Source: an uncultured Acidobacteriaceae bacterium (GTDB taxonomy: Bacteria; Acidobacteriota; Terriglobia; Terriglobales; Acidobacteriaceae). From it: a stretch of 64,000 nucleotides of DNA. Below the pieces are notes generated by a model. The model was not told the origin of the DNA. It saw only the letters and a program-made list of their open reading frames with translations, and made no database searches. The stretch lies in the NCBI GenBank assembly GCA_963699405.1, contig CAVOTW010000031.1, positions 146,571-210,570 of the forward strand. The letters are read 5' to 3'. Below are positions 1 to 64,000 of this stretch, one piece after another. A program made the translations under genes and the position numbers. The first letter of the stretch is position 1, and each line of letters opens with the position of its first letter.

Positions 1-278
1 CTGTTCGACACCGAAAGAAATTCGCCGAATAGCCGAGCGACCGCCGGCGAAGGGGCCGCCGTGCAAAGGGCCCGAGTCCGAAGCGGGTCCGCGCTCCAGA
101 CGCTCGAGATCGTTCTGTGAACCGATTTAGCGAGTCCGCGGGAGAAAGTTTCCTGAAAACGCGCGACAGCCACGTAGAAGCGCAGGATTTCGGCAGCAAA
201 AGTGTACTGAGAGCCAAGTTCCTCCGCCCGTTGAATCCGCCGCTGCCATTCGTTTTGCGCTTTGCTGCCATTCGACAT
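1..278 (-). CDS. fdhE: FdhE-like formate dehydrogenase accessory protein, 5' part only (gene runs off the window start)
   Basis: Own translation of the minus strand from ATG (revcomp of 276-278): MSNGSKAQNEWQRRIQRAEELGSQYTFAAEILRFYVAVARFQE... This resembles the E. coli FdhE N-terminal region (RRAERLRELA...YLRFAALIAHAQE). The gene is divergent from fdnGHI. It is absent from the ORF track because there is no stop inside the window. Confidence 0.4.
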   Translation of the reverse strand, partial: MSNGSKAQNEWQRRIQRAEELGSQYTFAAEILRFYVAVARFQETFSRGLAKSVHRTISSVWSADPLRTRALCTAAPSPAVARLFGEFLSVSN

Positions 279-513
279 GGAGCGATTATCAGTCCCGGCC
301 TTCTGCCGCGCAATGCCGGACGGGGCGGACAAGGGCAGACTGATGTTGCGCATGAACTCGGATGGATTTTCCTGATTGACGGCCCGTCTGGCCGGGTTTA
401 TAGTTTTCCGCGTTAATGCGGTAATCATGGGAGCTATTGGACGCTGTCGTGGGCGTCTGCAAAACGGGCACCTCCGTAAATTCTGGAACAGCAGTACCCG
501 GGGGCAAAACATA

Positions 514-3500
514 ATGGAGCTCTCTCGCAGGACTTTTCTCAAGGGCACCGTGCTCGGCGGAGCCGCTTTCTCCGCCCTCGGCTTTGATCTCACTCCGGTT
601 TACGCCCAGACTCATCGCTCAAGATTTCCCGCGCCAGCGAAACCCGCAGCACTTGTCCTTATTGCGCGGTGAGCTGCGGCGTCATCATCTACACGCATCG
701 GCGACAAGGCCAAGAACGCGATCCCGCAGGTCGTGCACGTCGAGGGCGATCCCGACCACCCCATCAATCGCGGCACGCTTTGCCCCAAAGGCTCGTCGCT
801 CGAGCAGGACATTCTCAACGATCGCCGCCTGCTGAAGCCGCAAGTGCGCCGCCCCGGAGGCACCGACTGGGAAGACATTTCTTGGGAGCAGGCCTACAGC
901 GAGATCGCGCAGAAAGTAAAGAAGACGCGCGACGATACTTTCGTCGAGACGGACGCCAACGGTCACACTGTCAATCGCTGCGAAGGCATCGCCTTTACCG
1001 GCGGCTGCACCGACACCAACGAATTTAATTATCTCGCCGTAAAAAGTATGCGCAGCCTGGGGGTCTGCTACCTGGAAAACCAGGCCCGCGTTTGACACGG
1101 CCCCACGGTCTCCAGTTTGGGGCCCACCTTCGGACGCGGCGCAATGACCAACGGTTGGATCGACATCAAGAACACCGACATGATGTTGATCATGGGCGGC
1201 AATCCCGCCGAAAACCACCCCTGCGGCTTCAAGTGGGCGATCGAAGCCAAGATTCACCGCAACGCGAAAACCATCGTCGTCGATCCGCGCCTCACCCGCA
1301 CCGCCGCGAACGCCGACATGTACCTACAGATCCGCGCCGGCGCCGACATCGCCTTCCTCGGCGGCGTCATCAATTACGCCATCGCCAACAACCGCATCGC
1401 CAAAGACTATCTCGTCAACTACACCAACGCCGCTTTCATTATCAAAGACGGATTTAATCTGCCCGAAGACGGTCTTTTCTCCGGATTCGATCCCGAGAAA
1501 AAGGTTTACGACAAATTTACCTGGAACTATGAAGAAGGCGGAGACCTCGCGGGCAAGCCCGTAGTCCCAACGCCAGCCGCGCAAAATGTGCACCCCGCTG
1601 CCGCCGCGCAAAAAACCAGCGACACTGGTGGCGGCCAGGGACATCAAGCGGGCGGTCCAACCGGACCCGCCGGAGGCGCGGGCGCCGCGCCATGCGCTTC
1701 CCGGCAAAGGTGGCATTCGATCTCACGCTGCAGCATCCCCGCTGCGTCTATCAGTTACTAAAGAAACAATACGAGCGCTACACGCCAGAAATGGTCGAGC
1801 GCATCACCGGCATTCCGCAGGATCAATTCCTCAAAGCCGCCGACCTCTTCACCTCCATCCGCAAAGACGGCGACATGAAAAAAGTCGCCACCATTATCTA
1901 TGCCGTCGGATGGACGCAGCACAGCTTCGGCACCCAAATCATCCGCACCGCTGCCATGCTGCAATTGCTGATGGGCAATGTCGGGCGCGCCGGTGGCGGA
2001 GTCAATGCCCTCCGCGGCCACTCCAACATTCAAGGCGCTACCGACATGGCCGGGAATCTTCGACATCCTCCCCGGCTATTTGAAGATGCCGAATCCCGCC
2101 GATGTCGATCTAGCCACCTATATCAAGCGCGTCACGCCAACCGAGTCCAAGCCCGATCCGTGGCAATCGTTTAATTACTATTCGAACACTTCAAAATTCA
2201 CCGTCTCTTTGCTGAAAGCGTTTTACGGACCCGCAGCCACCAAAGAAAACGACTTCGCCTTCAACTATCTTCCCAAGATCGACCGCAACTATTCCTGGGT
2301 GAATATCTGGAACGACATGTACGAAGGCAAGATCAAAGGTCTCTTCGCCTTTGGCATGAACGGCGTCATGATCGGTCCCGATTCGAACAAGAATATCGAT
2401 GCCCTGAAAAAAGCCGACTGGCTGGTCGTCTGCGAAATCTATCCCGACGAAACCAGCGAATTCTGGCGCGCGCCAGGCATCACCGCCGACGACCAGAAAA
2501 AAATCAACACCACCGTCTACCGCTTGCCCGGAGCGGGTTTTGCGGAAAAAGACGGCACGTTCGTCAACTCCGCCCGCTGGCTGCAATGGAAGAACGTCGC
2601 CGTGCCGACGCCCGGGCAAGCTCGGCTCGATCAGGAAATTCTCGCCACCATCTATCTCAAAGTTCGCGAGCTCTATAAAAAAGAAGGCGGCAAGTTCCCC
2701 GATCCGGTTCTCAACGCGTCGTTCGCCTACACCAACCCCTTACAATCCGTCGTTCGCCGAGGTCGCGAAAGAACTCAACGGCAAAGCGCTCGCCGACCTC
2801 ACCGACCCCAAAACAAACACGACCATCAAAGCCGGCCAGCAACTCCCGGGCTTTGCCTGGCTCAAAGACGACGGCACGACATCGTGCGGAAACTGGATCT
2901 ACTCCGGATCATGGACCGAAGCTGGCGCCATGATGCAGCGCCGCGGCACTGACGACCCGTCCGGCCTCGGCATTTATCCCAATTGGGGATGGTCGTGGCC
3001 GGCGAATCGCCGCGTCCTCTATAACCGCGCCTCTTGCGATCCGGAGGGCAAGCCCTGGGATCCTTCGCGCCGCCAGGTTTGGTGGGATGAAGCCAAGCAA
3101 AGCTGGGTCGGCGTCGACGTTCCCGACTTCAAGCCCGATTCCGCGCCCAAAGATCACATGGGCCCGTTCATCATGAACCCCGATGGCATCGGACGTTTGT
3201 TCGTACCGCTCGGCGGGATGGCCGATGGGCCCTTCCCCGAATTCTACGAGCCGATCGAAAGCCCACTAGCGAATCTGCTGCATCCGAATCAGTCCAATAA
3301 TCCGGTCGTGAAGAAATACAAGACCGACATGGACAAGTACGCGCCCACCGGCGGCGACTACAACGTCATCTGCACTACCTATCGCTTGACGGAGCACTAT
3401 CACTACTGGACAAAAAATAACCCCATGAACGTGCAGCTCGTGCCTGAGCCGTTCGTCGAAGTCCCAGCCGAATTGGCCGACCGCATGGGCATTCGCGGCG

Positions 3501-3760
3501 GTGAAAAAATAAAGGTCTCGAGTATTCGCGCTACCTACATCGCGAAGGCAATGGTCACGCGCCGCATCAAGCCCATGAAGATCGACGGCAAAGAGACATT
3601 CCAGATCGGCATACCGATTCATTGGGGGTTCCGCGGGATTGCGGAAGATGAAGGCAAGACGGCGAAGACGCTGGCGAATCAGCTGACGCCTACGGTGATT
3701 GATCCAAACGCGTTTACGCCGGAGTTCAAAGGCTTTTTGGTGAAGATCGAGAAAGTGTAG
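514..3760 (+). pseudogene. fdnG: Periplasmic formate dehydrogenase catalytic (alpha) subunit, a Tat-exported molybdopterin selenoprotein; reading frame broken about 5 times (pseudogene or indel errors)
   Basis: Tat signal MELSRRTFLKGTVLGGAAFSALG from ATG 514. The Fe-S Cys motif STCPYCAVSCGV is readable only in frame 3 (621-698). VHVEGDPDHPINRGTLCPKG is in the 733 frame. ENQARV-TGA(1093-1095)-HGPTVSSLGPTFGRGAMTN is colinear with the E. coli FdnG Sec196 region. Later conserved blocks (HPRCVYQLLKKQYERYTPEMV, GGVNALRGHSNIQG, LPGYLKMP, RLTEHYHYWTKNN, TPEFKGFLVKIEKV) lie in ORFs 1692-2174, 1978-2952 and 2540-3760. Frame switches are needed near 616-621, ~699, ~1680-1700, ~2050-2056 and ~2735-2741. 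Confidence 0.9.
1093..1124 (+). promoter_or_regulatory. In-frame UGA (selenocysteine) codon plus SECIS-like hairpin
   Basis: TGA at 1093-1095 sits exactly where E. coli FdnG has Sec. Starting 4 nt downstream, GGCCCCA (1099-1105) pairs perfectly with TGGGGCC (1118-1124) around a 12-nt loop CGGTCTCCAGTT that contains GGUC. Confidence 0.55.
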
Positions 3761-3870
3761 GAGTAGCGCCGCCGTCCCGGCGGCTGTCAGGCAGCCGTCC
3801 GCGCCCACTGGTCAGAGGACGAGACGCCCGCGGGACAGCCGGCAGGATGCCGGCGCTACAGAGAAGGTAT

Positions 3871-4773
3871 ATGGCAGACCGCAAAGCGCTACAGGCCGTA
3901 ATGATCTCGGGCCATACCAATCCCTCGCCGGGTTTCGGCATGCAGCGCGACCTCGAGGTCTGCAAACTGGTCGACACCACCACCTGCATCGGCTGCAAAG
4001 CGTGCGAAGTCGCGTGCGTCGAGTGGAACGACATGCCGTTCACTCCGACCACCTTCGACAACACTTACCAGACGATGCCCGAGACAGCGCCGCATTTCTG
4101 GAACCTGATCAAGTTCAATGAGCACCAGAATCCCGACGGCACGATTCAGTGGCTGATGCGCAAAGATCAGTGCATGCACTGCGCCGATCCCGGATGCCTG
4201 CATGCCTGTCCGGCCGACGGCGCGATTGTGAAATATGCCAATGGCATTGTCGACTTCAATCAGGAAAACTGCATTGGCTGCGAGTTTTGTGTTTCCGGGT
4301 GTCCGTTTAATATTCCACGCTTCAATCCCGCGACCAAGCGCGTGTACAAGTGCACACTTTGTTCCGATCGCGTCGGCGAAGGTTTGGAACCCGCATGTAT
4401 CAAGGCGTGCCCGACTGGCTGTCTGAAGTTCGGCAGCAAAGACGACATGAAATTCATCGCCGAGGAACGCGCTAAACAACTCCGCGACAATTTCGGCTGG
4501 CAAAACGCCGGCGTGTACGATCCGCAATCCGTTGGCGGAACGCATGTGATTTACGTGCTGCACGATGCTACCGATCCGGAACGCTATGGCGGGCTGCCCA
4601 GCAATCCGCAGATTCCCTGGAGCTACACATGGTGGAAGTGGCTCTTCAAACCCGTGCTCGGAACCTTCGCTCTGCTCGGTGGTCTCGGCATCCTGATTCA
4701 CCATGTCATCAATGGCCCGCGCCTGCCCCAGCCCGAGGCTCCGAAAAAGGATGGCAACAATGTCAGCATCTAG
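3871..4773 (+). CDS. fdnH: Formate dehydrogenase iron-sulfur (beta) subunit with C-terminal membrane anchor
   Basis: Four ferredoxin-type Cys clusters (CIGCKACEVAC, CMHCADPGCLHACP, CIGCEFCVSGCP, CTLCSDRV...ACIKACP), colinear with E. coli FdnH. C-terminal TM segment LGTFALLGGLGILIHHV. Start chosen at ATG 3871 (GAGAAGG Shine-Dalgarno 5 nt upstream); ATG 3847 is the alternative. Confidence 0.9.
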   Translation: MADRKALQAVMISGHTNPSPGFGMQRDLEVCKLVDTTTCIGCKACEVACVEWNDMPFTPTTFDNTYQTMPETAPHFWNLIKFNEHQNPDGTIQWLMRKDQCMHCADPGCLHACPADGAIVKYANGIVDFNQENCIGCEFCVSGCPFNIPRFNPATKRVYKCTLCSDRVGEGLEPACIKACPTGCLKFGSKDDMKFIAEERAKQLRDNFGWQNAGVYDPQSVGGTHVIYVLHDATDPERYGGLPSNPQIPWSYTWWKWLFKPVLGTFALLGGLGILIHHVINGPRLPQPEAPKKDGNNVSI

Positions 4774-5518
4774 TGGAGCGATTGAACGTTTCGACGATAA
4801 AGCCCGCCAGAGTTTCGAGTCCGCCGGCAGAACCACCATCTATCGTGGAGAACTACTCCGTCACCCTGTCTACGACCGCGTCCTCCACTGGACAATAGCC
4901 CTCTTTTTCTTCCTCGCGCTCTTTTCTGGTTTCGGCATTTATCTTCCCTGGCTCTTCCGCTGGTTCACTCCCATCTTCGGCGGCGGACAACTCGCCCGCA
5001 TCATGCACCCCTACTTCGGCGTAGCCTTCGTCTTCTTCTTCGCTTTGCAGGTACTCAACTGGTTCCGGCTCATGCTTTGGGCCCCAGGCGACACGCGCTG
5101 GATGGGCAATATCAAAGCCATTGCCAGCGGTGAAGAAAAAGTGGATCCTCCGGAAACCGGCTTCTTCAACGCGGGACAGAAGGTTATGTTCTGGGAGATC
5201 GTCGCCGGTTGCATCGTCTACCTCATAACCGGCGTTATTCTGTGGGCAGGCGCAAAAACTTTCGGCAGAATCGCTGTAGCCGCCAGCTACGTGCTCCACG
5301 ACATCTCCGCCCTCATCATGCTAGGCGGAATCTTCATCCACATCTATCAAAGCACCTTTGGCGAGCCGGGCACGTTTCAAGCCATGGTTCGCGGTGCGGT
5401 GAGCGAAGCCTGGGCATGGACTTTTCATCCCGCCTGGTACAAGCAAGTCACGGGACGCGACCCGGAGCAGACCTGCGAAGAAGCACGACGCCGAATGAAC
5501 GCGGAGAGCAAATCCTGA
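4760..5518 (+). CDS. fdnI: Formate dehydrogenase cytochrome b556 (gamma) subunit
   Basis: Four TM helices with conserved His residues (VLHWTIALFF, IMHPYFG, VLHDISALIMLGGIFIHIY), typical of FdnI/FdoI. ATG 4760 overlaps the fdnH stop and has AAGGA about 9 nt upstream; ATG 4751 is the alternative. Confidence 0.85.
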   Translation: MSASSGAIERFDDKARQSFESAGRTTIYRGELLRHPVYDRVLHWTIALFFFLALFSGFGIYLPWLFRWFTPIFGGGQLARIMHPYFGVAFVFFFALQVLNWFRLMLWAPGDTRWMGNIKAIASGEEKVDPPETGFFNAGQKVMFWEIVAGCIVYLITGVILWAGAKTFGRIAVAASYVLHDISALIMLGGIFIHIYQSTFGEPGTFQAMVRGAVSEAWAWTFHPAWYKQVTGRDPEQTCEEARRRMNAESKS

Positions 5519-5763
5519 GGCAACAGCAGGCGAGCTATCAGGTACCCAACTTTCACCGATCGGCCTCTGTTTAACCAAACCCTCAAAAGCGATCCTTCCC
5601 GGCTCATGTGTGCAAAATATTGCATATATATCGCGGTTCCTGCCACGTTTCACGGAATTTGAGACGAAGAGTGGTCGCTACCAAGTCATTGCGTTTGTTT
5701 CTGTTCTTGCGAGTGCTTTCTGGCAAAATCGGGTTTAACATCAGGGTGGACTCGCGAGCCGGA

Positions 5764-5779
5764 TGGCAGTGGGCGTGCA
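5764..5779 (+). promoter_or_regulatory. Candidate sigma54-type -24/-12 promoter
   Basis: TGGCAGTGGGCGTGCA has GG (5765-5766) and GC (5777-5778) at the canonical 12-nt register of TGGCAC-N5-TTGC. It lies about 70 nt upstream of ATG 5850. Motif match only. Confidence 0.25.
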
Positions 5780-5849
5780 TCTAAGGCTGTAGTTCACGAC
5801 AGGTTTCGAAGTTCGGCATAGGGATTTTAGGTCAGAGGATCAAGCGAAG

Positions 5850-6236
5850 ATGAGATTTCGGCTGGCGATTGCAGTGGTACTGGCAGCGATGACTGTGAGC
5901 GGTTGGGCTCAGCAAAACAACGCATTCAAGGTTCGGGTGACGCATGAAAAGCCGGCGAAACAAAGCCCGCCCATGACCAAGAAGGCGGCAGGGAACACGG
6001 CTTCCGGCGGCGACGCCAAGGCTCTGCAAAATATAGAACGTGAGAGCGTGAAAGGTTCGGCTCGATCTGCGAACAAGAAGCCGGCAACGCTGAAACCGGT
6101 GAAGGACAAGCCCAATCCGCCGATGAATTTCAACGGCACGGGCGGTGCCAAAAGTGCCGGGCGTGGCGTCCAGTCGAGTTCCTACAAGGGCCGCTTGAAG
6201 CAAAAAGGCGGCGGCGGTGGCGGGAGGGGCCAGTAA
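5850..6236 (+). CDS. Small secreted Lys/Gly-rich hypothetical protein
   Basis: Signal peptide MRFRLAIAVVLAAMTVSGWAQQ, then a basic low-complexity sequence ending in KQKGGGGGGRGQ. No recognisable domain. Confidence 0.45.
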   Translation: MRFRLAIAVVLAAMTVSGWAQQNNAFKVRVTHEKPAKQSPPMTKKAAGNTASGGDAKALQNIERESVKGSARSANKKPATLKPVKDKPNPPMNFNGTGGAKSAGRGVQSSSYKGRLKQKGGGGGGRGQ

Positions 6237-6335
6237 CAAACTCACCAACAGACAATCCCTCTGAGGCGCGGCGTCGTGCCGCAACAATAGAACGCTGCTT
6301 ATCGCGATCCTCAACCATCCTTAAGCACAGAGATC

Positions 6336-7091
6336 CTATAGGCGGGAGCGATCTTGTTCCGGGGCCGCGACCGTCGAGGCAACTGCTTTCGTTCTGGTTT
6401 GGGGCTCTTTAAAAGAGTATTTCAACAGGCAATATAGAGCTCGCACACCGTCTTTCCATCCTATTTTTTTGCCCTCCTCGTAGGTGCGTCCCCAGTAGCT
6501 GATTCCCACTTCATAAATGCGGAGGTTGCGACGGGCCACCTTCACGGTGATCTCGGGTTCGAATCCGAAACGATTTTCTTCGATGGGGATGGACTGAATG
6601 ACTTCGCGCCGGAAAACCTTGTAGCAGGTTTCCATGTCGGAAAGATTGATATTAGTGAGGCAATTGGAGAGCAGGGTGAGAGCCCGGTTGCCAACGGAGT
6701 GCCAGAAGTAGAGCACGCGATGCGGTGCGCCGCCGAGAAAACGCGAGCCAAAAACCACGTCCGCCTTGCCCTGGATTAAAGGCTCAATCATCAGCGGATA
6801 TTCAGCCGGATCGTATTCCAGATCGGCGTCCTGAATGATGACGAAGTCGCCTGTGGCTTCCTGTATGCCGCGACGGAGGGCCGCTCCTTTGCCCATGTTC
6901 TGCGGCTGAAGCACGGTGCGGATTTGCGGATGCTCGGCCTGCAGTGCGGACAGAATTTCCCGCGAGCCGTCGCGCGAGCCATCGTCCACGCAGATTAACT
7001 CGATCTCCAGGGGAACCGCGAGAACCTTGAGCACTACCTCACGGAGCGTGGCGCGCTCGTTATAGACCGGCATCACAACGGAAAGTTTCAT
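6336..7091 (-). CDS. Family 2 glycosyltransferase (polyprenyl-phosphate sugar synthase-like)
   Basis: [12 protein letters not shown]..., [22 protein letters not shown] (DxD), with a GT2 fold pattern throughout. Confidence 0.85.
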
Positions 7092-7427
7092 GACTTGCCT
7101 GACGGAGGAAACTCCTTTTCTGAATCCGTCACGATTGTAAATCGCGTACCCGGGGCTGGGTATGGCAAGTGTGGCTATCCTCGCTTGGTTGTGTTTGTAA
7201 GTACCTACAGGTCAGTAGCTTGCTGGGAATACTTTCGGGAATTCGGTGGCATTGACAAGTCGATTGGACATGGTATGCTTTGCGAAAGCTGTCGGTTTCC
7301 CCCCCACCTGACTCAGACCTGTTTTAACCCCGGTTAAGTGGGCGACTTTAGAAGACGTTTACGAATTTGATGGTCCCTGGAATGGGGACAATCTTAATTT
7401 TGGCAGCACGCGAGGCTACTAATCCGC

Positions 7428-8999
7428 ATGAAAGCCGCTAGAATCCTGATCGTTTTATTGCTGGCAAGCGCTCCCAGCCTGTGCGCCGCCTTGACCAAGA
7501 CTACGACCAACCTCGCGTCCTCAATGAATCCGTCCACTTACGGACAGCCGGTGACCTTTACCGCAGTGGTGACGCCTGCGCCGCCCGATGGAGAGAGTGT
7601 TTCTTTCGTGCAAGGAAAGAATGTGCTGGGGACGGGCGCTTTGAATGGTGGCACAGCCACTTATACGACCTCCACGCTGTCGGGCACAGACGAGATCAAG
7701 GCGGAGTACAGCGGTGACGGGACCCTAGGCAGCAGCACGTCGAACTTGGTGAGCCAGGTGGTCGACCTAGCCTCGACCACGACCACGTTGGTTTCGTCGC
7801 CGAATCCGTCCTATCCGGGAGAGTCCGTGACCTTCACGGCGACCGTGGTGGGGCAATACGGCGGCGCGGTCAGTGGCAACGTGTGGTTTTACAATGGCAA
7901 CTCGAAGCTGGGCGCTGGCACGCTTTCGAGCGGTGCTGCCAACTATACGACTACGAAGTTACCTACCGGCACTGATTCGATTTCGGCGGTCTATGAGGGT
8001 AGCCATTCATTCGCTGAAAGCACCTCAAACGTACTGCTCCAAGCGGTGAATACCGGGACAACCATCGATTCTTCGATGACGTGGAATAACATCACGCGCT
8101 ATTACGAAGTGTATCTGCCTGCAAATGTGGGCTCGAATCCTGCCATGCTTCTGATGCTGCATGGAACGCAAGAAACTAAATCCACGGGCGATGACCCGAC
8201 CCCGATCATTAGCCTCAATTGGGGCTGGCAGCCGCTTGCGGATCAGTATGGCTTTATCCTGGTTCAGCCTGCGGCTACTTTCGATCCGAACACAAGCGAG
8301 TGGAACTGGAATTCGTATTGCATGGACGGAACGGAAGCGTGCTCTCCGTACGGATCGAAGGGAGGGGCATTTTCCTACGCGGAAGGATGCGATTCAGGAG
8401 ATGCAGAATGCCCCGATGATTCCGGCTTCCTGGCTCAGCTCATCCAGAATTTGACCACTCAGTACAACGTGAATCCGCTTCAGGTTTATGTTGCCGGCTT
8501 CTCCTCAGGTGCGGAAATGACGGAGCGCGTCGGTTTCGAACACCCCGAACTGGTAGCGGCGATTGCTCCTGCTTCGGGCCAGCTCGTTGCCGAGCAAGGC
8601 AGCGACCCGTCGCCGCTGCCCCTGCCACCTTATCCGCAGGTGCCCATTTCCGTGCAGGAGTGGCACGGCACGGAAGATACAGAATTGTCGCCCTGCAACT
8701 ACGGCACGACCAAGTACAACGGTGTTACTTTCACGCTGGACACGGTCGACGACACCTTCAACTATTGGTCGGGACCGAGTGCAGACGCCTGCACGGTTTT
8801 CGCGAACAATGAGCCGTTATGCCTGAACGGATCAGCCAATCCAAATATCACGGGTAATGACGCCACCGGCTGCACAAACAATGTTGAGGTTCAATTCAAT
8901 TGGGAACAAGGTGTTGCGCACAACTGGCACGAGCAAAACGACACGGCGCGCTGGAAATTCTTTGCGGCACACCCAATGGCCGCGTCGCGACGGCGATAA
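7428..8999 (+). CDS. Secreted esterase of the PHB-depolymerase/LpqC (CE1-like) family with two N-terminal Ig-like repeats
   Basis: Signal peptide MKAARILIVLLLASAPSLCAA. Two ~90-aa repeats (TTTNLASSMNPSTYGQPVTFTAVV... / TTTTLVSSPNPSYPGESVTFTATV...). The catalytic part has YYEVYLP...MLLMLHGT and nucleophile elbow VAGFSSGAEM. It is a paralog of 22707-23669, 35028-36092 and 36165-37184. Confidence 0.8.
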   Translation: MKAARILIVLLLASAPSLCAALTKTTTNLASSMNPSTYGQPVTFTAVVTPAPPDGESVSFVQGKNVLGTGALNGGTATYTTSTLSGTDEIKAEYSGDGTLGSSTSNLVSQVVDLASTTTTLVSSPNPSYPGESVTFTATVVGQYGGAVSGNVWFYNGNSKLGAGTLSSGAANYTTTKLPTGTDSISAVYEGSHSFAESTSNVLLQAVNTGTTIDSSMTWNNITRYYEVYLPANVGSNPAMLLMLHGTQETKSTGDDPTPIISLNWGWQPLADQYGFILVQPAATFDPNTSEWNWNSYCMDGTEACSPYGSKGGAFSYAEGCDSGDAECPDDSGFLAQLIQNLTTQYNVNPLQVYVAGFSSGAEMTERVGFEHPELVAAIAPASGQLVAEQGSDPSPLPLPPYPQVPISVQEWHGTEDTELSPCNYGTTKYNGVTFTLDTVDDTFNYWSGPSADACTVFANNEPLCLNGSANPNITGNDATGCTNNVEVQFNWEQGVAHNWHEQNDTARWKFFAAHPMAASRRR

Positions 9000-9047
9000 T
9001 TAGCTTGCAAACAAATTTCGCTGTCACGATTCTCTGAAAAGTGTATT

Positions 9048-9998
9048 TCAATAGCCATTTTGCCGGTTCGTGCGGTACGCTCGGCTGAAAAGGATGGCGA
9101 CAATCGCAAGCACGATTGGAGTGAAGACGCTGGCTTCGGGACCGACACTGCCTCCGGTGATCCAACTCCGCCCAGCGAATTCGGAGTTGAGCAGGTTGTG
9201 GTAGGCGGGGATACCGCTGTCGGCTACACCATAGAAGAAAGTCTGACCCCAATCCCATCCCGCGTGGAAACCTACAGCCCACCACAGGTTACCGGTGCGG
9301 CGAAGGAACAAGCAAAAGAGAAGACCGAAGAAGACCACCGACAGCAGCCCGAACTTGCTTTCTCCCGGATTTCCGGCATGGGCCAATCCGAACAAAGCTG
9401 ACAGCAGGAAGGCCGAAGGCCAGAACCCCATGCCTGAGGTGAGTGTGAATTGCAAGTAGCCGCGGAAAGCGAACTCTTCGCCGAGGCCGACAACAATGAA
9501 AGTGGCCGTCCAGGCGAGAGTGGCTGGGATTAGGATTCGGCTGCCGTGAATCGCCAGACCCGTGACTCGGAATCCGTGGAACAGAAAGATACCGAATAGG
9601 CTGGCACTGATGGCGAGAAAGCCGGCGGCTGTCCCAACCCAAAAATTCTTGCGAAATGCGGAACGGGCTGGGAGACCATAGTCGCCGTAGTGGCGGTGCT
9701 CGATGCGCGCCATGATCAGGGCGGCGATCGAGGTAAGAAGAAATATTGTTCCTTCCAGGAGGGTGAGTCCGGATGGCTTGAGCATGGACACGCCCGTCGG
9801 CGCGTTGCCGCGCCCAAACAGACGCAGGATCGACCCCGATAGGAAGAAGAGTGCTCCGACAATGGCGAGGAAGATCAGGGCGCGCCATCCGGCTCGGATG
9901 CCGTTTGGACCGCGGAAGATGCCGTACCGCGGCGGCGAGGGCGGCAGTGGCGCGGGGACGGCAGAGCCGGTAGGAGCTACGATGCTTTGGTCGACCAT
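9048..9998 (-). CDS. CPBP (CAAX protease/Abi) family intramembrane metalloprotease
   Basis: Multi-TM protein with the family motifs GLGEEFAFRGYL (EExxxR), LFGLAHAGN (FxxxH) and HAGWDW. Confidence 0.8.
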   Translation of the reverse strand: MVDQSIVAPTGSAVPAPLPPSPPRYGIFRGPNGIRAGWRALIFLAIVGALFFLSGSILRLFGRGNAPTGVSMLKPSGLTLLEGTIFLLTSIAALIMARIEHRHYGDYGLPARSAFRKNFWVGTAAGFLAISASLFGIFLFHGFRVTGLAIHGSRILIPATLAWTATFIVVGLGEEFAFRGYLQFTLTSGMGFWPSAFLLSALFGLAHAGNPGESKFGLLSVVFFGLLFCLFLRRTGNLWWAVGFHAGWDWGQTFFYGVADSGIPAYHNLLNSEFAGRSWITGGSVGPEASVFTPIVLAIVAILFSRAYRTNRQNGY

Positions 9999-10116
9999 GC
10001 TCTAGTTTACGCGAGAGGGCTCGTCCGAGTTTCATGCGGGATTGCAAGTCAGTTCTGTCATGGCTGTTGGTTCTGATTTGGATAGAAGGTCAGAAGAGGA
10101 TAAAGTTAAGCTATTC

Positions 10117-11163
10117 ATGGCTTTGCCATTCAAGTCTGCAATCATAATGTTTGCATTTTGCGCTCTAGGCTGGATGTGGCCCTGCTGGGGACAGAGTCCT
10201 CCACAGGCGCCCGGGTCCGCACAGGCTTCGTCTGGAACAATCCTCGGAACCGTGGTTGATCAAAGCGGAGCGGTCGTGGCCGGAGCCCGGGTTAGCCTCC
10301 GTCGTGAAGATCAAAAAGCTAACCAAGAGGTGCTTTCGGACAACGATGGTCAATTCTCCTTTGCCAACATTGCTCCCGGACCTTTCCATCTCACCATTAC
10401 CTCGGCGGGTTTCGCGACGCAGACGTTTTCTGGAATTCTGCACGCGGGAGAGCTCTACGTGGTCCCGCAGAACGCCTTGGCGGTTGCTACCAATGTCACG
10501 GATGTGGAGGTCGGACTCTCGCGGGAAGAAGTGGCAGAGGAGCAGATCCAGATTGAGGAGAAACAGCGCGTGCTGGGCGTGCTGCCGAATTTCTATGTCA
10601 GCTATATTCCCAATGCAGCTCCGCTGAACTCGAAGCAGAAATTCAAGTTGGCCTTGCGGACAGTGGTGGATCCGTTCACCTTCGTGTTTGTGGGAGGGGC
10701 GGCGGGAATTGAGCAGGCGGAAAATGAGTTCAGCGGATATGGGCAAGGCGCGCAAGGTTATGCCAAGCGCTTCGGCGCCGGCTATGCCGATACGGTTACG
10801 GGCACATTCATCACAGGCGCTATCCTGCCGGCGCTGCTCAAACAAGATCCGCGATATTTCTACAAGGGAACGGGCAGCAAGCGGTCGCGGTTTCTGTATG
10901 CGATTGCCAATGTCTTCATTTGCAAGGGAGACAATCGACGATGGCAGCCGAATTACTCGAGTATCTTCGGCAGCCTGGCGGCGGGCGGAATTTCCAATCT
11001 CTACTATCCAGCGAGCGATCGCGGTGCGGGATTGACTTTCGAAAATTTTGGGCTGGGGATTGCCGGAGGCGCCGTCGCCAATCTGTTGCAAGAATTTGTC
11101 ATCAAGAAGATATCGCGGAACGTTCCGAACACCCTCTCGACCGGCGGTCCGGTCCAACCCTAG
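10117..11163 (+). CDS. Carboxypeptidase-regulatory-like domain protein
   Basis: Signal-like MALPFKSAIIMFAFCALGWMW, then GTILGTVVDQSGAVVAGARVSL...DGQFSFANIAPGPFHLTITSAGF (CarboxypepD_reg-type beta sandwich). The rest is unassigned. Start chosen at ATG 10117 inside ORF 10042-11163. Confidence 0.6.
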   Translation: MALPFKSAIIMFAFCALGWMWPCWGQSPPQAPGSAQASSGTILGTVVDQSGAVVAGARVSLRREDQKANQEVLSDNDGQFSFANIAPGPFHLTITSAGFATQTFSGILHAGELYVVPQNALAVATNVTDVEVGLSREEVAEEQIQIEEKQRVLGVLPNFYVSYIPNAAPLNSKQKFKLALRTVVDPFTFVFVGGAAGIEQAENEFSGYGQGAQGYAKRFGAGYADTVTGTFITGAILPALLKQDPRYFYKGTGSKRSRFLYAIANVFICKGDNRRWQPNYSSIFGSLAAGGISNLYYPASDRGAGLTFENFGLGIAGGAVANLLQEFVIKKISRNVPNTLSTGGPVQP

Positions 11164-11180
11164 GGACTTGGCCGGACTAT

Positions 11181-11642
11181 TCAGTCAGGTGGGAGGCCAG
11201 TTCCACAGCCACGCTCTACTCCCGTGCGGCGTTCCCGCGCGGACTCGATGCGCTCGCGGATCTCCTGGATGGCGGACGTGATAATTGGCGTGCTGTATGC
11301 GGGGTGGTGAAACTCCAGGTGCATGCCGCGGCCGATGAAGCGCATCTTGAGCATGGAACCGCCCCACGTCGAGCCTGCGATGGTGACCTGAACTGGTTCG
11401 GGGCAGTATTCGGGATGTCCCGAGAGCAGCGCTGAACCCTCTCCCAGAAGGAGTGCCGTGTAGAAGTGATGCTGGGTGCGAATGTGCAACACGGTGTCCG
11501 GCGGCAAGCCTTCCAGAAACACGCCTCCCTCAATCTCGGACTGGACGATATTCCGATTCACCTCGTCGCTGAGGTTGGGATGAGGCGCGAAGGCCGATTC
11601 CGCGAACATTGCATTACTGTACCGAGGTTCGCGGCGAGTCAC
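11181..11642 (-). CDS. Hypothetical protein
   Basis: 153-codon ORF with no overlap with neighbouring genes. No motif recognised. Confidence 0.4.
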
Positions 11643-11670
11643 AACCTTAATCTACAAGGGGCGGGTATCT

Positions 11671-13515
11671 TTAGTTCAGTCCTGACTGAGACAACTGTAC
11701 TGCACAATACGGGTTCGCAGCCCCTCCCGGCACACTGCAGTTCTGATTGCTCACCGATCCCGGTGCCAGGGTCGAGAAGTAGATATTTGTTCCGCCATTC
11801 GGTACGTCATTGTCGATAATGATGCCGCTGGTCCCACCGAGCCCGCTCGGGGCGGTCACACAGCTTGACGTCGGCAGGATCGAGCAGTCCGGGGCTAACA
11901 AGGAACTGGTAATGGTAGAGCTCTCCAGGAATCCGTCAGTCGAGCCCACTCCGAAGAACGCCCGGTCCGTCGACCCATCATCAAACCCAGTCAGCGGGGA
12001 GCACTCGTCGCCCTTTGTGTTGTTGACCACGAAGGTGGAGGTCGGCGAGTTGGTGATGACTCCACTGGCAAACGGGAACATATACATCTGCGGATTCGAC
12101 GGTGCGCCACTGAGGTTTACGAATCCGCACTCGATGATGTGTCCCGATGTCGACCCGTTCAGCCAGAACTCGTTATCAAATGTTGCGGCGTGAATGTTAA
12201 GGCCGGTGCAGTCCCCATTTCCGTGCGCCGATCCAAGGTTGACCGTGTTCGATGTCGAGGCGGAACCGCTTGAAAAATTGGCCGGAAGCTGGGTGATCGC
12301 CCCTCCAATGCCTTCGACAATGCTGCATCCTGTAAAGGCGAAGACCTGGTCAATGGTGGGATTGGCGGGATCGGTAACTACAATCGGCGCGTCTACAACC
12401 CCCGTGCCCGGGTCTCCGCTGCCATCGCCGCTTCCGTCGTATACCCACCCGATTGTCTGCTGCGCCGCGTAGGTGCCGCCGGGGCTATACAGGCTGACGG
12501 AATAGAGGTATCCATAGCCGTCTCCAAGGAAGATGTTGCCCGAGTTCGCATCTTCAATCGGAGCGGTCAGAATTGTATTGCTTTGGGTTGGGGCTGAGAC
12601 GGTCACCGGCCAGTTGCTCGGATCATTGACCAGCGCCGGAGCTCCTCCGCGGAATATCGGCGTGATCTTGTAGAGCAGGCCATTGTCGGCGCCGACGTAG
12701 GCGGTATCGTTATCGTAATCCACCCAGGGGGAGGAATTCGAATTGGTGGCAGAGTTCTCGATGAGAAGGGTCGTCATGCATCCCGGCGTCGTTGGCGTCG
12801 TGCATGGAGTTGGGGTCTCGGGACTCAATACCGTTCCCGCCTGCGAGGGGGGTACCGGGATCGGATTCGGCAATACCAGGACGTGGAAGTAGGACGCCCC
12901 GCTCGTGCTCTCCACGAACGCCACCATCGTCCCATCCAGGGACAGCACAGGCGAAGTTTCGATTTGGCCGCCGGATTGTGTCGCCGTGTTATATGCAAAT
13001 GACACCCAGGGCGAACCGCCATTGCAAGCCTGGGTTCCTCGCGTGTACAGGTTGTTCACCCCTACCAGATTGGCCTGCGTTCCTGAGGTCACAGTGAGAC
13101 CATACACAACGTAATCGGAATCGCAATCCTCCTCGCCAATGCCAAACTGATATTTTGCGGGAAACTGGTTCCGCGGCACATAGCCGTTTTCCAGGGACAC
13201 GGCCCAGTCGATCTTCATTCTGGGAGGCGGCGCTGACACGATGCCACCATTCTTGATCGCCGCTTCCCGCTGGAGCTGGTTGTAAACATAACGTGGGTCG
13301 CGCTTTTCCGCGGCGAAGACACCTGGCGTGCCGGGCATCAACAAGTGGCGCGAACTCCAGTCCTGCGAATAGCCCAGTCGCGCCTGCCCGCCGCTGGCGA
13401 CGGCTGGTGTCTTGTCCAAGTCTGCCTGCCGCGTGCCTGTTTGCCCCAGAAGCGGAACACCCAGCAGCAGCAGCCCAGTCGCCACCGACAACCACCGGAA
13501 TGTACATCCTTGCAT
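11671..13515 (-). CDS. Secreted hypothetical protein, beta-rich (possibly a propeller)
   Basis: ATG 13515 is preceded by GAGGAGAG. Signal peptide MQGCTFRWLSVATGLLLLGVPLLGQTG. Gly/Ser/Thr/Asn-rich repetitive beta-type sequence. Confidence 0.6.
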   Translation of the reverse strand: MQGCTFRWLSVATGLLLLGVPLLGQTGTRQADLDKTPAVASGGQARLGYSQDWSSRHLLMPGTPGVFAAEKRDPRYVYNQLQREAAIKNGGIVSAPPPRMKIDWAVSLENGYVPRNQFPAKYQFGIGEEDCDSDYVVYGLTVTSGTQANLVGVNNLYTRGTQACNGGSPWVSFAYNTATQSGGQIETSPVLSLDGTMVAFVESTSGASYFHVLVLPNPIPVPPSQAGTVLSPETPTPCTTPTTPGCMTTLLIENSATNSNSSPWVDYDNDTAYVGADNGLLYKITPIFRGGAPALVNDPSNWPVTVSAPTQSNTILTAPIEDANSGNIFLGDGYGYLYSVSLYSPGGTYAAQQTIGWVYDGSGDGSGDPGTGVVDAPIVVTDPANPTIDQVFAFTGCSIVEGIGGAITQLPANFSSGSASTSNTVNLGSAHGNGDCTGLNIHAATFDNEFWLNGSTSGHIIECGFVNLSGAPSNPQMYMFPFASGVITNSPTSTFVVNNTKGDECSPLTGFDDGSTDRAFFGVGSTDGFLESSTITSSLLAPDCSILPTSSCVTAPSGLGGTSGIIIDNDVPNGGTNIYFSTLAPGSVSNQNCSVPGGAANPYCAVQLSQSGLN

Positions 13516-14064
13516 CGTGTCTCTCCTCGCACTTTTACCCGGAGCCCTCTGCAGCCTCGCCGACGCCGGGCGTGCTACGAATTCTTCGAGTGAAAAGTGC
13601 ATTGGAACTGAGTCGGGTTCAACTTCCCGCACGAGAGCGCCATCGTCTCAAATACGCGCTCGTACCGAAACGCTGGCCTCAGATAATGTTTGCGACTGCG
13701 CGTTGGCGCAGACTCCGCATCCGCAACCGCTTCCTCCTGGTGTGACTTTTCTGCGTTCCCATTGCTCACACTTACACGCCTCCCTCTGCGAGGAATCACA
13801 GCCATTCACTGCGGTTGATTACTGGCGCAAATCTAAAGGGTCAACATGGTCAAGTCAATGAAACCCGTGAGTAGGGGGGTATCTGAGAAGAGTCCTTACC
13901 AGTGCTAAATCTGTCGCGTCCAAGCCGCGGTGGGAGCGCGGTTGCCGGACCTGCAGCACTCAATCCAATGTCAGCATGGCGTGTACATCATCAATGCAGA
14001 GTCGTTGCGGAGGATAATTCATCGCGGCGCCGGATACGAGGCCCAGTTGCGATTCCCGCCCGCC

Positions 14065-14114
14065 GGTAGCTCAGCCTCGCCGTGGGGGAAAACTTGGCGA
14101 GAGGCTGAGCTACC
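14065..14114. repeat. 50-nt imperfect inverted repeat (long hairpin) in a divergent intergenic region
   Basis: GGTAGCTCAGCCTCGCC (14065-14081) pairs with GGCGAGAGGCTGAGCTACC (14096-14114): 14 perfect bp, a 2-nt bulge, then 3 bp, with a 14-nt loop. No flanking T-run on either strand. Confidence 0.5.
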
Positions 14115-14354
14115 ACATTGGGTGCTACTACCTGTTCGGACATCCCACAAAATAGGGGAAAGTTTTAACATTCTGCCCAAACATATTGGTCCTGTCCGTT
14201 CAAAATTGCACACCGTCGACCAGTAGGCTCGGTTGTAGAGGGTCCAAAGGGACTGGAAGCGTCATGCCATGGCAGAGCTATACTCACCTGTCATGCGGCA
14301 CACTGGATCACACATCCCGACCGACGGAGCGCTGGAACGCGCAACGACGAGGCG

Positions 14355-16967
14355 ATGAAGACTTCGCGCAATCTCAAGTTCCTGGCGGCTGCGCTGGCCT
14401 TCGTGGTGGGCGTCGGTACGCTGGGCTTTCATTACATCGAGGGATGGCCATGGTTCGACGGTTTTTACATGGTCATCACTACCCTGACTACCATCGGATA
14501 CCAGGAAGTACATCCCTTGTCGCACGCCGGGCGCGTGTTCAACGTCTTCATCATCCTGGGCGGAGTGTCGCTGGTGTTTCTGGCCATCGGGGCCCTCACC
14601 CAGGCTTTGTTAGAATTCGAGTTGCAAAGCTTCTTTGGAAGGCGCCGCATGGAGCGCAACATAGGCCGTCTCAGCGGCCACTACATTATCTGCGGCGCCG
14701 GCCGCGTCGGCCGCAGTGCTGCTCGCGAGTTGGCCCGCCGTCCCGCTCAGTTTCTGATCATCGAAAGCGACGAGACAAAAGCGCACAAGTTTGGCAGCGA
14801 GAATTGGCTTATGCTCGTCGGAGATGCCACTCAGGAGCAGACCCTCCGCGACGCACAGATCGACCGCGCGAGTGGTCTGGTCGCTGCCACCACCACCGAC
14901 GCCACCAATCTTTATATCGTGCTGACAGCGCGCAGTCTGAATCCGAACCTGCGCATCATCGCTCGCGCCAGCGAAGATATGGCGGAGAAACACCTGCGCA
15001 GCGCCGGCGCCGATGCCGTTGTCTGTCCGTATGTTTTTGCCGGACAGAGAATCGCGCATTCGTTTCTGCACCCGCACGTGGTCAGTTTCCTGGACACGGC
15101 CACCACTCATCTCGGAATGGATCTTGAGATTGGCGAAGTGCCGATCATCGTGGGCAGCCGATTTGCCGGCAAGACCATCGAGACCTCACGCATTCGTCAG
15201 GAGCGCGGCGTCATTATCCTTGCCATCAAACGCGAGGTGGGCATGCACTTCAATCCCGCACCCGACGATCGCATCGAAGCCGGCGATTTTCTGATCGCCA
15301 TGGGAGAGCCGCAACAACTGCGCGAACTTGAGCAGACGGCTGGGTTCGCGGCCATGAAGATCGTGAGTGCGTCGGAAATGCGCGAGATCGATCGCTCCAC
15401 TTCGGAGCGCTTCGGAGTGTCTTCCATCACTCTGATGGAGAACGCGGGCTCGGCCGTCGCTCGCTTCGTGCTCTCCGATTACCCGCATGCGGAGCGGGTT
15501 TCTGTCGTCTGCGGCAAAGGCAACAACGGCGGCGATGGATTCGTCGTGGCGCGCAAGTTGGTCGAAGCGGGCCGCGCCGTGCGCGTTCTGCTCTTATCGG
15601 ATCCCGAGGAACTTCGCGGGGATGCAGCGATCGTGTTTCGGAGTATGGCAAAGTCGCTGCACTCGGTGAATGTCGCGCCGTTGATCGTGCGTGAGGCGAG
15701 TGCGCTCGATTCCACCGACGCAGCCGCGATTTTTGCTGCGGATGTGATCGTGGACGCAATTCTCGGCACAGGGTTTCGTCCGCCGGTTAGCCCGCTCTAT
15801 GCGACCGCAATCGGCAAAATGAATCGTGCTGCGGCTCCAATCGTCGCTGTCGACATTCCCTCCGGCGCCGATGCCGACACCATGCGGCCAGCAGTTGCGA
15901 CTGGTTCTAGTGAGAAGAGCTCTACTGAGCATGCCCGTGCGGACGCCGTCGTGACCTTCACGGCCCCGCGCCCGGCCCATGTTTTCGCCGCGCTCACCAG
16001 CGGGCCTACCGTGATTGCACCCATCGGTTCACCTCCCGAAGCCATCGTTTCGCAGCTTGGACTGAATTTAAGCACTCCGCACGATTTCGCTGCGCTGCTC
16101 GCGGCCCGAGCGCGCGATGCCAACAAGGGCAGTTATGGACACGTGCTGGTGATCGGCGGATCGCTCGGCAAATCCGGCGCAGCGGCGATGGCGGGATTTG
16201 CGGCACTGCGTGCGGGCGCAGGACTTTCGACCGTGGCCACGCCGAAATCGGTGCTCCCAACCGTTGCGGGTTTTCATCCCGAATTGATGACCGAGCCGCT
16301 GCCAGAAACCAAGGACGGCACCATCTCAGTGCAGGCAGTTGGAATAGGCCTCGCTGCGCTCCTCGAGCGCAAGACCATCGCCATCGGCCCCGGCATCTCG
16401 CGTAATTCCGAGACCGCCGATTTCGTGCGCACCATCGTCACCCGCGGCGACAAGTTGCTGGTTGTTGATGCCGACGCGCTGAACGCGTTCGAAGGGGTGG
16501 CCAACAAACTGAATGGCCGCGGTCGAACCGTCGTCATCACTCCGCATCCGGGAGAAATGGCTCGCTTGACGGGCTTGACGATCGCCGAAATTCAAGCCAG
16601 CCGTTTGGACGTCGCGCGAAAATTTGCCCGCGCGCATGAGTTGATTGTCGTGCTCAAGGGACATCGCACACTCATTGCCTCGCCAGATGGCATGGTCTGG
16701 GTGAATCCCACGGGGAATCCCGGCATGGCCACCGGTGGCACGGGAGACGTTCTGACCGGGATGGTCGCCGGGTTGCTTGCGCAACATCCGCAGCATGCGT
16801 TGGAAGCGACTGCCCTCGCTGTCTACCTTCACGGACTTGCGGGCGACTTGGCTCGCGAATCTGTCGGCGAGAATTCTCTGGTGGCGACGGATTTGGTGCG
16901 GTTTCTGCCACAGGCGTTCGCAGCCAGTCGCGGTTGGAAGTCTGAGGACATTCGAATTCATGCATAG
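14355..16967 (+). CDS. nnr: MthK-like K+ channel/RCK protein fused in frame to the bifunctional NAD(P)H-hydrate epimerase/dehydratase (Nnr)
   Basis: One uninterrupted 870-codon ORF. aa 1-333: a 2-TM pore with filter-like TTLTTIGYQEV, the RCK/TrkA-N Rossmann motif IICGAGRVGRSAAREL, and TrkA-C. aa 334-870 (from ATG 15354): YjeF-N motif VVCGKGNNGGDGFVVARKL and YjeF-C motifs HVLVIGGSLGKSGAAAMAG...GGTGDVLTGMVAGLLAQ. Confidence 0.8.
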   Translation: MKTSRNLKFLAAALAFVVGVGTLGFHYIEGWPWFDGFYMVITTLTTIGYQEVHPLSHAGRVFNVFIILGGVSLVFLAIGALTQALLEFELQSFFGRRRMERNIGRLSGHYIICGAGRVGRSAARELARRPAQFLIIESDETKAHKFGSENWLMLVGDATQEQTLRDAQIDRASGLVAATTTDATNLYIVLTARSLNPNLRIIARASEDMAEKHLRSAGADAVVCPYVFAGQRIAHSFLHPHVVSFLDTATTHLGMDLEIGEVPIIVGSRFAGKTIETSRIRQERGVIILAIKREVGMHFNPAPDDRIEAGDFLIAMGEPQQLRELEQTAGFAAMKIVSASEMREIDRSTSERFGVSSITLMENAGSAVARFVLSDYPHAERVSVVCGKGNNGGDGFVVARKLVEAGRAVRVLLLSDPEELRGDAAIVFRSMAKSLHSVNVAPLIVREASALDSTDAAAIFAADVIVDAILGTGFRPPVSPLYATAIGKMNRAAAPIVAVDIPSGADADTMRPAVATGSSEKSSTEHARADAVVTFTAPRPAHVFAALTSGPTVIAPIGSPPEAIVSQLGLNLSTPHDFAALLAARARDANKGSYGHVLVIGGSLGKSGAAAMAGFAALRAGAGLSTVATPKSVLPTVAGFHPELMTEPLPETKDGTISVQAVGIGLAALLERKTIAIGPGISRNSETADFVRTIVTRGDKLLVVDADALNAFEGVANKLNGRGRTVVITPHPGEMARLTGLTIAEIQASRLDVARKFARAHELIVVLKGHRTLIASPDGMVWVNPTGNPGMATGGTGDVLTGMVAGLLAQHPQHALEATALAVYLHGLAGDLARESVGENSLVATDLVRFLPQAFAASRGWKSEDIRIHA

Positions 16968-17023
16968 GCGGGCAAGTACCTGATCTTTCGCTTCGTTCGG
17001 GATGACTCGGCCGCGGGGCTCGG

Positions 17024-18638
17024 CTAGCGCGGGATGTAATTGTCGAGCAGCGGAAGTATGTGCGACCCTAGTTTCATCATGCGGGCTTGGGCGGCATCGG
17101 GAGACTCGCCTTTGAACATCGGGGTCATCAGGCGCACCATTCCGCCGTCGCTGCGATTCCTGCGAATGGAGTCGGAAATCAGATAGTACTTGGACCACCA
17201 CTCGCTAGCCACCACCCGCCCATGCGCCTGAAACCAGTACAAGACCAGTTGCCGCTCGCCCGACTTTGAAACCACGTAGCGATTGACGGGAATAGTAGAT
17301 CCGTCAGGGCGGGGAAGCTGAATCACCTGCCGCACTGTCGGAATCCATCCCGCGCCCGGCAGGCAATGTTCTGGCGAATGGATCGTATCGCCTGCCTTTT
17401 GGGAAGAAAAATATACGATGTACAGATTGATCCAATTCTGCGACGGATCCGCGGCTTCGTAATCGCGCAGGAGGTACTCGGGATGTCCGAGGATATCAAG
17501 ATCATCCTGGCTGAGCGTGTCGTCGGTTCCGGTCCAACCATCAATCTGCGAGGGCAGGGAACTCAGGGGCTGGTGCGGAGGAATTGATCTCAGTGGTGGA
17601 ATGGGCCTGCAGACCTATGGCCGTTGCCAACATGGGCACGGCCACGATGCCAAAGCGAAGAGGCCCGCCCCGGATGGGAATCTCCCGAACGGCCCGCTCT
17701 TGGAGATGCTGAGGCGCGTCATTGCGCGGCGTCGCCTTTGGATTTGTGTTCGGAACCCAAATGAGCGAGATCAGGCGGTGTACAGCGAACAACATGATCA
17801 ACGCGACCGCGAAGATCAACATTCCCGAGAGGGCATGGTAAAAGCCCTCCGCTTGTTCAGCATGCCCGTACTGAACCAGCAAGCCGGTGCCAAAAACGCG
17901 GAAGCTGTTAGCCGCCACGGCGATAGGCACGGCTGCGACCGCGAGGACCACGCGCACCCACTTCCGAGGCTCCATGAGATAGCCGTAGATGATGGCCAGC
18001 GTCACCAGGGTAAGAAGCGACCGGATTCCGCTGCAGGCTTCCGCGACGTCCAACTGCATGGCAGCGAGGGTGAGCAAGTTCCCCTCTCGCAGCACGGGAA
18101 CGTGGACCAGTTCCAGTAGACCAAAGGCGAGTTTGGAAGCCAGCAACTGAAGCGGGAAAGTGACTCGATTGATGATCAGGGCGGGGATTGGGATCATCAA
18201 AATCAGAAAAGCCCACGGAAACAGCACGGCGCGAAAAAACGTCCATCCCTGAAACAGAATGATCAAGGCCGCCAGCAGAAGCAGCAGCGATACTCGCGGC
18301 AGAAAAATATCGGCACCCAAGACGCCCACAACCAGCAAGAACAGGCTCAGGTACGCCAGCGGAAGGCCCGTCCACGAAGGAGCGGATGCAATCGCCTGCA
18401 GGCGCTTGCGGTCTTGCCAGAGAACAAACAAGGCAAAGATCGGGACGAAGATCCCATGCTGGAAGTTCGGGTCGCTGCGGGGCCCGACCCATTGCAGGAA
18501 AAGGTGGGCGAGAATCGAAGCGTAAAGCCAGGCGAGGAGCAAAAGCAGCGCGATTCCCTGCCAACGGGGCAGGCGGGACGACCAACGATTCTCCCTGGTC
18601 GAGAGGAGTGGAACTGCCTCTGCGGAGTTACTCATCAT
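17024..18638 (-). pseudogene. Exosortase (XrtA-like) with C-terminal EpsI-family domain; one frameshift between the two parts
   Basis: ORF 17541-18638 is a multi-TM exosortase (LMIPIP, DVAEACSGIRSLLTL). My translation of the frame of ORF 17024-17335 stays open upstream to beyond 17600 and reads SLPSQIDGWTGTDDTLSQDDLDILGHPEYLLRDY...IHSPEHCLPGAGW...LVLYWFQAHGRVV, which is EpsI-like. The two frames meet at about 17575-17590. Confidence 0.85.
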
Positions 18639-19061
18639 GGCGCGCTTGCATTTGAGGATATGCGAAAATCAGCCTTCTCGCCAAGGAAAACGAACGCGTG
18701 GGCCCACCCTTCGGGTCATACGAAAGTGGAGGTTAATCACCCTAGATTACCGAAAGCCGGGAAAGTATTTTCGCATTTCCGCAACATCGTTCGCGGATTG
18801 ATAAAAATGGCAATTTTGGTGGCGTGCGACCTCTAAGTCATTGATTTTTCGTTAGGAAACGGGGTCAGAGTACCACCTTGGTTCTTTTTTCACCCGCCTG
18901 CTAGAATGCATTGATGTCATCCCCCACGGGTGCGAAAATTGGGCATCTTGGGGACCTATCTTGGGGCATCCGGATTACGACCTGTTAGCGCATGATGCCA
19001 TCGCAATGGAGCATTTCCCGGTTCTTGGCCCGCAGCGGGGCTGTACGGGGATAGCAATCTT

Positions 19062-19931
19062 ATGTTGAAACGCATCATTGCGGGAACCAAGCGTACATTT
19101 GGATTGAAGCCCGCCGGCCGTAATCTGACGGTCTTCCCCGACGATACTTTTCTTGTTTCCTATCCCAAGTCAGGGAATACGTGGTCGCGCTTTTTGATTG
19201 CGAATCTTCTTCGACCGCAGGAGAAGGTTGGTTTCTCGAACATTCACCAGATCATCCCCGGAATTGACGTGGTTCCCCATCGCGACATGCTGCGATTTCC
19301 GCGGCCGCGCATTATTAAGAGCCATCAGTACTTTGACCCGCGATATCAGCGGGTGGTTTACATCGTTCGCGATCCTCGGGATGTGGCGCTTTCGGAATAC
19401 CACGCTCAACGCAAGAGCAAGCGGATCGCCGACCATGCTCCGATCGAGGAGTTTGTCCGCCGGTTTCTAGCCGGCGAAAGCTGCGATTACAGTTCATGGC
19501 GTGAGCATGCAGCAAGCTGGCTCTCAACTCGTTATGGTCAGCCTGGATTCCTGCTGGTGCGCTACGAGGATATGTTGCAGGACACGTCGCGCGAGCTCTC
19601 CAGAATGGCTGGCTTCCTCGGGCTCCATCCGACAGCAGAGCTGATCGAGCAGGCAGTCTCCCGGAGTGGCGCGGACAAAATGCGAAAGCTGGAGAAATCT
19701 CAGGCCGATCTTTTCAATGCCACCAAGGACACACGCCAGGACATTCTGTTCGTCCGTAGCGCCAAAGCTGGTGGATGGCGTTCGGAGCTACCTGAGACCT
19801 GTATCTTGCAGATCGAGCAGGCGTGGGGACACCTGATCCGGTGGTTGGGATACGAAATGGTCACGGAAGAGAAGGGGAATACGGCCGAGCCCGCATTCCC
19901 GGTTTCGGCAGGGAACGGGCCTGGGCGATGA
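19062..19931 (+). CDS. PAPS-type sulfotransferase (Sulfotransfer_1-like)
   Basis: 5'-PSB loop SYPKSGNTWSRFL and 3'-PB motif YIVRDPRDVALS. Confidence 0.85.
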   Translation: MLKRIIAGTKRTFGLKPAGRNLTVFPDDTFLVSYPKSGNTWSRFLIANLLRPQEKVGFSNIHQIIPGIDVVPHRDMLRFPRPRIIKSHQYFDPRYQRVVYIVRDPRDVALSEYHAQRKSKRIADHAPIEEFVRRFLAGESCDYSSWREHAASWLSTRYGQPGFLLVRYEDMLQDTSRELSRMAGFLGLHPTAELIEQAVSRSGADKMRKLEKSQADLFNATKDTRQDILFVRSAKAGGWRSELPETCILQIEQAWGHLIRWLGYEMVTEEKGNTAEPAFPVSAGNGPGR

Positions 19932-20095
19932 CCGCCTGTGCTCTTCGTGCATTTGGCTTTTAGCTGAACGCTAAGAGCGTTATTTGAAGGGGTCTGGAAA
20001 CACATCGGACCATAGGAAAGTTCTTCATCCGACTGGTCTTCGCCAGCCCGGCCGAAAGAAGCCACTGTTTACGATATCGCGGCAACTGGGCGTGT

Positions 20096-21685
20096 ATGCA
20101 CAAGTTTGAAAAACGGCAAATCATCAAGAACGTAACGTCGAGTTGGTTTGCGCTGGGAACCAATATCTTAGTTGGACTCTTCCTGTCGCCGTTCATTCTC
20201 CACCGGCTGGGCGATTCCGCATTCGGCGTGTGGGTGCTGACTTTTTCAATAACGGGTTATTACGGCCTCTTCGATCTGGGAATCCGTTCTTCGATCGTTC
20301 GCTATGTTTCCAAACATCTAGCCACCGGGAGTAAGGAAGACCTCGCCAAGCTGATCAACACGGCGCTCTTCGGATACGGCTGTGTCGGGATGGTATCGCT
20401 GGTTGTAACCGCGGTCATGGCCACCTACGTGAACAGCTTGTTTAAGATTCCGCCCCAATTTCACTCGATCGCCCACCTACTGATCTGGATGGTCGGCGTT
20501 TCGGTGGCGCTTGGCTTTCCCCTGGGCGTCGTCGGCGGATTTCTGGAGGGTTTGCAGCGTTTCGAAGTTTTGAATCTCAGCACCGTGATCCAAACCCTTT
20601 TACGGGCGGCTTTGATCGTGCTGTCCCTGCGACATGGGATGGGGCTGCTGATGATCACCTTCATTACGGTCGCTCTGCCGATCCTTGCATCCATTGTTCG
20701 TGTGTTCATCGCGTTACACCTTTGTCCGGTTTTGTTTGGATGGAAATACATTGATCGATCGACTTTCCGTACGATCGTCCACTACAGCAGCACCACTTTC
20801 ATGATCATGGTCGCGGGCCGGCTCAAGTTTAAGACCGACGAACTCGTAATCGGCAGCATGATTTCGGCCGCGGCCATTACGTATTTCAATATTGGAGCGC
20901 GCATCGTCGATTATGCGGGCGGGGTCGTAAATTCGCTCGCGGGAAATTTTCTGCCCGTGGTCAGCGCGTCGGAAGCCACCGGGAATACAGGCCGTTTGCG
21001 CAGACTATTCGTGGCCGGCAACCGCCTCTGCGCGTTCACGATTTTCCCCATCACGGCCTCGCTTCTCATCCTGGGCAAGTCGGTCATCGAAGTGTGGGTG
21101 GGGAAGAAGTACATTGTCACCAGCTACCCCGTGCTCGTGATCATGATCATTCCTTCGACCATCATGTTCGCGCAAGCGGTGTCGGGACGAGTGCTGTTTG
21201 GAATGAGTAAACATCGCACTTGGGGCTGGGTGACGCTCATCGAAGGGGTTAGCAATCTGGGGCTCAGCATCTTTCTCGTGCCTTATTACGGAATCATCGG
21301 CGATGCACTCGGAACCGCAATACCGCTGACTTGTAGTTTTGTGCTCTTCATGCCGCGGCATCTGTGCCACTTGCTCGGAATCCGTCTCCGGACCTACCTG
21401 CGGGAAGCTTTCGTTCTGCCGCTTTTGATCGTCACGCCGATGGTGGCCGTACTTCTGCTGATGAAGAAATGGTTCATTCCGCACAACTACCGGCAACTCG
21501 CACTGCAACTGGCGATCGGAGGGACGGTTTACGGGGTGGGATTGCTCTGGCTGTATTCGACAAAAAGAATTCTGAAAACCGGGGAACTTGCAGCAAACCC
21601 GGAGGCCGAACTCCTCGAAAAAAAGAACGGGAAAAAGAAGATGAGCGACCCAGAGGTGAGTGTCGCGGAATACAGTGATCGATAA
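20096..21685 (+). CDS. Polysaccharide flippase (Wzx/MOP superfamily-like)
   Basis: 529-aa protein with roughly 12-14 hydrophobic segments. Its size and topology are typical of oligosaccharide flippases, and it is located in the EPS locus. Confidence 0.7.
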   Translation: MHKFEKRQIIKNVTSSWFALGTNILVGLFLSPFILHRLGDSAFGVWVLTFSITGYYGLFDLGIRSSIVRYVSKHLATGSKEDLAKLINTALFGYGCVGMVSLVVTAVMATYVNSLFKIPPQFHSIAHLLIWMVGVSVALGFPLGVVGGFLEGLQRFEVLNLSTVIQTLLRAALIVLSLRHGMGLLMITFITVALPILASIVRVFIALHLCPVLFGWKYIDRSTFRTIVHYSSTTFMIMVAGRLKFKTDELVIGSMISAAAITYFNIGARIVDYAGGVVNSLAGNFLPVVSASEATGNTGRLRRLFVAGNRLCAFTIFPITASLLILGKSVIEVWVGKKYIVTSYPVLVIMIIPSTIMFAQAVSGRVLFGMSKHRTWGWVTLIEGVSNLGLSIFLVPYYGIIGDALGTAIPLTCSFVLFMPRHLCHLLGIRLRTYLREAFVLPLLIVTPMVAVLLLMKKWFIPHNYRQLALQLAIGGTVYGVGLLWLYSTKRILKTGELAANPEAELLEKKNGKKKMSDPEVSVAEYSDR

Positions 21686-21739
21686 CTAGCTGTGAGAATT
21701 TTGGCAAGCCAGAGCTTTCGGCTCAAGGAAAGATCTCTT

Positions 21740-22645
21740 CTACTTCTTCTCAAAGTGGTTTCCGAAGTAGTAGATCCTGTGATGGGATTCTTTCAGCTCG
21801 GCGGCATTGAGCGTCAAATTCGCGCTATCGAGGCGACGAACATCGGCGTGATGGACCTTCTCCTGTTCATCTACCCATCCATCAACTGACTCCAAGCCCG
21901 ATCCGTCGGCTGTCAAGCCTTTGAGAAAATAGTGGGCCGGAACGATCGCCTCAGGATCATATTTCCGGACGATGGCATCCACTTCGGCGCGCGTGAGGAC
22001 GGTCTCAACCGGCAGAATGAGCACGTCAGCTTTTTTCAGATAACGGTCGAGAGAGGGATCGGGCACTGGTCGGTTGTCGCCCCAGACAACGATGCGCAAC
22101 CCTCCAGTCTCAATAATCTGAATCGCGTTATCGAGGTCTTTCGGGTTGTTGGGCGGACAAGTCTTGGCAATTGTATCCGCGGAACTTCGATCACATTGGT
22201 GCTTGTCGGCGAGGCCCGTAATTTCGATATCGCCGAGCTTAAACTGCCCAACCAGACGTTCGAGCACCACCAGTCCGTTCGGCCTCTCAACGGCATCGTG
22301 GTCGAAATGAGCGTGAGTTGAGAGAACTATGTCGACTCGGAGGGGCGGAAACTCGTTCAGGAACCACTTTGGGTAAAGGCCGGTTGGGTCATTCCGCCAC
22401 GGATCGGTAAGAACGGTCAAGCCGGACGGCGATGTGATCCGGAATGCATCGTGCCCGTAGAAATCGATCTTGACATTGCCGGGACGGGTCGGGTCGCCGC
22501 CGGCCTTCTGAATGGCGATTAGAGAATTATCATTCCATATGGAAGAAGAGGTAGCCGCAGGCGTCTCCACCTGCTGTGCGCGCGCGCCGAAGGTGAGCGC
22601 CGATATAACAGCCAAGACGATAACGGCGGACGTTTTCAGACGCAT
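21740..22645 (-). CDS. Secreted MBL-fold metallo-hydrolase
   Basis: Signal peptide MRLKTSAVIVLAVISALTFGARAQ (ATG 22645 inside ORF 21740-22771) and metal motif LSTHAHFDHD. Confidence 0.7.
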   Translation of the reverse strand: MRLKTSAVIVLAVISALTFGARAQQVETPAATSSSIWNDNSLIAIQKAGGDPTRPGNVKIDFYGHDAFRITSPSGLTVLTDPWRNDPTGLYPKWFLNEFPPLRVDIVLSTHAHFDHDAVERPNGLVVLERLVGQFKLGDIEITGLADKHQCDRSSADTIAKTCPPNNPKDLDNAIQIIETGGLRIVVWGDNRPVPDPSLDRYLKKADVLILPVETVLTRAEVDAIVRKYDPEAIVPAHYFLKGLTADGSGLESVDGWVDEQEKVHHADVRRLDSANLTLNAAELKESHHRIYYFGNHFEKK

Positions 22646-22706
22646 ACCATGCCTGCGTGCTTCAGAAACAACGCTAACTGCGGCCCGCAGTCCGCCTAAG
22701 TTCAGG

Positions 22707-23669
22707 TTATTGCTTAGGGTGAGAAGCGAAAAACTGCCAGCGTGTCGCGTTGTTGCCCGGCTCCCATTCATGTCCTATGTTTTCTTCCCAGATGAATTGG
22801 ACCTCAACGTTGTTGGTGCAGCCGGTGGCGTCATTGCCCGTAGTCGACGGGTTGGGCTTTTCGTCTTCGCACAAGGGTTCATCGTTCTGGAACACGGTGC
22901 AAGCATTCTGGGCCGTCCAGTAATTGAAGGTTTGATCCACGGTGGCCATATAATACGTATACCCCGAGTACTCGGTTGTGCCATTGTTGCAAGGCGGCAA
23001 AACGCGATCCTTGGTCCCTTGCCACTCCTGTACGGAAACGGGCGCCACCGGCGGACCGGGCAAGGTGATGGGAAGGGTGGACTGTCCCACGATCTGACCG
23101 GACCCGGGAATGATCGCCGCGACCAGGTCCGAGATTTCAACCCCGACCCGCTCGGCCATCATCGCACCCGACGACATACCCGCCACAAATACTTGCTTGG
23201 GGTTGACGTTGTACTGCGCCGTCAGGTTGAGGATCAACTGCCGCAAAAAGCCGGCGTCGTCAGGGCACGCCGTTGCGGGCGGCGCGGTGCACGTCCCGAC
23301 TTCAGCCGGCGTAAAGGCTTCGCTCAGGTAATACGCGTTCCAATTCCATTGCCCAGAGTTCGCGTTATAAGTTGAAGCCGGTTGCACCAAGACGAAGCCA
23401 TAAGTATCCGCGAACGTCTTCCATCCATAATTGATCGTGGTCGGCGGTTTGTTGGCCGGGAGCGTACTGGTTGCATGGAGCATGACCAGCAGGGGCGGGT
23501 TCGCTGGCAGGCCCGCGGGCACATAGACGTAGTAATAGCGAGTGACGCCATCCCAGACCGTGGTCTCGTTATAATTTTTCCCACCCTTTGCGCTGGCTAC
23601 CGTCGAAGTTGCCAACAGAAAGGCAGCGAAAGAAACGATCATTAATGAGGACAGGTTCTTGGCTTTCAT
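22707..23669 (-). CDS. Secreted esterase, PHB-depolymerase/LpqC family (paralog)
   Basis: ATG 23669 is preceded by AAGGAG. Signal peptide MKAKNLSSLMIVSFAAFLLATSTVASA. Motifs WDGVTRYYYVYVP...LLVMLHAT and VAGMSSGAMM. Long blocks are shared with 35028-36092 and 36165-37184. Confidence 0.8.
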   Translation of the reverse strand: MKAKNLSSLMIVSFAAFLLATSTVASAKGGKNYNETTVWDGVTRYYYVYVPAGLPANPPLLVMLHATSTLPANKPPTTINYGWKTFADTYGFVLVQPASTYNANSGQWNWNAYYLSEAFTPAEVGTCTAPPATACPDDAGFLRQLILNLTAQYNVNPKQVFVAGMSSGAMMAERVGVEISDLVAAIIPGSGQIVGQSTLPITLPGPPVAPVSVQEWQGTKDRVLPPCNNGTTEYSGYTYYMATVDQTFNYWTAQNACTVFQNDEPLCEDEKPNPSTTGNDATGCTNNVEVQFIWEENIGHEWEPGNNATRWQFFASHPKQ

Positions 23670-23770
23670 AAAACTACTCCTTGGTCCAATTAAGGGCATA
23701 TCGACAATCCCTTGCCGATTCGTATGCCTGTCACTACCACTTCTCCCTCTTCTTCTTCGCTTTCGCTGGC

Positions 23771-24970
23771 TCAGTAATCGTCAGGCTCACCTGTGTCGGA
23801 AAGTTCGGCCGGCGTAAGCTTGCGAGATTTGATCGCGTGAAACTCCCGGGGACGCGGCGACGGCTGGAAAAAGCCGCTCAGATCATCCGCAAAACTGTCG
23901 GCCCAGACGCCGGGGCCAATCAGCCCGAGTGAAAAATTGTTCTCGACAAAATGCAGGATGGAGCCGAAGTCGTGCACATCATTATCGACGTACCCGGCGG
24001 GAGTGTAAGCCGAAATCACGAGTAATGGCACACGAAATCCATAGCAATACTCTGTGCACCATCCTGTGTTATTGACCAACGGCGGAACGTGATCGTAGAA
24101 GCCTCCCCAATCATCCCACGTTACGATGATGGCAGTGTTCTGCCAGTATGGAGAGTCTCCTACGGCGTCCACAATCGACGCAACCCAAGCCGGGCCGCCA
24201 CCAGTGCTGGTAGCAGGATGATCGCTATAAGCCTTGGCTGGGGTCACCCAACTAACATTGGCAAGCGTTCCGTCGGCTATGTCATTCAAGACCTGGGGCG
24301 GATTTAAAACAATGTTTGGCGACGTAGTATAAGTGGAAAGTGAATCTGGAGCATTCCAAATATGCTGTCTAGGGGCAGCATAGTACTTCCACGTCAAGCC
24401 TGCGTTTACCAGCAAGTCGATCAATGACGATCTGTCAAAGCACGGATAGACGGAACCGATGGTGCCATCAGGCGCAATGGTGGGAACAACCGTATCAGGG
24501 GGTGCGGAACAGCCATACTTTGGGCTTTGACCGATCTCGTCGAAAACCAATAAATCACTATCGTCAGACGGGGCTGATGAACCTGAAACAAGAAAGTGAT
24601 GTGCTGGATAACTCGCTCCTTGATTTGTCTGAAACATTCTGTTCGCAAAACCGTACTGTGCGGCTAGATCCCAATAGGGGTCTGCCCCGCTAATAACATA
24701 ATTACGCGCTGTTTGCGGGTACTTACCCTTAGTCTCAGCTAGATACCCTCCATGAGTGTGATTAAAATCATTGCCTTTCGACAGGTCTTCTCCCTTGGAT
24801 TTGGTACCATTGATCTGCGCATCTATACCGGGAAGACCAGCCGCTCCAAAAAGATTATCTGGTGTACGGTTTTCCTGGATGATGATGATGATGTTCTGGA
24901 ACTGCGGGCTTTGAGCATCCATAAGTCCCGTCAGAAGCAATGTGAGCGATCCAAGCAATAGTGGTTTCAT
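23771..24970 (-). CDS. Secreted phosphoesterase family protein (phospholipase C/AcpA type)
   Basis: Signal peptide MKPLLLGSLTLLLTGLMDAQ. Family N-terminal motif IIIIIQENRTPDNLFG. C-terminal motifs TWDDWGGFYDHVPP and GFRVPLLVISAY. Confidence 0.75.
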   Translation of the reverse strand: MKPLLLGSLTLLLTGLMDAQSPQFQNIIIIIQENRTPDNLFGAAGLPGIDAQINGTKSKGEDLSKGNDFNHTHGGYLAETKGKYPQTARNYVISGADPYWDLAAQYGFANRMFQTNQGASYPAHHFLVSGSSAPSDDSDLLVFDEIGQSPKYGCSAPPDTVVPTIAPDGTIGSVYPCFDRSSLIDLLVNAGLTWKYYAAPRQHIWNAPDSLSTYTTSPNIVLNPPQVLNDIADGTLANVSWVTPAKAYSDHPATSTGGGPAWVASIVDAVGDSPYWQNTAIIVTWDDWGGFYDHVPPLVNNTGWCTEYCYGFRVPLLVISAYTPAGYVDNDVHDFGSILHFVENNFSLGLIGPGVWADSFADDLSGFFQPSPRPREFHAIKSRKLTPAELSDTGEPDDY

Positions 24971-24995
24971 TTGTATCTCCTGCTGTTGCCACTTA

Positions 24996-26636
24996 CTACT
25001 TCTTGTTTGTTTTTGCCTTTGCCTTTGTTCCAGTCAGACCAAAGATCTGCAATTGCTGGTTACTGGCCACGAACACCTGCCCGTTGGCCACGACGGGAAC
25101 CAAGTTGGCATTGCCGCCCGTATTCGGCCACGCGCCCGCAGTGGCTTCGAACAGCGTCTTCATCTTTTTTGTTCCAGAGTCCGGATTAAAGGCAAAAAGA
25201 CTGATTGCTTTGGTTGCTTTCGCAGGGTGAGACAATGCCCAAATGATGGGATTCGCGTTACCGCTCGACGAAATGGTGGTGAAGAATCCCGGGTCTTGGG
25301 TACCACCGGTAGTGACAGAGACTTTTGCTTTCGTCAAAGCTACCGTGGGGGACGTTTGCAGCTTCCAGACGATGGCCGTCCTGCCGCCGCTACTCACCAC
25401 CCTCCCGAATCCGTCTGCCGGATCGACGAAGTACGACTCGCCGCACCAGCAGCGGCCGACGGGGTAGCTGCCGAGCACATTGTTCGCGGTGGGCGAGTAA
25501 CCACCCAGACTGTCTTCGTTCATCAGGAACATAGTGCCGCTCTTGCCCGCAGCGACCGCCAGATGTGGCGTCGATCCTGTCTGATCGGGCAGAACCATTA
25601 CCCCGCCTGAACCGAAGTCCGAGTCCTTCTCATCCATGGTCGCTTGATTATCCGGGGTAAAAAGGTCGAGCACCGTGGTTAGCGTATTCGAAATCTTGAC
25701 CACACTTTCCTGAATGTTGGTGACGCCGTCATAGGTGCCGGATTCTGAGTTGCCGGTTACGAACAGGATGTTGCCCGCATCGTCGGCCGACGGTCCATAG
25801 CCTGACATCCAGATCGAGGAGAGAAAAAAGTTGTTGGGGCTGGTTGGCTGCTGGTCGTTGAGCTGGTTCGAGGGAAATGGCGCCAGCGAACCCGCTGTCC
25901 AACCCAGCAGCCAGCCCCGCGAGAGATTGACCGCCTTATCGCAGAAGCTGCCAAAGCCCGCATAAATGCTGCCATTGGCGAGCAACAACGCCGGGCGCTG
26001 CCGCTGATATTTCGCGTTGAAGTTGAAGGTTGTTCCATCTGTCAGCGTATGCGATGCGGCGACGACTTGCGGCGTCACCTTGTCGGTCAAACTTCCCAGA
26101 TCGAGCGCGTGCAGTGTGTAGGCAGGTGCGCTCATACCCTGGGTATAGGTCATGACATAGAGGGTGTTGCTGCTGGGGTCGATCACCGGCGTTGAAGTTA
26201 TCCCGACGTTGGGGCCATTGTTGGCGCATTTTCCGGGGAGGGATTGTTGCGACACTGGCGCCCCGAAATTCGGATTCAACAGCACCGTCCCGGTATGAAC
26301 ATCGATGGCATACACCGTGTCGTTTTCCGTCGCTACATAAACCACATCGTGCGTGCCCTGATAATTTCCGGCGGTGATCTGCACCCCCGGGATCACTAGT
26401 GGCTGCGCGTCCACCTGGTCGTCGAGTGCCACAGTTTGCAGCAGGCCGAACGTCGTCGGGCCGACGTTGGCGGGCGTCAGCACGGACTCATTCTGATTCC
26501 AGCCGGTGCGGTAGTTGTCGTAGTGGTACGTTGTGATCGCCGTCTGGCCAGCCGCGAGCAAGGCGCTCGTGCTGATGAGAACCAATACGGCAATTGCTGC
26601 CGCGCCGCCGATGCGGTAGTTGCAACGATTTGTCAT
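24996..26636 (-). CDS. Secreted PQQ-like beta-propeller repeat protein
   Basis: ATG 26636. Signal peptide MTNRCNYRIGGAAAIAVLVLISTSALLAAGQ. YHYDNYRTGWNQNESVLTPANV followed by repeated VYVAT/VYAID-type blades. Confidence 0.6.
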   Translation of the reverse strand: MTNRCNYRIGGAAAIAVLVLISTSALLAAGQTAITTYHYDNYRTGWNQNESVLTPANVGPTTFGLLQTVALDDQVDAQPLVIPGVQITAGNYQGTHDVVYVATENDTVYAIDVHTGTVLLNPNFGAPVSQQSLPGKCANNGPNVGITSTPVIDPSSNTLYVMTYTQGMSAPAYTLHALDLGSLTDKVTPQVVAASHTLTDGTTFNFNAKYQRQRPALLLANGSIYAGFGSFCDKAVNLSRGWLLGWTAGSLAPFPSNQLNDQQPTSPNNFFLSSIWMSGYGPSADDAGNILFVTGNSESGTYDGVTNIQESVVKISNTLTTVLDLFTPDNQATMDEKDSDFGSGGVMVLPDQTGSTPHLAVAAGKSGTMFLMNEDSLGGYSPTANNVLGSYPVGRCWCGESYFVDPADGFGRVVSSGGRTAIVWKLQTSPTVALTKAKVSVTTGGTQDPGFFTTISSSGNANPIIWALSHPAKATKAISLFAFNPDSGTKKMKTLFEATAGAWPNTGGNANLVPVVANGQVFVASNQQLQIFGLTGTKAKAKTNKK

Positions 26637-26757
26637 GTTCTGACCCTTAGGAGAAGTGAGCAGCCGGGGGACGCTGCATCGGAGTTTCCGCGACAATACC
26701 ACATATTGACGGTCGTTTCCAGTTGGAGCGGGCCGTTTTTTTCCTCTGAAAGTGAGC

Positions 26758-28056
26758 TCATGGTTCGGTGTGATTCGCCTTGGATTCTGACAAATGCCCA
26801 CTGTCGTTTTTCGTAGAAGAATTCTTTACCATGGACTGATTTGGAGGATGGTCCAGAATCTGAAAAAGCTTGTCGGCAGCGATCTGATTCCCCGTTGCGT
26901 TCAAATGCGCGATACCGCGGTATAGGGGAGCTTGTGTGTCATCCAAAATATCTCCGAGATAATACAAATCCGGGCGGTTGACTGCGCGGCACTCTTCGTA
27001 GGCCGCGCGATACACCGACTCCATGCCAGGAAATTTCTTGTTCAGCCGCCGGTTCAGGACTGCCTCATCCGGGGTCAGTTGCTTGTGGCCAACGGCCATA
27101 TTGGGATACCAGGCAAAGATGGGACGGAAGCCGTACTGTTTGGCCAAGAGGTCAATAATGTCCATGTTTTCCTGATAATTCTGCATAATGGCACGGGACC
27201 ATGTCTGCGCGTCAGTCTCAGAAACACTATTGCTGCTCTTCTGCTTGGGCGATACTCTAGCCGCGATGTTCTCCAAAAACCGATAAGTGTTGCTTTGACT
27301 GAGGTAGGAGAATCCTGATTTTTTCTCCGTGATCCAGCCCTCGAGATAGTTCTTGAAGTCGAGATAATTGCTGTGCACGTCCACTTTCTTGTTCTCGTAA
27401 GCAGTAAACGCCTCTGTGCCGCCGTCGTAAAACAAGACAGCATCCGGCTTGCGGTCCGCGTGCTTGAGTTCTTGAATTAGCTCGAAAAGCTCTTGCGTAT
27501 TGGCCCAGCCTTTTTCCCCGTAATTCACGATGCAGACTTGCTTGCCCGCCTTTTCGTAATCTGCCGCCACGAGCGATGGAATAGTTTCCGAGTCGGGACT
27601 GCCCCAGCCCCACATCACGGAATCTCCGAACATCCACACTGTGAAAGTCTTTCCATCGCAGTGATTGTGGAGAGTGCGCCGGATACCATCCGCGTCGATT
27701 GAAATCGCACTGCCGTTGAAGGGAGCTCGGCGCCATAGAACGTAGGGCTCGTATTGCACTTTCTGCGCGGGCTGCTGTTCTTTCCAATACTCGCGCTCTT
27801 CGGGAGTTCCTTGAACAACCGCGGCTTCGACTTCCGGGCCCATGCTGTGCTGATTCTCGATTCCACGCCTGTAGCTGAACAACTCCATGCCAACAATGAA
27901 AATCAACGCCAGGGTTACGGCTACGCATAGGCGCAGCAGGAAACTGCGCGCAACGGACCTGTAGCTGGTCGTGGGCGGTATCCCAGAGGATTCGGCTGTG
28001 CGTTCCCTTTCCGGTGAACCGATCATAGTTTTTGTGTTTCCTTCTACGTCCTTCAT
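26758..28056 (-). CDS. Membrane-anchored SGNH/DltD-like protein (paralog 1)
   Basis: N-terminal TM LLRLCVAVTLALIFIVGMELF and the GDS block TVWMFGDSVMWGWGSP. Colinear with 39333-40582. Start at ATG 28056 or 28026. Confidence 0.65.
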   Translation of the reverse strand: MKDVEGNTKTMIGSPERERTAESSGIPPTTSYRSVARSFLLRLCVAVTLALIFIVGMELFSYRRGIENQHSMGPEVEAAVVQGTPEEREYWKEQQPAQKVQYEPYVLWRRAPFNGSAISIDADGIRRTLHNHCDGKTFTVWMFGDSVMWGWGSPDSETIPSLVAADYEKAGKQVCIVNYGEKGWANTQELFELIQELKHADRKPDAVLFYDGGTEAFTAYENKKVDVHSNYLDFKNYLEGWITEKKSGFSYLSQSNTYRFLENIAARVSPKQKSSNSVSETDAQTWSRAIMQNYQENMDIIDLLAKQYGFRPIFAWYPNMAVGHKQLTPDEAVLNRRLNKKFPGMESVYRAAYEECRAVNRPDLYYLGDILDDTQAPLYRGIAHLNATGNQIAADKLFQILDHPPNQSMVKNSSTKNDSGHLSESKANHTEP

Positions 28057-28329
28057 GAAACTAGAATAACGCCCACATTGCATGTCTCGTCTGGTAGCGG
28101 GCCAGACGGTGAATGATACCGATAAGGAGCAAGCGGGACTCCATTCTCTGCATAACTCACCCAACTGTCGACAGTTATCGTCTGTTTTTTCAATAGTTTA
28201 GAGTTTAATGCCGAGCATGCCTGCACCACATGCTTCGAGTCAGGCAAAAAGTGGGAAAACATTTTCCATACGAAGGAATGACAAGACTCCCGTTTTACCG
28301 CCGCAAGCTGGGCCGGCAAAATGGAGCAG

Positions 28330-29439
28330 TTATCGCTTTCGAGTGTCGTTCGGACTCCGCCCTCGTATTTTGGATGCCAACGCATACGCGCTCCGGCGAA
28401 GGCCAGCCAGTGCGTTTGCCAGAGGCATCACTCCCAGTCGAGACGCGCGTTTGAGGTCAGCCCGCAACCGTCGGCGCTCCTCGTAGAGGCCGGAGATGAT
28501 GAGGTTCCTCTCGATGATCTCATCATAGAATCTAGCCTCAGGGATGACGGCTGGCGGCGGGTTTGGGACCGCGGACTGGCCGCCGCGCCACGAATCGCGG
28601 TCATAACCCAGTCGCTTGAAATCTTCCTGATAGAGCGAATAGACTTTGTCGGCTAGATCCTGATTATAAGTAGCGAGGCCGACTGGCGCCGAGACGTTTT
28701 TCTTGCCTCCCATAAGTGGTTCTGCAAGCCCCAGATGTTGTTGGAACCGGGCCATGCTGGCGGCCATGTTCTCTAGCTGACCCACATGTGAAAAGTTCAG
28801 GGCGTCGAAAAACAGGTGATCAACTTGCCGCCGCCAGTGTGGATCGGCGTCGCTTAAATCGCGTTTGGCGTGGAGGTAGTTCACGAACTCATCAAACGCA
28901 ATGAGCTCCTTCGCATGCATATCGGGCACTCGGCCTTTGATCGCAAGATACAAGCGTTCGGCGCCCGGTTCGCAGGGGACAACTTTGTTCTTCCACGCCG
29001 AAACCAAACGCGTATACGGATTGCGGACGATCGTAAAGCGAAAGAAACTGTCGGACTCAAGCACTTCTTTTTGCGTCGCCTCATCCAAATCCACCAGAGA
29101 AGGCAGCGGCACATTTTCGCGAGCGTGAACAAACATGTCACGGCGGGTTTCCATCAGCTTGCCTACAAAAAGCTGAAGCGGCGGCGCGCCAACTTTGCGA
29201 CGCAGCAGTTCCTTCATTTGCGTGCAGGCTGCCTTGGGAACTTCGAAATAAAGGTAACGCTTACTGACGTCGACAAAACTGGAGTGGCGAACCCGCTGCG
29301 ATATATCGGTGGGGTCGATATGCGGGTAATGACTTAAGATCTTTTGTACAACGTATGGATAGGTCATAGCTGACGCGCGTCGAACCGCGATTGAATTCTG
29401 CAAGGTGGAACGCATTTCAATCCGGCCTAGTTTGCTCAC
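28330..29439 (-). CDS. Sulfotransferase family 2 (carbohydrate sulfotransferase-like)
   Basis: YFEVPKAACTQMKELL (PAPS 5'-phosphosulfate loop), IVRNPYTRLVSAWKNKV and DPHWRRQ are the hallmark spacing of Sulfotransfer_2. Confidence 0.75.
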   Translation of the reverse strand: MSKLGRIEMRSTLQNSIAVRRASAMTYPYVVQKILSHYPHIDPTDISQRVRHSSFVDVSKRYLYFEVPKAACTQMKELLRRKVGAPPLQLFVGKLMETRRDMFVHARENVPLPSLVDLDEATQKEVLESDSFFRFTIVRNPYTRLVSAWKNKVVPCEPGAERLYLAIKGRVPDMHAKELIAFDEFVNYLHAKRDLSDADPHWRRQVDHLFFDALNFSHVGQLENMAASMARFQQHLGLAEPLMGGKKNVSAPVGLATYNQDLADKVYSLYQEDFKRLGYDRDSWRGGQSAVPNPPPAVIPEARFYDEIIERNLIISGLYEERRRLRADLKRASRLGVMPLANALAGLRRSAYALASKIRGRSPNDTRKR

Positions 29440-30352
29440 GTGATCGATGCGGGAGTTCGTACCCGGTCAGTCGCATCAGGTGTCCCCAGGCAGATTCAAT
29501 TTCCGCGATCGATTTCGCGCTGAGGGCTGTCCGCCACTGGCCTGATTTCGCCTGGCGCACAAAGGGAATATCTTTGCGGGTCTCTCGAGTCGTTTGCCAT
29601 TGCAGGTTCTGCGCGGATTCCAGCTTTCTCATCGAATCGGCCGAACTACGTGCGACGGCTTGTTCGATCCGCTCGGAACTGGCTTCGAGTCCCAGGAAAT
29701 CAGCGATCCGGTGAAGTCCGGCGTGGGCGTCCTGCAAAAGGTCCTCGTAGCGCACCAGAAGGAACTCACGCCCATGTCCTCGCGCGCCAGGTGCGTCCAC
29801 CGTTCCGGGAGAACCAACAGGAACACCAGCGCCACGCGACGGCGCACCATTCTGATGCAAGGTGAACTCCGCTACATTCGACGCGTTGACGAGCCAGCTT
29901 CCAGCGTGTTCACCCCAGGTTCCATTGTAACTTCGGCCCGGAACCAGCATCCTCGTGATAAAGGCCTCGAGCGAAAACGAATCGTCGATGTTCTTAACTT
30001 TCTTCGCGTAGTAGTAAAGAGAAACCGCCACGTCTCGCGGGTCGCGAATGATGTAGATCACGCGACGGTAACGCGGATCAAAGCAGTCATGACTCTTGAT
30101 CAGTCGGGGCGGTTTTAGCTTGCGGAAATCGGCCCGAGGAAATACGGCAATGTCGGGAACGACGCGCTCAATATCGGAAAAACCGACAGGTTTGTCGGGA
30201 TTCATCAGGTTGCCCAGCAGAAAACGGGTCCAGGTATTGCCCGATTTCGGAAACGACACGAGAAAGATGTCATCGGGCCAAACCTCGTGACGGCGCAGGG
30301 AAGAGTCCCTGCCGAGAGCATATCTTGCGGCACTTCTCAATTGGCCGAACAC
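29417..30352 (-). CDS. PAPS-type sulfotransferase (Sulfotransfer_1-like)
   Basis: SFPKSGNTWTRFL and YIIRDPRDVAVSLY. Carries a ~35-aa Gly/Pro/Ala-rich insert before LLVRYEDLL that the 19062 paralog lacks. Confidence 0.85.
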   Translation of the reverse strand: MFGQLRSAARYALGRDSSLRRHEVWPDDIFLVSFPKSGNTWTRFLLGNLMNPDKPVGFSDIERVVPDIAVFPRADFRKLKPPRLIKSHDCFDPRYRRVIYIIRDPRDVAVSLYYYAKKVKNIDDSFSLEAFITRMLVPGRSYNGTWGEHAGSWLVNASNVAEFTLHQNGAPSRGAGVPVGSPGTVDAPGARGHGREFLLVRYEDLLQDAHAGLHRIADFLGLEASSERIEQAVARSSADSMRKLESAQNLQWQTTRETRKDIPFVRQAKSGQWRTALSAKSIAEIESAWGHLMRLTGYELPHRSREQTRPD

Positions 30353-30425
30353 TCAGCTGTTCCTCGATTTGCCAGTTTAGCAGGGGCGAACTTCGTATTT
30401 CAAGACGGCGGGAATCCGATGCTCT

Positions 30426-31292
30426 TCATCGGTACTGCTCCACCTCGCGTACCTGCAGCACATATCCCATCGCTGTCATCACCGGACCCCAGACGGATTC
30501 AATCGTCTGAACCGCCGTCTCCGGCAGAACCGTACTCCACTTTGCCGGATCCTGCGGGGTTGCATGACCCTGTGCCGCCTGCAAGGCTGAACGGATTCGC
30601 TCCGATGGTGCATCAAGACTTACTCCAGCAAGGTTCAGAAACCCAGCAACTTTTTCAAGCGCCGCCTCGGGATCACTAAGGAGATCTTCGTACCGCACCA
30701 GCAACATGGCGTTCGGGTCGCGTCCGCGCGCACCGATCCAACTCATCACATTCTCACCCCAGGAAGCGGGCGTGCCCAGAAACTCATCTTTCAAGCGGCT
30801 CCGGTAGGAGAATCCCCGGTTGGCCTTGATCGAGCCGGAAAACTCCTCTGCCCATCCGCCGCGGTATTCATCGGTCTTCGTCGTGAAGAATTCTGGAACG
30901 AATTGTTCAAGGCTTATGGAATCGTCGATGCTTCCCCCTAGTCGCCGCTGCTCGTAAAGTGCTACGGCAACGTCCCTGGGGTCGCGAACCAGGTAAATTG
31001 CTTTGCGATACTCCGGGTCGAAGCACTCATGGCTGAAGATGATTCGGGGTTGTTTCATGCTGGCGAACCCGCGCCGCGACTCGTGATACAAATCCGGCAA
31101 ACGTGACATGACGTTGGCGTCTGTCGCAGGATTCGAAGGATCGAGAAGATTCGCAATCAGGCGTCGCAGCCACTGCCCTCCGGAGCCGGGGTATGCCACC
31201 ACGAACAGGTCATCCGGAAGCCGGAACAAGGCTCTGCCGGCGATGTCCCGCTCCAAAAAATAGTTCGCCAGGTAAGCCAATCGGATCATCAT
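30426..31292 (-). CDS. PAPS-type sulfotransferase (Sulfotransfer_1-like, divergent P-loop)
   Basis: AYPGSGGQWLRRL, YLVRDPRDVAVALY and LLVRYEDLL. Confidence 0.8.
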   Translation of the reverse strand: MMIRLAYLANYFLERDIAGRALFRLPDDLFVVAYPGSGGQWLRRLIANLLDPSNPATDANVMSRLPDLYHESRRGFASMKQPRIIFSHECFDPEYRKAIYLVRDPRDVAVALYEQRRLGGSIDDSISLEQFVPEFFTTKTDEYRGGWAEEFSGSIKANRGFSYRSRLKDEFLGTPASWGENVMSWIGARGRDPNAMLLVRYEDLLSDPEAALEKVAGFLNLAGVSLDAPSERIRSALQAAQGHATPQDPAKWSTVLPETAVQTIESVWGPVMTAMGYVLQVREVEQYR

Positions 31293-31561
31293 CGGTGTTT
31301 CCCGGTTCTCAATGCTGAAAACCTCCTTGTGGCGAGCCGTTGAAAATGTTGGGAGAACGCGAAAATAACTGTTTCTAAGAGTTGGCGTTTCCTTTCATCA
31401 ATTTTATCCTGTTTCCGAAATTTAACTATTTGCCGTTCGGGAACCCTATCGGCTGTGAACTTCAGGAAGCAAGAGGCCGACAAATCGAGATGTGTTAACC
31501 TGCAGGGGAATAATCGGTGCACCCGAAACCGGCCGACAGACAATACTTTAGATTTCGACGA

Positions 31562-32560
31562 ATGAGCAGCGCCGGATCAGACGCAACGCCTCCTCAAAGC
31601 CCGACCCCGAAGGTCAGCGTCATCATTCCCGCATACAATACTGCGCCCTTCATAGCGGAGACATTGAACTCCGTTTTCGCCCAAACCTTTCGGGACTTCG
31701 AGGTGATCGTCGTCAACGACGGCTCGCCGGATACGTCGGAACTCGAAGTCGCGCTTGAGCCCTACAGGAATCGTATCCGCTATATCAAACAGGAGAACAA
31801 AGGTCTTCCGGGCGCGCGGAACGCGGGCATTGGTCTGGCGCGCGGCGAACTGCTCGCCTTCGTCGATAGCGATGACCTCTGGATGCCTGATTATCTCGCC
31901 GCGCAAGTGGAGTTTCTTGACGCCCATCCTCAGGTTTATGCGTCCATCTCGGACGCGCTGCTTTTCGGATCGGGCGGAGACGTGGTATGGAGGATGCTGA
32001 AAGAAGGCGCGGGTCCTATCCTCGGGTTTGAAGAGATGCTGAAGCGAAAAGGGGGACAACTCCCGTCTGCCATGGTCGCTCGGCGGCGACGAGTGGTCGA
32101 CATGGGATTATTTGACGAGCGTATACGCATTGGCGAGGACGTCGAATTCTGCGTGCGTCTCTCGTTTCCCGACGGCGCCATTGGCTACCTCGGACGTGTG
32201 CTGGTGAAATACCGCCAACGCCCGGGCAGCTTAACGGAAGATCCGCGACGTCGAAAGTGGAAGATTGCGGAGATAGAATCTTTGCGCAGGATCGGCGAGA
32301 ACCTGGCTCTCAACGAGGCTCAGCGCAGGTTGCTGGATGACGAGATTGCCGCCGCAGCCGCGGCGGTGGCGTTGGGCGATGCGTATCATCACATATCCCT
32401 GCACGAATACGGACCGGCTGTTGAATGCTTCCGCTCGGCCAACGCCTACTATCGGGATACGCGCGTGAGCGTTGCCTCATTTTGTCTTCATGCCTTGCCA
32501 TGGCTGGCAGGTCCAGTCCTGAACTGGCGCTGGAAGCGGCGTCCCGTCCGGCGGATCTGA
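31562..32560 (+). CDS. Family 2 glycosyltransferase
   Basis: VSVIIPAYNTAPFIAETLNSVFAQTFRDFEVIVVNDGSPD and FVDSDD. Start at ATG 31562 within ORF 31517-32560. Confidence 0.85.
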   Translation: MSSAGSDATPPQSPTPKVSVIIPAYNTAPFIAETLNSVFAQTFRDFEVIVVNDGSPDTSELEVALEPYRNRIRYIKQENKGLPGARNAGIGLARGELLAFVDSDDLWMPDYLAAQVEFLDAHPQVYASISDALLFGSGGDVVWRMLKEGAGPILGFEEMLKRKGGQLPSAMVARRRRVVDMGLFDERIRIGEDVEFCVRLSFPDGAIGYLGRVLVKYRQRPGSLTEDPRRRKWKIAEIESLRRIGENLALNEAQRRLLDDEIAAAAAAVALGDAYHHISLHEYGPAVECFRSANAYYRDTRVSVASFCLHALPWLAGPVLNWRWKRRPVRRI

Positions 32561-32631
32561 TTGCGTGCGTCTTCTGGCGAGAAAAACTTCACATCCGCTT
32601 CTGGCCGCGCCCACGTTTCCTTCAATTCGAC

Positions 32632-34524
32632 CTAATCATTATCTGGGGGTGACGGCGGCGCTTTGCTGTTGATGAAAACCTCGGGACCGACGTCCGGCTT
32701 GATGGGATAAAATTTAGCTGCACCCTGGCTGAAATCAAAGAAATCCGACAAGTCGCCCAAGGCGTAGGAATCCGCATACCCCACCGTTGGGTTGATTTGT
32801 CCCAGCCCAAACTGTTCCTCAATGAACAACAGAATGCTGCCAAAATCGTTCTGCTGGTGAGAAACGTAATTCTGCTTCCCGTAGGGTGAAATTACGATGA
32901 TCGGCACCCGGTAGCCATATTCATAGGAATTGGGGTACGAGTCAGGGTTGTTGCGAATCGGCGGCGCCACATGATCGAACCATCCTCCCCAGTCGTCCCA
33001 GGTGACAATGATCGCCGTACTGCCCCAGAACGGACTCTGGCCGACCGCATTGACGATGTTGTCTACCCACGACGGCCCATTGTCTGTGGAGTTTCCGGCG
33101 TGATCAGAATTCGGTGCGTCGGGAATGACCCAGGTGACATTCGCAAGGTCACCGGCCTGAATGTCAGTGAGGATTTTAGCTCCTGACCCTTCGAGCACGA
33201 CATTGTCGTTCCACTGCGTTCCGTTGCACGCGAGTTGGTCGGGTGGTCCCGTAGTGGGCAGACATATCTCCTGAATGGCATCGGGCGCGGTCCAAATCGA
33301 TCCGTCCTCCGCCGCGTAATACCTCCAAGTCAGGCCCGCGCTATTCAGTAAATCGGCCAGCGTGGGACGGTCAAAGCATTCCACCCCGTTCAAGAGAAAC
33401 TCGTTTCCATTGGGGAACGGTTGACTGGTATCAATGAGCTTGACACTCGAACTGGGAGGCGCGAGACAACCCACTCCCGGTGTTCCGTCAGCGCGCGTGT
33501 TGTCTTCTGGATTGCCCGAAACGTAGACCGTGCTCGTGGTCCCGGCGGGGCAGCTTCCTCCCGGCGTGCAAACTGCCGACGTTCCCCCAAAAAGGTATTG
33601 GTGCGCGGGGAAACTCGGCCCCTGATTGCTTTGGAACATGTTGTCCCCGAACGCGTAGGTCTGGGCCAATTGGATGTAAAGTTGATCCGCGCTGCCAGGC
33701 ACATATTGCATCTGGGGATTCGGGGGACAATCGGCTCCCGGGTCACATTGGTTCGGGTTCCAGCCATCCATGGCACATTCCGTTCCGTTCCAATCGCAGT
33801 CGTCCAGGAATCCGTCGTGACCGTGGCCCAGGTCGTAGCACTTTTCCCCGTTCTTGTTGCAGGTGATCAGCCCTTGTGCGATGGGAGTCAGCGAAACCTT
33901 GGTTGTGCCTACGTAACCGTAGTTCTGGATGTTGTATTGGTTCTGGCCGGTTCCGCAGCCGGGCACCCCACCGTTCGCGGTGCACAATCCCTGAAACATG
34001 TTGTCGGTCGTCCGGTTTTCCTGAACGATGATCACGACGTGTTCAATCTTGCCGCCCCCGCCCACGCCAATCTGTGTCTGGATGGACTGCGTAGCACTGG
34101 CCGGCCCGCCGCCGGAAACTGTCGCTTGATTGGGATACGTTCCCGAAGCGCCCGCGGCAACATTGACATTGATCGTGATGGTCGAATTGGCCCCCGCCGC
34201 GATTGGGCCTGCGCTTGTGCAAGCAACCGATCCCGAACTGGCGGTGCAGGTCCAGCCACTACCGAAGGTACCGTTGGCAGTGAAAACGCTGGGCAACGTG
34301 TCCGTGACCATGATCGTTCCGCTGGTTGCAGCCGAGGTGTTGTTGGTCACCGCGATCGCATACTGCCCAGTCGTCCCACCGGGGGCGAAACTGCCGCTCT
34401 GCGATAGGGTTATGCCCCAACCCCCGGAACGGGAGACGCTGCTGCTACCCCCTCCACATCCAATGAGCGCCCCGGTCAGGCAAATTGCACAAGCGCACAA
34501 AAGGACGAGCTTTCGTTGCATCAT
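32632..34524 (-). CDS. Lipoprotein phosphoesterase (phospholipase C/AcpA type) with N-terminal Ig/DUF11-like region
   Basis: ATG 34524. Lipobox LTGALIGCGGG. An Ig-like segment (YAIAVTNN...TITINVNVAAG), then VVIIVQENRTTDNMFQG, TWDDWGGWFDHV and GYRVPIIVISPY. Paralog of 23771-24970. Confidence 0.75.
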   Translation of the reverse strand: MMQRKLVLLCACAICLTGALIGCGGGSSSVSRSGGWGITLSQSGSFAPGGTTGQYAIAVTNNTSAATSGTIMVTDTLPSVFTANGTFGSGWTCTASSGSVACTSAGPIAAGANSTITINVNVAAGASGTYPNQATVSGGGPASATQSIQTQIGVGGGGKIEHVVIIVQENRTTDNMFQGLCTANGGVPGCGTGQNQYNIQNYGYVGTTKVSLTPIAQGLITCNKNGEKCYDLGHGHDGFLDDCDWNGTECAMDGWNPNQCDPGADCPPNPQMQYVPGSADQLYIQLAQTYAFGDNMFQSNQGPSFPAHQYLFGGTSAVCTPGGSCPAGTTSTVYVSGNPEDNTRADGTPGVGCLAPPSSSVKLIDTSQPFPNGNEFLLNGVECFDRPTLADLLNSAGLTWRYYAAEDGSIWTAPDAIQEICLPTTGPPDQLACNGTQWNDNVVLEGSGAKILTDIQAGDLANVTWVIPDAPNSDHAGNSTDNGPSWVDNIVNAVGQSPFWGSTAIIVTWDDWGGWFDHVAPPIRNNPDSYPNSYEYGYRVPIIVISPYGKQNYVSHQQNDFGSILLFIEEQFGLGQINPTVGYADSYALGDLSDFFDFSQGAAKFYPIKPDVGPEVFINSKAPPSPPDND

Positions 34525-35027
34525 GCGACGACTCCCGTTTGAAAAAGTGCCTGCCAAGGACTTGCAGCTGCGGAATTCCAGCTGTCCGGCGGAAAAATTG
34601 TACGTCAGCGGTGTAAAAAAAAATTGTATGCCTGCGGTATAAATTTGATGCAACTCAGAGGGGCACAGGTTTGCCTGTCCTCACGGCTGTTCTCGAAGGT
34701 CTCATTATTTTGGCGACCCGGAATCGGAGAAACGATGACCTGGGCAGGGTGCGGATTTGGTTGCCACTGGCTCGTTTACTATCAGCCGACCCCGGCCAAT
34801 CGATCGGGATCGACACGTCCCGGTTGGTGCAAGTATAGCATTATCAGCGACATAAGCCATGTCCTCAACGCCGCTAGAATAGCGTTTGTGGCGGAACTCC
34901 GGGGGATTGACAAACCAAACGGAATCGCTATTCTGGAAGCAAGTAAGGCAATTGGTACTTCCCCGCTAGGTGGCGAATCCCCTTCCTCACTCACCAGAAA
35001 AGGGAATTCCTTATCTCCGAGGGCGCT

Positions 35028-36092
35028 ATGAAAGTCGAAGGCGTGAGTTCAATGTTGAGTGGGACAGCCAACCGGAAGACGTTCTGGATCAAGACGTTCT
35101 GGATCAAGGCGTTCGGGATCAAGACGGTCGGGATCTACATCCTCTGGATGTTGATCGGTCTGTGGCTCGTCGTACCGGCAAGCGCGGGTACGAAGGCGGG
35201 GGTTAGAGCTGGGGGCACCATCATTGATTCCACGATGGTGTGGGACGGAGTCACCCGTTATTACGAGGTCTATCTTCCGCCCAATCTTCCCGCAAATCCG
35301 CCGATGGTTTTGATGCTCCACGGAACCAGCCACGGCAGCAATCCCCCCATCGCCGCAATGTGGGGCTGGCAGAATGTCTCCAATAAGTATGGTTTTATCC
35401 TGGTTAAACCCGCTTCCACTTACAACGCGAACTCTCAGCAGTGGAATTGGAACGCGTATTACATGAGTGAGGCTTTTACCGCAGCCGACGTCGGAACCTG
35501 TACCGTACCGCCTGCCACGGCATGCCCGGATGATGCCGGGTTTCTACGCCAGTTGATCCTCAACCTGACAGCGCAATACAACGTGAATCCCAACCAGGTC
35601 TACGTCGCTGGATTCTCCTCGGGCGCGCAAATGACGCATCGAGTCGGGGTGGAGATTTCAGATCTGGTGGCGGCGATTGCTATTGGATCGGGCACAATCG
35701 TCGGCCAGCCGGATCCTCCGCCGATCATTTTGCCGGGAGCTCCGCTTGCCCCCATTTCCGTGCAGGAGTGGCACGGCACGAAGGATGCCGAAATCCCGCC
35801 ATGTAATAACGGCAAGACAAAATACTCGGGTGACAATTTTTACCTGGCCACCGTGGACCAGTCCTTCGATTACTGGACTCAGTATGAAGGCTGCACCGTG
35901 TTTCAAAACAATGAGCCATTGTGCGAAGGCGGATTGGCAAACCCGGGTACCGCGGGCAACGATGCCACGGGCTGTACCAACAACACCGAAGTCCAGTTTA
36001 TTTGGGAGCAGAACGTTGGGCACAGTTTTCAAAGCCAGAATGACACGGCCCGATGGCTTTTCTTTGCCGCCCATCCGATGCAGCCGCAGTAA
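35028..36092 (+). CDS. Secreted esterase, PHB-depolymerase/LpqC family (tandem copy 1)
   Basis: WDGVTRYYEVYLPPNLPANPPMVLMLHGT and VAGFSSGAQMTHRVG. The N-terminus contains the 15-bp x4 repeat. ATG 35148 is an alternative start. Confidence 0.8.
   Translation: MKVEGVSSMLSGTANRKTFWIKTFWIKAFGIKTVGIYILWMLIGLWLVVPASAGTKAGVRAGGTIIDSTMVWDGVTRYYEVYLPPNLPANPPMVLMLHGTSHGSNPPIAAMWGWQNVSNKYGFILVKPASTYNANSQQWNWNAYYMSEAFTAADVGTCTVPPATACPDDAGFLRQLILNLTAQYNVNPNQVYVAGFSSGAQMTHRVGVEISDLVAAIAIGSGTIVGQPDPPPIILPGAPLAPISVQEWHGTKDAEIPPCNNGKTKYSGDNFYLATVDQSFDYWTQYEGCTVFQNNEPLCEGGLANPGTAGNDATGCTNNTEVQFIWEQNVGHSFQSQNDTARWLFFAAHPMQPQ
35076..35135 (+). repeat. Tandem repeat, 15 bp x 4, inside the 5' end of the esterase gene
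   Basis: AAGACGTTCTGGATC (35076), AAGACGTTCTGGATC (35091), AAGGCGTTCGGGATC (35106) and AAGACGGTCGGGATC (35121), encoding KTFWI KTFWI KAFGI KTVGI. Confidence 0.9.
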
Positions 36093-36164
36093 TCACGCTC
36101 CTTACCCCGAGGCTTGGAACAACGCAGCAGCAGAGAAGGGAATGCTTTTCTCTCCAAGGGCTCT

Positions 36165-37184
36165 ATGAAATTCGAAGGCGAAAAAGCAGCAATTTTAAGC
36201 GGAGCAGCCAAGCGGAGGCCGTTTGTAATTGTAGTAAGGATCGCGGGGTTGCTGATCGGTCTGCTGCTCGGGGTGCCTGCCAGCGCAGGCGCGCAGGTAG
36301 TCGCAAACGGCGGCACCATCATTGATTCCACGCTTGACTGGTATGGAGTTACGCGCCATTACCAGGTTTATCTTCCGCCCAATCTTCCAAAGAATCCGCC
36401 CATGGTTTTCATGCTTCACGGGACCAGTCACGGCCCCGGCGCTCCCATCAGCCCGATGTGGGGATGGCAGCCCGTTGCGAACAAGTATGGCTTCATCCTG
36501 GTCAAACCCGCTTCCACGTATAACGCGGAGTCCCACCAGTGGAACTGGAACGCCTATTACATGAGCGAAGCCTTTACTGCGGAGGATGTCGGGACGTGTA
36601 CCGTGCCGCCGGCAACGGCTTGTCCGGATGACGCCGGATTCTTGCGCCAGTTGATCGTCAACCTCACGGCGCAGTACGACGTGAATCCCAACCAGGTCTA
36701 CGTCGCCGGCTTTTCCTCGGGCGCGCAAATGGCGCATCGGGTCGGAGTGGAGATTTCAGATCTGGTGGCCGCCGTGGCGATTGGATCGGGCACGATTGTT
36801 GGTCAGCCGGATCCGCCGCCGATTGCTTTGCCGGGCCCTGCGGTTGCGCCCATCTCGGTGCAGGAGTGGCACGGTACGAAAGATACTGAAATCCCTCCTT
36901 GCAACAAGGGCAAAACGAACTACTCGGGTTACAATTTCTATCTGGCCACCGTCGACCAGTCTTTCGATTATTGGACCGGGCAGAATGCCTGCACCACGTT
37001 CGAGAACGATACGCCGTTGTGCAAAAACGGAAGAGCTAACCCCGATACGACGGGCAATGACGCTACGGGATGCACGAACAACACCGAAGTCCAGTTTATT
37101 TGGGAGGAACACATTGGGCACAATTGGGAAACCCAGAATGACACGACTCGCTGGCTTTTCTTTGCTGCCCACCCGAAGCAGTAA
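36165..37184 (+). CDS. Secreted esterase, PHB-depolymerase/LpqC family (tandem copy 2)
   Basis: Start at ATG 36165 (MKFEGEKAAILSG...) by analogy with MKVEGVSSMLSG at 35028; the 5' leaders are also similar. Long identical blocks are shared with copy 1, e.g. CTVPPATACPDDAGFLRQLI and VAGFSSGAQM. Confidence 0.8.
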   Translation: MKFEGEKAAILSGAAKRRPFVIVVRIAGLLIGLLLGVPASAGAQVVANGGTIIDSTLDWYGVTRHYQVYLPPNLPKNPPMVFMLHGTSHGPGAPISPMWGWQPVANKYGFILVKPASTYNAESHQWNWNAYYMSEAFTAEDVGTCTVPPATACPDDAGFLRQLIVNLTAQYDVNPNQVYVAGFSSGAQMAHRVGVEISDLVAAVAIGSGTIVGQPDPPPIALPGPAVAPISVQEWHGTKDTEIPPCNKGKTNYSGYNFYLATVDQSFDYWTGQNACTTFENDTPLCKNGRANPDTTGNDATGCTNNTEVQFIWEEHIGHNWETQNDTTRWLFFAAHPKQ

Positions 37185-37277
37185 CAAGTGCTTCTCCCGG
37201 CACGACGGCAGGCAGCAACGCAACGAACAGAAGACTTCAATCTGAATGGTGGGGAATGACCCTCGGGCCAAGGAATT

Positions 37278-37559
37278 ATGAGCGTTGAACAGGTAGTGGA
37301 TGCCAGCGAGCCGATGAAGGAACTCACCGGCTATATCGTCGAAAAAGTGATGAAAGGTAAGAAGGTCGAGATCAACGAGGATACACCTCTCGTCTCCTCC
37401 GGTCTGGTCGATTCTTTTGCGCTGATTGAGATTTTCCTCGAACTGCAGCGCATTGCCGGACGCAAGGTTCCAGCCAGCAAGGTGCAGGCCAAGGACATGG
37501 ATACCGTCCGCCTCATGTTCGCCATGGCCGAGAGGTTCGGCAAGCCAGTGAAGAGTTAG
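37278..37559 (+). CDS. DltC-like acyl/aminoacyl carrier protein
   Basis: 93 aa with the phosphopantetheine site in LVSSGLVDSFALIEIFLELQ. The G-L-(V/L)-D-S-F pattern is typical of D-alanyl carrier proteins. Confidence 0.8.
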   Translation: MSVEQVVDASEPMKELTGYIVEKVMKGKKVEINEDTPLVSSGLVDSFALIEIFLELQRIAGRKVPASKVQAKDMDTVRLMFAMAERFGKPVKS

Positions 37560-37664
37560 GTCAGGGGTAAGAGGTCAGATTGTAGAGGTGAAACCCCCCA
37601 GCTCCCAACATTAGTGCTTGAGCTAAGGATCTTACCTCTGCAAGCTGACATCTAACCTCTGACC
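37559..37664. repeat. Imperfect 31-nt inverted repeat pair between convergent genes
   Basis: GGTCAGGGGTAAGAGGTCAGATTGTAGAGGT (37559-37589) against ACCTCTGCAAGCTGACATCTAACCTCTGACC (37634-37664), with about 25 of 31 positions complementary. An inner small hairpin AGCTC...GAGCT is also present. Confidence 0.45.
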
Positions 37665-37666
37665 TT

Positions 37667-39240
37667 TTACTTGTCCCAGTTTCCCAGCATTTCCGTGATC
37701 TTCCCGCGATCGATTTTTCCGTTTACGTTGAGCGGAATCTGCGGGAAATGATAGATGCGCGTCGGAACCATGTAGCGCGGTAGTCTGGCCTGGCAGGCGG
37801 CTGTGATTTCAGCGTCGCGCGCCGGGTCAGAGCCTGAAACAACGCCAACAATGCCAGACGCGGAACCTTCCGAGAGCGGCCAGGGGATCGCAACCGCCAG
37901 TTCTGTCTTCGCCGCTTCGCGCAGCACCAGGTCGATCTCCTGCAATTCCACGCGATATCCGCTGATCTTCACCTGGAAATCTCGACGGCCGAGATAAAAC
38001 AGGCATCCGCGTTCGTCTTGCCGGACGAGATCTCCAGTTCGGTACCAGATCTGATCGCCCGTGTGTGCCAGCCTTACGAAACTCTTCGCCGTTTTTTCGG
38101 GATCGTTCAGATATCCCCGCGTGACCTGCGATCCGCCTAGGCAAAGTTCGCCGCTCTCGCCCGTCGGTACGGGTTCGAGCTCCTCATTCACGGCGCAAAC
38201 CTGTTGGCCGTCAAAGGGCCAGCCGATCGGCACCAGTCCGCGCACGCACTCGGCGGGCGATGTTTTCGAATCCCACCGGTACCAGGTGATCGCGATAGTC
38301 GCCTCGGTCGGCCCGTACAGGTTTTCAAGAATCGAATTGTTCGCCGCTTGCTGCCAGGCCTCGGCCAGGCTCGCAGAAAGAGCTTCGCCGCAAAACAGGC
38401 TCCAGCGCAGCGTTGGGAATGCTCCCGGCTCCAACAGTGCCCAGCTTGGACGCAAACATCGCAACCGACGGCACCGAGAACCAGCAGGTCAATTGTTTCT
38501 CATCCACCAGAACGGCCGGAGTCAGCGTCTGTTCGGCGTAGGGGCAGAGCGTCGCGCCCGCATCCCAGCAGGTAAACAGATCATGCACGCTGAGATCGAA
38601 CGTCAAATCGAAATTCTGGGAGCAACGATCGGCCGCGTGAAAGCCAAATCGCTTCGGCGCGTAATCCATGTAAGCAACCGCGTTCGATTGGCTGACGGCG
38701 ACTCCCTTCGGAATTCCGGTGCTGCCCGAGGTAAACAGCAAATACGCGGTCGCATTTCCATCTACAGTCGGTTCGGACGGATCGGCCACCTTCGACAACT
38801 GGCGCGCCAGCGACGACACGGTGCTTCACAGGCGATCCGCTAGTCGGCTCCCACCCGGGATCGGGAATGATCAGCGTCAACGGCTGATCGAGGCGAGGGA
38901 GCAAAGAGTCGAGCGTGGCGGCACACTCCTGGCCGACGACCAGCGTTTTGCATCCAGATGCTTTGAGCATGGTCAGCGTCCGCTCCAGTGGGAACTTGGG
39001 GTTCAGCGGACAATAGCCTCTGCCACTTCCCAGGATTCCAAGAATGCCGCCATAGGCGCCTACGCTGCGGTTGGCGAGTATTGCGACCACCCCTTCGGAG
39101 GGATCGAGACTGCCGTTGAGCGATGCCGTGATCTTTCCGGCATAGTTCCACAATTGCTCGTAGGTGAGAACGTCGTCGCCAATTTCAAGGGCGGGACTGC
39201 CGGGATTCGCGAGCAGGGAACGGAGGAAACCGCTAATCAA
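37667..39240 (-). pseudogene. DltA-like adenylate-forming carrier-protein ligase; two frameshifts
   Basis: Adenylation core motifs are spread over three ORFs: YLLFTSGSTGIPKGV (38325-38819), and NLYGPTEATI, YRTGDLV, GRRDFQVKISGYRVELQEID and NGKIDRGKI (37667-38464). The N-terminal part is in 38581-39240. Frame junctions lie at about 38438-38444 and about 38818-38826. Confidence 0.85.
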
Positions 39241-39332
39241 GCTTCTTGATTGATTTCGGCGGAGCCATGAGTCACCTAAGTTGCGTTGAAGTCGGAAAAT
39301 GGTTGGCAGGCATCATCTCGAGTGATCATGAT

Positions 39333-40582
39333 TTAGTGAACATGCTCACTCGTGGCCGCAGCCTGCGTCGTCGGACTGGCCTGATGTTCGTCGCTCGGAT
39401 GTTCCAGGATATCGAAGAGACGGTCGGCAACAATCTGGTTGCCCTCCGACTTCAGGTGCGAAATGCCAACATAGAGCGAAGCCTTCTGATCATCCAGCAG
39501 ATCCCCCAGATAGACAAGGCCCGGAGGATTCAGTTCGCGCGCCCGTTTATAGACTGCCTCATACATCTCGCCCATGCCCGGATACTTCTTGTATTCCACG
39601 GCCAGCGTCTGCTGCTCGTCGGGCGTGAGTTCTTTGTGGCTGACTGCCATGTTCGGATACCAGGCAAAAATCGCGCGGAAACCGAACTGTTTCCCCAGCG
39701 CGTTAATCATCTCCATGTTCTGAACGTAATTGCGCACCACGTCGTCCGCCATCGCCGTGGGGTCGGGGCTCGCGACCGCTGCCACCTTCAGCTTGCGGTG
39801 GAAGGGAGCCTCCGCGGCAATTTTGTCGAGCAAGTGATACGTGTTGGTCTGGCTGAAGTAGGAAAAATGCGCCTTCTGGCCCGCTCCCCATTTATCCAGA
39901 AAATTCTTAAACGAAGTGTAGTTGCTGTGCACGTCCGCCTGGCGGCTCTGGTATGCGGTAAAGGCCTCGGTGCCGCCGTCGTAGAAGAGCACAACATCCG
40001 GCCTGCGGCTGGCGTGTTTTAGTCCTTCCATCATGCCGATCAGTTCTTGCGTGTTCGACCAACCCTTTTCGGCATAGTTCACGATGCAAACCGGCGCGGC
40101 CCGCTTTTTCATAATCGGCGGCAATCAGCGACGGGATGGTTTCTGCGTCGGGCGCGCCCGCGCCCCACATTACCGAATCGCCAAACATCCAGATGGTGAA
40201 AGTCTTGTCGTCGCAGCGCGTGTGCAGGGTTCGCCGCACGCCTTCGTCGTTGATCGAAATCACCTCGCCCTGATAAGGTTTCCGGCGCCACAGGACCCAT
40301 GGGTAATACGTGATTTTGTTGGCCTGCGCGAATTCCTTCCGGTATTCGCGTTCGGCGGGGCTTGCTTTCTGGGCCTGTTCGAGGTTGGCTGCCAGTTCCA
40401 TGACATCGCTGGCGGCGGGGAGGTAACGAAAATACGAATAGATTTCGCCGGCTACCAGCAGACCCACGCACAGCGTCACGGCGATGCAAAGGCGAACGGC
40501 GAATTGCTTGAGAAGGGGCGTGTATTGCGCAGCGGACGGCCTGGCGACTCTCCACCGTCGGATCGCTCGCGGTTAACGGCAC
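39333..40582 (-). pseudogene. Membrane-anchored SGNH/DltD-like protein (paralog 2); two frameshifts
   Basis: Colinear with 26758-28056: TIWMFGDSVMWGAGAPDAETIPSLIAADYEKAG (ORF 39907-40479), then PVCIVNYAEKGWSNTQEL... (ORF 39333-40124). The N-terminus MPLTASDPTVESRQ (ATG 40582) is in a third frame. Junctions lie at about 40088-40096 and about 40535-40550. Confidence 0.7.
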
Positions 40583-40676
40583 AAACGGCTCAGCCTCGTT
40601 TTTCGCCTCGTCGTTGTGGTGAATGCTAGCATAGCGTCACTTCTTCTCAAAAACCCGCTCGTAACCAGCGCCACAG

Positions 40677-42168
40677 CTAGAACAGGGCATACATTACCGG
40701 TCCGGTTTCGGCGTGGCCGGGTTGGAAAATTACGCTCAAATAGAGTGCCAGCACCACCACCACGGGAGTGATCCACACCCAGCGTTCGTTGGCCATGATG
40801 CCGAGCCAACTTGATAGCGCGCCCGGCGCGGTTTCCTGGCGTCTGCTGCGCGGCTTCTCCTAAACGATCGAGAAGGACCGTGCCGCCGATGACCGCGAAA
40901 TACCCGACCGTCGCGACCAGCGTCAGCACATAAAAGCTGGGATCGAACGAGCGATGCAGATAACCGTGCGGCGAAACCAGTCCCTTCAGCATGGCGACGG
41001 CTTGGCGGATGCTTTCCGCGCGAAAGAAAATGTAGCCGATGCAGACGGCGGAAAACGTCAGCGCCCAGGAGATGGCGGTGGCCACGGCGCCGGTCCATTC
41101 GAAGCCCACGCGCTTGCGGAACTCCTGCCATTGCCGGTGCAGGACCAGCAAGATGCCGTGGTAGGTGCCCCAGAACAAGAGCAGGACGTTTCCCTTTTCC
41201 GACGGTGTAATGTGCCACACGCCGAAAACAAACATGGCGATTACGAGCGAAAGGTTGCGCCACCACACTTCGCGGCGCGCAGTCGCTAGCGGCAGAAACA
41301 GAAAGTCGCGAATCCAGAACGACAGCGACATGTGCCACCGCGTCCAGAACTCCGAGATCGTGGTGGAGAGATACGGGCGATTAAAGTTCTCCTGCAACTG
41401 GAGCCCGAACAGCCGCGCCGCGCCAATCACGATATGAGTGATTCCGCAGAAGTTGAAGTAGAGCTGGAATCCATAACCGAGAATCATGCACCAGACGTCG
41501 ATTCCGCTCAGGTGTGCGGCATGGTTGCTGAAAGCCGCTTCCACGCCCGCTCCCGTGTAGAGCCCTCCGGCCATGACGTTGCCGAGATATACCATCATGC
41601 TGCCGATCGCTATGCGGCGCACGCCGGTCTTCAAATCGTCAGCGCTCGCCGACCACTCCTGGCGGAATTGCGGCAACATGGCTGACATCCGGCAGATCGG
41701 GCCCTTGGAGAACCGTCGGCCAAAACGACATGTAGAGGCAAAACTCCAGCAGGGTCGGGTTCAACTCTTCTTCGCGATAGAGCTCCAGCAGATAACTCAT
41801 CGCCTGGAACGTCCAGAAGGAGATGCCAGCGGGGAACAGGATTCGCTTGACCAGCAAGAGCGGCGAACCGGCTGGCGCGACATTGCCCAGCAAGGGCAGG
41901 TACTTGAAAACACTCAGCAGGGCGATGTTGAAGAGGAGTCCCGTCCACAGCCGGCTTGCGCTGATTCGCTTTTTCAGCCACTCGCCCAAGGCGTAGTTCA
42001 CCAGCGAGCTGAACAGCAGCACGACGATGAGCCACGATCCCCAGCTTATGTAGAAAAGCCAACTGGCAACCAGGTAAAGCACTTGCCGGGCGGTGACGAG
42101 CGGGTCCGCATGGCCACCAACCACACCACTACGATCCCGATTGCATAGGCGATAAGTTTTGTCGTCAT
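40677..42168 (-). pseudogene. MBOAT family O-acyltransferase (DltB/AlgI-like); about three frameshifts
   Basis: FWTRWHMSLSFWIRDFLFLPL (MBOAT His motif) lies in ORF 40573-41688 and the N-terminal TMs lie in ORF 41639-42124. My translation gives the C-terminal TM tail SSWLGIMANERWVWITPVVVVLALYLSVIFQPGHAETGPVMYALF-stop (stop at 40677-40679) in a third frame, and a possible N-terminus MTTKLIAYAIGIVVVWLV from ATG 42168. Junctions lie at about 40822-40832, about 41698-41704 and about 42112-42124. Confidence 0.8.
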
Positions 42169-42661
42169 GGATGGTTCGTCGAATCCCTGGAAATCATCCT
42201 TGGAATTGTTAAGAAGTATGAATATTCGGCAGCTGTACCGGCATGTTTCATGCTCTCGCGGGGATTGCAGGTTGTCAACCTATCGACGGTTGGCGAATCG
42301 GTACGAGCCCTTCCGGAGAAATCGTCAGGACGGTGCCCATTCTCACCCGAGGGCCGAAGGCCTACATCACGCCAGCGACAGAAAACTCTTTCTGGCTTTG
42401 GTACGTCCGTGTGCGGCTTTCCCCGTAGAACATACCGCTTTACTATGTTTGCCCCACGCTTCACTGGGCTTGTGCATTCCCGCCAAGGCATGTTGGCAAG
42501 TAGTGCCCATAGATTACCGATGGTGTGGGCAAATACTTTTCCCATTAGTCCGCAATGTGGTAACGTGGAGGGCAAGATCGTTTCGTGGAGGATATCCCTC
42601 GCAAGTTGTTGAAACATTGGGTATAGATCGTTCCAGCGACGGGCTCGAATTTTACCCTGAT

Positions 42662-42677
42662 TGGCAGCACGTGTGCT
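42662..42677 (+). promoter_or_regulatory. Candidate sigma54-type -24/-12 promoter
   Basis: TGGCAGCACGTGTGCT has GG (42663-42664) and GC (42675-42676) in the canonical register. It lies about 85 nt upstream of ATG 42762. Motif match only. Confidence 0.3.
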
Positions 42678-42761
42678 CTACCGGTCGAGTAGCCCTTTGT
42701 CCAAGACGTCGACCCCCGCTGTCTTGGCCGCAAAAATCGCAAAGCGGAAAAGAAATTAGGA

Positions 42762-43707
42762 ATGGATCTGGATAATACCGAAATCCTGGCAACTGCCGTA
42801 ACCCCGCAAAACGGCGGCGGCGCTCGCGTCTGGCTGGAGAGCGTCAGCGCCGGCATGCGCACCGTCGAAGCAGTGATCCGCGAGTTGTCGCAGAATGACG
42901 TTCCGGTGCTGGTCGTGGCCGAGCACGGTTCGGGCAAGGCGGCAGCAGCGGCCCGCATTCATGCTCTTTCGCGGCGCGCGGCGGATCCGTTTCAGGTCTA
43001 TCAGGGTGGCGAAACCAGCGCAGAGATTCTGGCTGGCTCGCGATGGTCGAAGGTGGAACCGTCTATCTTCAGGAAGTGGGGATCTTACACCGGAGGCGCA
43101 GAGAGAGCTGGTTCGCCAGATCGGTTTGAGTGGCAGTGGTGCTGGCGACGCACAGCGCCGTGTTCCTCGGTTCATCTGTGGAACCTCCCGCGAACTCGAG
43201 CCCGAGGTCAAGGCGGGCAAGTTCCGCGAGGACCTATATTATGGAATCAGCGGAGTCTGTTTGCGGCTGCCTCCTTTGCGGCAGCGGAAAGAAGACATTC
43301 CCGTTTTGCGCGATTGGTTTCTCTCGGCTGCTGCGCGTGATTTTTGCCGGGCCGTGCCGATGCTCAGCGCCGAAACGCAAAGCTTTTTCCTGGAGTACAG
43401 CTGGCCGGGAAACATTCGCGAACTGAAGGATGCGGCACGAGCCATTGTCGCGCTGGGAGATGAAGCGTTGGCCATGGGAGGATTACGGTCTCTTTTGCGC
43501 CGTGTGCAACCCGGGGGCAACGGAGAGAAGATTTCTTTGAAGGACGCGGCGCGTGCCGCCTCTCGCGAGGCCGAGAGGGAGATCATTCTGCAGGTGTTGA
43601 CGCGTACGCGCTGGAACCGGCGCAGGGCTGCGCAGGAGTTGCAGATCAGCTATAAGGCGCTTCTGTACAAGCTAAAACAGATTGGGTGCGAAGAGTACGG
43701 AGCCTGA
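42762..43707 (+). pseudogene. NtrC-family AAA+/Fis-HTH regulator lacking a receiver domain and apparently lacking the GAFTGA loop; two frameshifts
   Basis: Degenerate Walker A PVLVVAEHGSGKAAAAARIH (frame of 42762). Walker B region AMVEGGTVYLQEVG is readable only in a third frame (43043-43081). DLTPEAQRELV...REDLYYGISGVCLRLPPLRQRKEDIPVL...SWPGNIRELK...RWNRRRAAQELQISYKALLYKLKQ is in ORF 42895-43707. Junctions lie at about 43030-43042 and 43078-43082 (a G run). Confidence 0.7.
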
Positions 43708-43769
43708 AACAGCGAATCTAATTTCTTAAAAACTTCGAAACCTGAGAGGAAACTAGAGGAACAGAAGAT

Positions 43770-44426
43770 ATGAAATCGACATGGAAAGGGGTGGTTGCGG
43801 CACTGGTCCTGATTAGCGGGATGGCGTGGGCGCAGGATGAGGCTGCCCAGCCCGCGGAGAATCCGGCGCCGGCCAGTCTCGCTTCCGACAAGACCGTTGC
43901 CGACAAGACCGTTTCTGACAAAACCACCAGGAATGCCAGCCAGGCTGGACCTGATTATGTCATCGGCCCGGATGATGTGCTCCACGTCGCGGTGTGGAAA
44001 GAAGCCGACCTAACCGCAACTTTGCCAGTGCGTCCCGATGGCAAGATCTCTCTTCCCTTGCTCAACGACGTGCAAGCCGCGGGTCTGACGCCCGAGCAGT
44101 TGGCGGGTGTGGTGACGGAGAAGCTGAGGAAATACATCGCGGACCCCCACGTTACGGTGGTGGTGGCGACGATTAACAGCAAACGGATTTATCTGGTCGG
44201 CGAGGTATTGCGGCCAGGAGCTGCGACGATGCTGCCGAACATGACCGTTCTGCAAGCATTGGCCAGCGCCGGAATTAACCAGTATGCCAAGACGAAGGGC
44301 ATCTATGTCCTGCGTACTGAGAACGGCAAACAGCAGAAACTGCCGGTAAACTACCGCAAGCTGGTCAAGGGTGATCTGGCACAGAATTACGAACTGCAGC
44401 CGGGAGACACGATTGTCGTGCCGTAA
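43770..44426 (+). CDS. Polysaccharide export protein (Wza/Poly_export + SLBB type)
   Basis: Signal peptide MKSTWKGVVAALVLISGMAWAQ. Motifs YVIGPDDVLHVAVW...VRPDGKISLPLLNDVQAAGLTPEQL and LQPGDTIVVP. Confidence 0.85.
   Translation: MKSTWKGVVAALVLISGMAWAQDEAAQPAENPAPASLASDKTVADKTVSDKTTRNASQAGPDYVIGPDDVLHVAVWKEADLTATLPVRPDGKISLPLLNDVQAAGLTPEQLAGVVTEKLRKYIADPHVTVVVATINSKRIYLVGEVLRPGAATMLPNMTVLQALASAGINQYAKTKGIYVLRTENGKQQKLPVNYRKLVKGDLAQNYELQPGDTIVVP
43887..43931 (+). repeat. Tandem repeat, 15 bp x 3 (imperfect), in the exporter N-terminal linker
   Basis: GACAAGACCGTTGCC, GACAAGACCGTTTCT and GACAAAACCACCAGG, encoding DKTVA DKTVS DKTTR. Confidence 0.7.
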
Positions 44427-44464
44427 AGGAACGCAGTCGCGATAAGGATTTGCGGGTGAAGAGC

Positions 44465-45877
44465 ATGGGAAAAATTCAAACAATCCGCCTGGCGCTGCTG
44501 GTTCTCGGCATGAGCGTCGGCTTGGCCGCCCAGAGCAATCCGCCGGCTCAGCCGGACACGACTCCGGCGCCGGCTTTCGGCCAGAACGCACCCGTGCTGA
44601 ACCCTGAGAATCCTCCGGTTACGGGACTGGACGAGCCTTCACTCGATCTGCGCACTGCGAGCCGCAGCTTCATCTCGGACGGCGCGTGCAGGTGAGCGAA
44701 TCGGCGGACACGAACGGGTCCAACCAACTCGGCAACAGTGGCGTGCAGTCGGTCAGCCGCATTATCGGGGCTCTCGATCTGCAACAGTTCTGGCCCAAGA
44801 GCGATCTCTTTCTCGAGTACATCGGCGGCGGAGCCTTTTATAGCACGCCTTTTGACGTCAGGCAATACAAGCCGTCGGCTTCGAAGGCGTCACGCGCTGG
44901 CGAACCGGCGAGGTGGCGGTTCGTGACGCCTTCAGTTATCTGCCCGACGGTTCCTTCGAAATCGGCGCCTTTGGTGGCGCCCCGGGGTTCGGGATTGCGA
45001 CTGGCGGCGGCAGCGGAATGGCGGGGCGGTAGCCTTGCCGGGCACCCATCTTTTCGGCGGCGGTCTGTTTGGCGCAGTGGGAAATACTCCGCGGCTCACG
45101 AACATGGCGATTATCGACGCGGTGCAAGCGATAAGTCCGCGTATCTGCGATCACGGTCTGCAGGCGGATTCAGCAACGCTCATTTCTTCGACCCCACTGA
45201 TCAATCTGATCAACAGCGACGCGGTCACCGTTGAAGGCCGGCTACACTCGTCTCATCGGCCGTCGCGATCAGATCGGCGCGGTCTACGCTTTTCAGCTGT
45301 TTCAATTTCCGCAGGATACCGGCGGCCAGATTTATATCAACATTATTAACGGGCGCTGGAGCCACACCATCACCGGCAAGTTGAGCATGCTGGTTTCAGC
45401 CGGTCCGCAATACACCGAGCTGGAACAGGGTGGCTACCTCGGGCGTTGGTCGCTGAGCGCGCGGGCCCAGTTGCGCTATAAGATGGGGTCACGCGGACGT
45501 GCTCGCTTCCTACGAAAAATTTACTTCGACCGGATCCGGCTTCTACGTCGGCTCCAATGTCCAGGCGGCTCGGCTCGGCTACATACGCCCATTTGGACGC
45601 ACTTGGGTTTTCTATGGCGACTTGGGCTATGCCCATAACACCAGAATGCAGACCACGGGGAATGCAATTGGTGCGGGCAGCTACGACGCAGGTTCCGCTT
45701 CCGCGATTGTCCGCAAGCACATGGGACGCACTTAGGAATTCATTGCGGGCTATCGCTTCGGCGAGGAGGGCTTCAGTGTCCCGATTTGCGCTGTTAGGCT
45801 CCTGCGGCAGGATTTCGCAGCGGCAAGTGGGCGGCATTGGGTTGGAATGGCATCCAACGCCGACACGGATCGAATAA
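44465..45877 (+). pseudogene. Outer-membrane beta-barrel protein of the PEP-CTERM-locus type; heavily disrupted (at least 7 frame changes plus one in-frame TAG)
   Basis: Signal peptide MGKIQTIRLALLVLGMSVGLAAQ. Beta-strand-like segments are scattered over all three frames: QVSESADTNGSNQLGNSG...LFLEYIGGGAFY, QAVGFEGVTRWRTGEVAVRDAFSYLPDGSFEIGAFGG, LFGGGLFGAVGNTPRLTNMAII, AGYTRLIGRRDQIGAVYAFQLFQF...SLSARAQLRY, LASYEKFTSTGSGFYVGSNVQAARLGYIRPFGRTWVFYGDLGYAHN, EFIAGYRFGEEGFS and GGIGLEWHPTPTRIE-stop at 45877. Confidence 0.55.
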
Positions 45878-45915
45878 TTTTTGGCCGCTCCATGCGGCCG
45901 GATTGGTGAACAGCT

Positions 45916-47508
45916 ATGAGCGAACGCGAACTGACGACAGACGATTATCTGGCAATGCTACGGCGGCGCCTGAAGGTGATTTTGATTCCAGCCCTGGTGG
46001 CCCCGCTGACGGGCTTTCTGGTCTCTTATGAACTTCCGGCGAGATACACCTCTACGTCGCTTGTTCTGGTGGATGGCCAGAAGGTGCCTGACCAGTACGT
46101 CCAGTCGGTCATCGCCGCTGACTTTGCGCAACGCGTGCAAAGTCTCCAGGAGCGTGTCCTGACCCCCAAATTTCTGCGTCCCATAATTCAGGGCTTGGAG
46201 ACAACTGACCCAAAGTTATTCAAGGCCGCCGACGAAGGCAAGCTGATGTCCGGCATCGCACAAAGTGTGCAAATTCAGCCGGTGACATCGTCGATGAGCG
46301 CGGCGGCGGCAGCTGCCGCCAAGAAAAAACCAACGGGGGGCAGCGAATCAGTGCCGGGCTTTAATGTCACGTACACCGACGACAACGGCGTCCGAGCCCA
46401 AAAGATTTGCAACGCTGTGGCCAACCTGATGGTGGACGAGAACCTGATCTCTCGTTCCGAGGTCGCGGGCGAGACTACCAAGTTTCTCGACGCCCAAATC
46501 GAGGCCGCTCAGAAGAATCTTGACGAGCACGATAAAGCGCTCGCCGAGTTCAAGCAAAAATATATGGGTCAGTTGCCCACGGACGTGGACAACAATATGC
46601 GCATGTTGATGACGCTAAACACGCAGCTCGATGCAACGACCCAGACCCTCGCCCGAGCCCAGCAGGATAAGACCTACACCGAGAGCATGCTGGCGCAGCA
46701 ACTTGCCACTTGGAAGAGTTCGCTGGCAAGCGAAAACCCGCAGACCCTCCAGCAGGCATTAACCCAGCTGAATGGACAATTGATGCAACTGCAGGCGCGC
46801 TATACGGACGATTACCCGGACGTGATCAAGACCAAGGCTGATATCGCCGAGGTGCAGAAAAAGCTGAAACAGATTAACGCGGCGGCTGCGTCTCCGAGCA
46901 CGACGGATAGCGGCGAGACGTCCGTCGCCAACGCCGAACCCCCAGAAATTCGCCAGATGCGCGTCCAGCTTCACCAGTACCAAACCGTGATCGAGCAAGC
47001 GGCCCTTGATCAAAAGAAGCTGCAAGCCTCGATTAACAAATACCAGGCGAGCACCGCCATGAGCCCGACTATCGAGGAGCAATACAAGGAGCTCACGCGC
47101 GACAACGATACTGCCCAGGCGTTCTACAGGGACCTGCTGGCAAAGAGGAGCTCAGCGGGAGTTGGCGTCAGCATGGAGAACGCTCAAGAAGGCGAGCAGA
47201 TGCACGTCGCGGCCCCTGCCAACCTGCCGGAGGCTCCCAGCTTCCCCGTGCCCCCGCTGTTGGCCGCAGCCGGCGGGGGCGTTGGCTTGGCCTTCGGCGT
47301 TCTGATCGCGGTCTTTCTGGAATTCAGCGACAAGTCGATCCGAACCGAAAAGGACGCTGCCGCCGCCATGGATCTTCCCTTGCTGATTTCCGTGCCGTGG
47401 CTCGGAGATGATGACGAGCACACAGGCGCCAACAGCAACGGAAGACGCCGCTTCTGGGGCCGTCGTGATAACGCCGCGCCCGAAGATCATGAGCGTGTAG
47501 AGGTCTAG
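45916..47508 (+). CDS. Polysaccharide chain-length determinant (Wzz/GumC-like, PEP-CTERM-locus subfamily)
   Basis: N-terminal TM after LAMLRRRLKVILIPALVAPLTGFLV, a long coiled-coil middle, and a C-terminal TM PPLLAAAGGGVGLAFGVLIAVFLEF. Confidence 0.8.
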   Translation: MSERELTTDDYLAMLRRRLKVILIPALVAPLTGFLVSYELPARYTSTSLVLVDGQKVPDQYVQSVIAADFAQRVQSLQERVLTPKFLRPIIQGLETTDPKLFKAADEGKLMSGIAQSVQIQPVTSSMSAAAAAAAKKKPTGGSESVPGFNVTYTDDNGVRAQKICNAVANLMVDENLISRSEVAGETTKFLDAQIEAAQKNLDEHDKALAEFKQKYMGQLPTDVDNNMRMLMTLNTQLDATTQTLARAQQDKTYTESMLAQQLATWKSSLASENPQTLQQALTQLNGQLMQLQARYTDDYPDVIKTKADIAEVQKKLKQINAAAASPSTTDSGETSVANAEPPEIRQMRVQLHQYQTVIEQAALDQKKLQASINKYQASTAMSPTIEEQYKELTRDNDTAQAFYRDLLAKRSSAGVGVSMENAQEGEQMHVAAPANLPEAPSFPVPPLLAAAGGGVGLAFGVLIAVFLEFSDKSIRTEKDAAAAMDLPLLISVPWLGDDDEHTGANSNGRRRFWGRRDNAAPEDHERVEV

Positions 47509-47516
47509 GCCAAACC

Positions 47517-48470
47517 ATGTACAAAGAATTTTTTGGACTTCGTGCCAACCCGTTCAACGTTAATCCGGACCCGCGCTACCTGTTTCTCACGCGGCACACC
47601 GAAGAGGCGTTGGCTTGCCTTACCTATGGCATCCAAAGCCGCAAGGGCTTCGTGCTGCTGACCGGCGAGGTGGGCACGGGCAAAACGACGCTGATCAACA
47701 AATTGATGGAGTGGCTGCGCATGCAGCAGGTAGCCACCGCCTTTATTTTCAACTCCCGCATGGATGTGCCCCAATTCCTCGATTTCATGATGGCGGATTT
47801 CGGCATTCCCTGCGATGGTCAGTCGAAGAGCCAGGTCCTCCAGCGTCTCTACAACTGGCTGCTCGATCGCTATCGGGCGGGGGAGACAGCGGTGCTGGTC
47901 GTCGACGAGGCCCAGAACCTCACCGACGAAGTGCTGGAGGAGATCCGCATGCTCACCAATCTCGAGACCTTTACCGAGAAGCTCATGCAGATCGTCCTTG
48001 TCGGACAGCCCGAACTCGAACAGCGCTTGAAGCAACCGCAGTTACGCCAATTGCGTCAGCGCCTGACGCTGCGCGCCAAAACGCACGCTTTCAATCTTGA
48101 GGAAACCAAGTCCTATATCGTCCAGCGTCTCCGCATCGCCGGGTCGAATGGCGAGCCGATCTTCGAACCCGAAGCGACCGTTGCGCTTTTCCGTTATTCC
48201 CTGGGTATTCCGCGCATCATCAATCTGCTCTGCGAGCACTGCCTGGTCAGCGCCTTCGTGGATCAGAAGAAGACCGTCTCTGCCGAGGTCGTCGATTCCG
48301 TGGCTCGTGATTTCGATCTGGCCGATGGCAACGCTGGCGCGGCGATGATTGCTCCGGTTCCGCCCTCGGAAAAGTTTGATCTGGTCGAAGCCTTGCGCAC
48401 CCTGGCAACCTTGGCCGACCGGTTGCGCCAATCAGAACAACAGGATCTCCCCAAGGAAGGGAAACTATGA
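47517..48470 (+). CDS. ExeA-like AAA ATPase (PEP-CTERM-system-associated ATPase type)
   Basis: FGLRANPFNVNPDPRYLF, Walker A LLTGEVGTGKTTL and Walker B VLVVDEAQNL. Confidence 0.8.
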   Translation: MYKEFFGLRANPFNVNPDPRYLFLTRHTEEALACLTYGIQSRKGFVLLTGEVGTGKTTLINKLMEWLRMQQVATAFIFNSRMDVPQFLDFMMADFGIPCDGQSKSQVLQRLYNWLLDRYRAGETAVLVVDEAQNLTDEVLEEIRMLTNLETFTEKLMQIVLVGQPELEQRLKQPQLRQLRQRLTLRAKTHAFNLEETKSYIVQRLRIAGSNGEPIFEPEATVALFRYSLGIPRIINLLCEHCLVSAFVDQKKTVSAEVVDSVARDFDLADGNAGAAMIAPVPPSEKFDLVEALRTLATLADRLRQSEQQDLPKEGKL

Positions 48471-49370
48471 GCCGCATCCATGACGCTTTAAAACGCGCCG
48501 AACAAGAAAGAGCAACCTCCACGGGGACGCACGTCGAACCCACTTTGGATCAATCAGAAGTGGCACACGACAGCATGCCCGCGCTGCAAACAACGCTCCA
48601 ATCCTCGCCCAGCACCACGATGTCAGGCTCGGGCGCGGGGTTGAATTACGAAGCGCTGCTGGCGCGCTGTCCGCAGAGCGAATGGAGTCCCGATCCGCGC
48701 ACCATGCTCTTCTTTCAGGAAGACGATAGCCGCCTCGGTGCGGAAGAGTTCCGGACGCTACGCTCGCGCCTTTACCAGATCCGCGAAAAGATGCCGCTGA
48801 AGCGTCTGCTCGTCACCAGCGCGCTGCCCAAGGAAGGGAAGTCTTTCGTGGCTGCCAATCTCGCCCAGGTCATGGTGCGGCAGCACGGCCGTCGCGCTCT
48901 GATGATCGACGCCGATCTGCGCAATCCAGGCATGCACCGCCATTTCGGAGTGAAGCAATCGCCGGGCTTGTCCGAATACCTGTTGGGCGAATGCGATGAG
49001 TTTGCCGCGCCTGCAACGCGGGGCCATGGAAAACCTGTTCTTCCTGCCCGCGGGCCGCTCCGTTGCGAGCGCCCCCGAACTGCTCGCCAACGGCCGTCTA
49101 AAGCTGTTCCTGCAGCGGGTCGAGCCTTTGTTCGATTGGATCATTCTCGACTCTTCGCCCGTCATCCCCGTATCGGATGCCACTTTGGTCGCCGGTGCGT
49201 GCGATGGCATTCTCATGGTCGTGCGCTCTGCCGTGACACCTGCCGATTTGGCTCGACGTGCCCGGGAAGAATTCCCCGACAAACTGCTGCTCGGAGTTGT
49301 GCTGAACGGATCCGAAAAATTGCAGCGTTCCAAGTACTACTATGGCGAGGCCGTGACCAGCCCTGCCTGA
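48467..49370 (+). pseudogene. Tyrosine-kinase-like P-loop ATPase (BY-kinase/EpsG type); one frameshift
   Basis: Walker A-like LVTSALPKEGKSFVAANLA and ALMIDADLRNP (ORF 48467-), then NLFFLPAGR...DWIILDSSPV...DGILMVVR (ORF 48996-49370). The junction is at about 48990-49000. Confidence 0.75.
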
Positions 49371-49387
49371 GATGAACCGAGGTCCCA

Positions 49388-50764
49388 TTGATTCGGCTGT
49401 TTCATGTTTACTACCCGATTCGAACACTCGTCCTGCTGCTGGGAGAGGCCCTGATCGTTTGGACCTCGTTCCTGGTGGCGGCGATCGTCGTGTTTCGGGA
49501 AGACAGCTACATTGAGCTCAACTACGATCACGGCTACTTACAAGATTTTCGTATTCACCGCGGTCGTGTTGTTGTGCTCGCATTGGTTCGATCTCTACGA
49601 TACGGCCCGGCTGAACACCCGGGGGGAACTCTACTTCCGCTTGCTCATGGTGCCAGGCCTGCTGGCGTTCGTGATGGCCGGCATCAGCTATTTCCGTCCC
49701 GATTTCCTGCTGGGCGGCGGTTCCACGCCGCTCGGCCTGTTCATCGTGGCCCTGGCTCTTTTCGGATGGCGGCTCGGCTACGGCTGGCTGGTCCAGTTGC
49801 CGATCCTGGTGGAACGCGTTTACGTGGTCGGGCCGGCGAGCGCGCCCAGCGACTCGGTGCAGGGCCTGCGCCAGAATCCTGAGATTGGAGTGGAGATCGT
49901 CAGTTGGACGGGCAAACTCGAAGGTGCGGTCACCCGCGAAGCCGTGGCGGCTCACTTGATGGAGGTGGTCGAAGAAGCAGAAAGTCCATCGCGTGATCGT
50001 CGCCGTGCCCGATCGCCGTGGCACCATTCCGATGAAGGAACTGCTGCGAACTGCGGATGCAGGGCGTCAAGGTCGAAGACGCAACCTCGTGGCTTGAAAA
50101 AATCTCCGGCAAAATCGAGGTGGAAAACCTCTACCCGAGCTGGCTCGTGTTTAATGAAGGCTTTCGCCGCAGCGCCGTCTTCATCGTGGTTCGGCGCATG
50201 CTTTCCATCCTCATCTCGCTGACTGGTCTCATCCTCGCGCTGCCGTTGCTTCCCGTGATCATGCTTGTCATCCGTCTCGATTCCAAGGGACCGGTGTTCT
50301 ACACGCAGACCCGCATGGGCAAAGGTGGACGCCTCTTCAAAGTGGTGAAGTTCCGTACCATGCGCCAGGATGCAGAATCCGGCTCCGGTCCGCAATGGGC
50401 GGGCAATAATGATCCGCGAGTCACCCGCGTCGGCAAGTTTCTGCGCACCTCGCGCCTCGATGAGATTCCGCAGTTGTGGTGCGTTCTCAAAGGTGATATG
50501 GCGTTCGTCGGTCCGCGTCCTGAACGTCCGGAATTCATCGAAATGCTTTCTAAAGAGATTCCCTACTATGGCGTGCGGCACATGGTGCGTCCCGGAGTCA
50601 CCGGCTGGGCGCAGATCAAGTACAAATACGGCAGCACGATCGAAGATGCGCGCGAAAAACTGCAGTACGACCTCTATTACATCAAGAACGCCTCCATTGG
50701 TTTGGATCTGGTCATCATGTTTCAGACGGTAAAGATCGTGCTACTGGGTCGGGGCGCGCAGTGA
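49388..50764 (+). pseudogene. Priming polyprenyl-phosphate glycosyl-phosphotransferase (bacterial sugar transferase); three frameshifts
   Basis: MIRLFHVYYPIRTLVLLLGEALIV (TTG 49388). TM region in ORF 49512-50222. KVHRVIVAVPDRRGTIPMKELL only in a third frame. Catalytic C-terminus LDSKGPVFYTQTRMGKGGRLFKVVKFRTM...DEIPQLWCVLKGDMAFVGPRP in ORF 50057-50764. Junctions lie at about 49540, about 49980 and about 50045. Confidence 0.85.
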
Positions 50765-50766
50765 AA

Positions 50767-51888
50767 ATGAAATGGGTATTCTGGTTCGCGGCGTCGCTGA
50801 TTGGCTACTCCTACCTGGGGTATCCGGTGTGGTTGTGGCTGCGCAGCCGGTGGTCGCCTCGTCCGGTACGCCGAAGTGCGAGTGAACCTTCGGTGTCAGC
50901 GGTCATGGTGGTACGAAATGAGGAAGCGGTAATCGCGAGCAAGCTGGAGAACCTGCTATCACTCGATTACCCGCGCGAAAAGCTGGAAGTTGTGGTGGTC
51001 TCCGACGGTTCCAGCGACGGAACCGCGGCGGTTCTTGGCGAGTTTGTGAGCGACTTGCGCGTGCGGACCGTCATGAAAGCAACGTCGCAAGGCAAAGCGG
51101 CCGGTCTGAATGATGCGATGCAGTCGGCGCGCGGCGAAGTGCTGCTATTCACTGACGCCCGGCAGCACCTTGAGCCGGGTGCATTGCGCTTTCTGATTGA
51201 GAATTTTGGCGATCCCGATGTCGGAGCAGCCAGCGGGGAACTGATGCTGGGCGATCCTGTGAGCGGGGAGACGGGCAAAGGAATGGGTTTGTACTGGCGC
51301 ATCGAGAAGAAGATTCGCGAACTCGAGTCGGCCTCCGGTTCCGTCGTCGGCGCCACCGGAGCGATCTATTGCGCCCGTCGGAATCTTCTCGCTCCATTAC
51401 CTGCGGGCACCATTCTCGACGACGTTTTGTTGCCGATGCAGGTGGTTCGCCAGGGATCGCGCGTGATTTTTGACTCGCGCGCCCGGGCATGGGATGTAGC
51501 CGATCTCGGGGAAAGCCGCGAATTTTCTCGAAAGGTCCGTACCCTCAGTGGAAATTACCAGTTGCTGCAGTTCGCGCCCTGGCTGTTGACCGCGCAAAAT
51601 GCAATTCGATTCGAGTTCGTGAGCCACAAGCTCTCGCGGCTGGTTGTGCCGTTTGCATTGTTGGCGCTTCTGCTGGCTTCGATGTTTCTGCCCCAGCCTT
51701 TCTACCGGGCGGCGCTGGTGGCACAGCTTGCGTTTTATGTGCTCAGCCTGGCCGCGCTGGGAGGAATCAAGGTAGGTCCACTGTCCCGCTTGGCCGATGC
51801 GGCGCGCACATTCGTGGTGTTGAATTCGGCCGCCTTGGTCGCGTTTGTCAATTTTGCTACCGGCAGAAAAGCAGTTTGGGTTCGCTGA
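50767..51888 (+). CDS. Family 2 glycosyltransferase (membrane-associated)
   Basis: VSAVMVVRNEEAVI...VVVVSDGSSDGT and FTDARQ, with C-terminal TMs. Confidence 0.8.
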   Translation: MKWVFWFAASLIGYSYLGYPVWLWLRSRWSPRPVRRSASEPSVSAVMVVRNEEAVIASKLENLLSLDYPREKLEVVVVSDGSSDGTAAVLGEFVSDLRVRTVMKATSQGKAAGLNDAMQSARGEVLLFTDARQHLEPGALRFLIENFGDPDVGAASGELMLGDPVSGETGKGMGLYWRIEKKIRELESASGSVVGATGAIYCARRNLLAPLPAGTILDDVLLPMQVVRQGSRVIFDSRARAWDVADLGESREFSRKVRTLSGNYQLLQFAPWLLTAQNAIRFEFVSHKLSRLVVPFALLALLLASMFLPQPFYRAALVAQLAFYVLSLAALGGIKVGPLSRLADAARTFVVLNSAALVAFVNFATGRKAVWVR

Positions 51889-51892
51889 CGCT

Positions 51893-53147
51893 ATGAGAAT
51901 CCTCTGGGTGAAGGCCGACAAACTCCTGCCCGTCCAGAACGGGGGCAATATCCGCACGTATCACGTGCTGCGATATCTCTCGTTGCGGCACGAGCTCACA
52001 TTCTTCTCCTACTACGGAGGCAAAGCCGGACCCGAACTACGAGCGCGAGTTGCAGAGTCAATTGCCCGGAGCAGTCGCCGTGTGTACCGGCAAAAGGGAA
52101 CTGTCGGGAGTGGCGCGCGGCCTCGACTATCTAGGGCATATCGGCGCACAGCCGCCCTATGCCGTCAGCCGTTTTGCGGACGAGAAAGTGCAGCAGCGGC
52201 TTCGAACCTGGTTCCGCGAACAGCGTTTTGACGTTGCGGTGTGCGACTTTCTGGATGCGGCCGTGAATTTTCCGGGACGTCTCGACATTCCGAGCGTGCT
52301 CTTCCAGCACAATGTGGAGAGTGAAATCTGGCGTCGTCACGCCGAAACCGCAGGCAACTCCGCCAGGAAGATGATCTACCGCATGGAATTCCGCAAGATG
52401 CTGCGCTACGAGCGGAGCACGGTGCGCAAATTTCAACACGTCATTGCGGTCTCGGAAAACGATCGTTTGCTCATGATGCAGTGGGTGGACGGCGAGCGCA
52501 TTACGGTGGTTCCCACCGGAGTCGATCTGGCGCAGTACGCGCCCGATCCTGCAGCATCGAATACCTCTACACCGGAACCAGCGCCCCTCGTCACTTTCAT
52601 CGGGGCGATGGACTGGGAGCCGAATGTGGATGGCATGGAATACTTTTGCCGGGAAGTCTGGCCGGCGATCAGGATGGATGTGCCGGAGGCGCGACTCCGC
52701 ATCGTCGGACGCAATCCAGTCCGGCGTGTCCAAAAATTGGCCTCGGACTCCATCGAAGTTACGGGACGCGTGCCTTCTGTGATTGAACATCTGCGCCAAT
52801 CGGCGGTGGTCGTCGTTCCTTTGCGGATTGGCGGCGGCACGCGTCTGAAGATCTACGAAGCCATGGCGGCAGCCAAGGCGGTAGTCTCAACGACGGTAGG
52901 CGCGGAAGGATTGAACGTCCAGCACGGCCGCGACATCATTCTGGCCGACGACGCCCGGGCGTTTTCCCAGGCGGTGATTATGTTGTTGCGCGATCGCGAC
53001 CTGCGGAGCCGCTATGAAAAGGCAGCTGCCGAAACGGCTGCTCGCTACGATTGGCCGGCAATTGGCCAGCGCTTCAGCGAAGTCCTACAGTCGGTGGCCG
53101 AAAAGAAATCTGCGAGAGCCGACGTGGTTCGGGCGCGCTCGGCATAA
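51893..53147 (+). pseudogene. GT4-type glycosyltransferase (PEP-CTERM/EpsH-associated sugar transferase-like); one frameshift
   Basis: The N-terminus MRILWVKADKLLPVQNGGNIRTYHVLRYLSLRHELTFFSYYGG (ATG 51893) continues in the frame of ORF 52050-53147 (NYERELQSQLPG...). Also the EX7E region GGGTRLKIYEAMAAAKAVVST. The junction is at about 52020-52035. Confidence 0.8.
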
Positions 53148-53223
53148 GGTAAGAAGAAGACAGAAAAAAGAAAAAGAGGAATCCTTGGCTACTGGCGATA
53201 ACGGCAACCGAACACCGGCGCAA

Positions 53224-54546
53224 ATGCTATCGGGAAGTCGTGCGTCTTTCCAGGCCGTCGACCCAACCAAGGGCGCGTTTTTCTGGCTGAGCGCATTTTT
53301 CCTGGTCTACTGCGCGCGGCCCGGAGACTGGACGCCTGGTCTATCGTTAATTCCACTCGCCAAGCTCACCGCGATCTTCGCCCTGTGGGGTCTGTTCCGA
53401 AGCATCGGGCGCACCAAGCGTACGATCAAGGATATTCCCAAGGAAGGCCGATTGCTGGTCACCATGATTGGTCTGCTCTTCTTGGGTGGATTTCTCTCAC
53501 CGGTCTGGAGGGGCGGCGCCGTTTCCCGGACCATCGAGTTTTCCAAAATTATCATCGCGTGGTCCCTGGTCTTCCTGCTCATCACCACTTTTGATCGCCT
53601 GCGCCGGATCATCTTCGTGCAGGCCGCCTCCGTCGTAGTGATTTGTATTGCCGCGTTGATTAAGGGCCACGATATTCCCCGGCTGAACGGCGCCATCGGC
53701 GGCCTCTATTCCAATCCGAATGATCTCGCCTTCGCCATCGTCCTGTCACTGCCCTTTGCCCTGGCTTTCATGGTCACAGCGAAAAACATGATGGCCAAAG
53801 CGGCCTGGGGTTTTGGAATCTTCGTCATGTTGATCACCATTTTCGAGACGGCATCCCGCGCCGGCTTTATTGACTTGGTGATCGCTGGCAGCGTGACTCT
53901 GTACTACTTCGCTATTAAAGGTAAGCGCACGTACCTTCTGGTGGCGACCGTCTTGCTTGGTGTCATGATCGCGGTTACCGTCGGCGGCAAACTCTACGAT
54001 CGCTTCGAAGCTTTGGAGGGCGATAGTACTTCAGAAGAAAACGCTTACGGATCTTACCAGGCCCGCATGTTCCTCATGCGGCGCGCGCTCGACGCCATTG
54101 AGAGCTACCCGATCCTCGGGATTGGCGTGCAGAACTTCCCCAACTATTCGCTGATCTGGCACGATGTCCACATGACCTACCTGCAGGTCGCCGCCGAAGG
54201 CGGCATTCCCGTGGCCATTATTTACCTGATGTTTTTCCGCTGTGCATTTGTGAACCTGAAAATCCTGCGGAAGAGGACCGATCTTGACCCCGACATCGTG
54301 CTCTTTGTCGGCGCTCTTACCAGTTCGCTCGTCGGCTTCGTCGTGGGAGCGCTGTTCGCGCCCGAGACATACCAGTACTTCCCTTATTTTGCCGTCGCAT
54401 TTACGGCAACGCTGTTGCAGACGATCAAAGAGCAAGATCGAGAAAAAGGCGCCGGCCCGGTGACCCCGCCACCGAAGAAGTCGCGCCATTTCCTGGAGGT
54501 TTATGCCGATCGCGACAGAACCGGTGCAGTCGCCCCTGTCCGCTGA
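53224..54546 (+). CDS. O-antigen ligase/polymerase-like membrane protein (Wzy_C type)
   Basis: About 10 or more TM segments, plus the periplasmic loop ETASRAGFIDLVIAG and SYPILGIGVQNF...H. The start is uncertain (ATG 53224 within ORF 53014-54546). Confidence 0.7.
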   Translation: MLSGSRASFQAVDPTKGAFFWLSAFFLVYCARPGDWTPGLSLIPLAKLTAIFALWGLFRSIGRTKRTIKDIPKEGRLLVTMIGLLFLGGFLSPVWRGGAVSRTIEFSKIIIAWSLVFLLITTFDRLRRIIFVQAASVVVICIAALIKGHDIPRLNGAIGGLYSNPNDLAFAIVLSLPFALAFMVTAKNMMAKAAWGFGIFVMLITIFETASRAGFIDLVIAGSVTLYYFAIKGKRTYLLVATVLLGVMIAVTVGGKLYDRFEALEGDSTSEENAYGSYQARMFLMRRALDAIESYPILGIGVQNFPNYSLIWHDVHMTYLQVAAEGGIPVAIIYLMFFRCAFVNLKILRKRTDLDPDIVLFVGALTSSLVGFVVGALFAPETYQYFPYFAVAFTATLLQTIKEQDREKGAGPVTPPPKKSRHFLEVYADRDRTGAVAPVR

Positions 54547-55511
54547 CTTGCAGGCAATTCTGCGTTGCCTGAGCTGTGGCTCGAAGCTCGATAGCGACGA
54601 CGCCGGAGGCTACGTGTGCCCGGCGTGCAAGCGGGCCTATCCCAACGTAAACGGCATCGCGCGCTTCGTCGATGCCCAGCACTACGCCGCGAGCTTTGGT
54701 TTTCAGTGGCATCGCTATCAGAAAACCCAACTCGATCACGATGAGGTTCGCGAGTCCGAGCACAACTTCCGCATGAAGACGGCGCTGCGGCCCGAGGAAC
54801 TCGCCGGAAAACTCGTGCTCGATGTCGGTTGCGGTATGGGCCGCTTTGCCGAAGTCGCCACCCGCTGGGGAGCACGCGTGGTTGGCATCGATCTCAGTGC
54901 TGCCGCCGAAGTCGCCGCCAAGAATCTGGCCGACCGCGATTTCATTGCGTTTCAGGCGGATGTGTTCGCGCTGCCCTTTGCTCCCGAAAGCTTCGACGTC
55001 ATTTACAGCGTCGGCGTGCTCCATCACACGCCGGACTGCGAGGCTGCCGTCAAGACCGCTCGGCAAATATCTGAAGCCTGGCGGCATTCTGGCCGTGTGG
55101 CTCTATAGCGGATACAACAAGTGGTACCGCTTCAGCGATTTCTGGCGGCGCTACACGCACAGGATGAAACCGGAAACGCTGCACAGCATCCTGAAAGTTG
55201 CCGTGCCGGTTTTCTACAACACGCAGCAGGTATTGAAGAAAGTGCCGATCGTGGGGCGTCCGGCGGCGGGCTTGGTTCATCACGTTTTTCCCGTGAATCG
55301 GCAGAAGAATCCGGAAAACCGGATGCTCGATACCTTCGATTGGTACTCGCCGAAGTATCAGTCCAAGCACACTTATGAGCAGGTTTTCCGCTGGTACGAA
55401 GCGATGGGAATGGGCGACATGCGAATTGGGGAATTCGCCATCGCGGTTCGCGGGAGAAAACCCCTGACAGGGGCGGGATCGGCAAAAGTGGGGAATTCGC
55501 AGAATAGCTGA
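54503..55511 (+). pseudogene. Class I SAM-dependent methyltransferase with N-terminal zinc ribbon; one frameshift
   Basis: LRCLSCGSKLD...YVCPACKRAY (Trm112-like ribbon), motif I VLDVGCGMGRF and VIYSVGVLHHTPD, then LGKYLKPGGILAVWLY in ORF 54822-55511. The junction is at about 55050-55062. Confidence 0.75.
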
Positions 55512-55625
55512 GTTGCACAAGTTTTTCAAAATGCAGGCGTGGGGCGGTTTGAATCGTTTTTGAAAGGGCACGGCTTCAGGCCGTAAGCCTTCACGCTGCA
55601 CCACTATCAAAGGTAAGGGCAAGCC

Positions 55626-57602
55626 ATGTGTGGGATCGCAGGGGTCGTCAGCGCAACGCGGGAGAGCAACATCACCGAAGCTCTCGTGCGTCACATGTGC
55701 AACCAGATCACGTACCGTGGTCCCGACGACGAGGGCATTTACGTCGCCGATGGCGCTGGCCTCGGCATGCGCCGCCTCTCCATCATCGATCTCTCCGGTG
55801 GTCATCAGCCGGTTTTCAACGAAGATCGCAGCGCTTGGATCGTCTACAACGGCGAAGTCTACAATTTTCCCGAGCTGCGGCCCGAACTCGAAAGCCGCGG
55901 CCATCGCTTCTACACCAAGACCGACACCGAAGTCATCATCCATCTCTACGAAGAGATGGGCGCGGACTGCGTCACCAAGCTGCGCGGCATGTTCGGGCTC
56001 GCCATCTACGACAAGACCAAGCGCAAACTGATTCTCGCCCGCGACCGCCTAGGCAAAAAGCCCTTACATTACGCACTGCATAACGGCAACCTGTATTTCG
56101 GATCGGAGATTAAAAGCATCTTGGCCGTAGCTCCGGAACTGGCCGAGGTCAACTCGCAAGGCCTGCTCGAATATCTTTACTACGGCTACGTGCCGGAGCC
56201 GATTACCGCTTTTACGGGTATTCACAAACTGCCATCCGGACACTTGCTCGAATTCGAAAACGGCGAAATCCGCATCCGCCAGTATTGGGATCTCCCGCAA
56301 TACAACACGCATTCGCCGAAAAGCGAAGAAGAGTGCTTGGAAGAACTGGAGCATCGTCTCTTCGAAGCGACGAAGATCCGGCTGATCTCCGACGTGCCGC
56401 TCGGCGCATTTCTGAGCGGCGGCACCGACTCCTCGATTATAGTCGCGCTTATGGCCCGCGCCAGTTCCGGCCCAGTCAAGACTTTCTCCATCGGCTTCAA
56501 GCACGATGATTTCAACGAGGCCGACTACGCGCGCATCGTTGCGAAGAAATTCGAGCACCGATCACCACGAGATGATTCTCGAGCCCGACGTGGTCGCAGA
56601 CCGTCGAGCACTTGACGTCATCGCTCGAAGAACCCTTCGGCGACTCCTCCATGCTGCCCACGTATTACGTTTCGCAGATGGCGCGCCAGCACGTGACCGT
56701 TGCGCTCTCCGGCGACGGCGGCGACGAAATGTTTGCCGGATACGACCGCTATCGCATTCATGCCGATCGCCAGATCTTCGAGAAAATTCCCGGCTGGGCG
56801 CGCAAATTTTATCGCGACCAGGTTTTTCCCCGCCTGCCCAACAGCTTGCAGGGGCGCAAACTGAGCTACAACATCACGCTGCCGTGGCAGGAACGCTACG
56901 TGGATGGCCTCTCGTTCCTGCCGGCCTTCGAGCGCGACACGCCGCTGCTCTCCGACGATTTCCGCGCCATCCTCGCCCGCAGCGACGATCCCGCCAATGT
57001 TCTGCGCCGCCGCTTTGCCGCTGCGCCCGCGAAAGATCCGGTCAGCGAGATTCTCTACGTCGACACGAAGACCTATATGGTCGATGACATTCTCGCGAAG
57101 GTCGACCGCATGAGCATGTTGAACTCGCTCGAAGTTCGCGTGCCGATTCTCGACCACGTTTTCGTCGAGTGGGTCGCCGGCCTCGCGCCCGAGTGGAAGC
57201 TGCGCGGCAAACAGCAAAAATATATTCTGCGCAAACTAGCCGAGCGCATCGGCGTGCCCGCGCGAAGTGCTCTACCGCCAGAAGCAGGGATTCTCTCTGC
57301 CGCTCGTCCACTGGATGCGCAACGAACTCAAAGATATGTTGATGGTGCTGGTCGAACCGCGAACCCTCGAACGCGGATACTTCCAGGCGAGCGGCGTGCG
57401 CAAGCTTATGGACGACCATCTTCTGCGCGGCAAAACCATGACCGGCCGCCTCTGGCGCCTGCTGATGTTCGAACTCTGGCACCGCAACTTCCTCGAGAAA
57501 TACGTCAAGCCCGCCGGCTTGTTCTCGCTCCCCGTAGTCGCCGATTCCCGGAGAACAGTGCCCGCCGCTCCCGTGTTAGCATCGGCCCCGGTAGGAGAAT
57601 GA
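55626..57602 (+). pseudogene. asnB: Asparagine synthase (glutamine-hydrolysing)-like amidotransferase of EPS loci; three frameshifts
   Basis: N-terminal nucleophile MCGIAG and RGPDDEG. PP-loop FLSGGTDSS. TDHHEMILEPDVV only in the frame of ORF 56506. SSLEEPFGDSSMLP...LSGDGGDEMFAGY in ORF 56612. YRQKQGFSLPLVHW in ORF 57267-57602. Junctions lie at about 56553-56558, about 56596 and about 57258. Confidence 0.85.
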
Positions 57603-57606
57603 CCGG

Positions 57607-58752
57607 GTGGGCGCCACGGACGCTGCCATCGTAACCACAAACCGAGTCGCCGAATCGCCGATCAGCCTGTTCTTGATGATCAATACCTTTGAGACCGGCG
57701 GATCGGAACGGCAGTTCGCGGTGATCGCGCAAAATGCCGGTGCCTCCGGGTTTCAAGTCCATCTAGGATGCGTGAACCCACGCGGCCCGCTTGCCGATGA
57801 GTTCGGCGAAGTGGACCAATTTCCAGTGGGGAACAGCCTTCTTGGATGGAAGTCGCTGCGCACCCGTTTCAACCTCAGCCGCCATCTCCGCCGGAGTAGC
57901 GTCCAAGTTGCCCACGCTTTCGATTTTTACACCAACCTTACGCTCATCCCGGCAGCCCGTTTGGCGCGAGTGCCGGTGGTCATCGGCAGTCATCGCCAGA
58001 TCGGAGACTTGATGACTCCCGCGCAATTCCGCGCGCAGGCAATCGCTTTTCGCTGGTGCGACGCGGTGGTTTGCAATTCGCAAGCGGCGGCCGCACGCCT
58101 CGCAACTGCCGGCTTGCCGCGCCAGAAGCTGGCTGTCATCGGAAACGCTCTGCCGGCTGCGGCATTTGAGACCGCATCGCCTGCATTGCCGCACCGTGCG
58201 GGCACCCTGCGCGTCGGCATGGTCGCGCGCATGAACGCGGCCTACAAGAATCACGCCGGATTTCTGCGGGTCGCCGCCGAGGTTCACAAACGCATGCCGG
58301 AGACGGAATTCGTGCTGGTGGGCGATGGCCCGCTGCGCCCGGAAATCGAGCGGCAAGCGTCCTCGCTTGGCCTCGGGGAGCACGCCGTCTTTCTCGGCGA
58401 TCGCCGGGATATTTCCTCCGTGCTGGCTTCGCTGGACGTTGCCGTTCTCACCTCCGATTCGGAGAGCCTGTCGAATGTGATCCTCGAAGCGATGGCCGCA
58501 AGCTTGCCCGTGGTTGCCTATAACGTAGGAGGTAATAGCGAGTTAGTGAATGAGCAGCGCGGAGCGCTCGTTGCCGCAGGAAACGAAAGCGAATTCGCGA
58601 AAGCCATCTTCAGCCTGTTGTCTGACACGAACACTCGCCGGGAGAATGGCCAGAACGCCCGCCGCTTCGTGGAAGAAAACTTCAGCCTTGACCACGTGCT
58701 CCGCCGCTACGAGGATCTCTACGTAACTCTTCTCGACAAAAAAGCGGCGTAG
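57607..58752 (+). CDS. GT4-type glycosyltransferase
   Basis: INTFETGGSERQ near the N-terminus and the C-terminal SDSESLSNVILEAMAASLPVVAYNVGGNSELV (EX7E-type motif). Confidence 0.8.
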   Translation: MGATDAAIVTTNRVAESPISLFLMINTFETGGSERQFAVIAQNAGASGFQVHLGCVNPRGPLADEFGEVDQFPVGNSLLGWKSLRTRFNLSRHLRRSSVQVAHAFDFYTNLTLIPAARLARVPVVIGSHRQIGDLMTPAQFRAQAIAFRWCDAVVCNSQAAAARLATAGLPRQKLAVIGNALPAAAFETASPALPHRAGTLRVGMVARMNAAYKNHAGFLRVAAEVHKRMPETEFVLVGDGPLRPEIERQASSLGLGEHAVFLGDRRDISSVLASLDVAVLTSDSESLSNVILEAMAASLPVVAYNVGGNSELVNEQRGALVAAGNESEFAKAIFSLLSDTNTRRENGQNARRFVEENFSLDHVLRRYEDLYVTLLDKKAA

Positions 58753-58788
58753 AAAGCCCCACGCGTGACCGGGGACTCCAATCCTCAA

Positions 58789-59881
58789 ATGCCCAAGCGC
58801 CTGAAAGTCGCCATCGTTGCCCCTAGCCTGCGCTACGTTGGTGGACAGGCCGTTCAGGCCGACTTGCTCATGCGTCTGTGGCAGAACGATCCCGAGGTCG
58901 AGGTGAGCTTTATTGCCGTCGATCCTCCGCTCACGCGGGCACTGGCCTGGGCCGAGCGGATCCCAGGCCTGCGCACGATTTTCCGCGAGCCCATTTACTT
59001 CTGGCACTTGTGGCGCGAACTCAAAGACGTTGATGTTGCGCACATCTTCTCTGCGTCCTACTGGTCGTTTCTGCTCGCGCCCGCGCCCGCGTGGTGGTTC
59101 GCGAAACTGCACCGCAAGAAAAGCATTATCAACTACCGCAGCGGCGAAGCCCGCGACCACCTGCAACGGTTTCGTTCGGGAAAGTTCGTCCTGTCGCGCG
59201 TCGACCAGATCGTCGCCCCCTCCGGCTATCTGGTCGACGTCTTCCACGAGTTCGGACTGCGCGCAGTCATCGTTCCCAACCTCGTCGACCTCTCGCAGTT
59301 TCGCTTTCGCGAGCGCAACCGTCTGCGGCCGCACTCTGGTCTGCACGCGCGGCTTCCACGAATATTACAGCGTGGACGTGGTTGTAAAAGCGTTCGCGGA
59401 AGTGAAGAAGGAATATCCCGATGCCCAACTTGATTTGGTCGGAGGCGGCCCGCTAGAAGGCGAAGTGCGCCGGCTGGTCGCAGACTTGAAGCTCACGGGT
59501 GTGAACTTCGCCGGTGTAGCCTCACGCCAGCAGATTGGCAAGTATTACGACGATGCCGACATCTTCATCAACGCGTCGTGGCTCGACAACATGCCGGTGT
59601 CGGTGATCGAGGCCTTCGGAGCGGGCACACCCGTCGTCACGACTTCGCCGGAGTCCATGCCGTATCTGGTCGAAAACGAGCGCACCGGATTGCTCTCGCC
59701 CGTTGGCGACGAGAAGGCGCTGGCTGCAAATGTCATCCGCCTGCTGCGCGATCCAGCACTGGCTGTGGCCTTAGCAAAGAACGCCTACGAAGAGTCGCGC
59801 AAGTACACATGGGAAGTCGTGCGCGAGCAGTGGCTCAACGTTTATCGCGAAACGCTGGCTGACCGAGGCGCATCGGGATAG
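58789..59881 (+). pseudogene. GT4-type glycosyltransferase; one frameshift
   Basis: MPKRLKVAIVAPSLRYVGGQAV... (ORF 58765-59433), then LVCTRGFHEYYSVDVVVKAF...NMPVSVIEAFGAGTPVVTT (ORF 58913-59881). The junction is at about 59328-59336. Confidence 0.8.
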
Positions 59882-59895
59882 CGAGAGCCTGTCCC

Positions 59896-60696
59896 TTACT
59901 TCACCGCACGCACGCACGAGAGTTGGTCGGACGCGATCCAGTTGATCAATCCATTGCGGGCAAACCGATCGCTGGCGCGGCAGAATCCTCCTTGCGGAAA
60001 GAACCGTTCCACGCCGTACCATCCCCAGGAATGACAAACCCAGTCCTCGAGTTCCAATCCGTGCGAGCGCATGAGCTTTACCCAAGGCCCGCGGCGATAT
60101 CGCCGATGCTGAACTTTCGGGTAAGGCTGGGCGGGACGCAACTCGCCTCCGAACAAGCGTCGCACTGCGCCGATCACTGGACGAACCATGAACCGTGTGC
60201 GAACCAAGGCACGATCCCCATAGAAAAAGGGACAAATACTGCTCGGAGTCGTAATCACAGCGTGACCGCCCGGTTTCAGCACGCGCCACATCTCGCGGAG
60301 CGCCGGATCGTCCGAGCCTAGATACTCCATGACGCCCAGGCAAACGATGCCGTCGAAGGTGTTGTCGGGGAAAGGAATCTTTTCAATGTCGGCGGCCTGA
60401 AAGCGCTCAGGATTGTAGTGCTGCCGAGCGTAGTCGATCATTCCTTCCGACAAGTCGGTGCCCCAAGTGTCATAGCCGCGGCGAGCCAATTCGGCGGCCA
60501 AGTGTCCAGTGCCGCAGCCGACGTCCAGAATCTTGGATCCTGCGGGCAGCTTCGCTTCGATCATCTCGATCGCAAAGCGCCTACGCGAGACGAGGTTTTG
60601 CGCGGTAAGGTTGGCGGGTTTCGGGTTCTCGTAGAAGCGAGCCCAGTCGTCTACAGTTTGCGTAAACAGCTCGTTAACTTGCTCTTTAGAACTCAC
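59896..60696 (-). CDS. Class I SAM-dependent methyltransferase
   Basis: Motif I ILDVGCGTGHLAAELARRG, post-I WGTDLSEGMI and FDGIVCLGVMEYL. Confidence 0.8.
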   Translation of the reverse strand: MSSKEQVNELFTQTVDDWARFYENPKPANLTAQNLVSRRRFAIEMIEAKLPAGSKILDVGCGTGHLAAELARRGYDTWGTDLSEGMIDYARQHYNPERFQAADIEKIPFPDNTFDGIVCLGVMEYLGSDDPALREMWRVLKPGGHAVITTPSSICPFFYGDRALVRTRFMVRPVIGAVRRLFGGELRPAQPYPKVQHRRYRRGPWVKLMRSHGLELEDWVCHSWGWYGVERFFPQGGFCRASDRFARNGLINWIASDQLSCVRAVK

Positions 60697-60759
60697 GGAA
60701 TCCTCGTATTGATATCAATTGGCGTCGCGATTGTCGCTGGCCGGAAACCCCAAAACCCT

Positions 60760-61839
60760 ATGCTATCATGGGTTTTTAACGCGTCTTTTCTCCGCATTTT
60801 GGGGCCTGGGGGACTGAGAGTGCTGAGGTCTAAATCCAAGCGCTGGTTTAAGAAAGCGCTGGTCCGCAGTAACATTCTCCGGGCGGCTAGCCGCCTTTCG
60901 AGTCCCACCGCCGTCATTCTGTCGTACCACTCCATTGTTGAAGACACGCAGACTACCGACCACATTCTGGGAATTTCTCGCGACCGCGCCAGCTTCGAGG
61001 CGCACATGGAGACCTTGGCCAGGAAATTTTCCCCTGTAACCGTCGAGGCCGTTGCCCAATTTGCCAAGTGCGGCCAGAAGCTTCCGCCCCACGCGGTGGC
61101 TGTGACCTTTGACGACGGTTTTGCCGACAACTACGAAGTAGCGCTGCCTATTCTCAGTCGCTACGGCATCCCCGCAACTTTCTACATTATGGTCGATGCC
61201 GTCGAAAACGGAATGTTACCGTGGTACTGTCGGCTTCGTTTCGCGTTTAACACGACCAAAAAGCGCGAGTGGAGCGACCCGGAACGAAACCAAACGTACC
61301 CTCTGGCTTCGCCTGAGCAGCGCAAGACGGCGCTGACTGCGGCTTGGGAGATCGGCGCCAGATTGACGGGAGCTGTGCAGCAGGAATTTATTGGCCGCGT
61401 CGAAAAGGCGCTGGAGATTGACCCGGCCTTCGTCAACGCCCACGCTCCCCACGGATTCATGCTGGACTGGGAACAGGTTCGAGGCTTGAAAAAGGCGGGG
61501 CATACGATTGGGGCGCATACGCTTTCGCATCCCAATGTTGCGCAGGTCAGTGCCAGCGAAGCGCGCTCGGAGATTGCCGGCTCCAAGAAGAGGCTCGAGC
61601 AGGAAATCGGCGAACCCATCGAACATTTTTCCTATCCGCATCCGGCGCTCAATCCGCAGTGGTCGAAGCAGACGCTGGAGATTACGCGGGAAGCGGGATT
61701 CAAGTCGGCTGCGTTGACTACTTGCGGGCCGGTGCGCAAGGGAGACGAGCCGCTCGCGCTCAAACGGATCTACACTCCTGCGGATTTGAATCAATTCACC
61801 TGGAATTTGCAGTGTACTTTTCTGGGGCGATCGGTCTAG
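60760..61839 (+). CDS. Polysaccharide deacetylase (CE4/NodB homology)
   Basis: AVTFDDGFADNYEVALPILSRYGIPATFYI (the TFDDG motif), GHTIGAHTLSHP and FSYPH. Start at ATG 60760 inside ORF 60418-61839, because the upstream part overlaps the methyltransferase on the other strand. Confidence 0.8.
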   Translation: MLSWVFNASFLRILGPGGLRVLRSKSKRWFKKALVRSNILRAASRLSSPTAVILSYHSIVEDTQTTDHILGISRDRASFEAHMETLARKFSPVTVEAVAQFAKCGQKLPPHAVAVTFDDGFADNYEVALPILSRYGIPATFYIMVDAVENGMLPWYCRLRFAFNTTKKREWSDPERNQTYPLASPEQRKTALTAAWEIGARLTGAVQQEFIGRVEKALEIDPAFVNAHAPHGFMLDWEQVRGLKKAGHTIGAHTLSHPNVAQVSASEARSEIAGSKKRLEQEIGEPIEHFSYPHPALNPQWSKQTLEITREAGFKSAALTTCGPVRKGDEPLALKRIYTPADLNQFTWNLQCTFLGRSV

Positions 61840-61967
61840 TTGGGCGTAGACCTTTGGCGAGGGCCGAAGGTGAGAGGGATTTTGGTGCCTCCAATTCGGC
61901 TGGTGTGACGCCTGATTCGAACAGTTGTATGGAAACCCGGTCGCTGTGCGAGCATAATTTCAACAAC

Positions 61968-63317
61968 ATGCTTCGATATGCGCCATTGGTCCTCGCCGTT
62001 GCGCTTGCGGCTCCCGTTTCAGTGCGTGCTGCGAACGCTACCGTCCGTCAGATCGAAATCAAATCTTCGTGGGGTGGGTTAGGGAAGCCGCAGCAGACAG
62101 CGTTAGTGATCAAAAACGATGGAAAAGGCTATAGGCTCGGTCGCAAGCGAATACAGGCAGTCTCCGTCGATGCTCTAGTTGAGGCCATCGAGCAGCCTGT
62201 GATTACGAAGCCCACCCTTGAGGGGCTGGGATTGACGAAAGCGTGGCTCCAAGAACGGGTGACGGGCATTCCCAAGAAATCCTCATGGTGGAAACTCAAG
62301 AGCGGCACCGCGAAACAGAGCGCGCTGTTCGAAAACTCATTTACTGACACCGAGTTCGTCAGCAAGGTTCTACCCAGTCTCTTTAACTTTTCCGGCAGCG
62401 ACGACTATCCGTCAGTGGAAGTCACGCTAATTCGTGACGATGGCTCACGGGTCACTGTCTCCTCTGATTCCCAGTGTTCATTCATGTTGCCGTGGAACAT
62501 CTCTGCCAACGGGGCCACATCCAGCACCTTCAATTCACAAATCTCGGCGGCTGTTGCCGCCCTGATGCCCGAGAAGGCCACAAACAAAAATCGGCTCGAT
62601 GGCAGGAGTTTTGACGTTGACCTTGCCGAAGCGGTTATGAAGAACGTTGAAACTGATTGGAACCTGTTGGGAGTGGAGGACAAGGCCGCAACGACTCTCG
62701 TAATTCTGCGAACTGAATACGCAGTAAAGAGTGTTGACATAAACCCCTACCACGACGTTTCCTTTGGAACGAAATGGAACAAGGGAAAAGGTGAAGAGGA
62801 AAACCTACACGCCACGCTAACACGAGGTGATTTTCCGAAGAACTTCTACGACACGGTGATTCTCCTCTACAAAGACGGCAAGGTCTCCGGTGTGGAAGCA
62901 TTCCTTCACGATGCTAAGCACGATGAAGACCTCGTGCTGTCGGTTCCTTGGCTTGCCCATCTGTTTGCGAAATCTCCTAAGTACCCGGGAATCTCTCTGC
63001 TCTGGGTGCACGACCAATCTTTCAGCAATAAAGCTATGGGGAACTTTGCCGCAGACATGCACGCACTGGGGAAGGATGGTTTGGCTGAAGAGGTTCGCCG
63101 GGTTCAGCACGATGTCGCACTTCTCAATGTTAACTACGGCGACTACTGGCTTGTCTTGCCGGATCGGCGCATGATTCTCTGGCGGTACCAGTCAGTCATG
63201 GGGCTTTTGGGATGGGCGAAGTCTGACTTTGCGGTTCGGGAGTGCACCGACTACCAAGGCGTGACCGGCGGGTGCGTAGGAGCAGTCGTCTCACCGGATG
63301 GCGGATTGGTTAGGTGA
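61968..63317 (+). CDS. Secreted hypothetical protein
   Basis: Signal peptide MLRYAPLVLAVALAAPVSVRAANA (ATG 61968; ATG 61929 is the alternative). No motif recognised. Confidence 0.5.
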   Translation: MLRYAPLVLAVALAAPVSVRAANATVRQIEIKSSWGGLGKPQQTALVIKNDGKGYRLGRKRIQAVSVDALVEAIEQPVITKPTLEGLGLTKAWLQERVTGIPKKSSWWKLKSGTAKQSALFENSFTDTEFVSKVLPSLFNFSGSDDYPSVEVTLIRDDGSRVTVSSDSQCSFMLPWNISANGATSSTFNSQISAAVAALMPEKATNKNRLDGRSFDVDLAEAVMKNVETDWNLLGVEDKAATTLVILRTEYAVKSVDINPYHDVSFGTKWNKGKGEEENLHATLTRGDFPKNFYDTVILLYKDGKVSGVEAFLHDAKHDEDLVLSVPWLAHLFAKSPKYPGISLLWVHDQSFSNKAMGNFAADMHALGKDGLAEEVRRVQHDVALLNVNYGDYWLVLPDRRMILWRYQSVMGLLGWAKSDFAVRECTDYQGVTGGCVGAVVSPDGGLVR

Positions 63318-63385
63318 TGGTTGGCGAGAAGTCGCGATAAAGCCCATCGACCCCACCAACAAAGGAGCCACGTCGCCTGTGAGGT

Positions 63386-63469
63386 TGGTGCCCGGAACAG
63401 GACTTGAACCGACCCAGAACTGTTCCTCGGGTGGAAAAACTTTATCCACTTTTGCCACGGCACTCGGGC
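63386..63469 (-). other. Degenerate tRNA-like element (intact 3' T-loop/acceptor/CCA; no canonical cloverleaf)
   Basis: The revcomp of 63386-63410 is GGTTCAAGTCCTGTTCCGGGCACCA, i.e. T-loop TTCAAGT, 3' acceptor strand, discriminator A and CCA. The 5' end GCCCGAG (63469-63463) pairs with it for only 5 bp. I could not draw a proper D arm or a 7-nt anticodon loop. Confidence 0.3.
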
Positions 63470-63654
63470 CTGACGAAGCTGCGCTTCGCAATGATACCTG
63501 TAACCTATTGCAAATAATGATGTTATACTGGTCCCTGAAGGCCGCGAACCCGTCCAATGGAAAGCGACTTGCACTCCACTCCGGGGGCGAACCTCGCCAG
63601 CAAGATTCCCTAATAGTATTGGCAAGTGGTTGACCTTGAGCGACTGGGAGACCG

Positions 63655-64000
63655 ATGAAGCTTCACCAGATTGATTCGAAAACAGCCGACTGGAAGCTCC
63701 TGGACAGCTTCGAAGATCGCACCGTCTTTCAGACGCGTGCGTGGCTGCAATTTGTCGCCGAGGCGCAGGGCGCTACTCCGGTGCTGGCGGAGGCGCGCGA
63801 GGGAAGCGATGTCGCCGGATACTTTACCGGGCTGACGTTTTCGAAGTTCGGCATGAAGGTGCTGGGCAGTTCTTTTCCCGGCTGGACTACTCCTTACATG
63901 GGGTTCAATCTGAAGCCCGGAGCGTCTCGCCGCGCGGCACTCGAAGCGCTGGAGAAATTTGCCTGGGATCAATTGAAATGTCTGCATCTGGAAGTCTCCG
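63655..64000 (+). CDS. FemAB-family (GNAT-fold) PEP-CTERM-locus-associated protein, 5' part (runs off the window end)
   Basis: Own translation from ATG 63655: MKLHQIDSKTADWKLLDSFEDRTVFQTRAWLQFVAEAQGATPVLAEAREGSDVAGYFTGLTFSKFGMKVLGSSFPGWTTPYMGFNL... It is open to the window end. FQTRAWL...GYF is the pattern of FemAB-like EPS-locus proteins. Confidence 0.55.
   Translation, partial: MKLHQIDSKTADWKLLDSFEDRTVFQTRAWLQFVAEAQGATPVLAEAREGSDVAGYFTGLTFSKFGMKVLGSSFPGWTTPYMGFNLKPGASRRAALEALEKFAWDQLKCLHLEVS

Follow-up and report, generated by a model that had tools for sequence, protein, structure and literature searches.

The exosortase-associated locus of this peat-soil acidobacterium, in which an inserted gene cassette accompanies polysaccharide export genes, would on balance be a composite of two separately conserved units that became fused in one lineage. 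The first unit, conserved in Terriglobales, consists of an exosortase-EpsI gene and a divergently transcribed sigma-54 activator and export core, the latter running from Wza through the glycosyltransferase, methyltransferase and AsnB genes to CE4. The second, of about 24 kb (18.7-42.6 kb) and centred on a cassette that is conserved throughout the Acidobacteriota, separates the exosortase from the sigma-54 regulator and shows a dip in G+C content, with 0.53-0.56 over 20-32 kb relative to 0.57-0.61 in the core. Genes were called across the window (the entire 64,000-nucleotide stretch analysed) from HMM scans of its ORFs and from precomputed Pfam assignments on near-identical contigs, as follows:

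17024-18638 (-): exosortase with fused EpsI domain, XrtD-type (TIGR04152, EpsI_fam)
19062-19931 (+): sulfotransferase ST1a, Sulfotransfer_1 (Pfam on the L001 gene)
20096-21685 (+): Wzx-type flippase (Polysacc_synt/Polysacc_synt_3; weak Wzx-like and MurJ matches)
21740-22645 (-): secreted MBL-fold protein, Lactamase_B_3 (Pfam/HMM)
22707-23669 (-): EstA, secreted PHB-depolymerase-family esterase (signal peptide; NF050058, 128 bits, cutoff 150; TIGR01840, 78 bits)
23771-24970 (-): PE1, secreted PF04185 phosphoesterase (Pfam/HMM)
24996-26636 (-): secreted propeller-like all-beta protein (weak PQQ_2 match)
26758-28026 (-): membrane-anchored SGNH-fold protein, paralogue a (paralogy, AF2, Foldseek)
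28330-29367 (-): sulfotransferase ST2, Sulfotransfer_2 (precomputed Pfam on L002 and L091)
29417-30352 (-): sulfotransferase ST1b, Sulfotransfer_1 (Pfam, 114.6 bits)
30426-31292 (-): sulfotransferase ST1c, Sulfotransfer_1 (Pfam, 70.2 bits)
31517-32560 (+): GT2 glycosyltransferase (HMM)
32632-34653 (-): PE2, secreted PF04185 phosphoesterase (HMM)
35028-36092 and 36165-37184 (+): two tandem secreted PHB-depolymerase-family esterases (NF050058, 123 and 124 bits)
37278-37559 (+): DltC-like carrier protein, 93 aa (weak DltC and PP-binding matches; Ser motif)
37667-39216 (-): stand-alone amino-acid adenylation enzyme, DltA-like, three frame fragments (TIGR01733)
39333-40582 (-): membrane-anchored SGNH-fold protein, paralogue b, the cassette copy, two frame fragments (paralogy, cross-locus comparison)
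40677-42245 (-): MBOAT with a C-terminal extension ending VMYALF-stop, several frame fragments (DltB structures, motif)
42762-43707 (+): sigma-54 enhancer-binding protein without receiver domain, two frame fragments (HMM/Pfam)
43770-44426 (+): Wza-like polysaccharide exporter (TIGR03027, 159.9 bits, cutoff 180; Poly_export/SLBB)
44456-45870 (+): conserved secreted protein of ~470 aa between Wza and Wzz, six frame fragments (signal peptide)
45916-47508 (+): Wzz/PCP chain-length determinant (TIGR03007, 212.7 bits, cutoff 278.85)
47517-48470 (+): ExeA-like AAA ATPase (TIGR03015, 304.7 bits, cutoff 324.5)
48467-49370 (+): BY-kinase-like ATPase, two frame fragments (TIGR03018, 130 bits, cutoff 231; TIGR01007, 114 bits, cutoff 108)
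49388-50764 (+): priming polyprenyl-phosphate sugar-phosphate transferase, frameshifted (C-terminal part: TIGR03013, 378.6 bits, cutoff 393; TIGR03025, 317.6 bits, cutoff 295.6)
50761-51888 (+): GT2 (HMM)
51866-53147 (+): stp1-like GT4, frameshifted (HMM)
53014-54546 (+): Wzy_C/O-antigen-ligase-like polymerase candidate (HMM)
54503-55511 (+): SAM-dependent methyltransferase, frameshifted (HMM)
55626-57602 (+): AsnB-like glutamine amidotransferase, frameshifted (halves: TIGR03108, 397 and 257 bits, cutoff 817; TIGR01536, 335 bits, cutoff 267)
57607-58752 (+): GT4 (HMM)
58765-59881 (+): GT4, frameshifted (HMM)
59896-60696 (-): second SAM-dependent methyltransferase (HMM)
60820-61839 (+): CE4 polysaccharide deacetylase, start uncertain (Polysacc_deac_1, 83.6 bits; PgaB-like matches)
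61905-63317 and 63655 to the window end (+): two ORFs with no assigned function (no family match)

The original prediction of an exosortase-linked EPS locus with genes for sulfation, acylation via a carrier protein, methylation, amidation and deacetylation was borne out at the level of gene identities, the locus being of Wzx/Wzy type. HMM and Pfam matches recovered the exosortase with its EpsI domain, the Wza-like exporter, Wzz/PCP, the ExeA-like and BY-kinase-like ATPases, the priming transferase, two GT2 and three GT4 enzymes, the Wzy_C protein, both methyltransferases, the AsnB-like and CE4 proteins, and four sulfotransferases (three Sulfotransfer_1 and one Sulfotransfer_2). The proposed outer-membrane barrel and FemAB-like gene were not recovered: the 44456-45870 product displayed a signal peptide only, with no family match in HMM scans, and neither 61905-63317 nor the other ORFs tested gave a FemAB match even at E<=10, the former matching no family at all. 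The ~470-aa secreted protein occupies the same position in three more distant Terriglobales genomes (L083, L084 and L090), and may be an outer-membrane protein.

The exosortase gene is split by one extra A at 17584, relative to the 99.9%-identical contig L001. By curated models its product is XrtD-type, with TIGR04152 scoring 402.9 bits on the repaired window sequence and 410.2 bits on the unbroken gene of L001 (cutoff 400) and EpsI_fam 118 bits, whereas the XrtA model reached 178 bits, below its cutoff of 208; the XrtA label initially given to this protein was therefore rejected. A classical XrtA/PEP-CTERM EPS system, with the decorations as accessories and the PEP-CTERM clients encoded elsewhere, would agree with the best matches of all core proteins being to XrtA-system models (export, chain length, ATPase, TyrKin, EpsB_2, stp1/stp2, O-ligase and amidotransferase). 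However, each XrtA-system model tested fell under its curated cutoff, and PrsK, a regulator receiver domain and FemAB are all missing relative to the classical system. As originally noted, no exosortase substrate is visible, a PEP-CTERM-like tail being absent from every ORF of the window, and PEP-CTERM proteins were not found beside homologous exosortases either. A system of the classical type is accordingly considered improbable.

The separate conservation of the two units was evident from 63 acidobacterial cassette loci, 47 of which had full 10-kb flanks. Genes for the MBOAT, SGNH protein, adenylation enzyme and carrier were complete in 42 of these 47, accompanied by an esterase in 41, a sulfotransferase in 26 and a Wzx in 26 of the complete loci, whilst export-core genes were located within 10 kb of the cassette in only five of the 47. 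On these counts, conservation links the modules to one another and not to the exosortase core. Across dozens of Acidobacteriota genomes, the sulfotransferases, Dlt-like set, esterase, phosphoesterase and Wzx were co-located despite several rearrangements, as in L037 and L063, and independently annotated distant cassettes encode three to four sulfotransferases along with GT2, CE4 and Wzx beside the MBOAT/SGNH/AMP-binding/carrier genes. Judging from this pattern, the decorating genes do not stand beside one another by random adjacency. The co-conservation of the modules with the core, which the original prediction proposed to check, was not upheld. In three of the four more distant Terriglobales genomes examined (L083, L084 and L090), the exosortase directly adjoins the sigma-54 gene and core without an insert, and far-side neighbours are shared with the window (YjeF in L083 and L084, YjeF and TrkA in L090). 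The window arrangement recurs only in the close relatives L006/L062, L007, L008, L009/L060 and L091. Additions to the cassette in the window lineage include the second SGNH gene, three more sulfotransferases, the GT2 and further hydrolases.

Since the cassette usually has no export core within 10 kb, it may serve another glycan, its adjacency here being possibly secondary. The two units would then act on different molecules, the cassette decorating an O-antigen-like or capsular glycan, lipopolysaccharide or a glycoprotein, with polymerase and export genes elsewhere and a neutral insertion between exosortase and core in one lineage. We regard this as a tentative, rather doubtful alternative. 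It accords with the scarcity of nearby core genes, with the insert-free loci, with L088/L089, where no core adjoins the exosortase and 43 kb separate it from the cassette, and with the presence of Wzx, GT2, GT4, CE4 and, at some loci, AsnB genes in the cassette itself. Against it, the inspected cassette neighbourhoods are without their own Wzy, PCP and Wza, and the cassette Wzx is the sole flippase recognised in the window by HMM scans, leaving the core with none besides it. Moreover, the composite order is kept in at least four species-level genomes, and in two further genomes both units are carried on one contig, with the cassette 38-43 kb from the exosortase.

The acylation genes had been predicted to form a complete Dlt-like set with two DltD-like SGNH proteins. 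The adenylation enzyme, carrier and MBOAT were indeed present, as were two SGNH-fold paralogues (54% identity), but a separate DltX was not, and DltD was not found among the 50 best structural matches of the SGNH protein. The carrier (Ser motif GLVDSFALIE) gave weak DltC and PP-binding matches below curated cutoffs, and in 57 of 63 loci its gene lies next to that of the adenylation enzyme. The latter passed TIGR01733 (323.5 bits, cutoff 317.4) and not the DltA models (254 bits, cutoff 476), its best solved relatives being the stand-alone adenylation proteins 8k4r, 6akd and 4oxi. Its joined translation contains the A4 motif FDLSVHD, the Asp of which, as in NRPS adenylation domains, presumably binds an alpha-amino group. 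An AF2 model of the SGNH protein, only moderately confident (pLDDT 66.7), comprises an N-terminal TM helix and an SGNH core for which Foldseek returned SGNH esterases; GDS Ser136 and His374 are invariant, and the modelled protein appears no closer to DltD than to generic SGNH esterases.

The only solved relatives of the MBOAT are DltB structures (8jem and 6bug), with which its His-containing catalytic region aligns, though it scored 159 bits on TIGR04091 (cutoff 375) and, unlike DltB, bears an extra C-terminal extension. Wherever the C-terminus was found, in 61 acidobacterial loci, this extension terminates in (V/L/I)MYALF-stop without exception. An FxYxxF acyl-Tyr shuttle has been shown experimentally for PatA and DltX (PMC12148441), and by motif the VMYALF tail matches it; the absence of a separate DltX is explained by fusion of the shuttle motif to the MBOAT. 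PatA has the same fused shuttle, whereas here the system appears carrier-fed, with a Dlt-like carrier. The tail thus points to a PatA-like architecture with Dlt-like carrier supply and, on these motifs and models, the set is hybrid, combining two acylation machineries that are already known. The fused shuttle, the MBOAT score far under the DltB equivalog cutoff and the SGNH fold ranking would also suit an ordinary PatAB/AlgIJ-type O-acetyltransferase using acetyl-CoA, with the adenylation enzyme and carrier acting in another step, such as that of an N-acyl sugar or lipid. This appears unlikely, as those two genes flank MBOAT-SGNH in 57-60 of 63 loci, even through rearrangements, the NCBIfam relatives of the MBOAT are likewise only DltB, and the carrier does match DltC models, albeit below cutoff.

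The sulfotransferases lack signal peptides and are PAPS-type. ST1a contains PKSGNTW and RDPRD motifs, and most related cassette loci gave a tblastn match to it with roughly 50% identity; the nearest solved structures to ST1b are PAPS-dependent cytosolic SULTs, and the 5'-PSB motif of ST1c (PGSGGQW) is without the usual Lys. No PAPS-synthesis genes were found in the window, which counts against the composite reading. Secreted hydrolase and propeller genes number seven rather than the eight predicted: three PHB-depolymerase-family esterases, two PF04185 proteins, one MBL-fold protein and one propeller-like protein. A PE1 or PE2 homologue occurs in 43 of 63 acidobacterial loci, and the MBL-fold gene is missing from the close relative L091. 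The propeller-like protein belongs to a very large, multi-copy family, and its AF2 model (pLDDT 48) best matched the folds of PQQ dehydrogenases and BamB.

In this assembly, 12 genes at 17.5-59.9 kb of the window are interrupted by approximately 22 frame breaks; if these are real, the window copy could be inactive. Since L001, L004 and L091, a contig with a k141-type name, carry unbroken counterparts of these genes, the breaks are probably consensus or assembly errors. A decaying pseudogene array would account for their number, and for the only break placeable against a 99.9%-identical contig not lying in a long homopolymer. It is nevertheless very unlikely: the fragments retain a strong coding signal without in-frame stops and 80-98% protein identity to relatives, L004 is itself frame-broken in genes intact in the window, and a 1-nt indel has likewise joined the housekeeping genes TrkA and YjeF outside the locus. 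Together with the intact relatives, these features point to consensus errors.

From the gene identities, conservation pattern and motifs, we infer on what substrates and in what sequence the enzymes act, and that both units contribute to one polymer, as follows. The priming transferase and GT2/GT4 enzymes would assemble repeat units on undecaprenyl phosphate, to be sulfated, and possibly also methylated and amidated, in the cytoplasm. The cassette Wzx would flip these units, the Wzy-like protein polymerise them and PCP/Wza export the product. In parallel, the adenylation enzyme would charge the carrier with a small alpha-amino acid, and the MBOAT would pass the aminoacyl group through the membrane to the Tyr of its own VMYALF tail, from which the membrane-anchored SGNH proteins would accept it on their catalytic Ser for transfer, in ester linkage, to the polymer within the periplasm. 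On the composite reading, held with slightly better than even confidence, the surface polymer of this bacterium would bear both sulfate and amino-acid esters, the latter being trimmed or recycled by the secreted esterases.

NCBIfam and Pfam scans of the window, along with precomputed Pfam annotations of overlapping contigs, confirmed most of the gene inventory of the original prediction, which held in part as an observation and was partly supported in its interpretation. The four sulfotransferases were all recovered, as three Sulfotransfer_1 proteins and one Sulfotransfer_2 protein, whilst seven secreted hydrolase or propeller genes were counted in the region instead of eight. The FemAB-like gene was not found among the tested ORFs of the window (TIGR03019), and the proposed outer membrane barrel had a signal peptide but matched no family. 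The original prediction saw no PEP-CTERM substrate in the window, and indeed no window ORF carried a PEP-CTERM-like tail, the sole match to the regular expression used being in a spurious antisense ORF. The genes of most concern here are as follows.

19062-19931, first Sulfotransfer_1 gene
26758-28026, SGNH paralog
28330-29367, Sulfotransfer_2 gene
29417-30352, second Sulfotransfer_1 gene
30426-31292, third Sulfotransfer_1 gene
37278-37559, carrier protein gene
37667-39216, amino-acid adenylation enzyme gene
39333-40582, SGNH paralog
40677-42245, MBOAT gene

The G+C content of the window is ~57% and is lower across 20-32 kb. Its closest relatives are metagenome-assembled genomes (MAGs) of uncultured Terriglobales and Acidobacteriaceae, with isolate names including SPRUCE, palsa, bog and MFD. 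Two metagenome contigs overlap it, L001 with 99.9% identity (13769-25681) and L004 with 96.4% identity (32869-46112). The latter is ~100% identical at ~34.4-37.6 kb and roughly 95% identical, with many 1-nt indels, from ~37.6 kb, a step that may mark a recombination boundary or reflect a strain mosaic or a chimeric consensus.

Codon-usage gene calling on plain ORFs left large gaps in the window because of frame breaks, and these gaps were resolved with a codon-usage maximal-scoring-segment frame map and the joining of fragments. According to the map, ~22 breaks affect 12 genes of the 17.5-59.9 kb interval, and the fragments that abut at them lie in different frames; for instance, an extra A at 17584, relative to L001, splits the exosortase-EpsI gene, the L001 copy of which is intact (536 aa). 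The fragments are free of internal stops and 80-98% identical to proteins of relatives, the broken genes are uninterrupted in L001, in L004 and in L091 (a k141-named contig), and L004 has frame breaks of its own where the window genes are unbroken. The breaks were therefore treated as probable consensus errors, and the joined fragments were annotated. The homopolymer context of the indels yielded no information in comparisons with relatives ~88% identical at the nucleotide level, as these alignments were full of compensating gaps, and an exact-protein look-up of the Wzz gene returned no match.

Further features were observed outside the locus. An extra C at 15342, relative to L001, fuses the genes for a TrkA-type K+ channel and YjeF (NAD(P)HX repair) into an 870-aa ORF (14355-16967); the two are separate in L001, L090 and L091, and the fusion is likely an assembly error. 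The genes at 1117-5518 seem to resemble those of a formate dehydrogenase, with fragments of a molybdopterin oxidoreductase, a 4Fe-4S dicluster subunit and a subunit of the cytochrome b561 type. Here the catalytic subunit seems to be divided among several ORFs, which again suggests frame errors. An Rce1-like CAAX-type intramembrane protease is encoded beside a CarboxypepD_reg-domain protein at 9048-11163, and this pair is conserved at the exosortase flank in L091.

Gene neighbourhoods were compared, as the original prediction had proposed, using a profile built from the two SGNH paralogs (54% identical) and their homologs. A total of 77 loci with 10-kb flanks were fetched from species-representative genomes and all window proteins were mapped to them by tblastn; the counts obtained are lower bounds because the window proteins served as probes. 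Acidobacteriota accounted for 63 of the 77 loci (Terriglobales, Acidobacteriaceae, Ca. Sulfotelmatobacter, Ca. Solibacter and Bryobacteraceae), and all carriers of the cassette found were uncultured MAGs. The MBOAT, SGNH, adenylation enzyme and carrier genes occurred together in 42 of the 47 full-flank acidobacterial loci, and were accompanied by a PHB-depolymerase-type esterase (41/42), a sulfotransferase (26/42) and Wzx (26/42). A PF04185 phosphoesterase was present in 32 of the 47 full-flank loci, and any export-core gene in only five. The usual order was (propeller) (GT4) MBOAT SGNH adenylation | carrier esterase | phosphoesterase | Wzx sulfotransferase. Two distant cassettes, with SGNH proteins 68-69% identical, were examined by independent gene calls and Pfam.

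L086: AsnB, heparinase II/III-like protein, UDP-glucose dehydrogenase, GT4, MBOAT, SGNH, AMP-binding protein, carrier, Big_3_5 protein, Wzx, three Sulfotransfer_1, GT2, CE4
L089: Big_3_5/Esterase_PHB protein in the Big_3_5 position; extra Sulfotransfer_3, epimerase and oxidoreductase

In the rearranged loci L037 and L063, the sulfotransferases and acylation genes were still found together. Taken with the locus counts and the distant cassettes, this indicates that the sulfation and acylation modules are conserved with each other, but they are not co-conserved with the exosortase. The heparinase-like and UDP-glucose dehydrogenase genes of L086 (3401-7174), and the epimerase and GFO/IDH oxidoreductase genes found with the extra Sulfotransfer_3 in L089 (5027-8230), hint at a uronic-acid-containing, glycosaminoglycan-like sulfated polymer.

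The exosortase and the export core were found to have a neighbourhood of their own. In L083, L084 and L090 (exosortases 71-73% identical), the exosortase divergently adjoins a receiver-less sigma-54 activator, which is followed by Wza, a ~480-aa protein, Wzz, an ATPase, a kinase-like ATPase, a priming transferase and glycosyltransferases; its other side is occupied by YjeF in L083 and L084, and by YjeF and TrkA in L090, as in the window. In L088 no core adjoins the exosortase, from which the cassette is separated by 43 kb of one contig, and in the genome that harbours L032 and L083 the cassette and exosortase are 38 kb apart. The window order (exosortase, Wzx/sulfotransferase, hydrolases, sulfotransferases, acylation genes, then regulator and core) recurred only in the close relatives L006/L062, L007, L008, L009/L060 and L091. 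The simplest reading is that ~24 kb, comprising the cassette and lineage-specific additions, came between the exosortase and the regulator in the lineage of the window.

More remote relatives of the SGNH protein, 26-32% identical and belonging to Planctomycetota, Omnitrophota, Thiosymbion and others, were accompanied by no homologs of the cassette MBOAT, adenylation enzyme or carrier at E<=1e-3, and the range given for the cassette does not extend to them. A C-terminal probe matched a tail ending VIYTLF-stop beside the distant SGNH homolog (26%) of L075, a Ca. Thiosymbion MAG contig in which no adenylation or carrier homolog was detected; judged from this tail, a related fused-shuttle MBOAT may exist outside the Acidobacteriota.

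The intact MBOAT protein, taken from L004 (521 aa), has only DltB as solved relatives (8jem, 6bug), and the DltB model was its only NCBIfam match (TIGR04091, 159 bits; cutoff 375). Alignment to DltB is good over the WH region, which contains the His, and over the EFWxRWHMSLSFW block. Past the DltB-aligned core the protein extends for ~100 residues, which read as a putative hydrophobic helix, charged loop and second hydrophobic helix, and ends ...GPVMYALF-stop, unlike DltB, which has no C-terminal shuttle. The hexapeptide [V/L/I]MYALF directly precedes the stop codon in all 61 acidobacterial loci in which the MBOAT C-terminus was found (61/61). In the Dlt system, the separate microprotein DltX carries an invariant Tyr within a C-terminal FxYxxF 'acyl shuttle' motif, and PatA auto-acetylates the equivalent Tyr, its FxYxxF motif being fused at the C-terminus on two extra helices (PMC12148441). 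The cassette shuttle is likewise fused to the MBOAT C-terminus, in the manner of PatA and AlgI, in place of a separate DltX, and has V, L or I in the first position as opposed to F.

The donor side is of another kind. The adenylation enzyme and carrier adjoin the MBOAT-SGNH pair in 57-60 of the 63 acidobacterial loci, a gene context that argues against an acyl-CoA donor. The adenylation enzyme exceeded the cutoff of the model for amino-acid adenylation domains (323.5 against 317.4 bits) and scored 254 bits on the DltA equivalogs (cutoffs 476 and 560). Among solved structures, 8k4r, 6akd and 4oxi, all of them stand-alone adenylation proteins, are the closest to it and DltA is less close. The Asp of the A4 motif binds the alpha-amino group in NRPS adenylation domains, and its presence in the A4 motif of this enzyme (FDLSVHD) would favour an amino-acid substrate. 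Among NCBIfam models the carrier matched DltC only (30 and 23 bits; cutoffs 68 and 52), with 18 bits on PP-binding (cutoff 20.8), and its Ser motif, GLVDSFALIE, includes a DltC-like GLVDSF.

The SGNH protein was modelled (pLDDT 66.7) as a long N-terminal transmembrane helix and, after it, an SGNH core, in which the GDS serine and a histidine are both invariant. Foldseek retrieved CgnD, TesA and acetyl-xylan esterases; DltD was absent from the best 50 structural matches, and there was no DltD sequence match. The SGNH fold and membrane helix were hence upheld for the protein modelled, and 'DltD-like', the term used originally, was downgraded to 'SGNH partner', which denotes a role and not demonstrated membership of the DltD family. 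The 'complete Dlt-like set' needed similar revision, as no separate DltX was present; the adenylation model was passed and the DltA, DltB and DltC equivalog cutoffs were missed. With the carrier and adenylation enzyme adjacent and the MYALF tail fused, the Dlt donor side is combined with a PatA-type fused shuttle, and from its sequences the module is best described as a putative Dlt-like donor with PatA-like architecture, within the MBOAT-SGNH kind of acylation.

Two of the three Sulfotransfer_1 proteins have the PKSGNTW and RDPRD PAPS motifs, and the second (29417-30352), the only one searched here, resembles PAPS-dependent cytosolic enzymes. The third (30426-31292) has PGSGGQW for PKSGNTW, so that its 5'-phosphosulfate-binding loop is without the conserved Lys, and this protein may have lost or changed its activity. 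A solved-structure search with the Sulfotransfer_2 protein returned nothing significant. None of the sulfotransferases has a signal peptide, which fits the sulfation of lipid-linked units by PAPS-type enzymes before flipping.

Signal peptides were found on the esterases and phosphoesterases, and it is a reasonable guess, made by position only, that these trim ester or phosphoester decorations. A fourth paralog of the PHB-depolymerase-family esterases, an eighth gene beside the seven counted, is encoded outside the locus (7428-8999), fused to Big_3_5 Ig-like domains; it has a C-terminal sequence block common to the three esterases of the locus, and Big_3_5/esterase proteins are found inside the cassette in L086 and L089. 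The 546-aa propeller-like protein (24996-26636) has a low-confidence model (pLDDT 48) that resembles 8-bladed propellers, these matches being suggestive only. Its family has >6000 detected members, often ~75% identical across genomes, with two copies on one 2.0-Mb contig and some members fused to Big_3_5 domains, and is an abundant, multi-copy acidobacterial secreted protein.

The exosortase, scored as the intact L001 copy, passed the XrtD model TIGR04152 (410.2 bits; cutoff 400), aligning to model positions 7-486 of 486, and has a fused EpsI domain (EpsI_fam, 118 bits). It scored 316 bits on XrtW (cutoff 425) and missed the cutoff of XrtA TIGR03109 (178.4 bits; cutoff 208), so that its assignment as a classical XrtA was not supported by the curated models. 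Its homologs number thousands, the best 120 being 67-100% identical and many of them named XrtD by JGI/NCBI. Its likeness to the XrtD/VPLPA-CTERM family thus lies in the cutoff passed, the fused EpsI domain and the naming of homologs, set against a small margin (410 vs 400); neither a VPLPA-CTERM client nor any other exosortase client protein was apparent in the window or beside exosortase homologs. Giant proteins with ASH/Cep192_D4/HYDIN-type Ig repeats are encoded a few kb from homologous exosortases (L083, 19942-21596; L084, 16441-19233; L088, 4556-7555 and 16828-19665), and the three of these checked, complete ORFs in L084 and L088, had no PEP-CTERM-like tail.

The core proteins were scored with the XrtA-system models of Haft and colleagues (TIGR03109, TIGR03027, TIGR03007, TIGR03015, TIGR03018, TIGR03013, TIGR03087/8, TIGR03097 and TIGR03108). 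In each case the corresponding model was the best match and the score was below cutoff (score/cutoff: export 160/180, ChnLen 213/279, ATPase 305/324.5, TyrKin 130/231, EpsB_2 379/393, stp1 219/317, stp2 150/409, O-ligase 66/188, amidotransferase 397+257/817, deacetylase 20/276), although several of these proteins are frame-broken in the window, which lowers their scores. The sigma-54 regulator matched only the AAA+/HTH part of PrsR and has no receiver domain, no PrsK was found in the window, and a scan for the sigma-54 promoter consensus found 4 matches where chance alone would give 5.3. The core belongs to the known kind of exosortase-linked EPS systems, yet 'classical XrtA' is without support from curated models despite its XrtA-like gene cast.

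The acylation module is comparable to the Dlt system of Firmicutes (DltA, DltB, DltC, DltD and DltX), which D-alanylates teichoic acids, in its stand-alone adenylation enzyme, small carrier with a DltC-like Ser motif, MBOAT related to DltB, membrane-anchored SGNH-fold partner and acyl-Tyr shuttle logic. In addition to the missed equivalog cutoffs, the fused shuttle and an SGNH protein that is not specifically DltD-like, it differs in belonging to a diderm acidobacterial host without teichoic acids, and in lying among sulfotransferases, Wzx and glycosyltransferases. Wzx, Wzy-like, PCP and OPX genes with several in-cluster PAPS-type sulfotransferases recall synechan (xss, Synechocystis) and marine sulfated capsule clusters (PMC8205485, PMC11641403, PMC11766843). 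Those clusters are from other phyla, and the window additionally has an exosortase and a putative aminoacylation module. The solved relative 4oxi, labelled only 'Enterobactin synthetase component F-related protein', we take to be AlmE, the adenylation enzyme of Vibrio cholerae AlmEFG (glycine addition to lipid A), which would provide a parallel for carrier-dependent aminoacylation of a glycolipid or glycan in the envelope of a diderm. AlmG is not known to be an MBOAT, nor AlmEFG to have an SGNH partner or a Tyr shuttle.

The explanations for the locus were rated separately and are not mutually exclusive. By a modest measure we favour a single Wzx/Wzy pathway, the product of which would receive sulfate in the cytoplasm and aminoacyl esters in the periplasm, the aminoacyl group passing from the carrier to the MBOAT Tyr, thence to the SGNH partner and onto the polymer as an ester. 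In the main rival, the cassette would act on another glycan, and its adjacency to the core in the window would be secondary; this we regard as rather unlikely, with the scarcity of export-core genes beside other cassettes on its side and the retention of the joint arrangement in close relatives on the other. Ordinary O-acetylation would accord with the C-terminal MBOAT extension bearing xxYxxF and the periplasmic SGNH partner, both features of PatA/PatB, AlgI/AlgJ/AlgX and WssH/WssI, but these use acyl-CoA and no adenylation enzyme or carrier (PMC12148441), whereas the cassette has both, and we consider it improbable.

Little probability was given to a plain XrtA system, which shares the export/assembly gene cast in similar order but differs in the XrtD-passing exosortase, sub-cutoff accessories and receiver-less regulator of this locus, and in that no PrsK, FemAB or PEP-CTERM client was seen in the window. 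An array of pseudogenes, as the many frame breaks might suggest, was rated just as poorly, the same genes being intact in relatives. Beyond the favoured single pathway lies a broader and more tentative proposal, that peat and soil Acidobacteriota may share an undescribed system in which a carrier-fed, Dlt-like MBOAT with its own DltX-type Tyr shuttle, like that of PatA, and dedicated SGNH transferases, place small-amino-acid esters on a sulfated Wzx/Wzy polysaccharide. Literature searches found no acidobacterial EPS sulfotransferase cluster, though an earlier description elsewhere is possible, and nothing relevant on XrtD or on exosortases with sulfotransferases in Acidobacteria.

In such loci, exosortase type should be annotated separately from cassette-versus-core structure. 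MBOAT/SGNH pathways other than Dlt have no carrier protein or DltX and have the shuttle fused to the MBOAT (PMC12148441), hence the pairing of carrier and fused shuttle is notable; it joins two mechanisms treated as alternatives in the literature and predicts that the Tyr of VMYALF receives the aminoacyl group from the carrier. The cassette MBOAT would then be a natural single-polypeptide model of the DltB-DltX pair and, if the proposal is true, its sequence would stand mechanistically between the Dlt and PatAB/AlgI families and connect the two. It would also mean that a diderm has teichoic-acid-like charge tuning of an anionic, sulfated matrix. In acidic peat and forest soils, Terriglobales rank with the dominant bacteria, and the extracellular polymers that they make influence how carbon is stored, water retained and metals bound.

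Follow-up and report, generated by a model that had tools for sequence, protein, structure and literature searches.

A sulfotransferase and flippase module in an acidobacterial exopolysaccharide locus that probably directs synthesis of a sulfated surface polymer

We identify three apparently competent sulfotransferases (STs) and a fourth, Lys-less ST-fold paralogue in a 64 kb stretch of DNA (hereafter the window) from a Terriglobales (Acidobacteriota) MAG of soil or peat. Because the three apparently working STs adjoin the sole flippase of an exopolysaccharide (EPS) cluster, the host is a probable producer of a sulfated surface polysaccharide. We propose, with a probability of roughly 0.6, that the region serves an EPS locus of the Wzx/Wzy-dependent, exosortase (XrtA-like)-associated type as its module for tailoring and translocation, with ST-A, ST-B and ST-C as active enzymes and ST-D as a partner. 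What the sequence analysis shows is the fold and family of the proteins, conserved motifs, purifying selection, synteny and the presence of one flippase only.

Terriglobales rank with the most abundant bacteria of soil and peat, and much of the organic sulfur in soil is ester sulfate. Genetically defined bacterial pathways to sulfated EPS are essentially confined to cyanobacteria, synechan being an example (PMC8205485). No bacterial EPS sulfotransferases other than XssA and XssE are known to have been validated genetically. Sulfated glycoconjugates have been detected chemically in many biofilms and sludges without known genes (PMC10483923).

Results

An earlier note on this DNA had described four sulfotransferases of two families beside an EPS locus. 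The four genes are real and intact (Table 1), comprising three members of PF00685 and one of PF03567, all above the curated Pfam gathering cut-off, which is 22 bits for both families. By tblastn the window holds exactly four ST-fold genes. Homopolymer assembly errors account for many genes that are split in other parts of the window; the four ST genes, by contrast, are also intact in a second, independent and near-identical assembly (L004). Each is under purifying selection (dN/dS 0.10–0.22), and neither a TM segment nor a signal peptide was found in any ST protein. Translation of ST-B likely starts at the ATG at 29367 (345 aa) instead of at 29439.

Table 1. Features of the window, with coordinates in its own numbering
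Feature	Position	Strand	Basis and remarks
Exosortase-EpsI fusion	17025..18638	-	PF09721 E=1e-67; TIGR02602 174.8 bits, above cut-off
ST-A, SULT-like sulfotransferase	19062..19931	+	PF00685 E=5e-38, 131.5 bits
Wzx-like MOP flippase	20096..21685	+	PF01943/PF13440; 10 TM-like segments
Five co-directional secreted hydrolase-like genes	21740..28164	-	Pfam matches, N-terminal hydrophobic segments; MBL-fold, Esterase_PHB-like, PF04185 phosphoesterase, 'Prop' (sub-threshold PQQ_2 only), GDSL/SGNH-like
ST-B, Sulfotransfer_2-family sulfotransferase	28330..29367	-	PF03567 E=9e-23, 82.1 bits
ST-C, SULT-like sulfotransferase	29417..30352	-	PF00685 E=7e-33 in two stretches, 114.6 bits
ST-D, ST-fold paralogue of ST-C	30426..31292	-	PF00685 E=2e-19, 70.2 bits
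GT2 (GT-A) glycosyltransferase	31517..32560	+	PF00535 E=1e-32
DltA-like adenylating enzyme and DltB/MBOAT-like acyltransferase	37667..42124	-	both frameshift-split
XrtA-like EPS machinery	42167..61839	+	Pfam, NCBIfam; includes sigma-54 activator, GT2, three GT4s, polysaccharide deacetylase
OPX export protein	43770-44426	+	
Chain-length determinant	45916-47508	+	
ATPase	47517-48470	+	
Tyr kinase	48467-49375	+	
Priming phosphoglycosyltransferase	49512-50764	+	
Wzy/O-ligase-like protein	53014-54546	+	best match TIGR03097, 'putative O-glycosylation ligase' family
AsnB-type amidotransferase	55626-57634	+	
Methyltransferase	59896-60696	-	

ST-A carries YPKSGNTW, IKSH, RDPRDVA.S and FVRxAKxGxW motifs (K36, H88, R103, S111 and FVRSAKAGGW), and 12 homologues share without exception its 5'-PSB Lys, its catalytic His, the Arg and Ser of the 3'-PB and the Gly-rich C-terminal motif; dN/dS is 0.10, and the nearest PDB entry is SULT2B1b (E=3e-23). 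In an alignment of the three PF00685 paralogues, ST-C has the loop FPKSGNTW together with the other three canonical motifs, all of which are kept in its orthologues (dN/dS 0.11–0.14). Its PF00685 domain is interrupted by an insert of ~45 aa, which is not a frameshift artefact because the loci L004 and L005 also carry it.

PF03567, the family of ST-B, contains carbohydrate sulfotransferases. ST-B has the motifs VPKAACT and VRNPYTRLVS, which we take to be similar to those of CHST/HNK-1ST enzymes, and long C-terminal helices. R115 and S123 occur in all of 26 homologues and K45 in nearly all, and dN/dS is 0.11–0.15. A PDB profile search gave no match for ST-B, and comparison with solved structures yielded no significant sequence or fold match; the Foldseek top matches of its AF2 model (pLDDT 75) are all sulfotransferases, including HS 6-OST and 2-OST, at weak scores (E>=0.02, TM ~0.2).

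The PAPS motifs that the earlier note recognised in all four proteins hold for ST-A, ST-B and ST-C but not for ST-D. There the loop reads YPGSGGQW, with the catalytic Lys changed to Gly, IFSH replaces IKSH, RDPRDVAVA follows, and the C-terminal 3'-phosphate motif is deleted through loss of an 8-aa FVRxAKxG segment. K36G, N39G, T40Q and K86F are specific to the ST-D clade, and the YPGSGGQW loop is identical in essentially all (~99%) of ~100 orthologue clusters that span 50–100% identity. Fold, catalytic-base His, Arg and RDPRD are retained; at the 3'-PB Ser position the window's protein has Ala, and the clade varies between Ala and Ser. On the PAPS pocket, for which the note had proposed profile searches and structure prediction as a check, the set divides: key residues are kept in ST-A, ST-B and ST-C, and ST-D is Lys-less though of SULT fold (AF2 and Foldseek, probability 1.0, TM ~0.6). 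Absence of catalytic Lys, His or Ser on alignment, which the note named as counting against its claim, is found for the Lys of ST-D (His kept, Ser variable) and not for ST-A or ST-C. ST-D lies directly upstream of an ST-C-like gene in every case, with strict adjacency in 8 lineages, and its dN/dS is 0.22. We conclude that ST-D is probably a non-catalytic paralogue. The earlier expectation of several sulfated positions from four enzymes is accordingly narrowed to up to three, because three of the four STs look catalytically competent.

On one side of the ST genes lies the exosortase-EpsI gene, and on the other are the sigma-54 regulator and the export genes of an XrtA-like locus. The Wzx flippase and GT2 were rightly placed beside them by the note, the GT2 lying slightly beyond the range it gave, and the EPS setting is borne out by Pfam and NCBIfam as an exosortase/XrtA-like Wzx/Wzy locus. 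Wzx is directly downstream of ST-A and is the only MOP flippase of the window, where just one other protein is TM-rich in this way, the Wzy-like protein of the EPS locus. It is orthologous to the ST-cassette flippase of other Terriglobales (identity 55–89%). GT2 is divergent from the ST-D/ST-C/ST-B string, and the same divergent GT2 recurs in four further loci (L049, L089, L094 and L095). Its nearest PDB entries are the chondroitin synthase K4CP, GalT1 and PglI; ArnC and DPMS are not among them. As the note had also stated, PAPS-synthesis genes are missing from the window: APS-kinase and CysD/N-type domains are absent from every ORF scanned.

A 1-base insertion at 17584 splits the exosortase-EpsI ORF of the window; in the locus L001 the gene is intact (536 aa, PF09721 and PF11984). 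The exosortase scores 179.9 bits against the XrtA model, whose cut-off is 208, and passes the generic TIGR02602 model. The best NCBIfam matches of the EPS machinery (TIGR03027, TIGR03007, TIGR03015, TIGR03018, TIGR03013, TIGR03097 and TIGR03108) mostly fall slightly below their cut-offs, for instance TIGR03015 at 304.7 against 324.5, TIGR03013 at 378.6 against 393.4 and TIGR03027 at 159.9 against 180; assembly frameshifts cut several of these genes short. No PEP-CTERM-tailed protein turned up when all six-frame ORFs of the window were scanned by regex. Ester modification of the polymer is a possible role of the DltA/DltB-like pair. The five hydrolase-like genes lie between the ST genes, and such genes stand beside ST cassettes in 10 of 49 acidobacterial loci.

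These 49 species-representative loci with ST homologues formed our comparison set, neighbours being counted within 10 kb. An orthologous Wzx is near the STs in 31 of them, a GT2 in 27, and a UDP-galactopyranose mutase (UGM) of eukaryote type (PDB 4dsg, E=5e-116) in 19; at least two STs are present in 33. This UGM was not found in the window. Other loci with ST-D and ST-C contain rmlABCD, Wzy or a heparinase II/III-like gene. The ST slot of the window is syntenic in L014, L020 and L005; in L014, an Acidobacteriaceae MAG, exosortase-EpsI is followed by GT2-ST-ST-oxidoreductase-epimerase-Wzx-...-sigma54-export. An exosortase or export gene occurs near the cassette in 2/49 loci only, so the link between cassette and XrtA locus may be lineage-specific.

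Discussion

We propose that a priming transferase and GT2/GT4 enzymes would assemble a repeat unit on undecaprenyl-PP at the cytoplasmic face, where soluble, cytoplasmic ST-A and ST-C (PF00685) and ST-B (PF03567) would transfer sulfate from PAPS to distinct sugar hydroxyls. The sulfated unit would then be flipped by the dedicated Wzx encoded beside ST-A, and the Wzy-like polymerase, the chain-length/Tyr-kinase pair and the OPX protein would polymerise and export it. From the sequence we infer PAPS as donor, a glycan as acceptor, sulfation before flipping, how many positions are sulfated and what ST-D does. Recurrence of the cassette, together with purifying selection on each of the ST genes, makes a sulfated surface polysaccharide the best reading.

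Instead of a released EPS, the product could also be O-antigen, capsule or a glycan linked to protein. One alternative goes further and holds that the cassette sulfates another surface glycoconjugate, not the XrtA-associated EPS, and that its proximity to an exosortase in this lineage is incidental. Candidates would be O-antigen/LPS (cf. S. meliloti LpsS), capsule (cf. M. loti KpsS), or glycans that the O-ligase-like enzyme would attach to secreted or PEP-CTERM proteins. It would account for the 47 of 49 loci without an exosortase or export gene within 10 kb, for the cassettes that lie amid unrelated housekeeping genes (L007, L009) and for the best match of the Wzy-like protein to a putative O-glycosylation ligase family. 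However, the EPS locus of the window has no second flippase, the syntenic slot is constant in L014, L020 and L005, and the window lacks a PEP-CTERM-tailed protein; we regard this alternative, all its candidates taken together, as unlikely.

A second alternative concerns ST-D, which might be fully active with altered chemistry, using another sulfate or phosphate donor or catalysing something other than a transfer on the ST fold. Its strictly conserved loop, retained His and RDPRD and dN/dS indicate a selected function, and the P-loop-like, Gly-rich loop could still hold a phosphate. Three separate PAPS-contacting elements are nevertheless gone (K36G with N39G and T40Q; K86F; FVRxAKxG), and location beside a canonical paralogue in 8 lineages is the typical pattern of a pseudoenzyme and its partner, which makes an active ST-D distinctly improbable in our view. 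We favour the proposal that ST-D would be a tandem duplicate of ST-C, stripped of its PAPS-contacting lysines and 3'-phosphate motif, and most likely a non-catalytic partner of ST-C, in scaffolding or substrate presentation, instead of a fourth sulfotransferase.

Among solved structures, small-molecule SULTs come closest to ST-A, ST-C and ST-D, and the best PDB matches (SULT2B1, SULT1C2, SULT1E1 and the glycopeptide-antibiotic enzymes StaL and Teg12) could suggest that the PF00685 proteins sulfate small molecules or lipids (hopanoid, carotenoid, phenolic or glycolipid) and are unrelated to polysaccharide synthesis, but we consider this very improbable: PDB content is skewed to eukaryotic SULTs, the ST genes adjoin Wzx, GT2, UGM, rml and Wzy genes over dozens of species, and ST-B belongs to a carbohydrate sulfotransferase family. 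A carbohydrate substrate is favoured because homologues in the 49 acidobacterial loci and on S. meliloti pSymB sit among glycan-synthesis genes.

Our literature search found no paper tying Acidobacteria to sulfotransferases or sulfated EPS, nor a chemical demonstration of ester sulfate in an acidobacterial EPS. A search for RNA data gave no match. If true, a sulfated surface polymer from Acidobacteria would be the first reported for this very abundant soil group, and a conserved ST-flippase cassette in a dominant soil phylum would supply concrete candidate genes and a testable origin for soil ester sulfate. New enzymes from outside the cyanobacteria for production of sulfated polysaccharides would be an added benefit. 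ST-D offers a tractable case for the origin and action of pseudoenzymes in glycan tailoring. As a bolder and tentative extension, which we consider possible and on balance doubtful, Terriglobales might generally make sulfated, probably galactofuranose-containing surface polysaccharides via a lineage-wide UGM–GT2–ST(n)–Wzx cassette, and so be a major unrecognised source of soil ester sulfate. The cassette would then include an enzyme/pseudoenzyme pair not described before, ST-C with the Lys-less ST-D, which would set sulfate placement.

Comparison with known systems

Eukaryotic cytosolic SULTs (SULT2B1b, SULT1E1 and others) share fold and all PAPS-binding and catalytic motifs with ST-A and ST-C, and fold with ST-D, but they act on small-molecule acceptors and are ~20–30% identical to the bacterial proteins, which lie in glycan loci. 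ST-B belongs to the same Pfam family as the Golgi enzymes (HS 2-O/6-O-ST and CHST/HNK-1ST types); unlike them it is bacterial, cytoplasmic and without a TM anchor, and has no significant match to solved members.

Among bacteria, the S. meliloti pSymB cluster encodes a protein (CP073680.1 KEM44_10395) with ~32% identity to ST-A, a PF00685 domain, a YPKSG loop and SULT-like character, which lies among OPX, GT4, O-antigen-ligase-family and chain-length genes and a second ST. This polysaccharide cluster, predicted from its genes, is proteobacterial and differs in gene order, and the incomplete PLSDB gene table shows no Wzx beside the ST. In the XrtA/PEP-CTERM EPS loci defined by NCBIfam/TIGRFAMs lie the best family matches of the window's exosortase-EpsI, OPX, chain-length, ATPase, Tyr kinase, priming, Wzy-like and AsnB-type proteins, although most scores fall slightly short of curated cut-offs and the window has no PEP-CTERM substrate.

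For exosortases together with sulfotransferases in an EPS context, our search found only the synechan paper (PMC8205485). The comparison with cyanobacterial EPS sulfotransferases that the earlier note proposed speaks against orthology: BLASTP detects local similarity of ST-A to XssA/XssE (E 6e-6 to 4e-5 over ~100 residues only), and these best match Sulfotransfer_3 (PF13469). The synechan (xss) cluster of Synechocystis sp. PCC 6803 (Maeda et al. 2021, PMC8205485; pSYSM, L093) also differs in phylum and habitat, in having XssQ/R/S-type regulators where the window has a sigma-54 activator, and in lacking the PF03567 enzyme and Lys-less paralogue; its sulfation is chemically proven, whereas the acidobacterial locus is known here from its genes. 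Both are nonetheless built alike. Synechan is a Wzx/Wzy heteropolysaccharide whose cluster interleaves several STs with GTs and a flippase and contains an exosortase-system-associated gene, as the window does, and its sulfation is presumed to be cytoplasmic and on the lipid-linked unit, the same timing that we propose here.

Sulfotransferase genes and their setting

Four open reading frames that the earlier note had called sulfotransferases near an exopolysaccharide (EPS) locus, here ST-A to ST-D, exist and score well above curated cut-offs, three in PF00685 and one in PF03567 (see table). Searching the four proteins against the window with tblastn identified exactly these four sulfotransferase-fold genes, and an NCBIfam search with them returned no match. 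ST-A shares 50% identity with ST-C and 38% with ST-D, and none of the four has a transmembrane (TM) segment. All four reading frames are intact in the window assembly and in another assembly, and ST-B likely starts at the ATG at 29367 to give 345 aa, as called in its relatives. The ~45-aa insert of ST-C is real, because it is also present in L004, a near-identical contig of the other assembly, and in comparison locus L005. Frameshift artefacts are rejected as the source of this insert and of the odd ST-D motifs, as independent assemblies and orthologues show these features unchanged or conserved. The original observation is thus largely correct, including the absence of PAPS-synthesis genes from the window: no cysDNC-type domain occurs in the scanned window ORFs.

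Features of the window and of three comparison loci
Feature	Position	Strand	Assignment or setting
SECIS_3 element (RF01989)	1090-1148	+	67.9 bits, over gathering score
FDH-region ORFs	1117-3760, 3847-4773, 4703-5518
Esterase_PHB-like secreted paralogues	7428-8999, 22707-23699, 35028-36092, 36114-37184
Exosortase fused to EpsI			upstream end of ST region
ST-A	19062-19931	+	Sulfotransfer_1 (PF00685), E=5e-38
Wzx-like MOP flippase			just after ST-A
MBL-fold protein	21740-22771	-	PF13483
ST-B	28330-29439	-	Sulfotransfer_2 (PF03567), E=9e-23
ST-C	29417-30352	-	Sulfotransfer_1 (PF00685), E=7e-33
ST-D	30426-31292	-	Sulfotransfer_1 (PF00685), E=2e-19
ST-D, ST-C, ST-B, and five secreted hydrolase-like genes		opposite ST-A	one co-directional string
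GT2			divergent from ST-D
Further secreted phosphoesterase and esterase genes, then DltA/DltB-like pair			beyond GT2
DltA-like adenylating enzyme	37667-39240	-
DltB/MBOAT-like membrane acyltransferase	40573-42124	-
EPS machinery	from ~42.2 kb on
UDP-galactopyranose mutase	L007 6613-7977		heads GT2-ST-Wzx cassette
ST paralogue with YPRSGNTW loop	L007 10867-11760
Heparinase II/III-like gene	L090 12002-14362		PF16889/PF07940
Cyanoexosortase A-associated gene	L093 22552-22992		inside xss cluster

The EPS machinery is made up of a sigma-54 activator, OPX export protein, chain-length determinant, ATPase, Tyr kinase, and priming phosphoglycosyltransferase, together with GT2 and GT4 enzymes, a Wzy/O-ligase-like protein, an AsnB-type amidotransferase, a methyltransferase, and a deacetylase. 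Its best NCBIfam matches are to XrtA/PEP-CTERM system families, mostly just under cut-offs, and exact-sequence look-up of the export and ATPase proteins found nothing on record. RNA-seq runs were also sought as evidence of transcription, and the search listed none. In a six-frame hydropathy scan of the window, 10 TM-like segments were seen in just two proteins, the Wzx by ST-A and the Wzy-like protein of the EPS locus, so the ST-linked Wzx is the sole candidate flippase for the EPS pathway within the window.

Several neighboring genes encode secreted or membrane proteins. The secreted hydrolases were rejected as PEP-CTERM exosortase substrates since PEP-CTERM tails were not found in them. The four Esterase_PHB-like paralogues have a distinctive C-terminus in common (GNDATGCTNN.EVQF.WE...HP), and proteins of this type recur by ST cassettes of other Terriglobales, as do PF04185 phosphoesterases and GDSL-like proteins. 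The DltA/DltB-like pair, located after the ST module and ahead of the EPS regulator and export genes, suggests that the polymer is also modified by esters (D-alanyl or acyl). The MBL-fold protein has a marginal match (25.6 bits, cut-off 25.2) to PF07790, the archaeal type IV pilin N-terminal domain; the match covers its N-terminal hydrophobic region and is probably a mere signal or anchor segment.

Close homologues carry the label of Terriglobales or Acidobacteriota MAGs, and soil and peat metagenomes contain the window DNA. The window differs from L004 and its companion contig L001 mainly by single-base insertions, mostly within short homopolymer runs (9207, 9284, 9364, 9426, 15342, 17584, and the 29400-29450 region). 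At 17584 an insertion breaks up the exosortase-EpsI gene, and at 15342 another joins a K+ channel gene with a YjeF gene; the DltA-like, MBOAT-like, sigma-54 activator, priming transferase, AsnB-type amidotransferase, and FdnG genes look split likewise. These splits and fusions probably reflect errors of long-read assembly rather than pseudogenes. The SECIS_3 element sits inside a fragmented gene for a molybdopterin formate-dehydrogenase (FDH) alpha subunit, followed downstream by a 4Fe-4S gene (Cys-rich N-terminus, by eye) and a gene for a membrane protein with four TM-like segments, suggesting that a Terriglobales MAG encodes a selenocysteine-containing FDH.

Three enzymes with PAPS motifs and a Lys-less paralogue

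The earlier note's claim of PAPS motifs in all four proteins holds for ST-A, ST-B, and ST-C, but not for ST-D. Every canonical SULT element is present in ST-A and ST-C: the 5'-PSB loop (Y/FPKSGNTW), the catalytic His within IKSH, the 3'-PB Arg and Ser (RDPRDVA(L/V)S), and the C-terminal FVRxAKxGxW. The canonical residues are invariant among ST-A homologues and align residue for residue with SULT2B1b. ST-B carries VPKAACT and VRNPYTRLVS, with the Lys nearly invariant and the Arg and Ser invariant across 26 homologues. The AF2 model of ST-B is of moderate confidence (pLDDT 75), Foldseek gave only weak matches (E>=0.02), nearly all to sulfotransferases including heparan sulfate 6-O- and 2-O-sulfotransferases, and sequence and profile searches against the PDB gave nothing significant; its family membership therefore rests on the Pfam match and motifs. 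A third ST paralogue, in which Arg replaces the 5'-PSB Lys, recurs in cassettes from L007 to L053, and its YPRSGNTW loop is found in 34 of the 139 collected ST ORFs.

In ST-D the loop reads YPGSGGQW (Lys to Gly) and the His motif IFSH (Lys to Phe), RDPRDVAVA is present, and the eight-residue FVRxAKxG segment is missing. Save for a handful of single-residue loop variants, YPGSGGQW and IFSH are kept in ~100 ST-D clusters spanning 50-100% identity. Next nearest to this clade come canonical ST-C orthologues, which share 52-57% identity with ST-C, and a three-clade comparison assigns K36G, N39G, T40Q, and K86F specifically to ST-D. The AF2 model of ST-D keeps the SULT fold (Foldseek probability 1.0, TM ~0.6), comparison with an 80%-identical orthologue gives a dN/dS of 0.22, and ST-D lies directly upstream of an ST-C-type gene in 8/8 lineages examined (window, L004, L005/6, L049, L050, L089, L090, L094, and L095), with GT2 divergent from it in most of the eight. 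A decaying pseudogene is rejected by the intact ORF, this dN/dS, and the variant loop kept across clusters. On the basis of loop conservation, fold, dN/dS, and ST-C adjacency, we interpret ST-D as having arisen from ST-C by tandem duplication; it would have lost canonical PAPS catalysis while keeping a selected function, most likely that of a non-catalytic partner. It is thus probably not functionally a sulfotransferase, and this conserved Lys-less protein is the one unusual component of the locus.

A recurrent sulfotransferase cassette among glycan-synthesis genes

Species-representative genomes were scanned and then searched by tblastn with the window proteins, yielding 49 acidobacterial loci. 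An orthologous Wzx lies within 10 kb of an ST gene in 31 of these, a GT2 in 27/49, and a UDP-galactopyranose mutase (UGM) in 19/49; at least two STs occur in 33 loci and at least three in 11. Locus L014, from an Acidobacteriaceae MAG, reproduces exactly the window's slot, with exosortase-EpsI, GT2, two STs, a GFO/IDH oxidoreductase, and an NAD-dependent epimerase/dehydratase followed by Wzx, an unknown gene, a sigma-54 activator, and an export protein; L005/6 and L020 are similar. The cassette stands away from any exosortase in L007 and L009. Other ST-D/ST-C loci carry rmlABCD, Wzy, or a heparinase II/III-like gene, and a 32%-identical homologue on S. meliloti pSymB sits among OPX, GT4, O-antigen-ligase-family, and chain-length genes with a second ST. 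The neighbors of ST genes are consistently glycan-synthesis genes.

UGM has no copy in the window. It heads the GT2-ST-Wzx cassette in L007, L009, L015, L017-L019, L021-L023, and others, and matches eukaryote-type UGMs (PDB 4dsg, E=5e-116); its presence implies galactofuranose in the glycan of those cassettes. On the forest-soil contig L090, the heparinase II/III-like gene comes right after the ST-D/ST-C pair, a hint that this relative may make a GAG-like sulfated polymer containing uronic acid.

Proposed mechanism and relation to known systems

We propose that sulfate would be added to the undecaprenyl-PP-linked repeat unit before flipping. Given soluble STs, the tight linkage of flippase and ST-A, and the confinement of PAPS to the cytoplasm, this order is the most economical. 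With three distinct enzymes that look competent, drawn from two families, as many as three sulfation specificities are predicted. The alternative, in which GT2 is a GtrB/ArnC-like polyprenyl-phosphate glycosyltransferase making a flipped sulfated monosaccharide donor, is ruled out since GT2 has no TM segments and its nearest structures are the soluble GT-A enzymes K4CP, GalT1, and PglI, with ArnC and DPMS far lower.

The sulfated exopolysaccharide envisaged by the earlier note is plausible and strengthened by synteny, but one of its four genes is probably not a functional ST, and the polymer may belong to any of several classes (EPS, capsule, O-antigen, or protein glycan). Among solved structures, eukaryotic small-molecule SULTs come nearest, which we attribute, given the genomic context, to the composition of the PDB. 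Our literature search found no paper linking Acidobacteria to sulfotransferases or sulfated EPS. ST genes were not found in other bacterial EPS clusters according to the synechan study (PMC8205485), and later work on granular sludge describes the genes for widespread sulfated glycoconjugates as unknown (PMC10483923).

Among known systems, the synechan xss cluster of Synechocystis (PMC8205485) comes nearest in function. Its sulfotransferases XssA and XssE have PF13469 as their best-scoring family and share no more than marginal local similarity with ST-A, which excludes the window STs as their orthologues. On the Synechocystis plasmid pSYSM (L093), a gene annotated 'cyanoexosortase A system-associated protein' lies inside the xss cluster, paralleling the exosortase linkage of the window. 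ST-tailored Wzx/Wzy polysaccharide loci are a known kind of system, and the window would hold one in a phylum from which none had been described.
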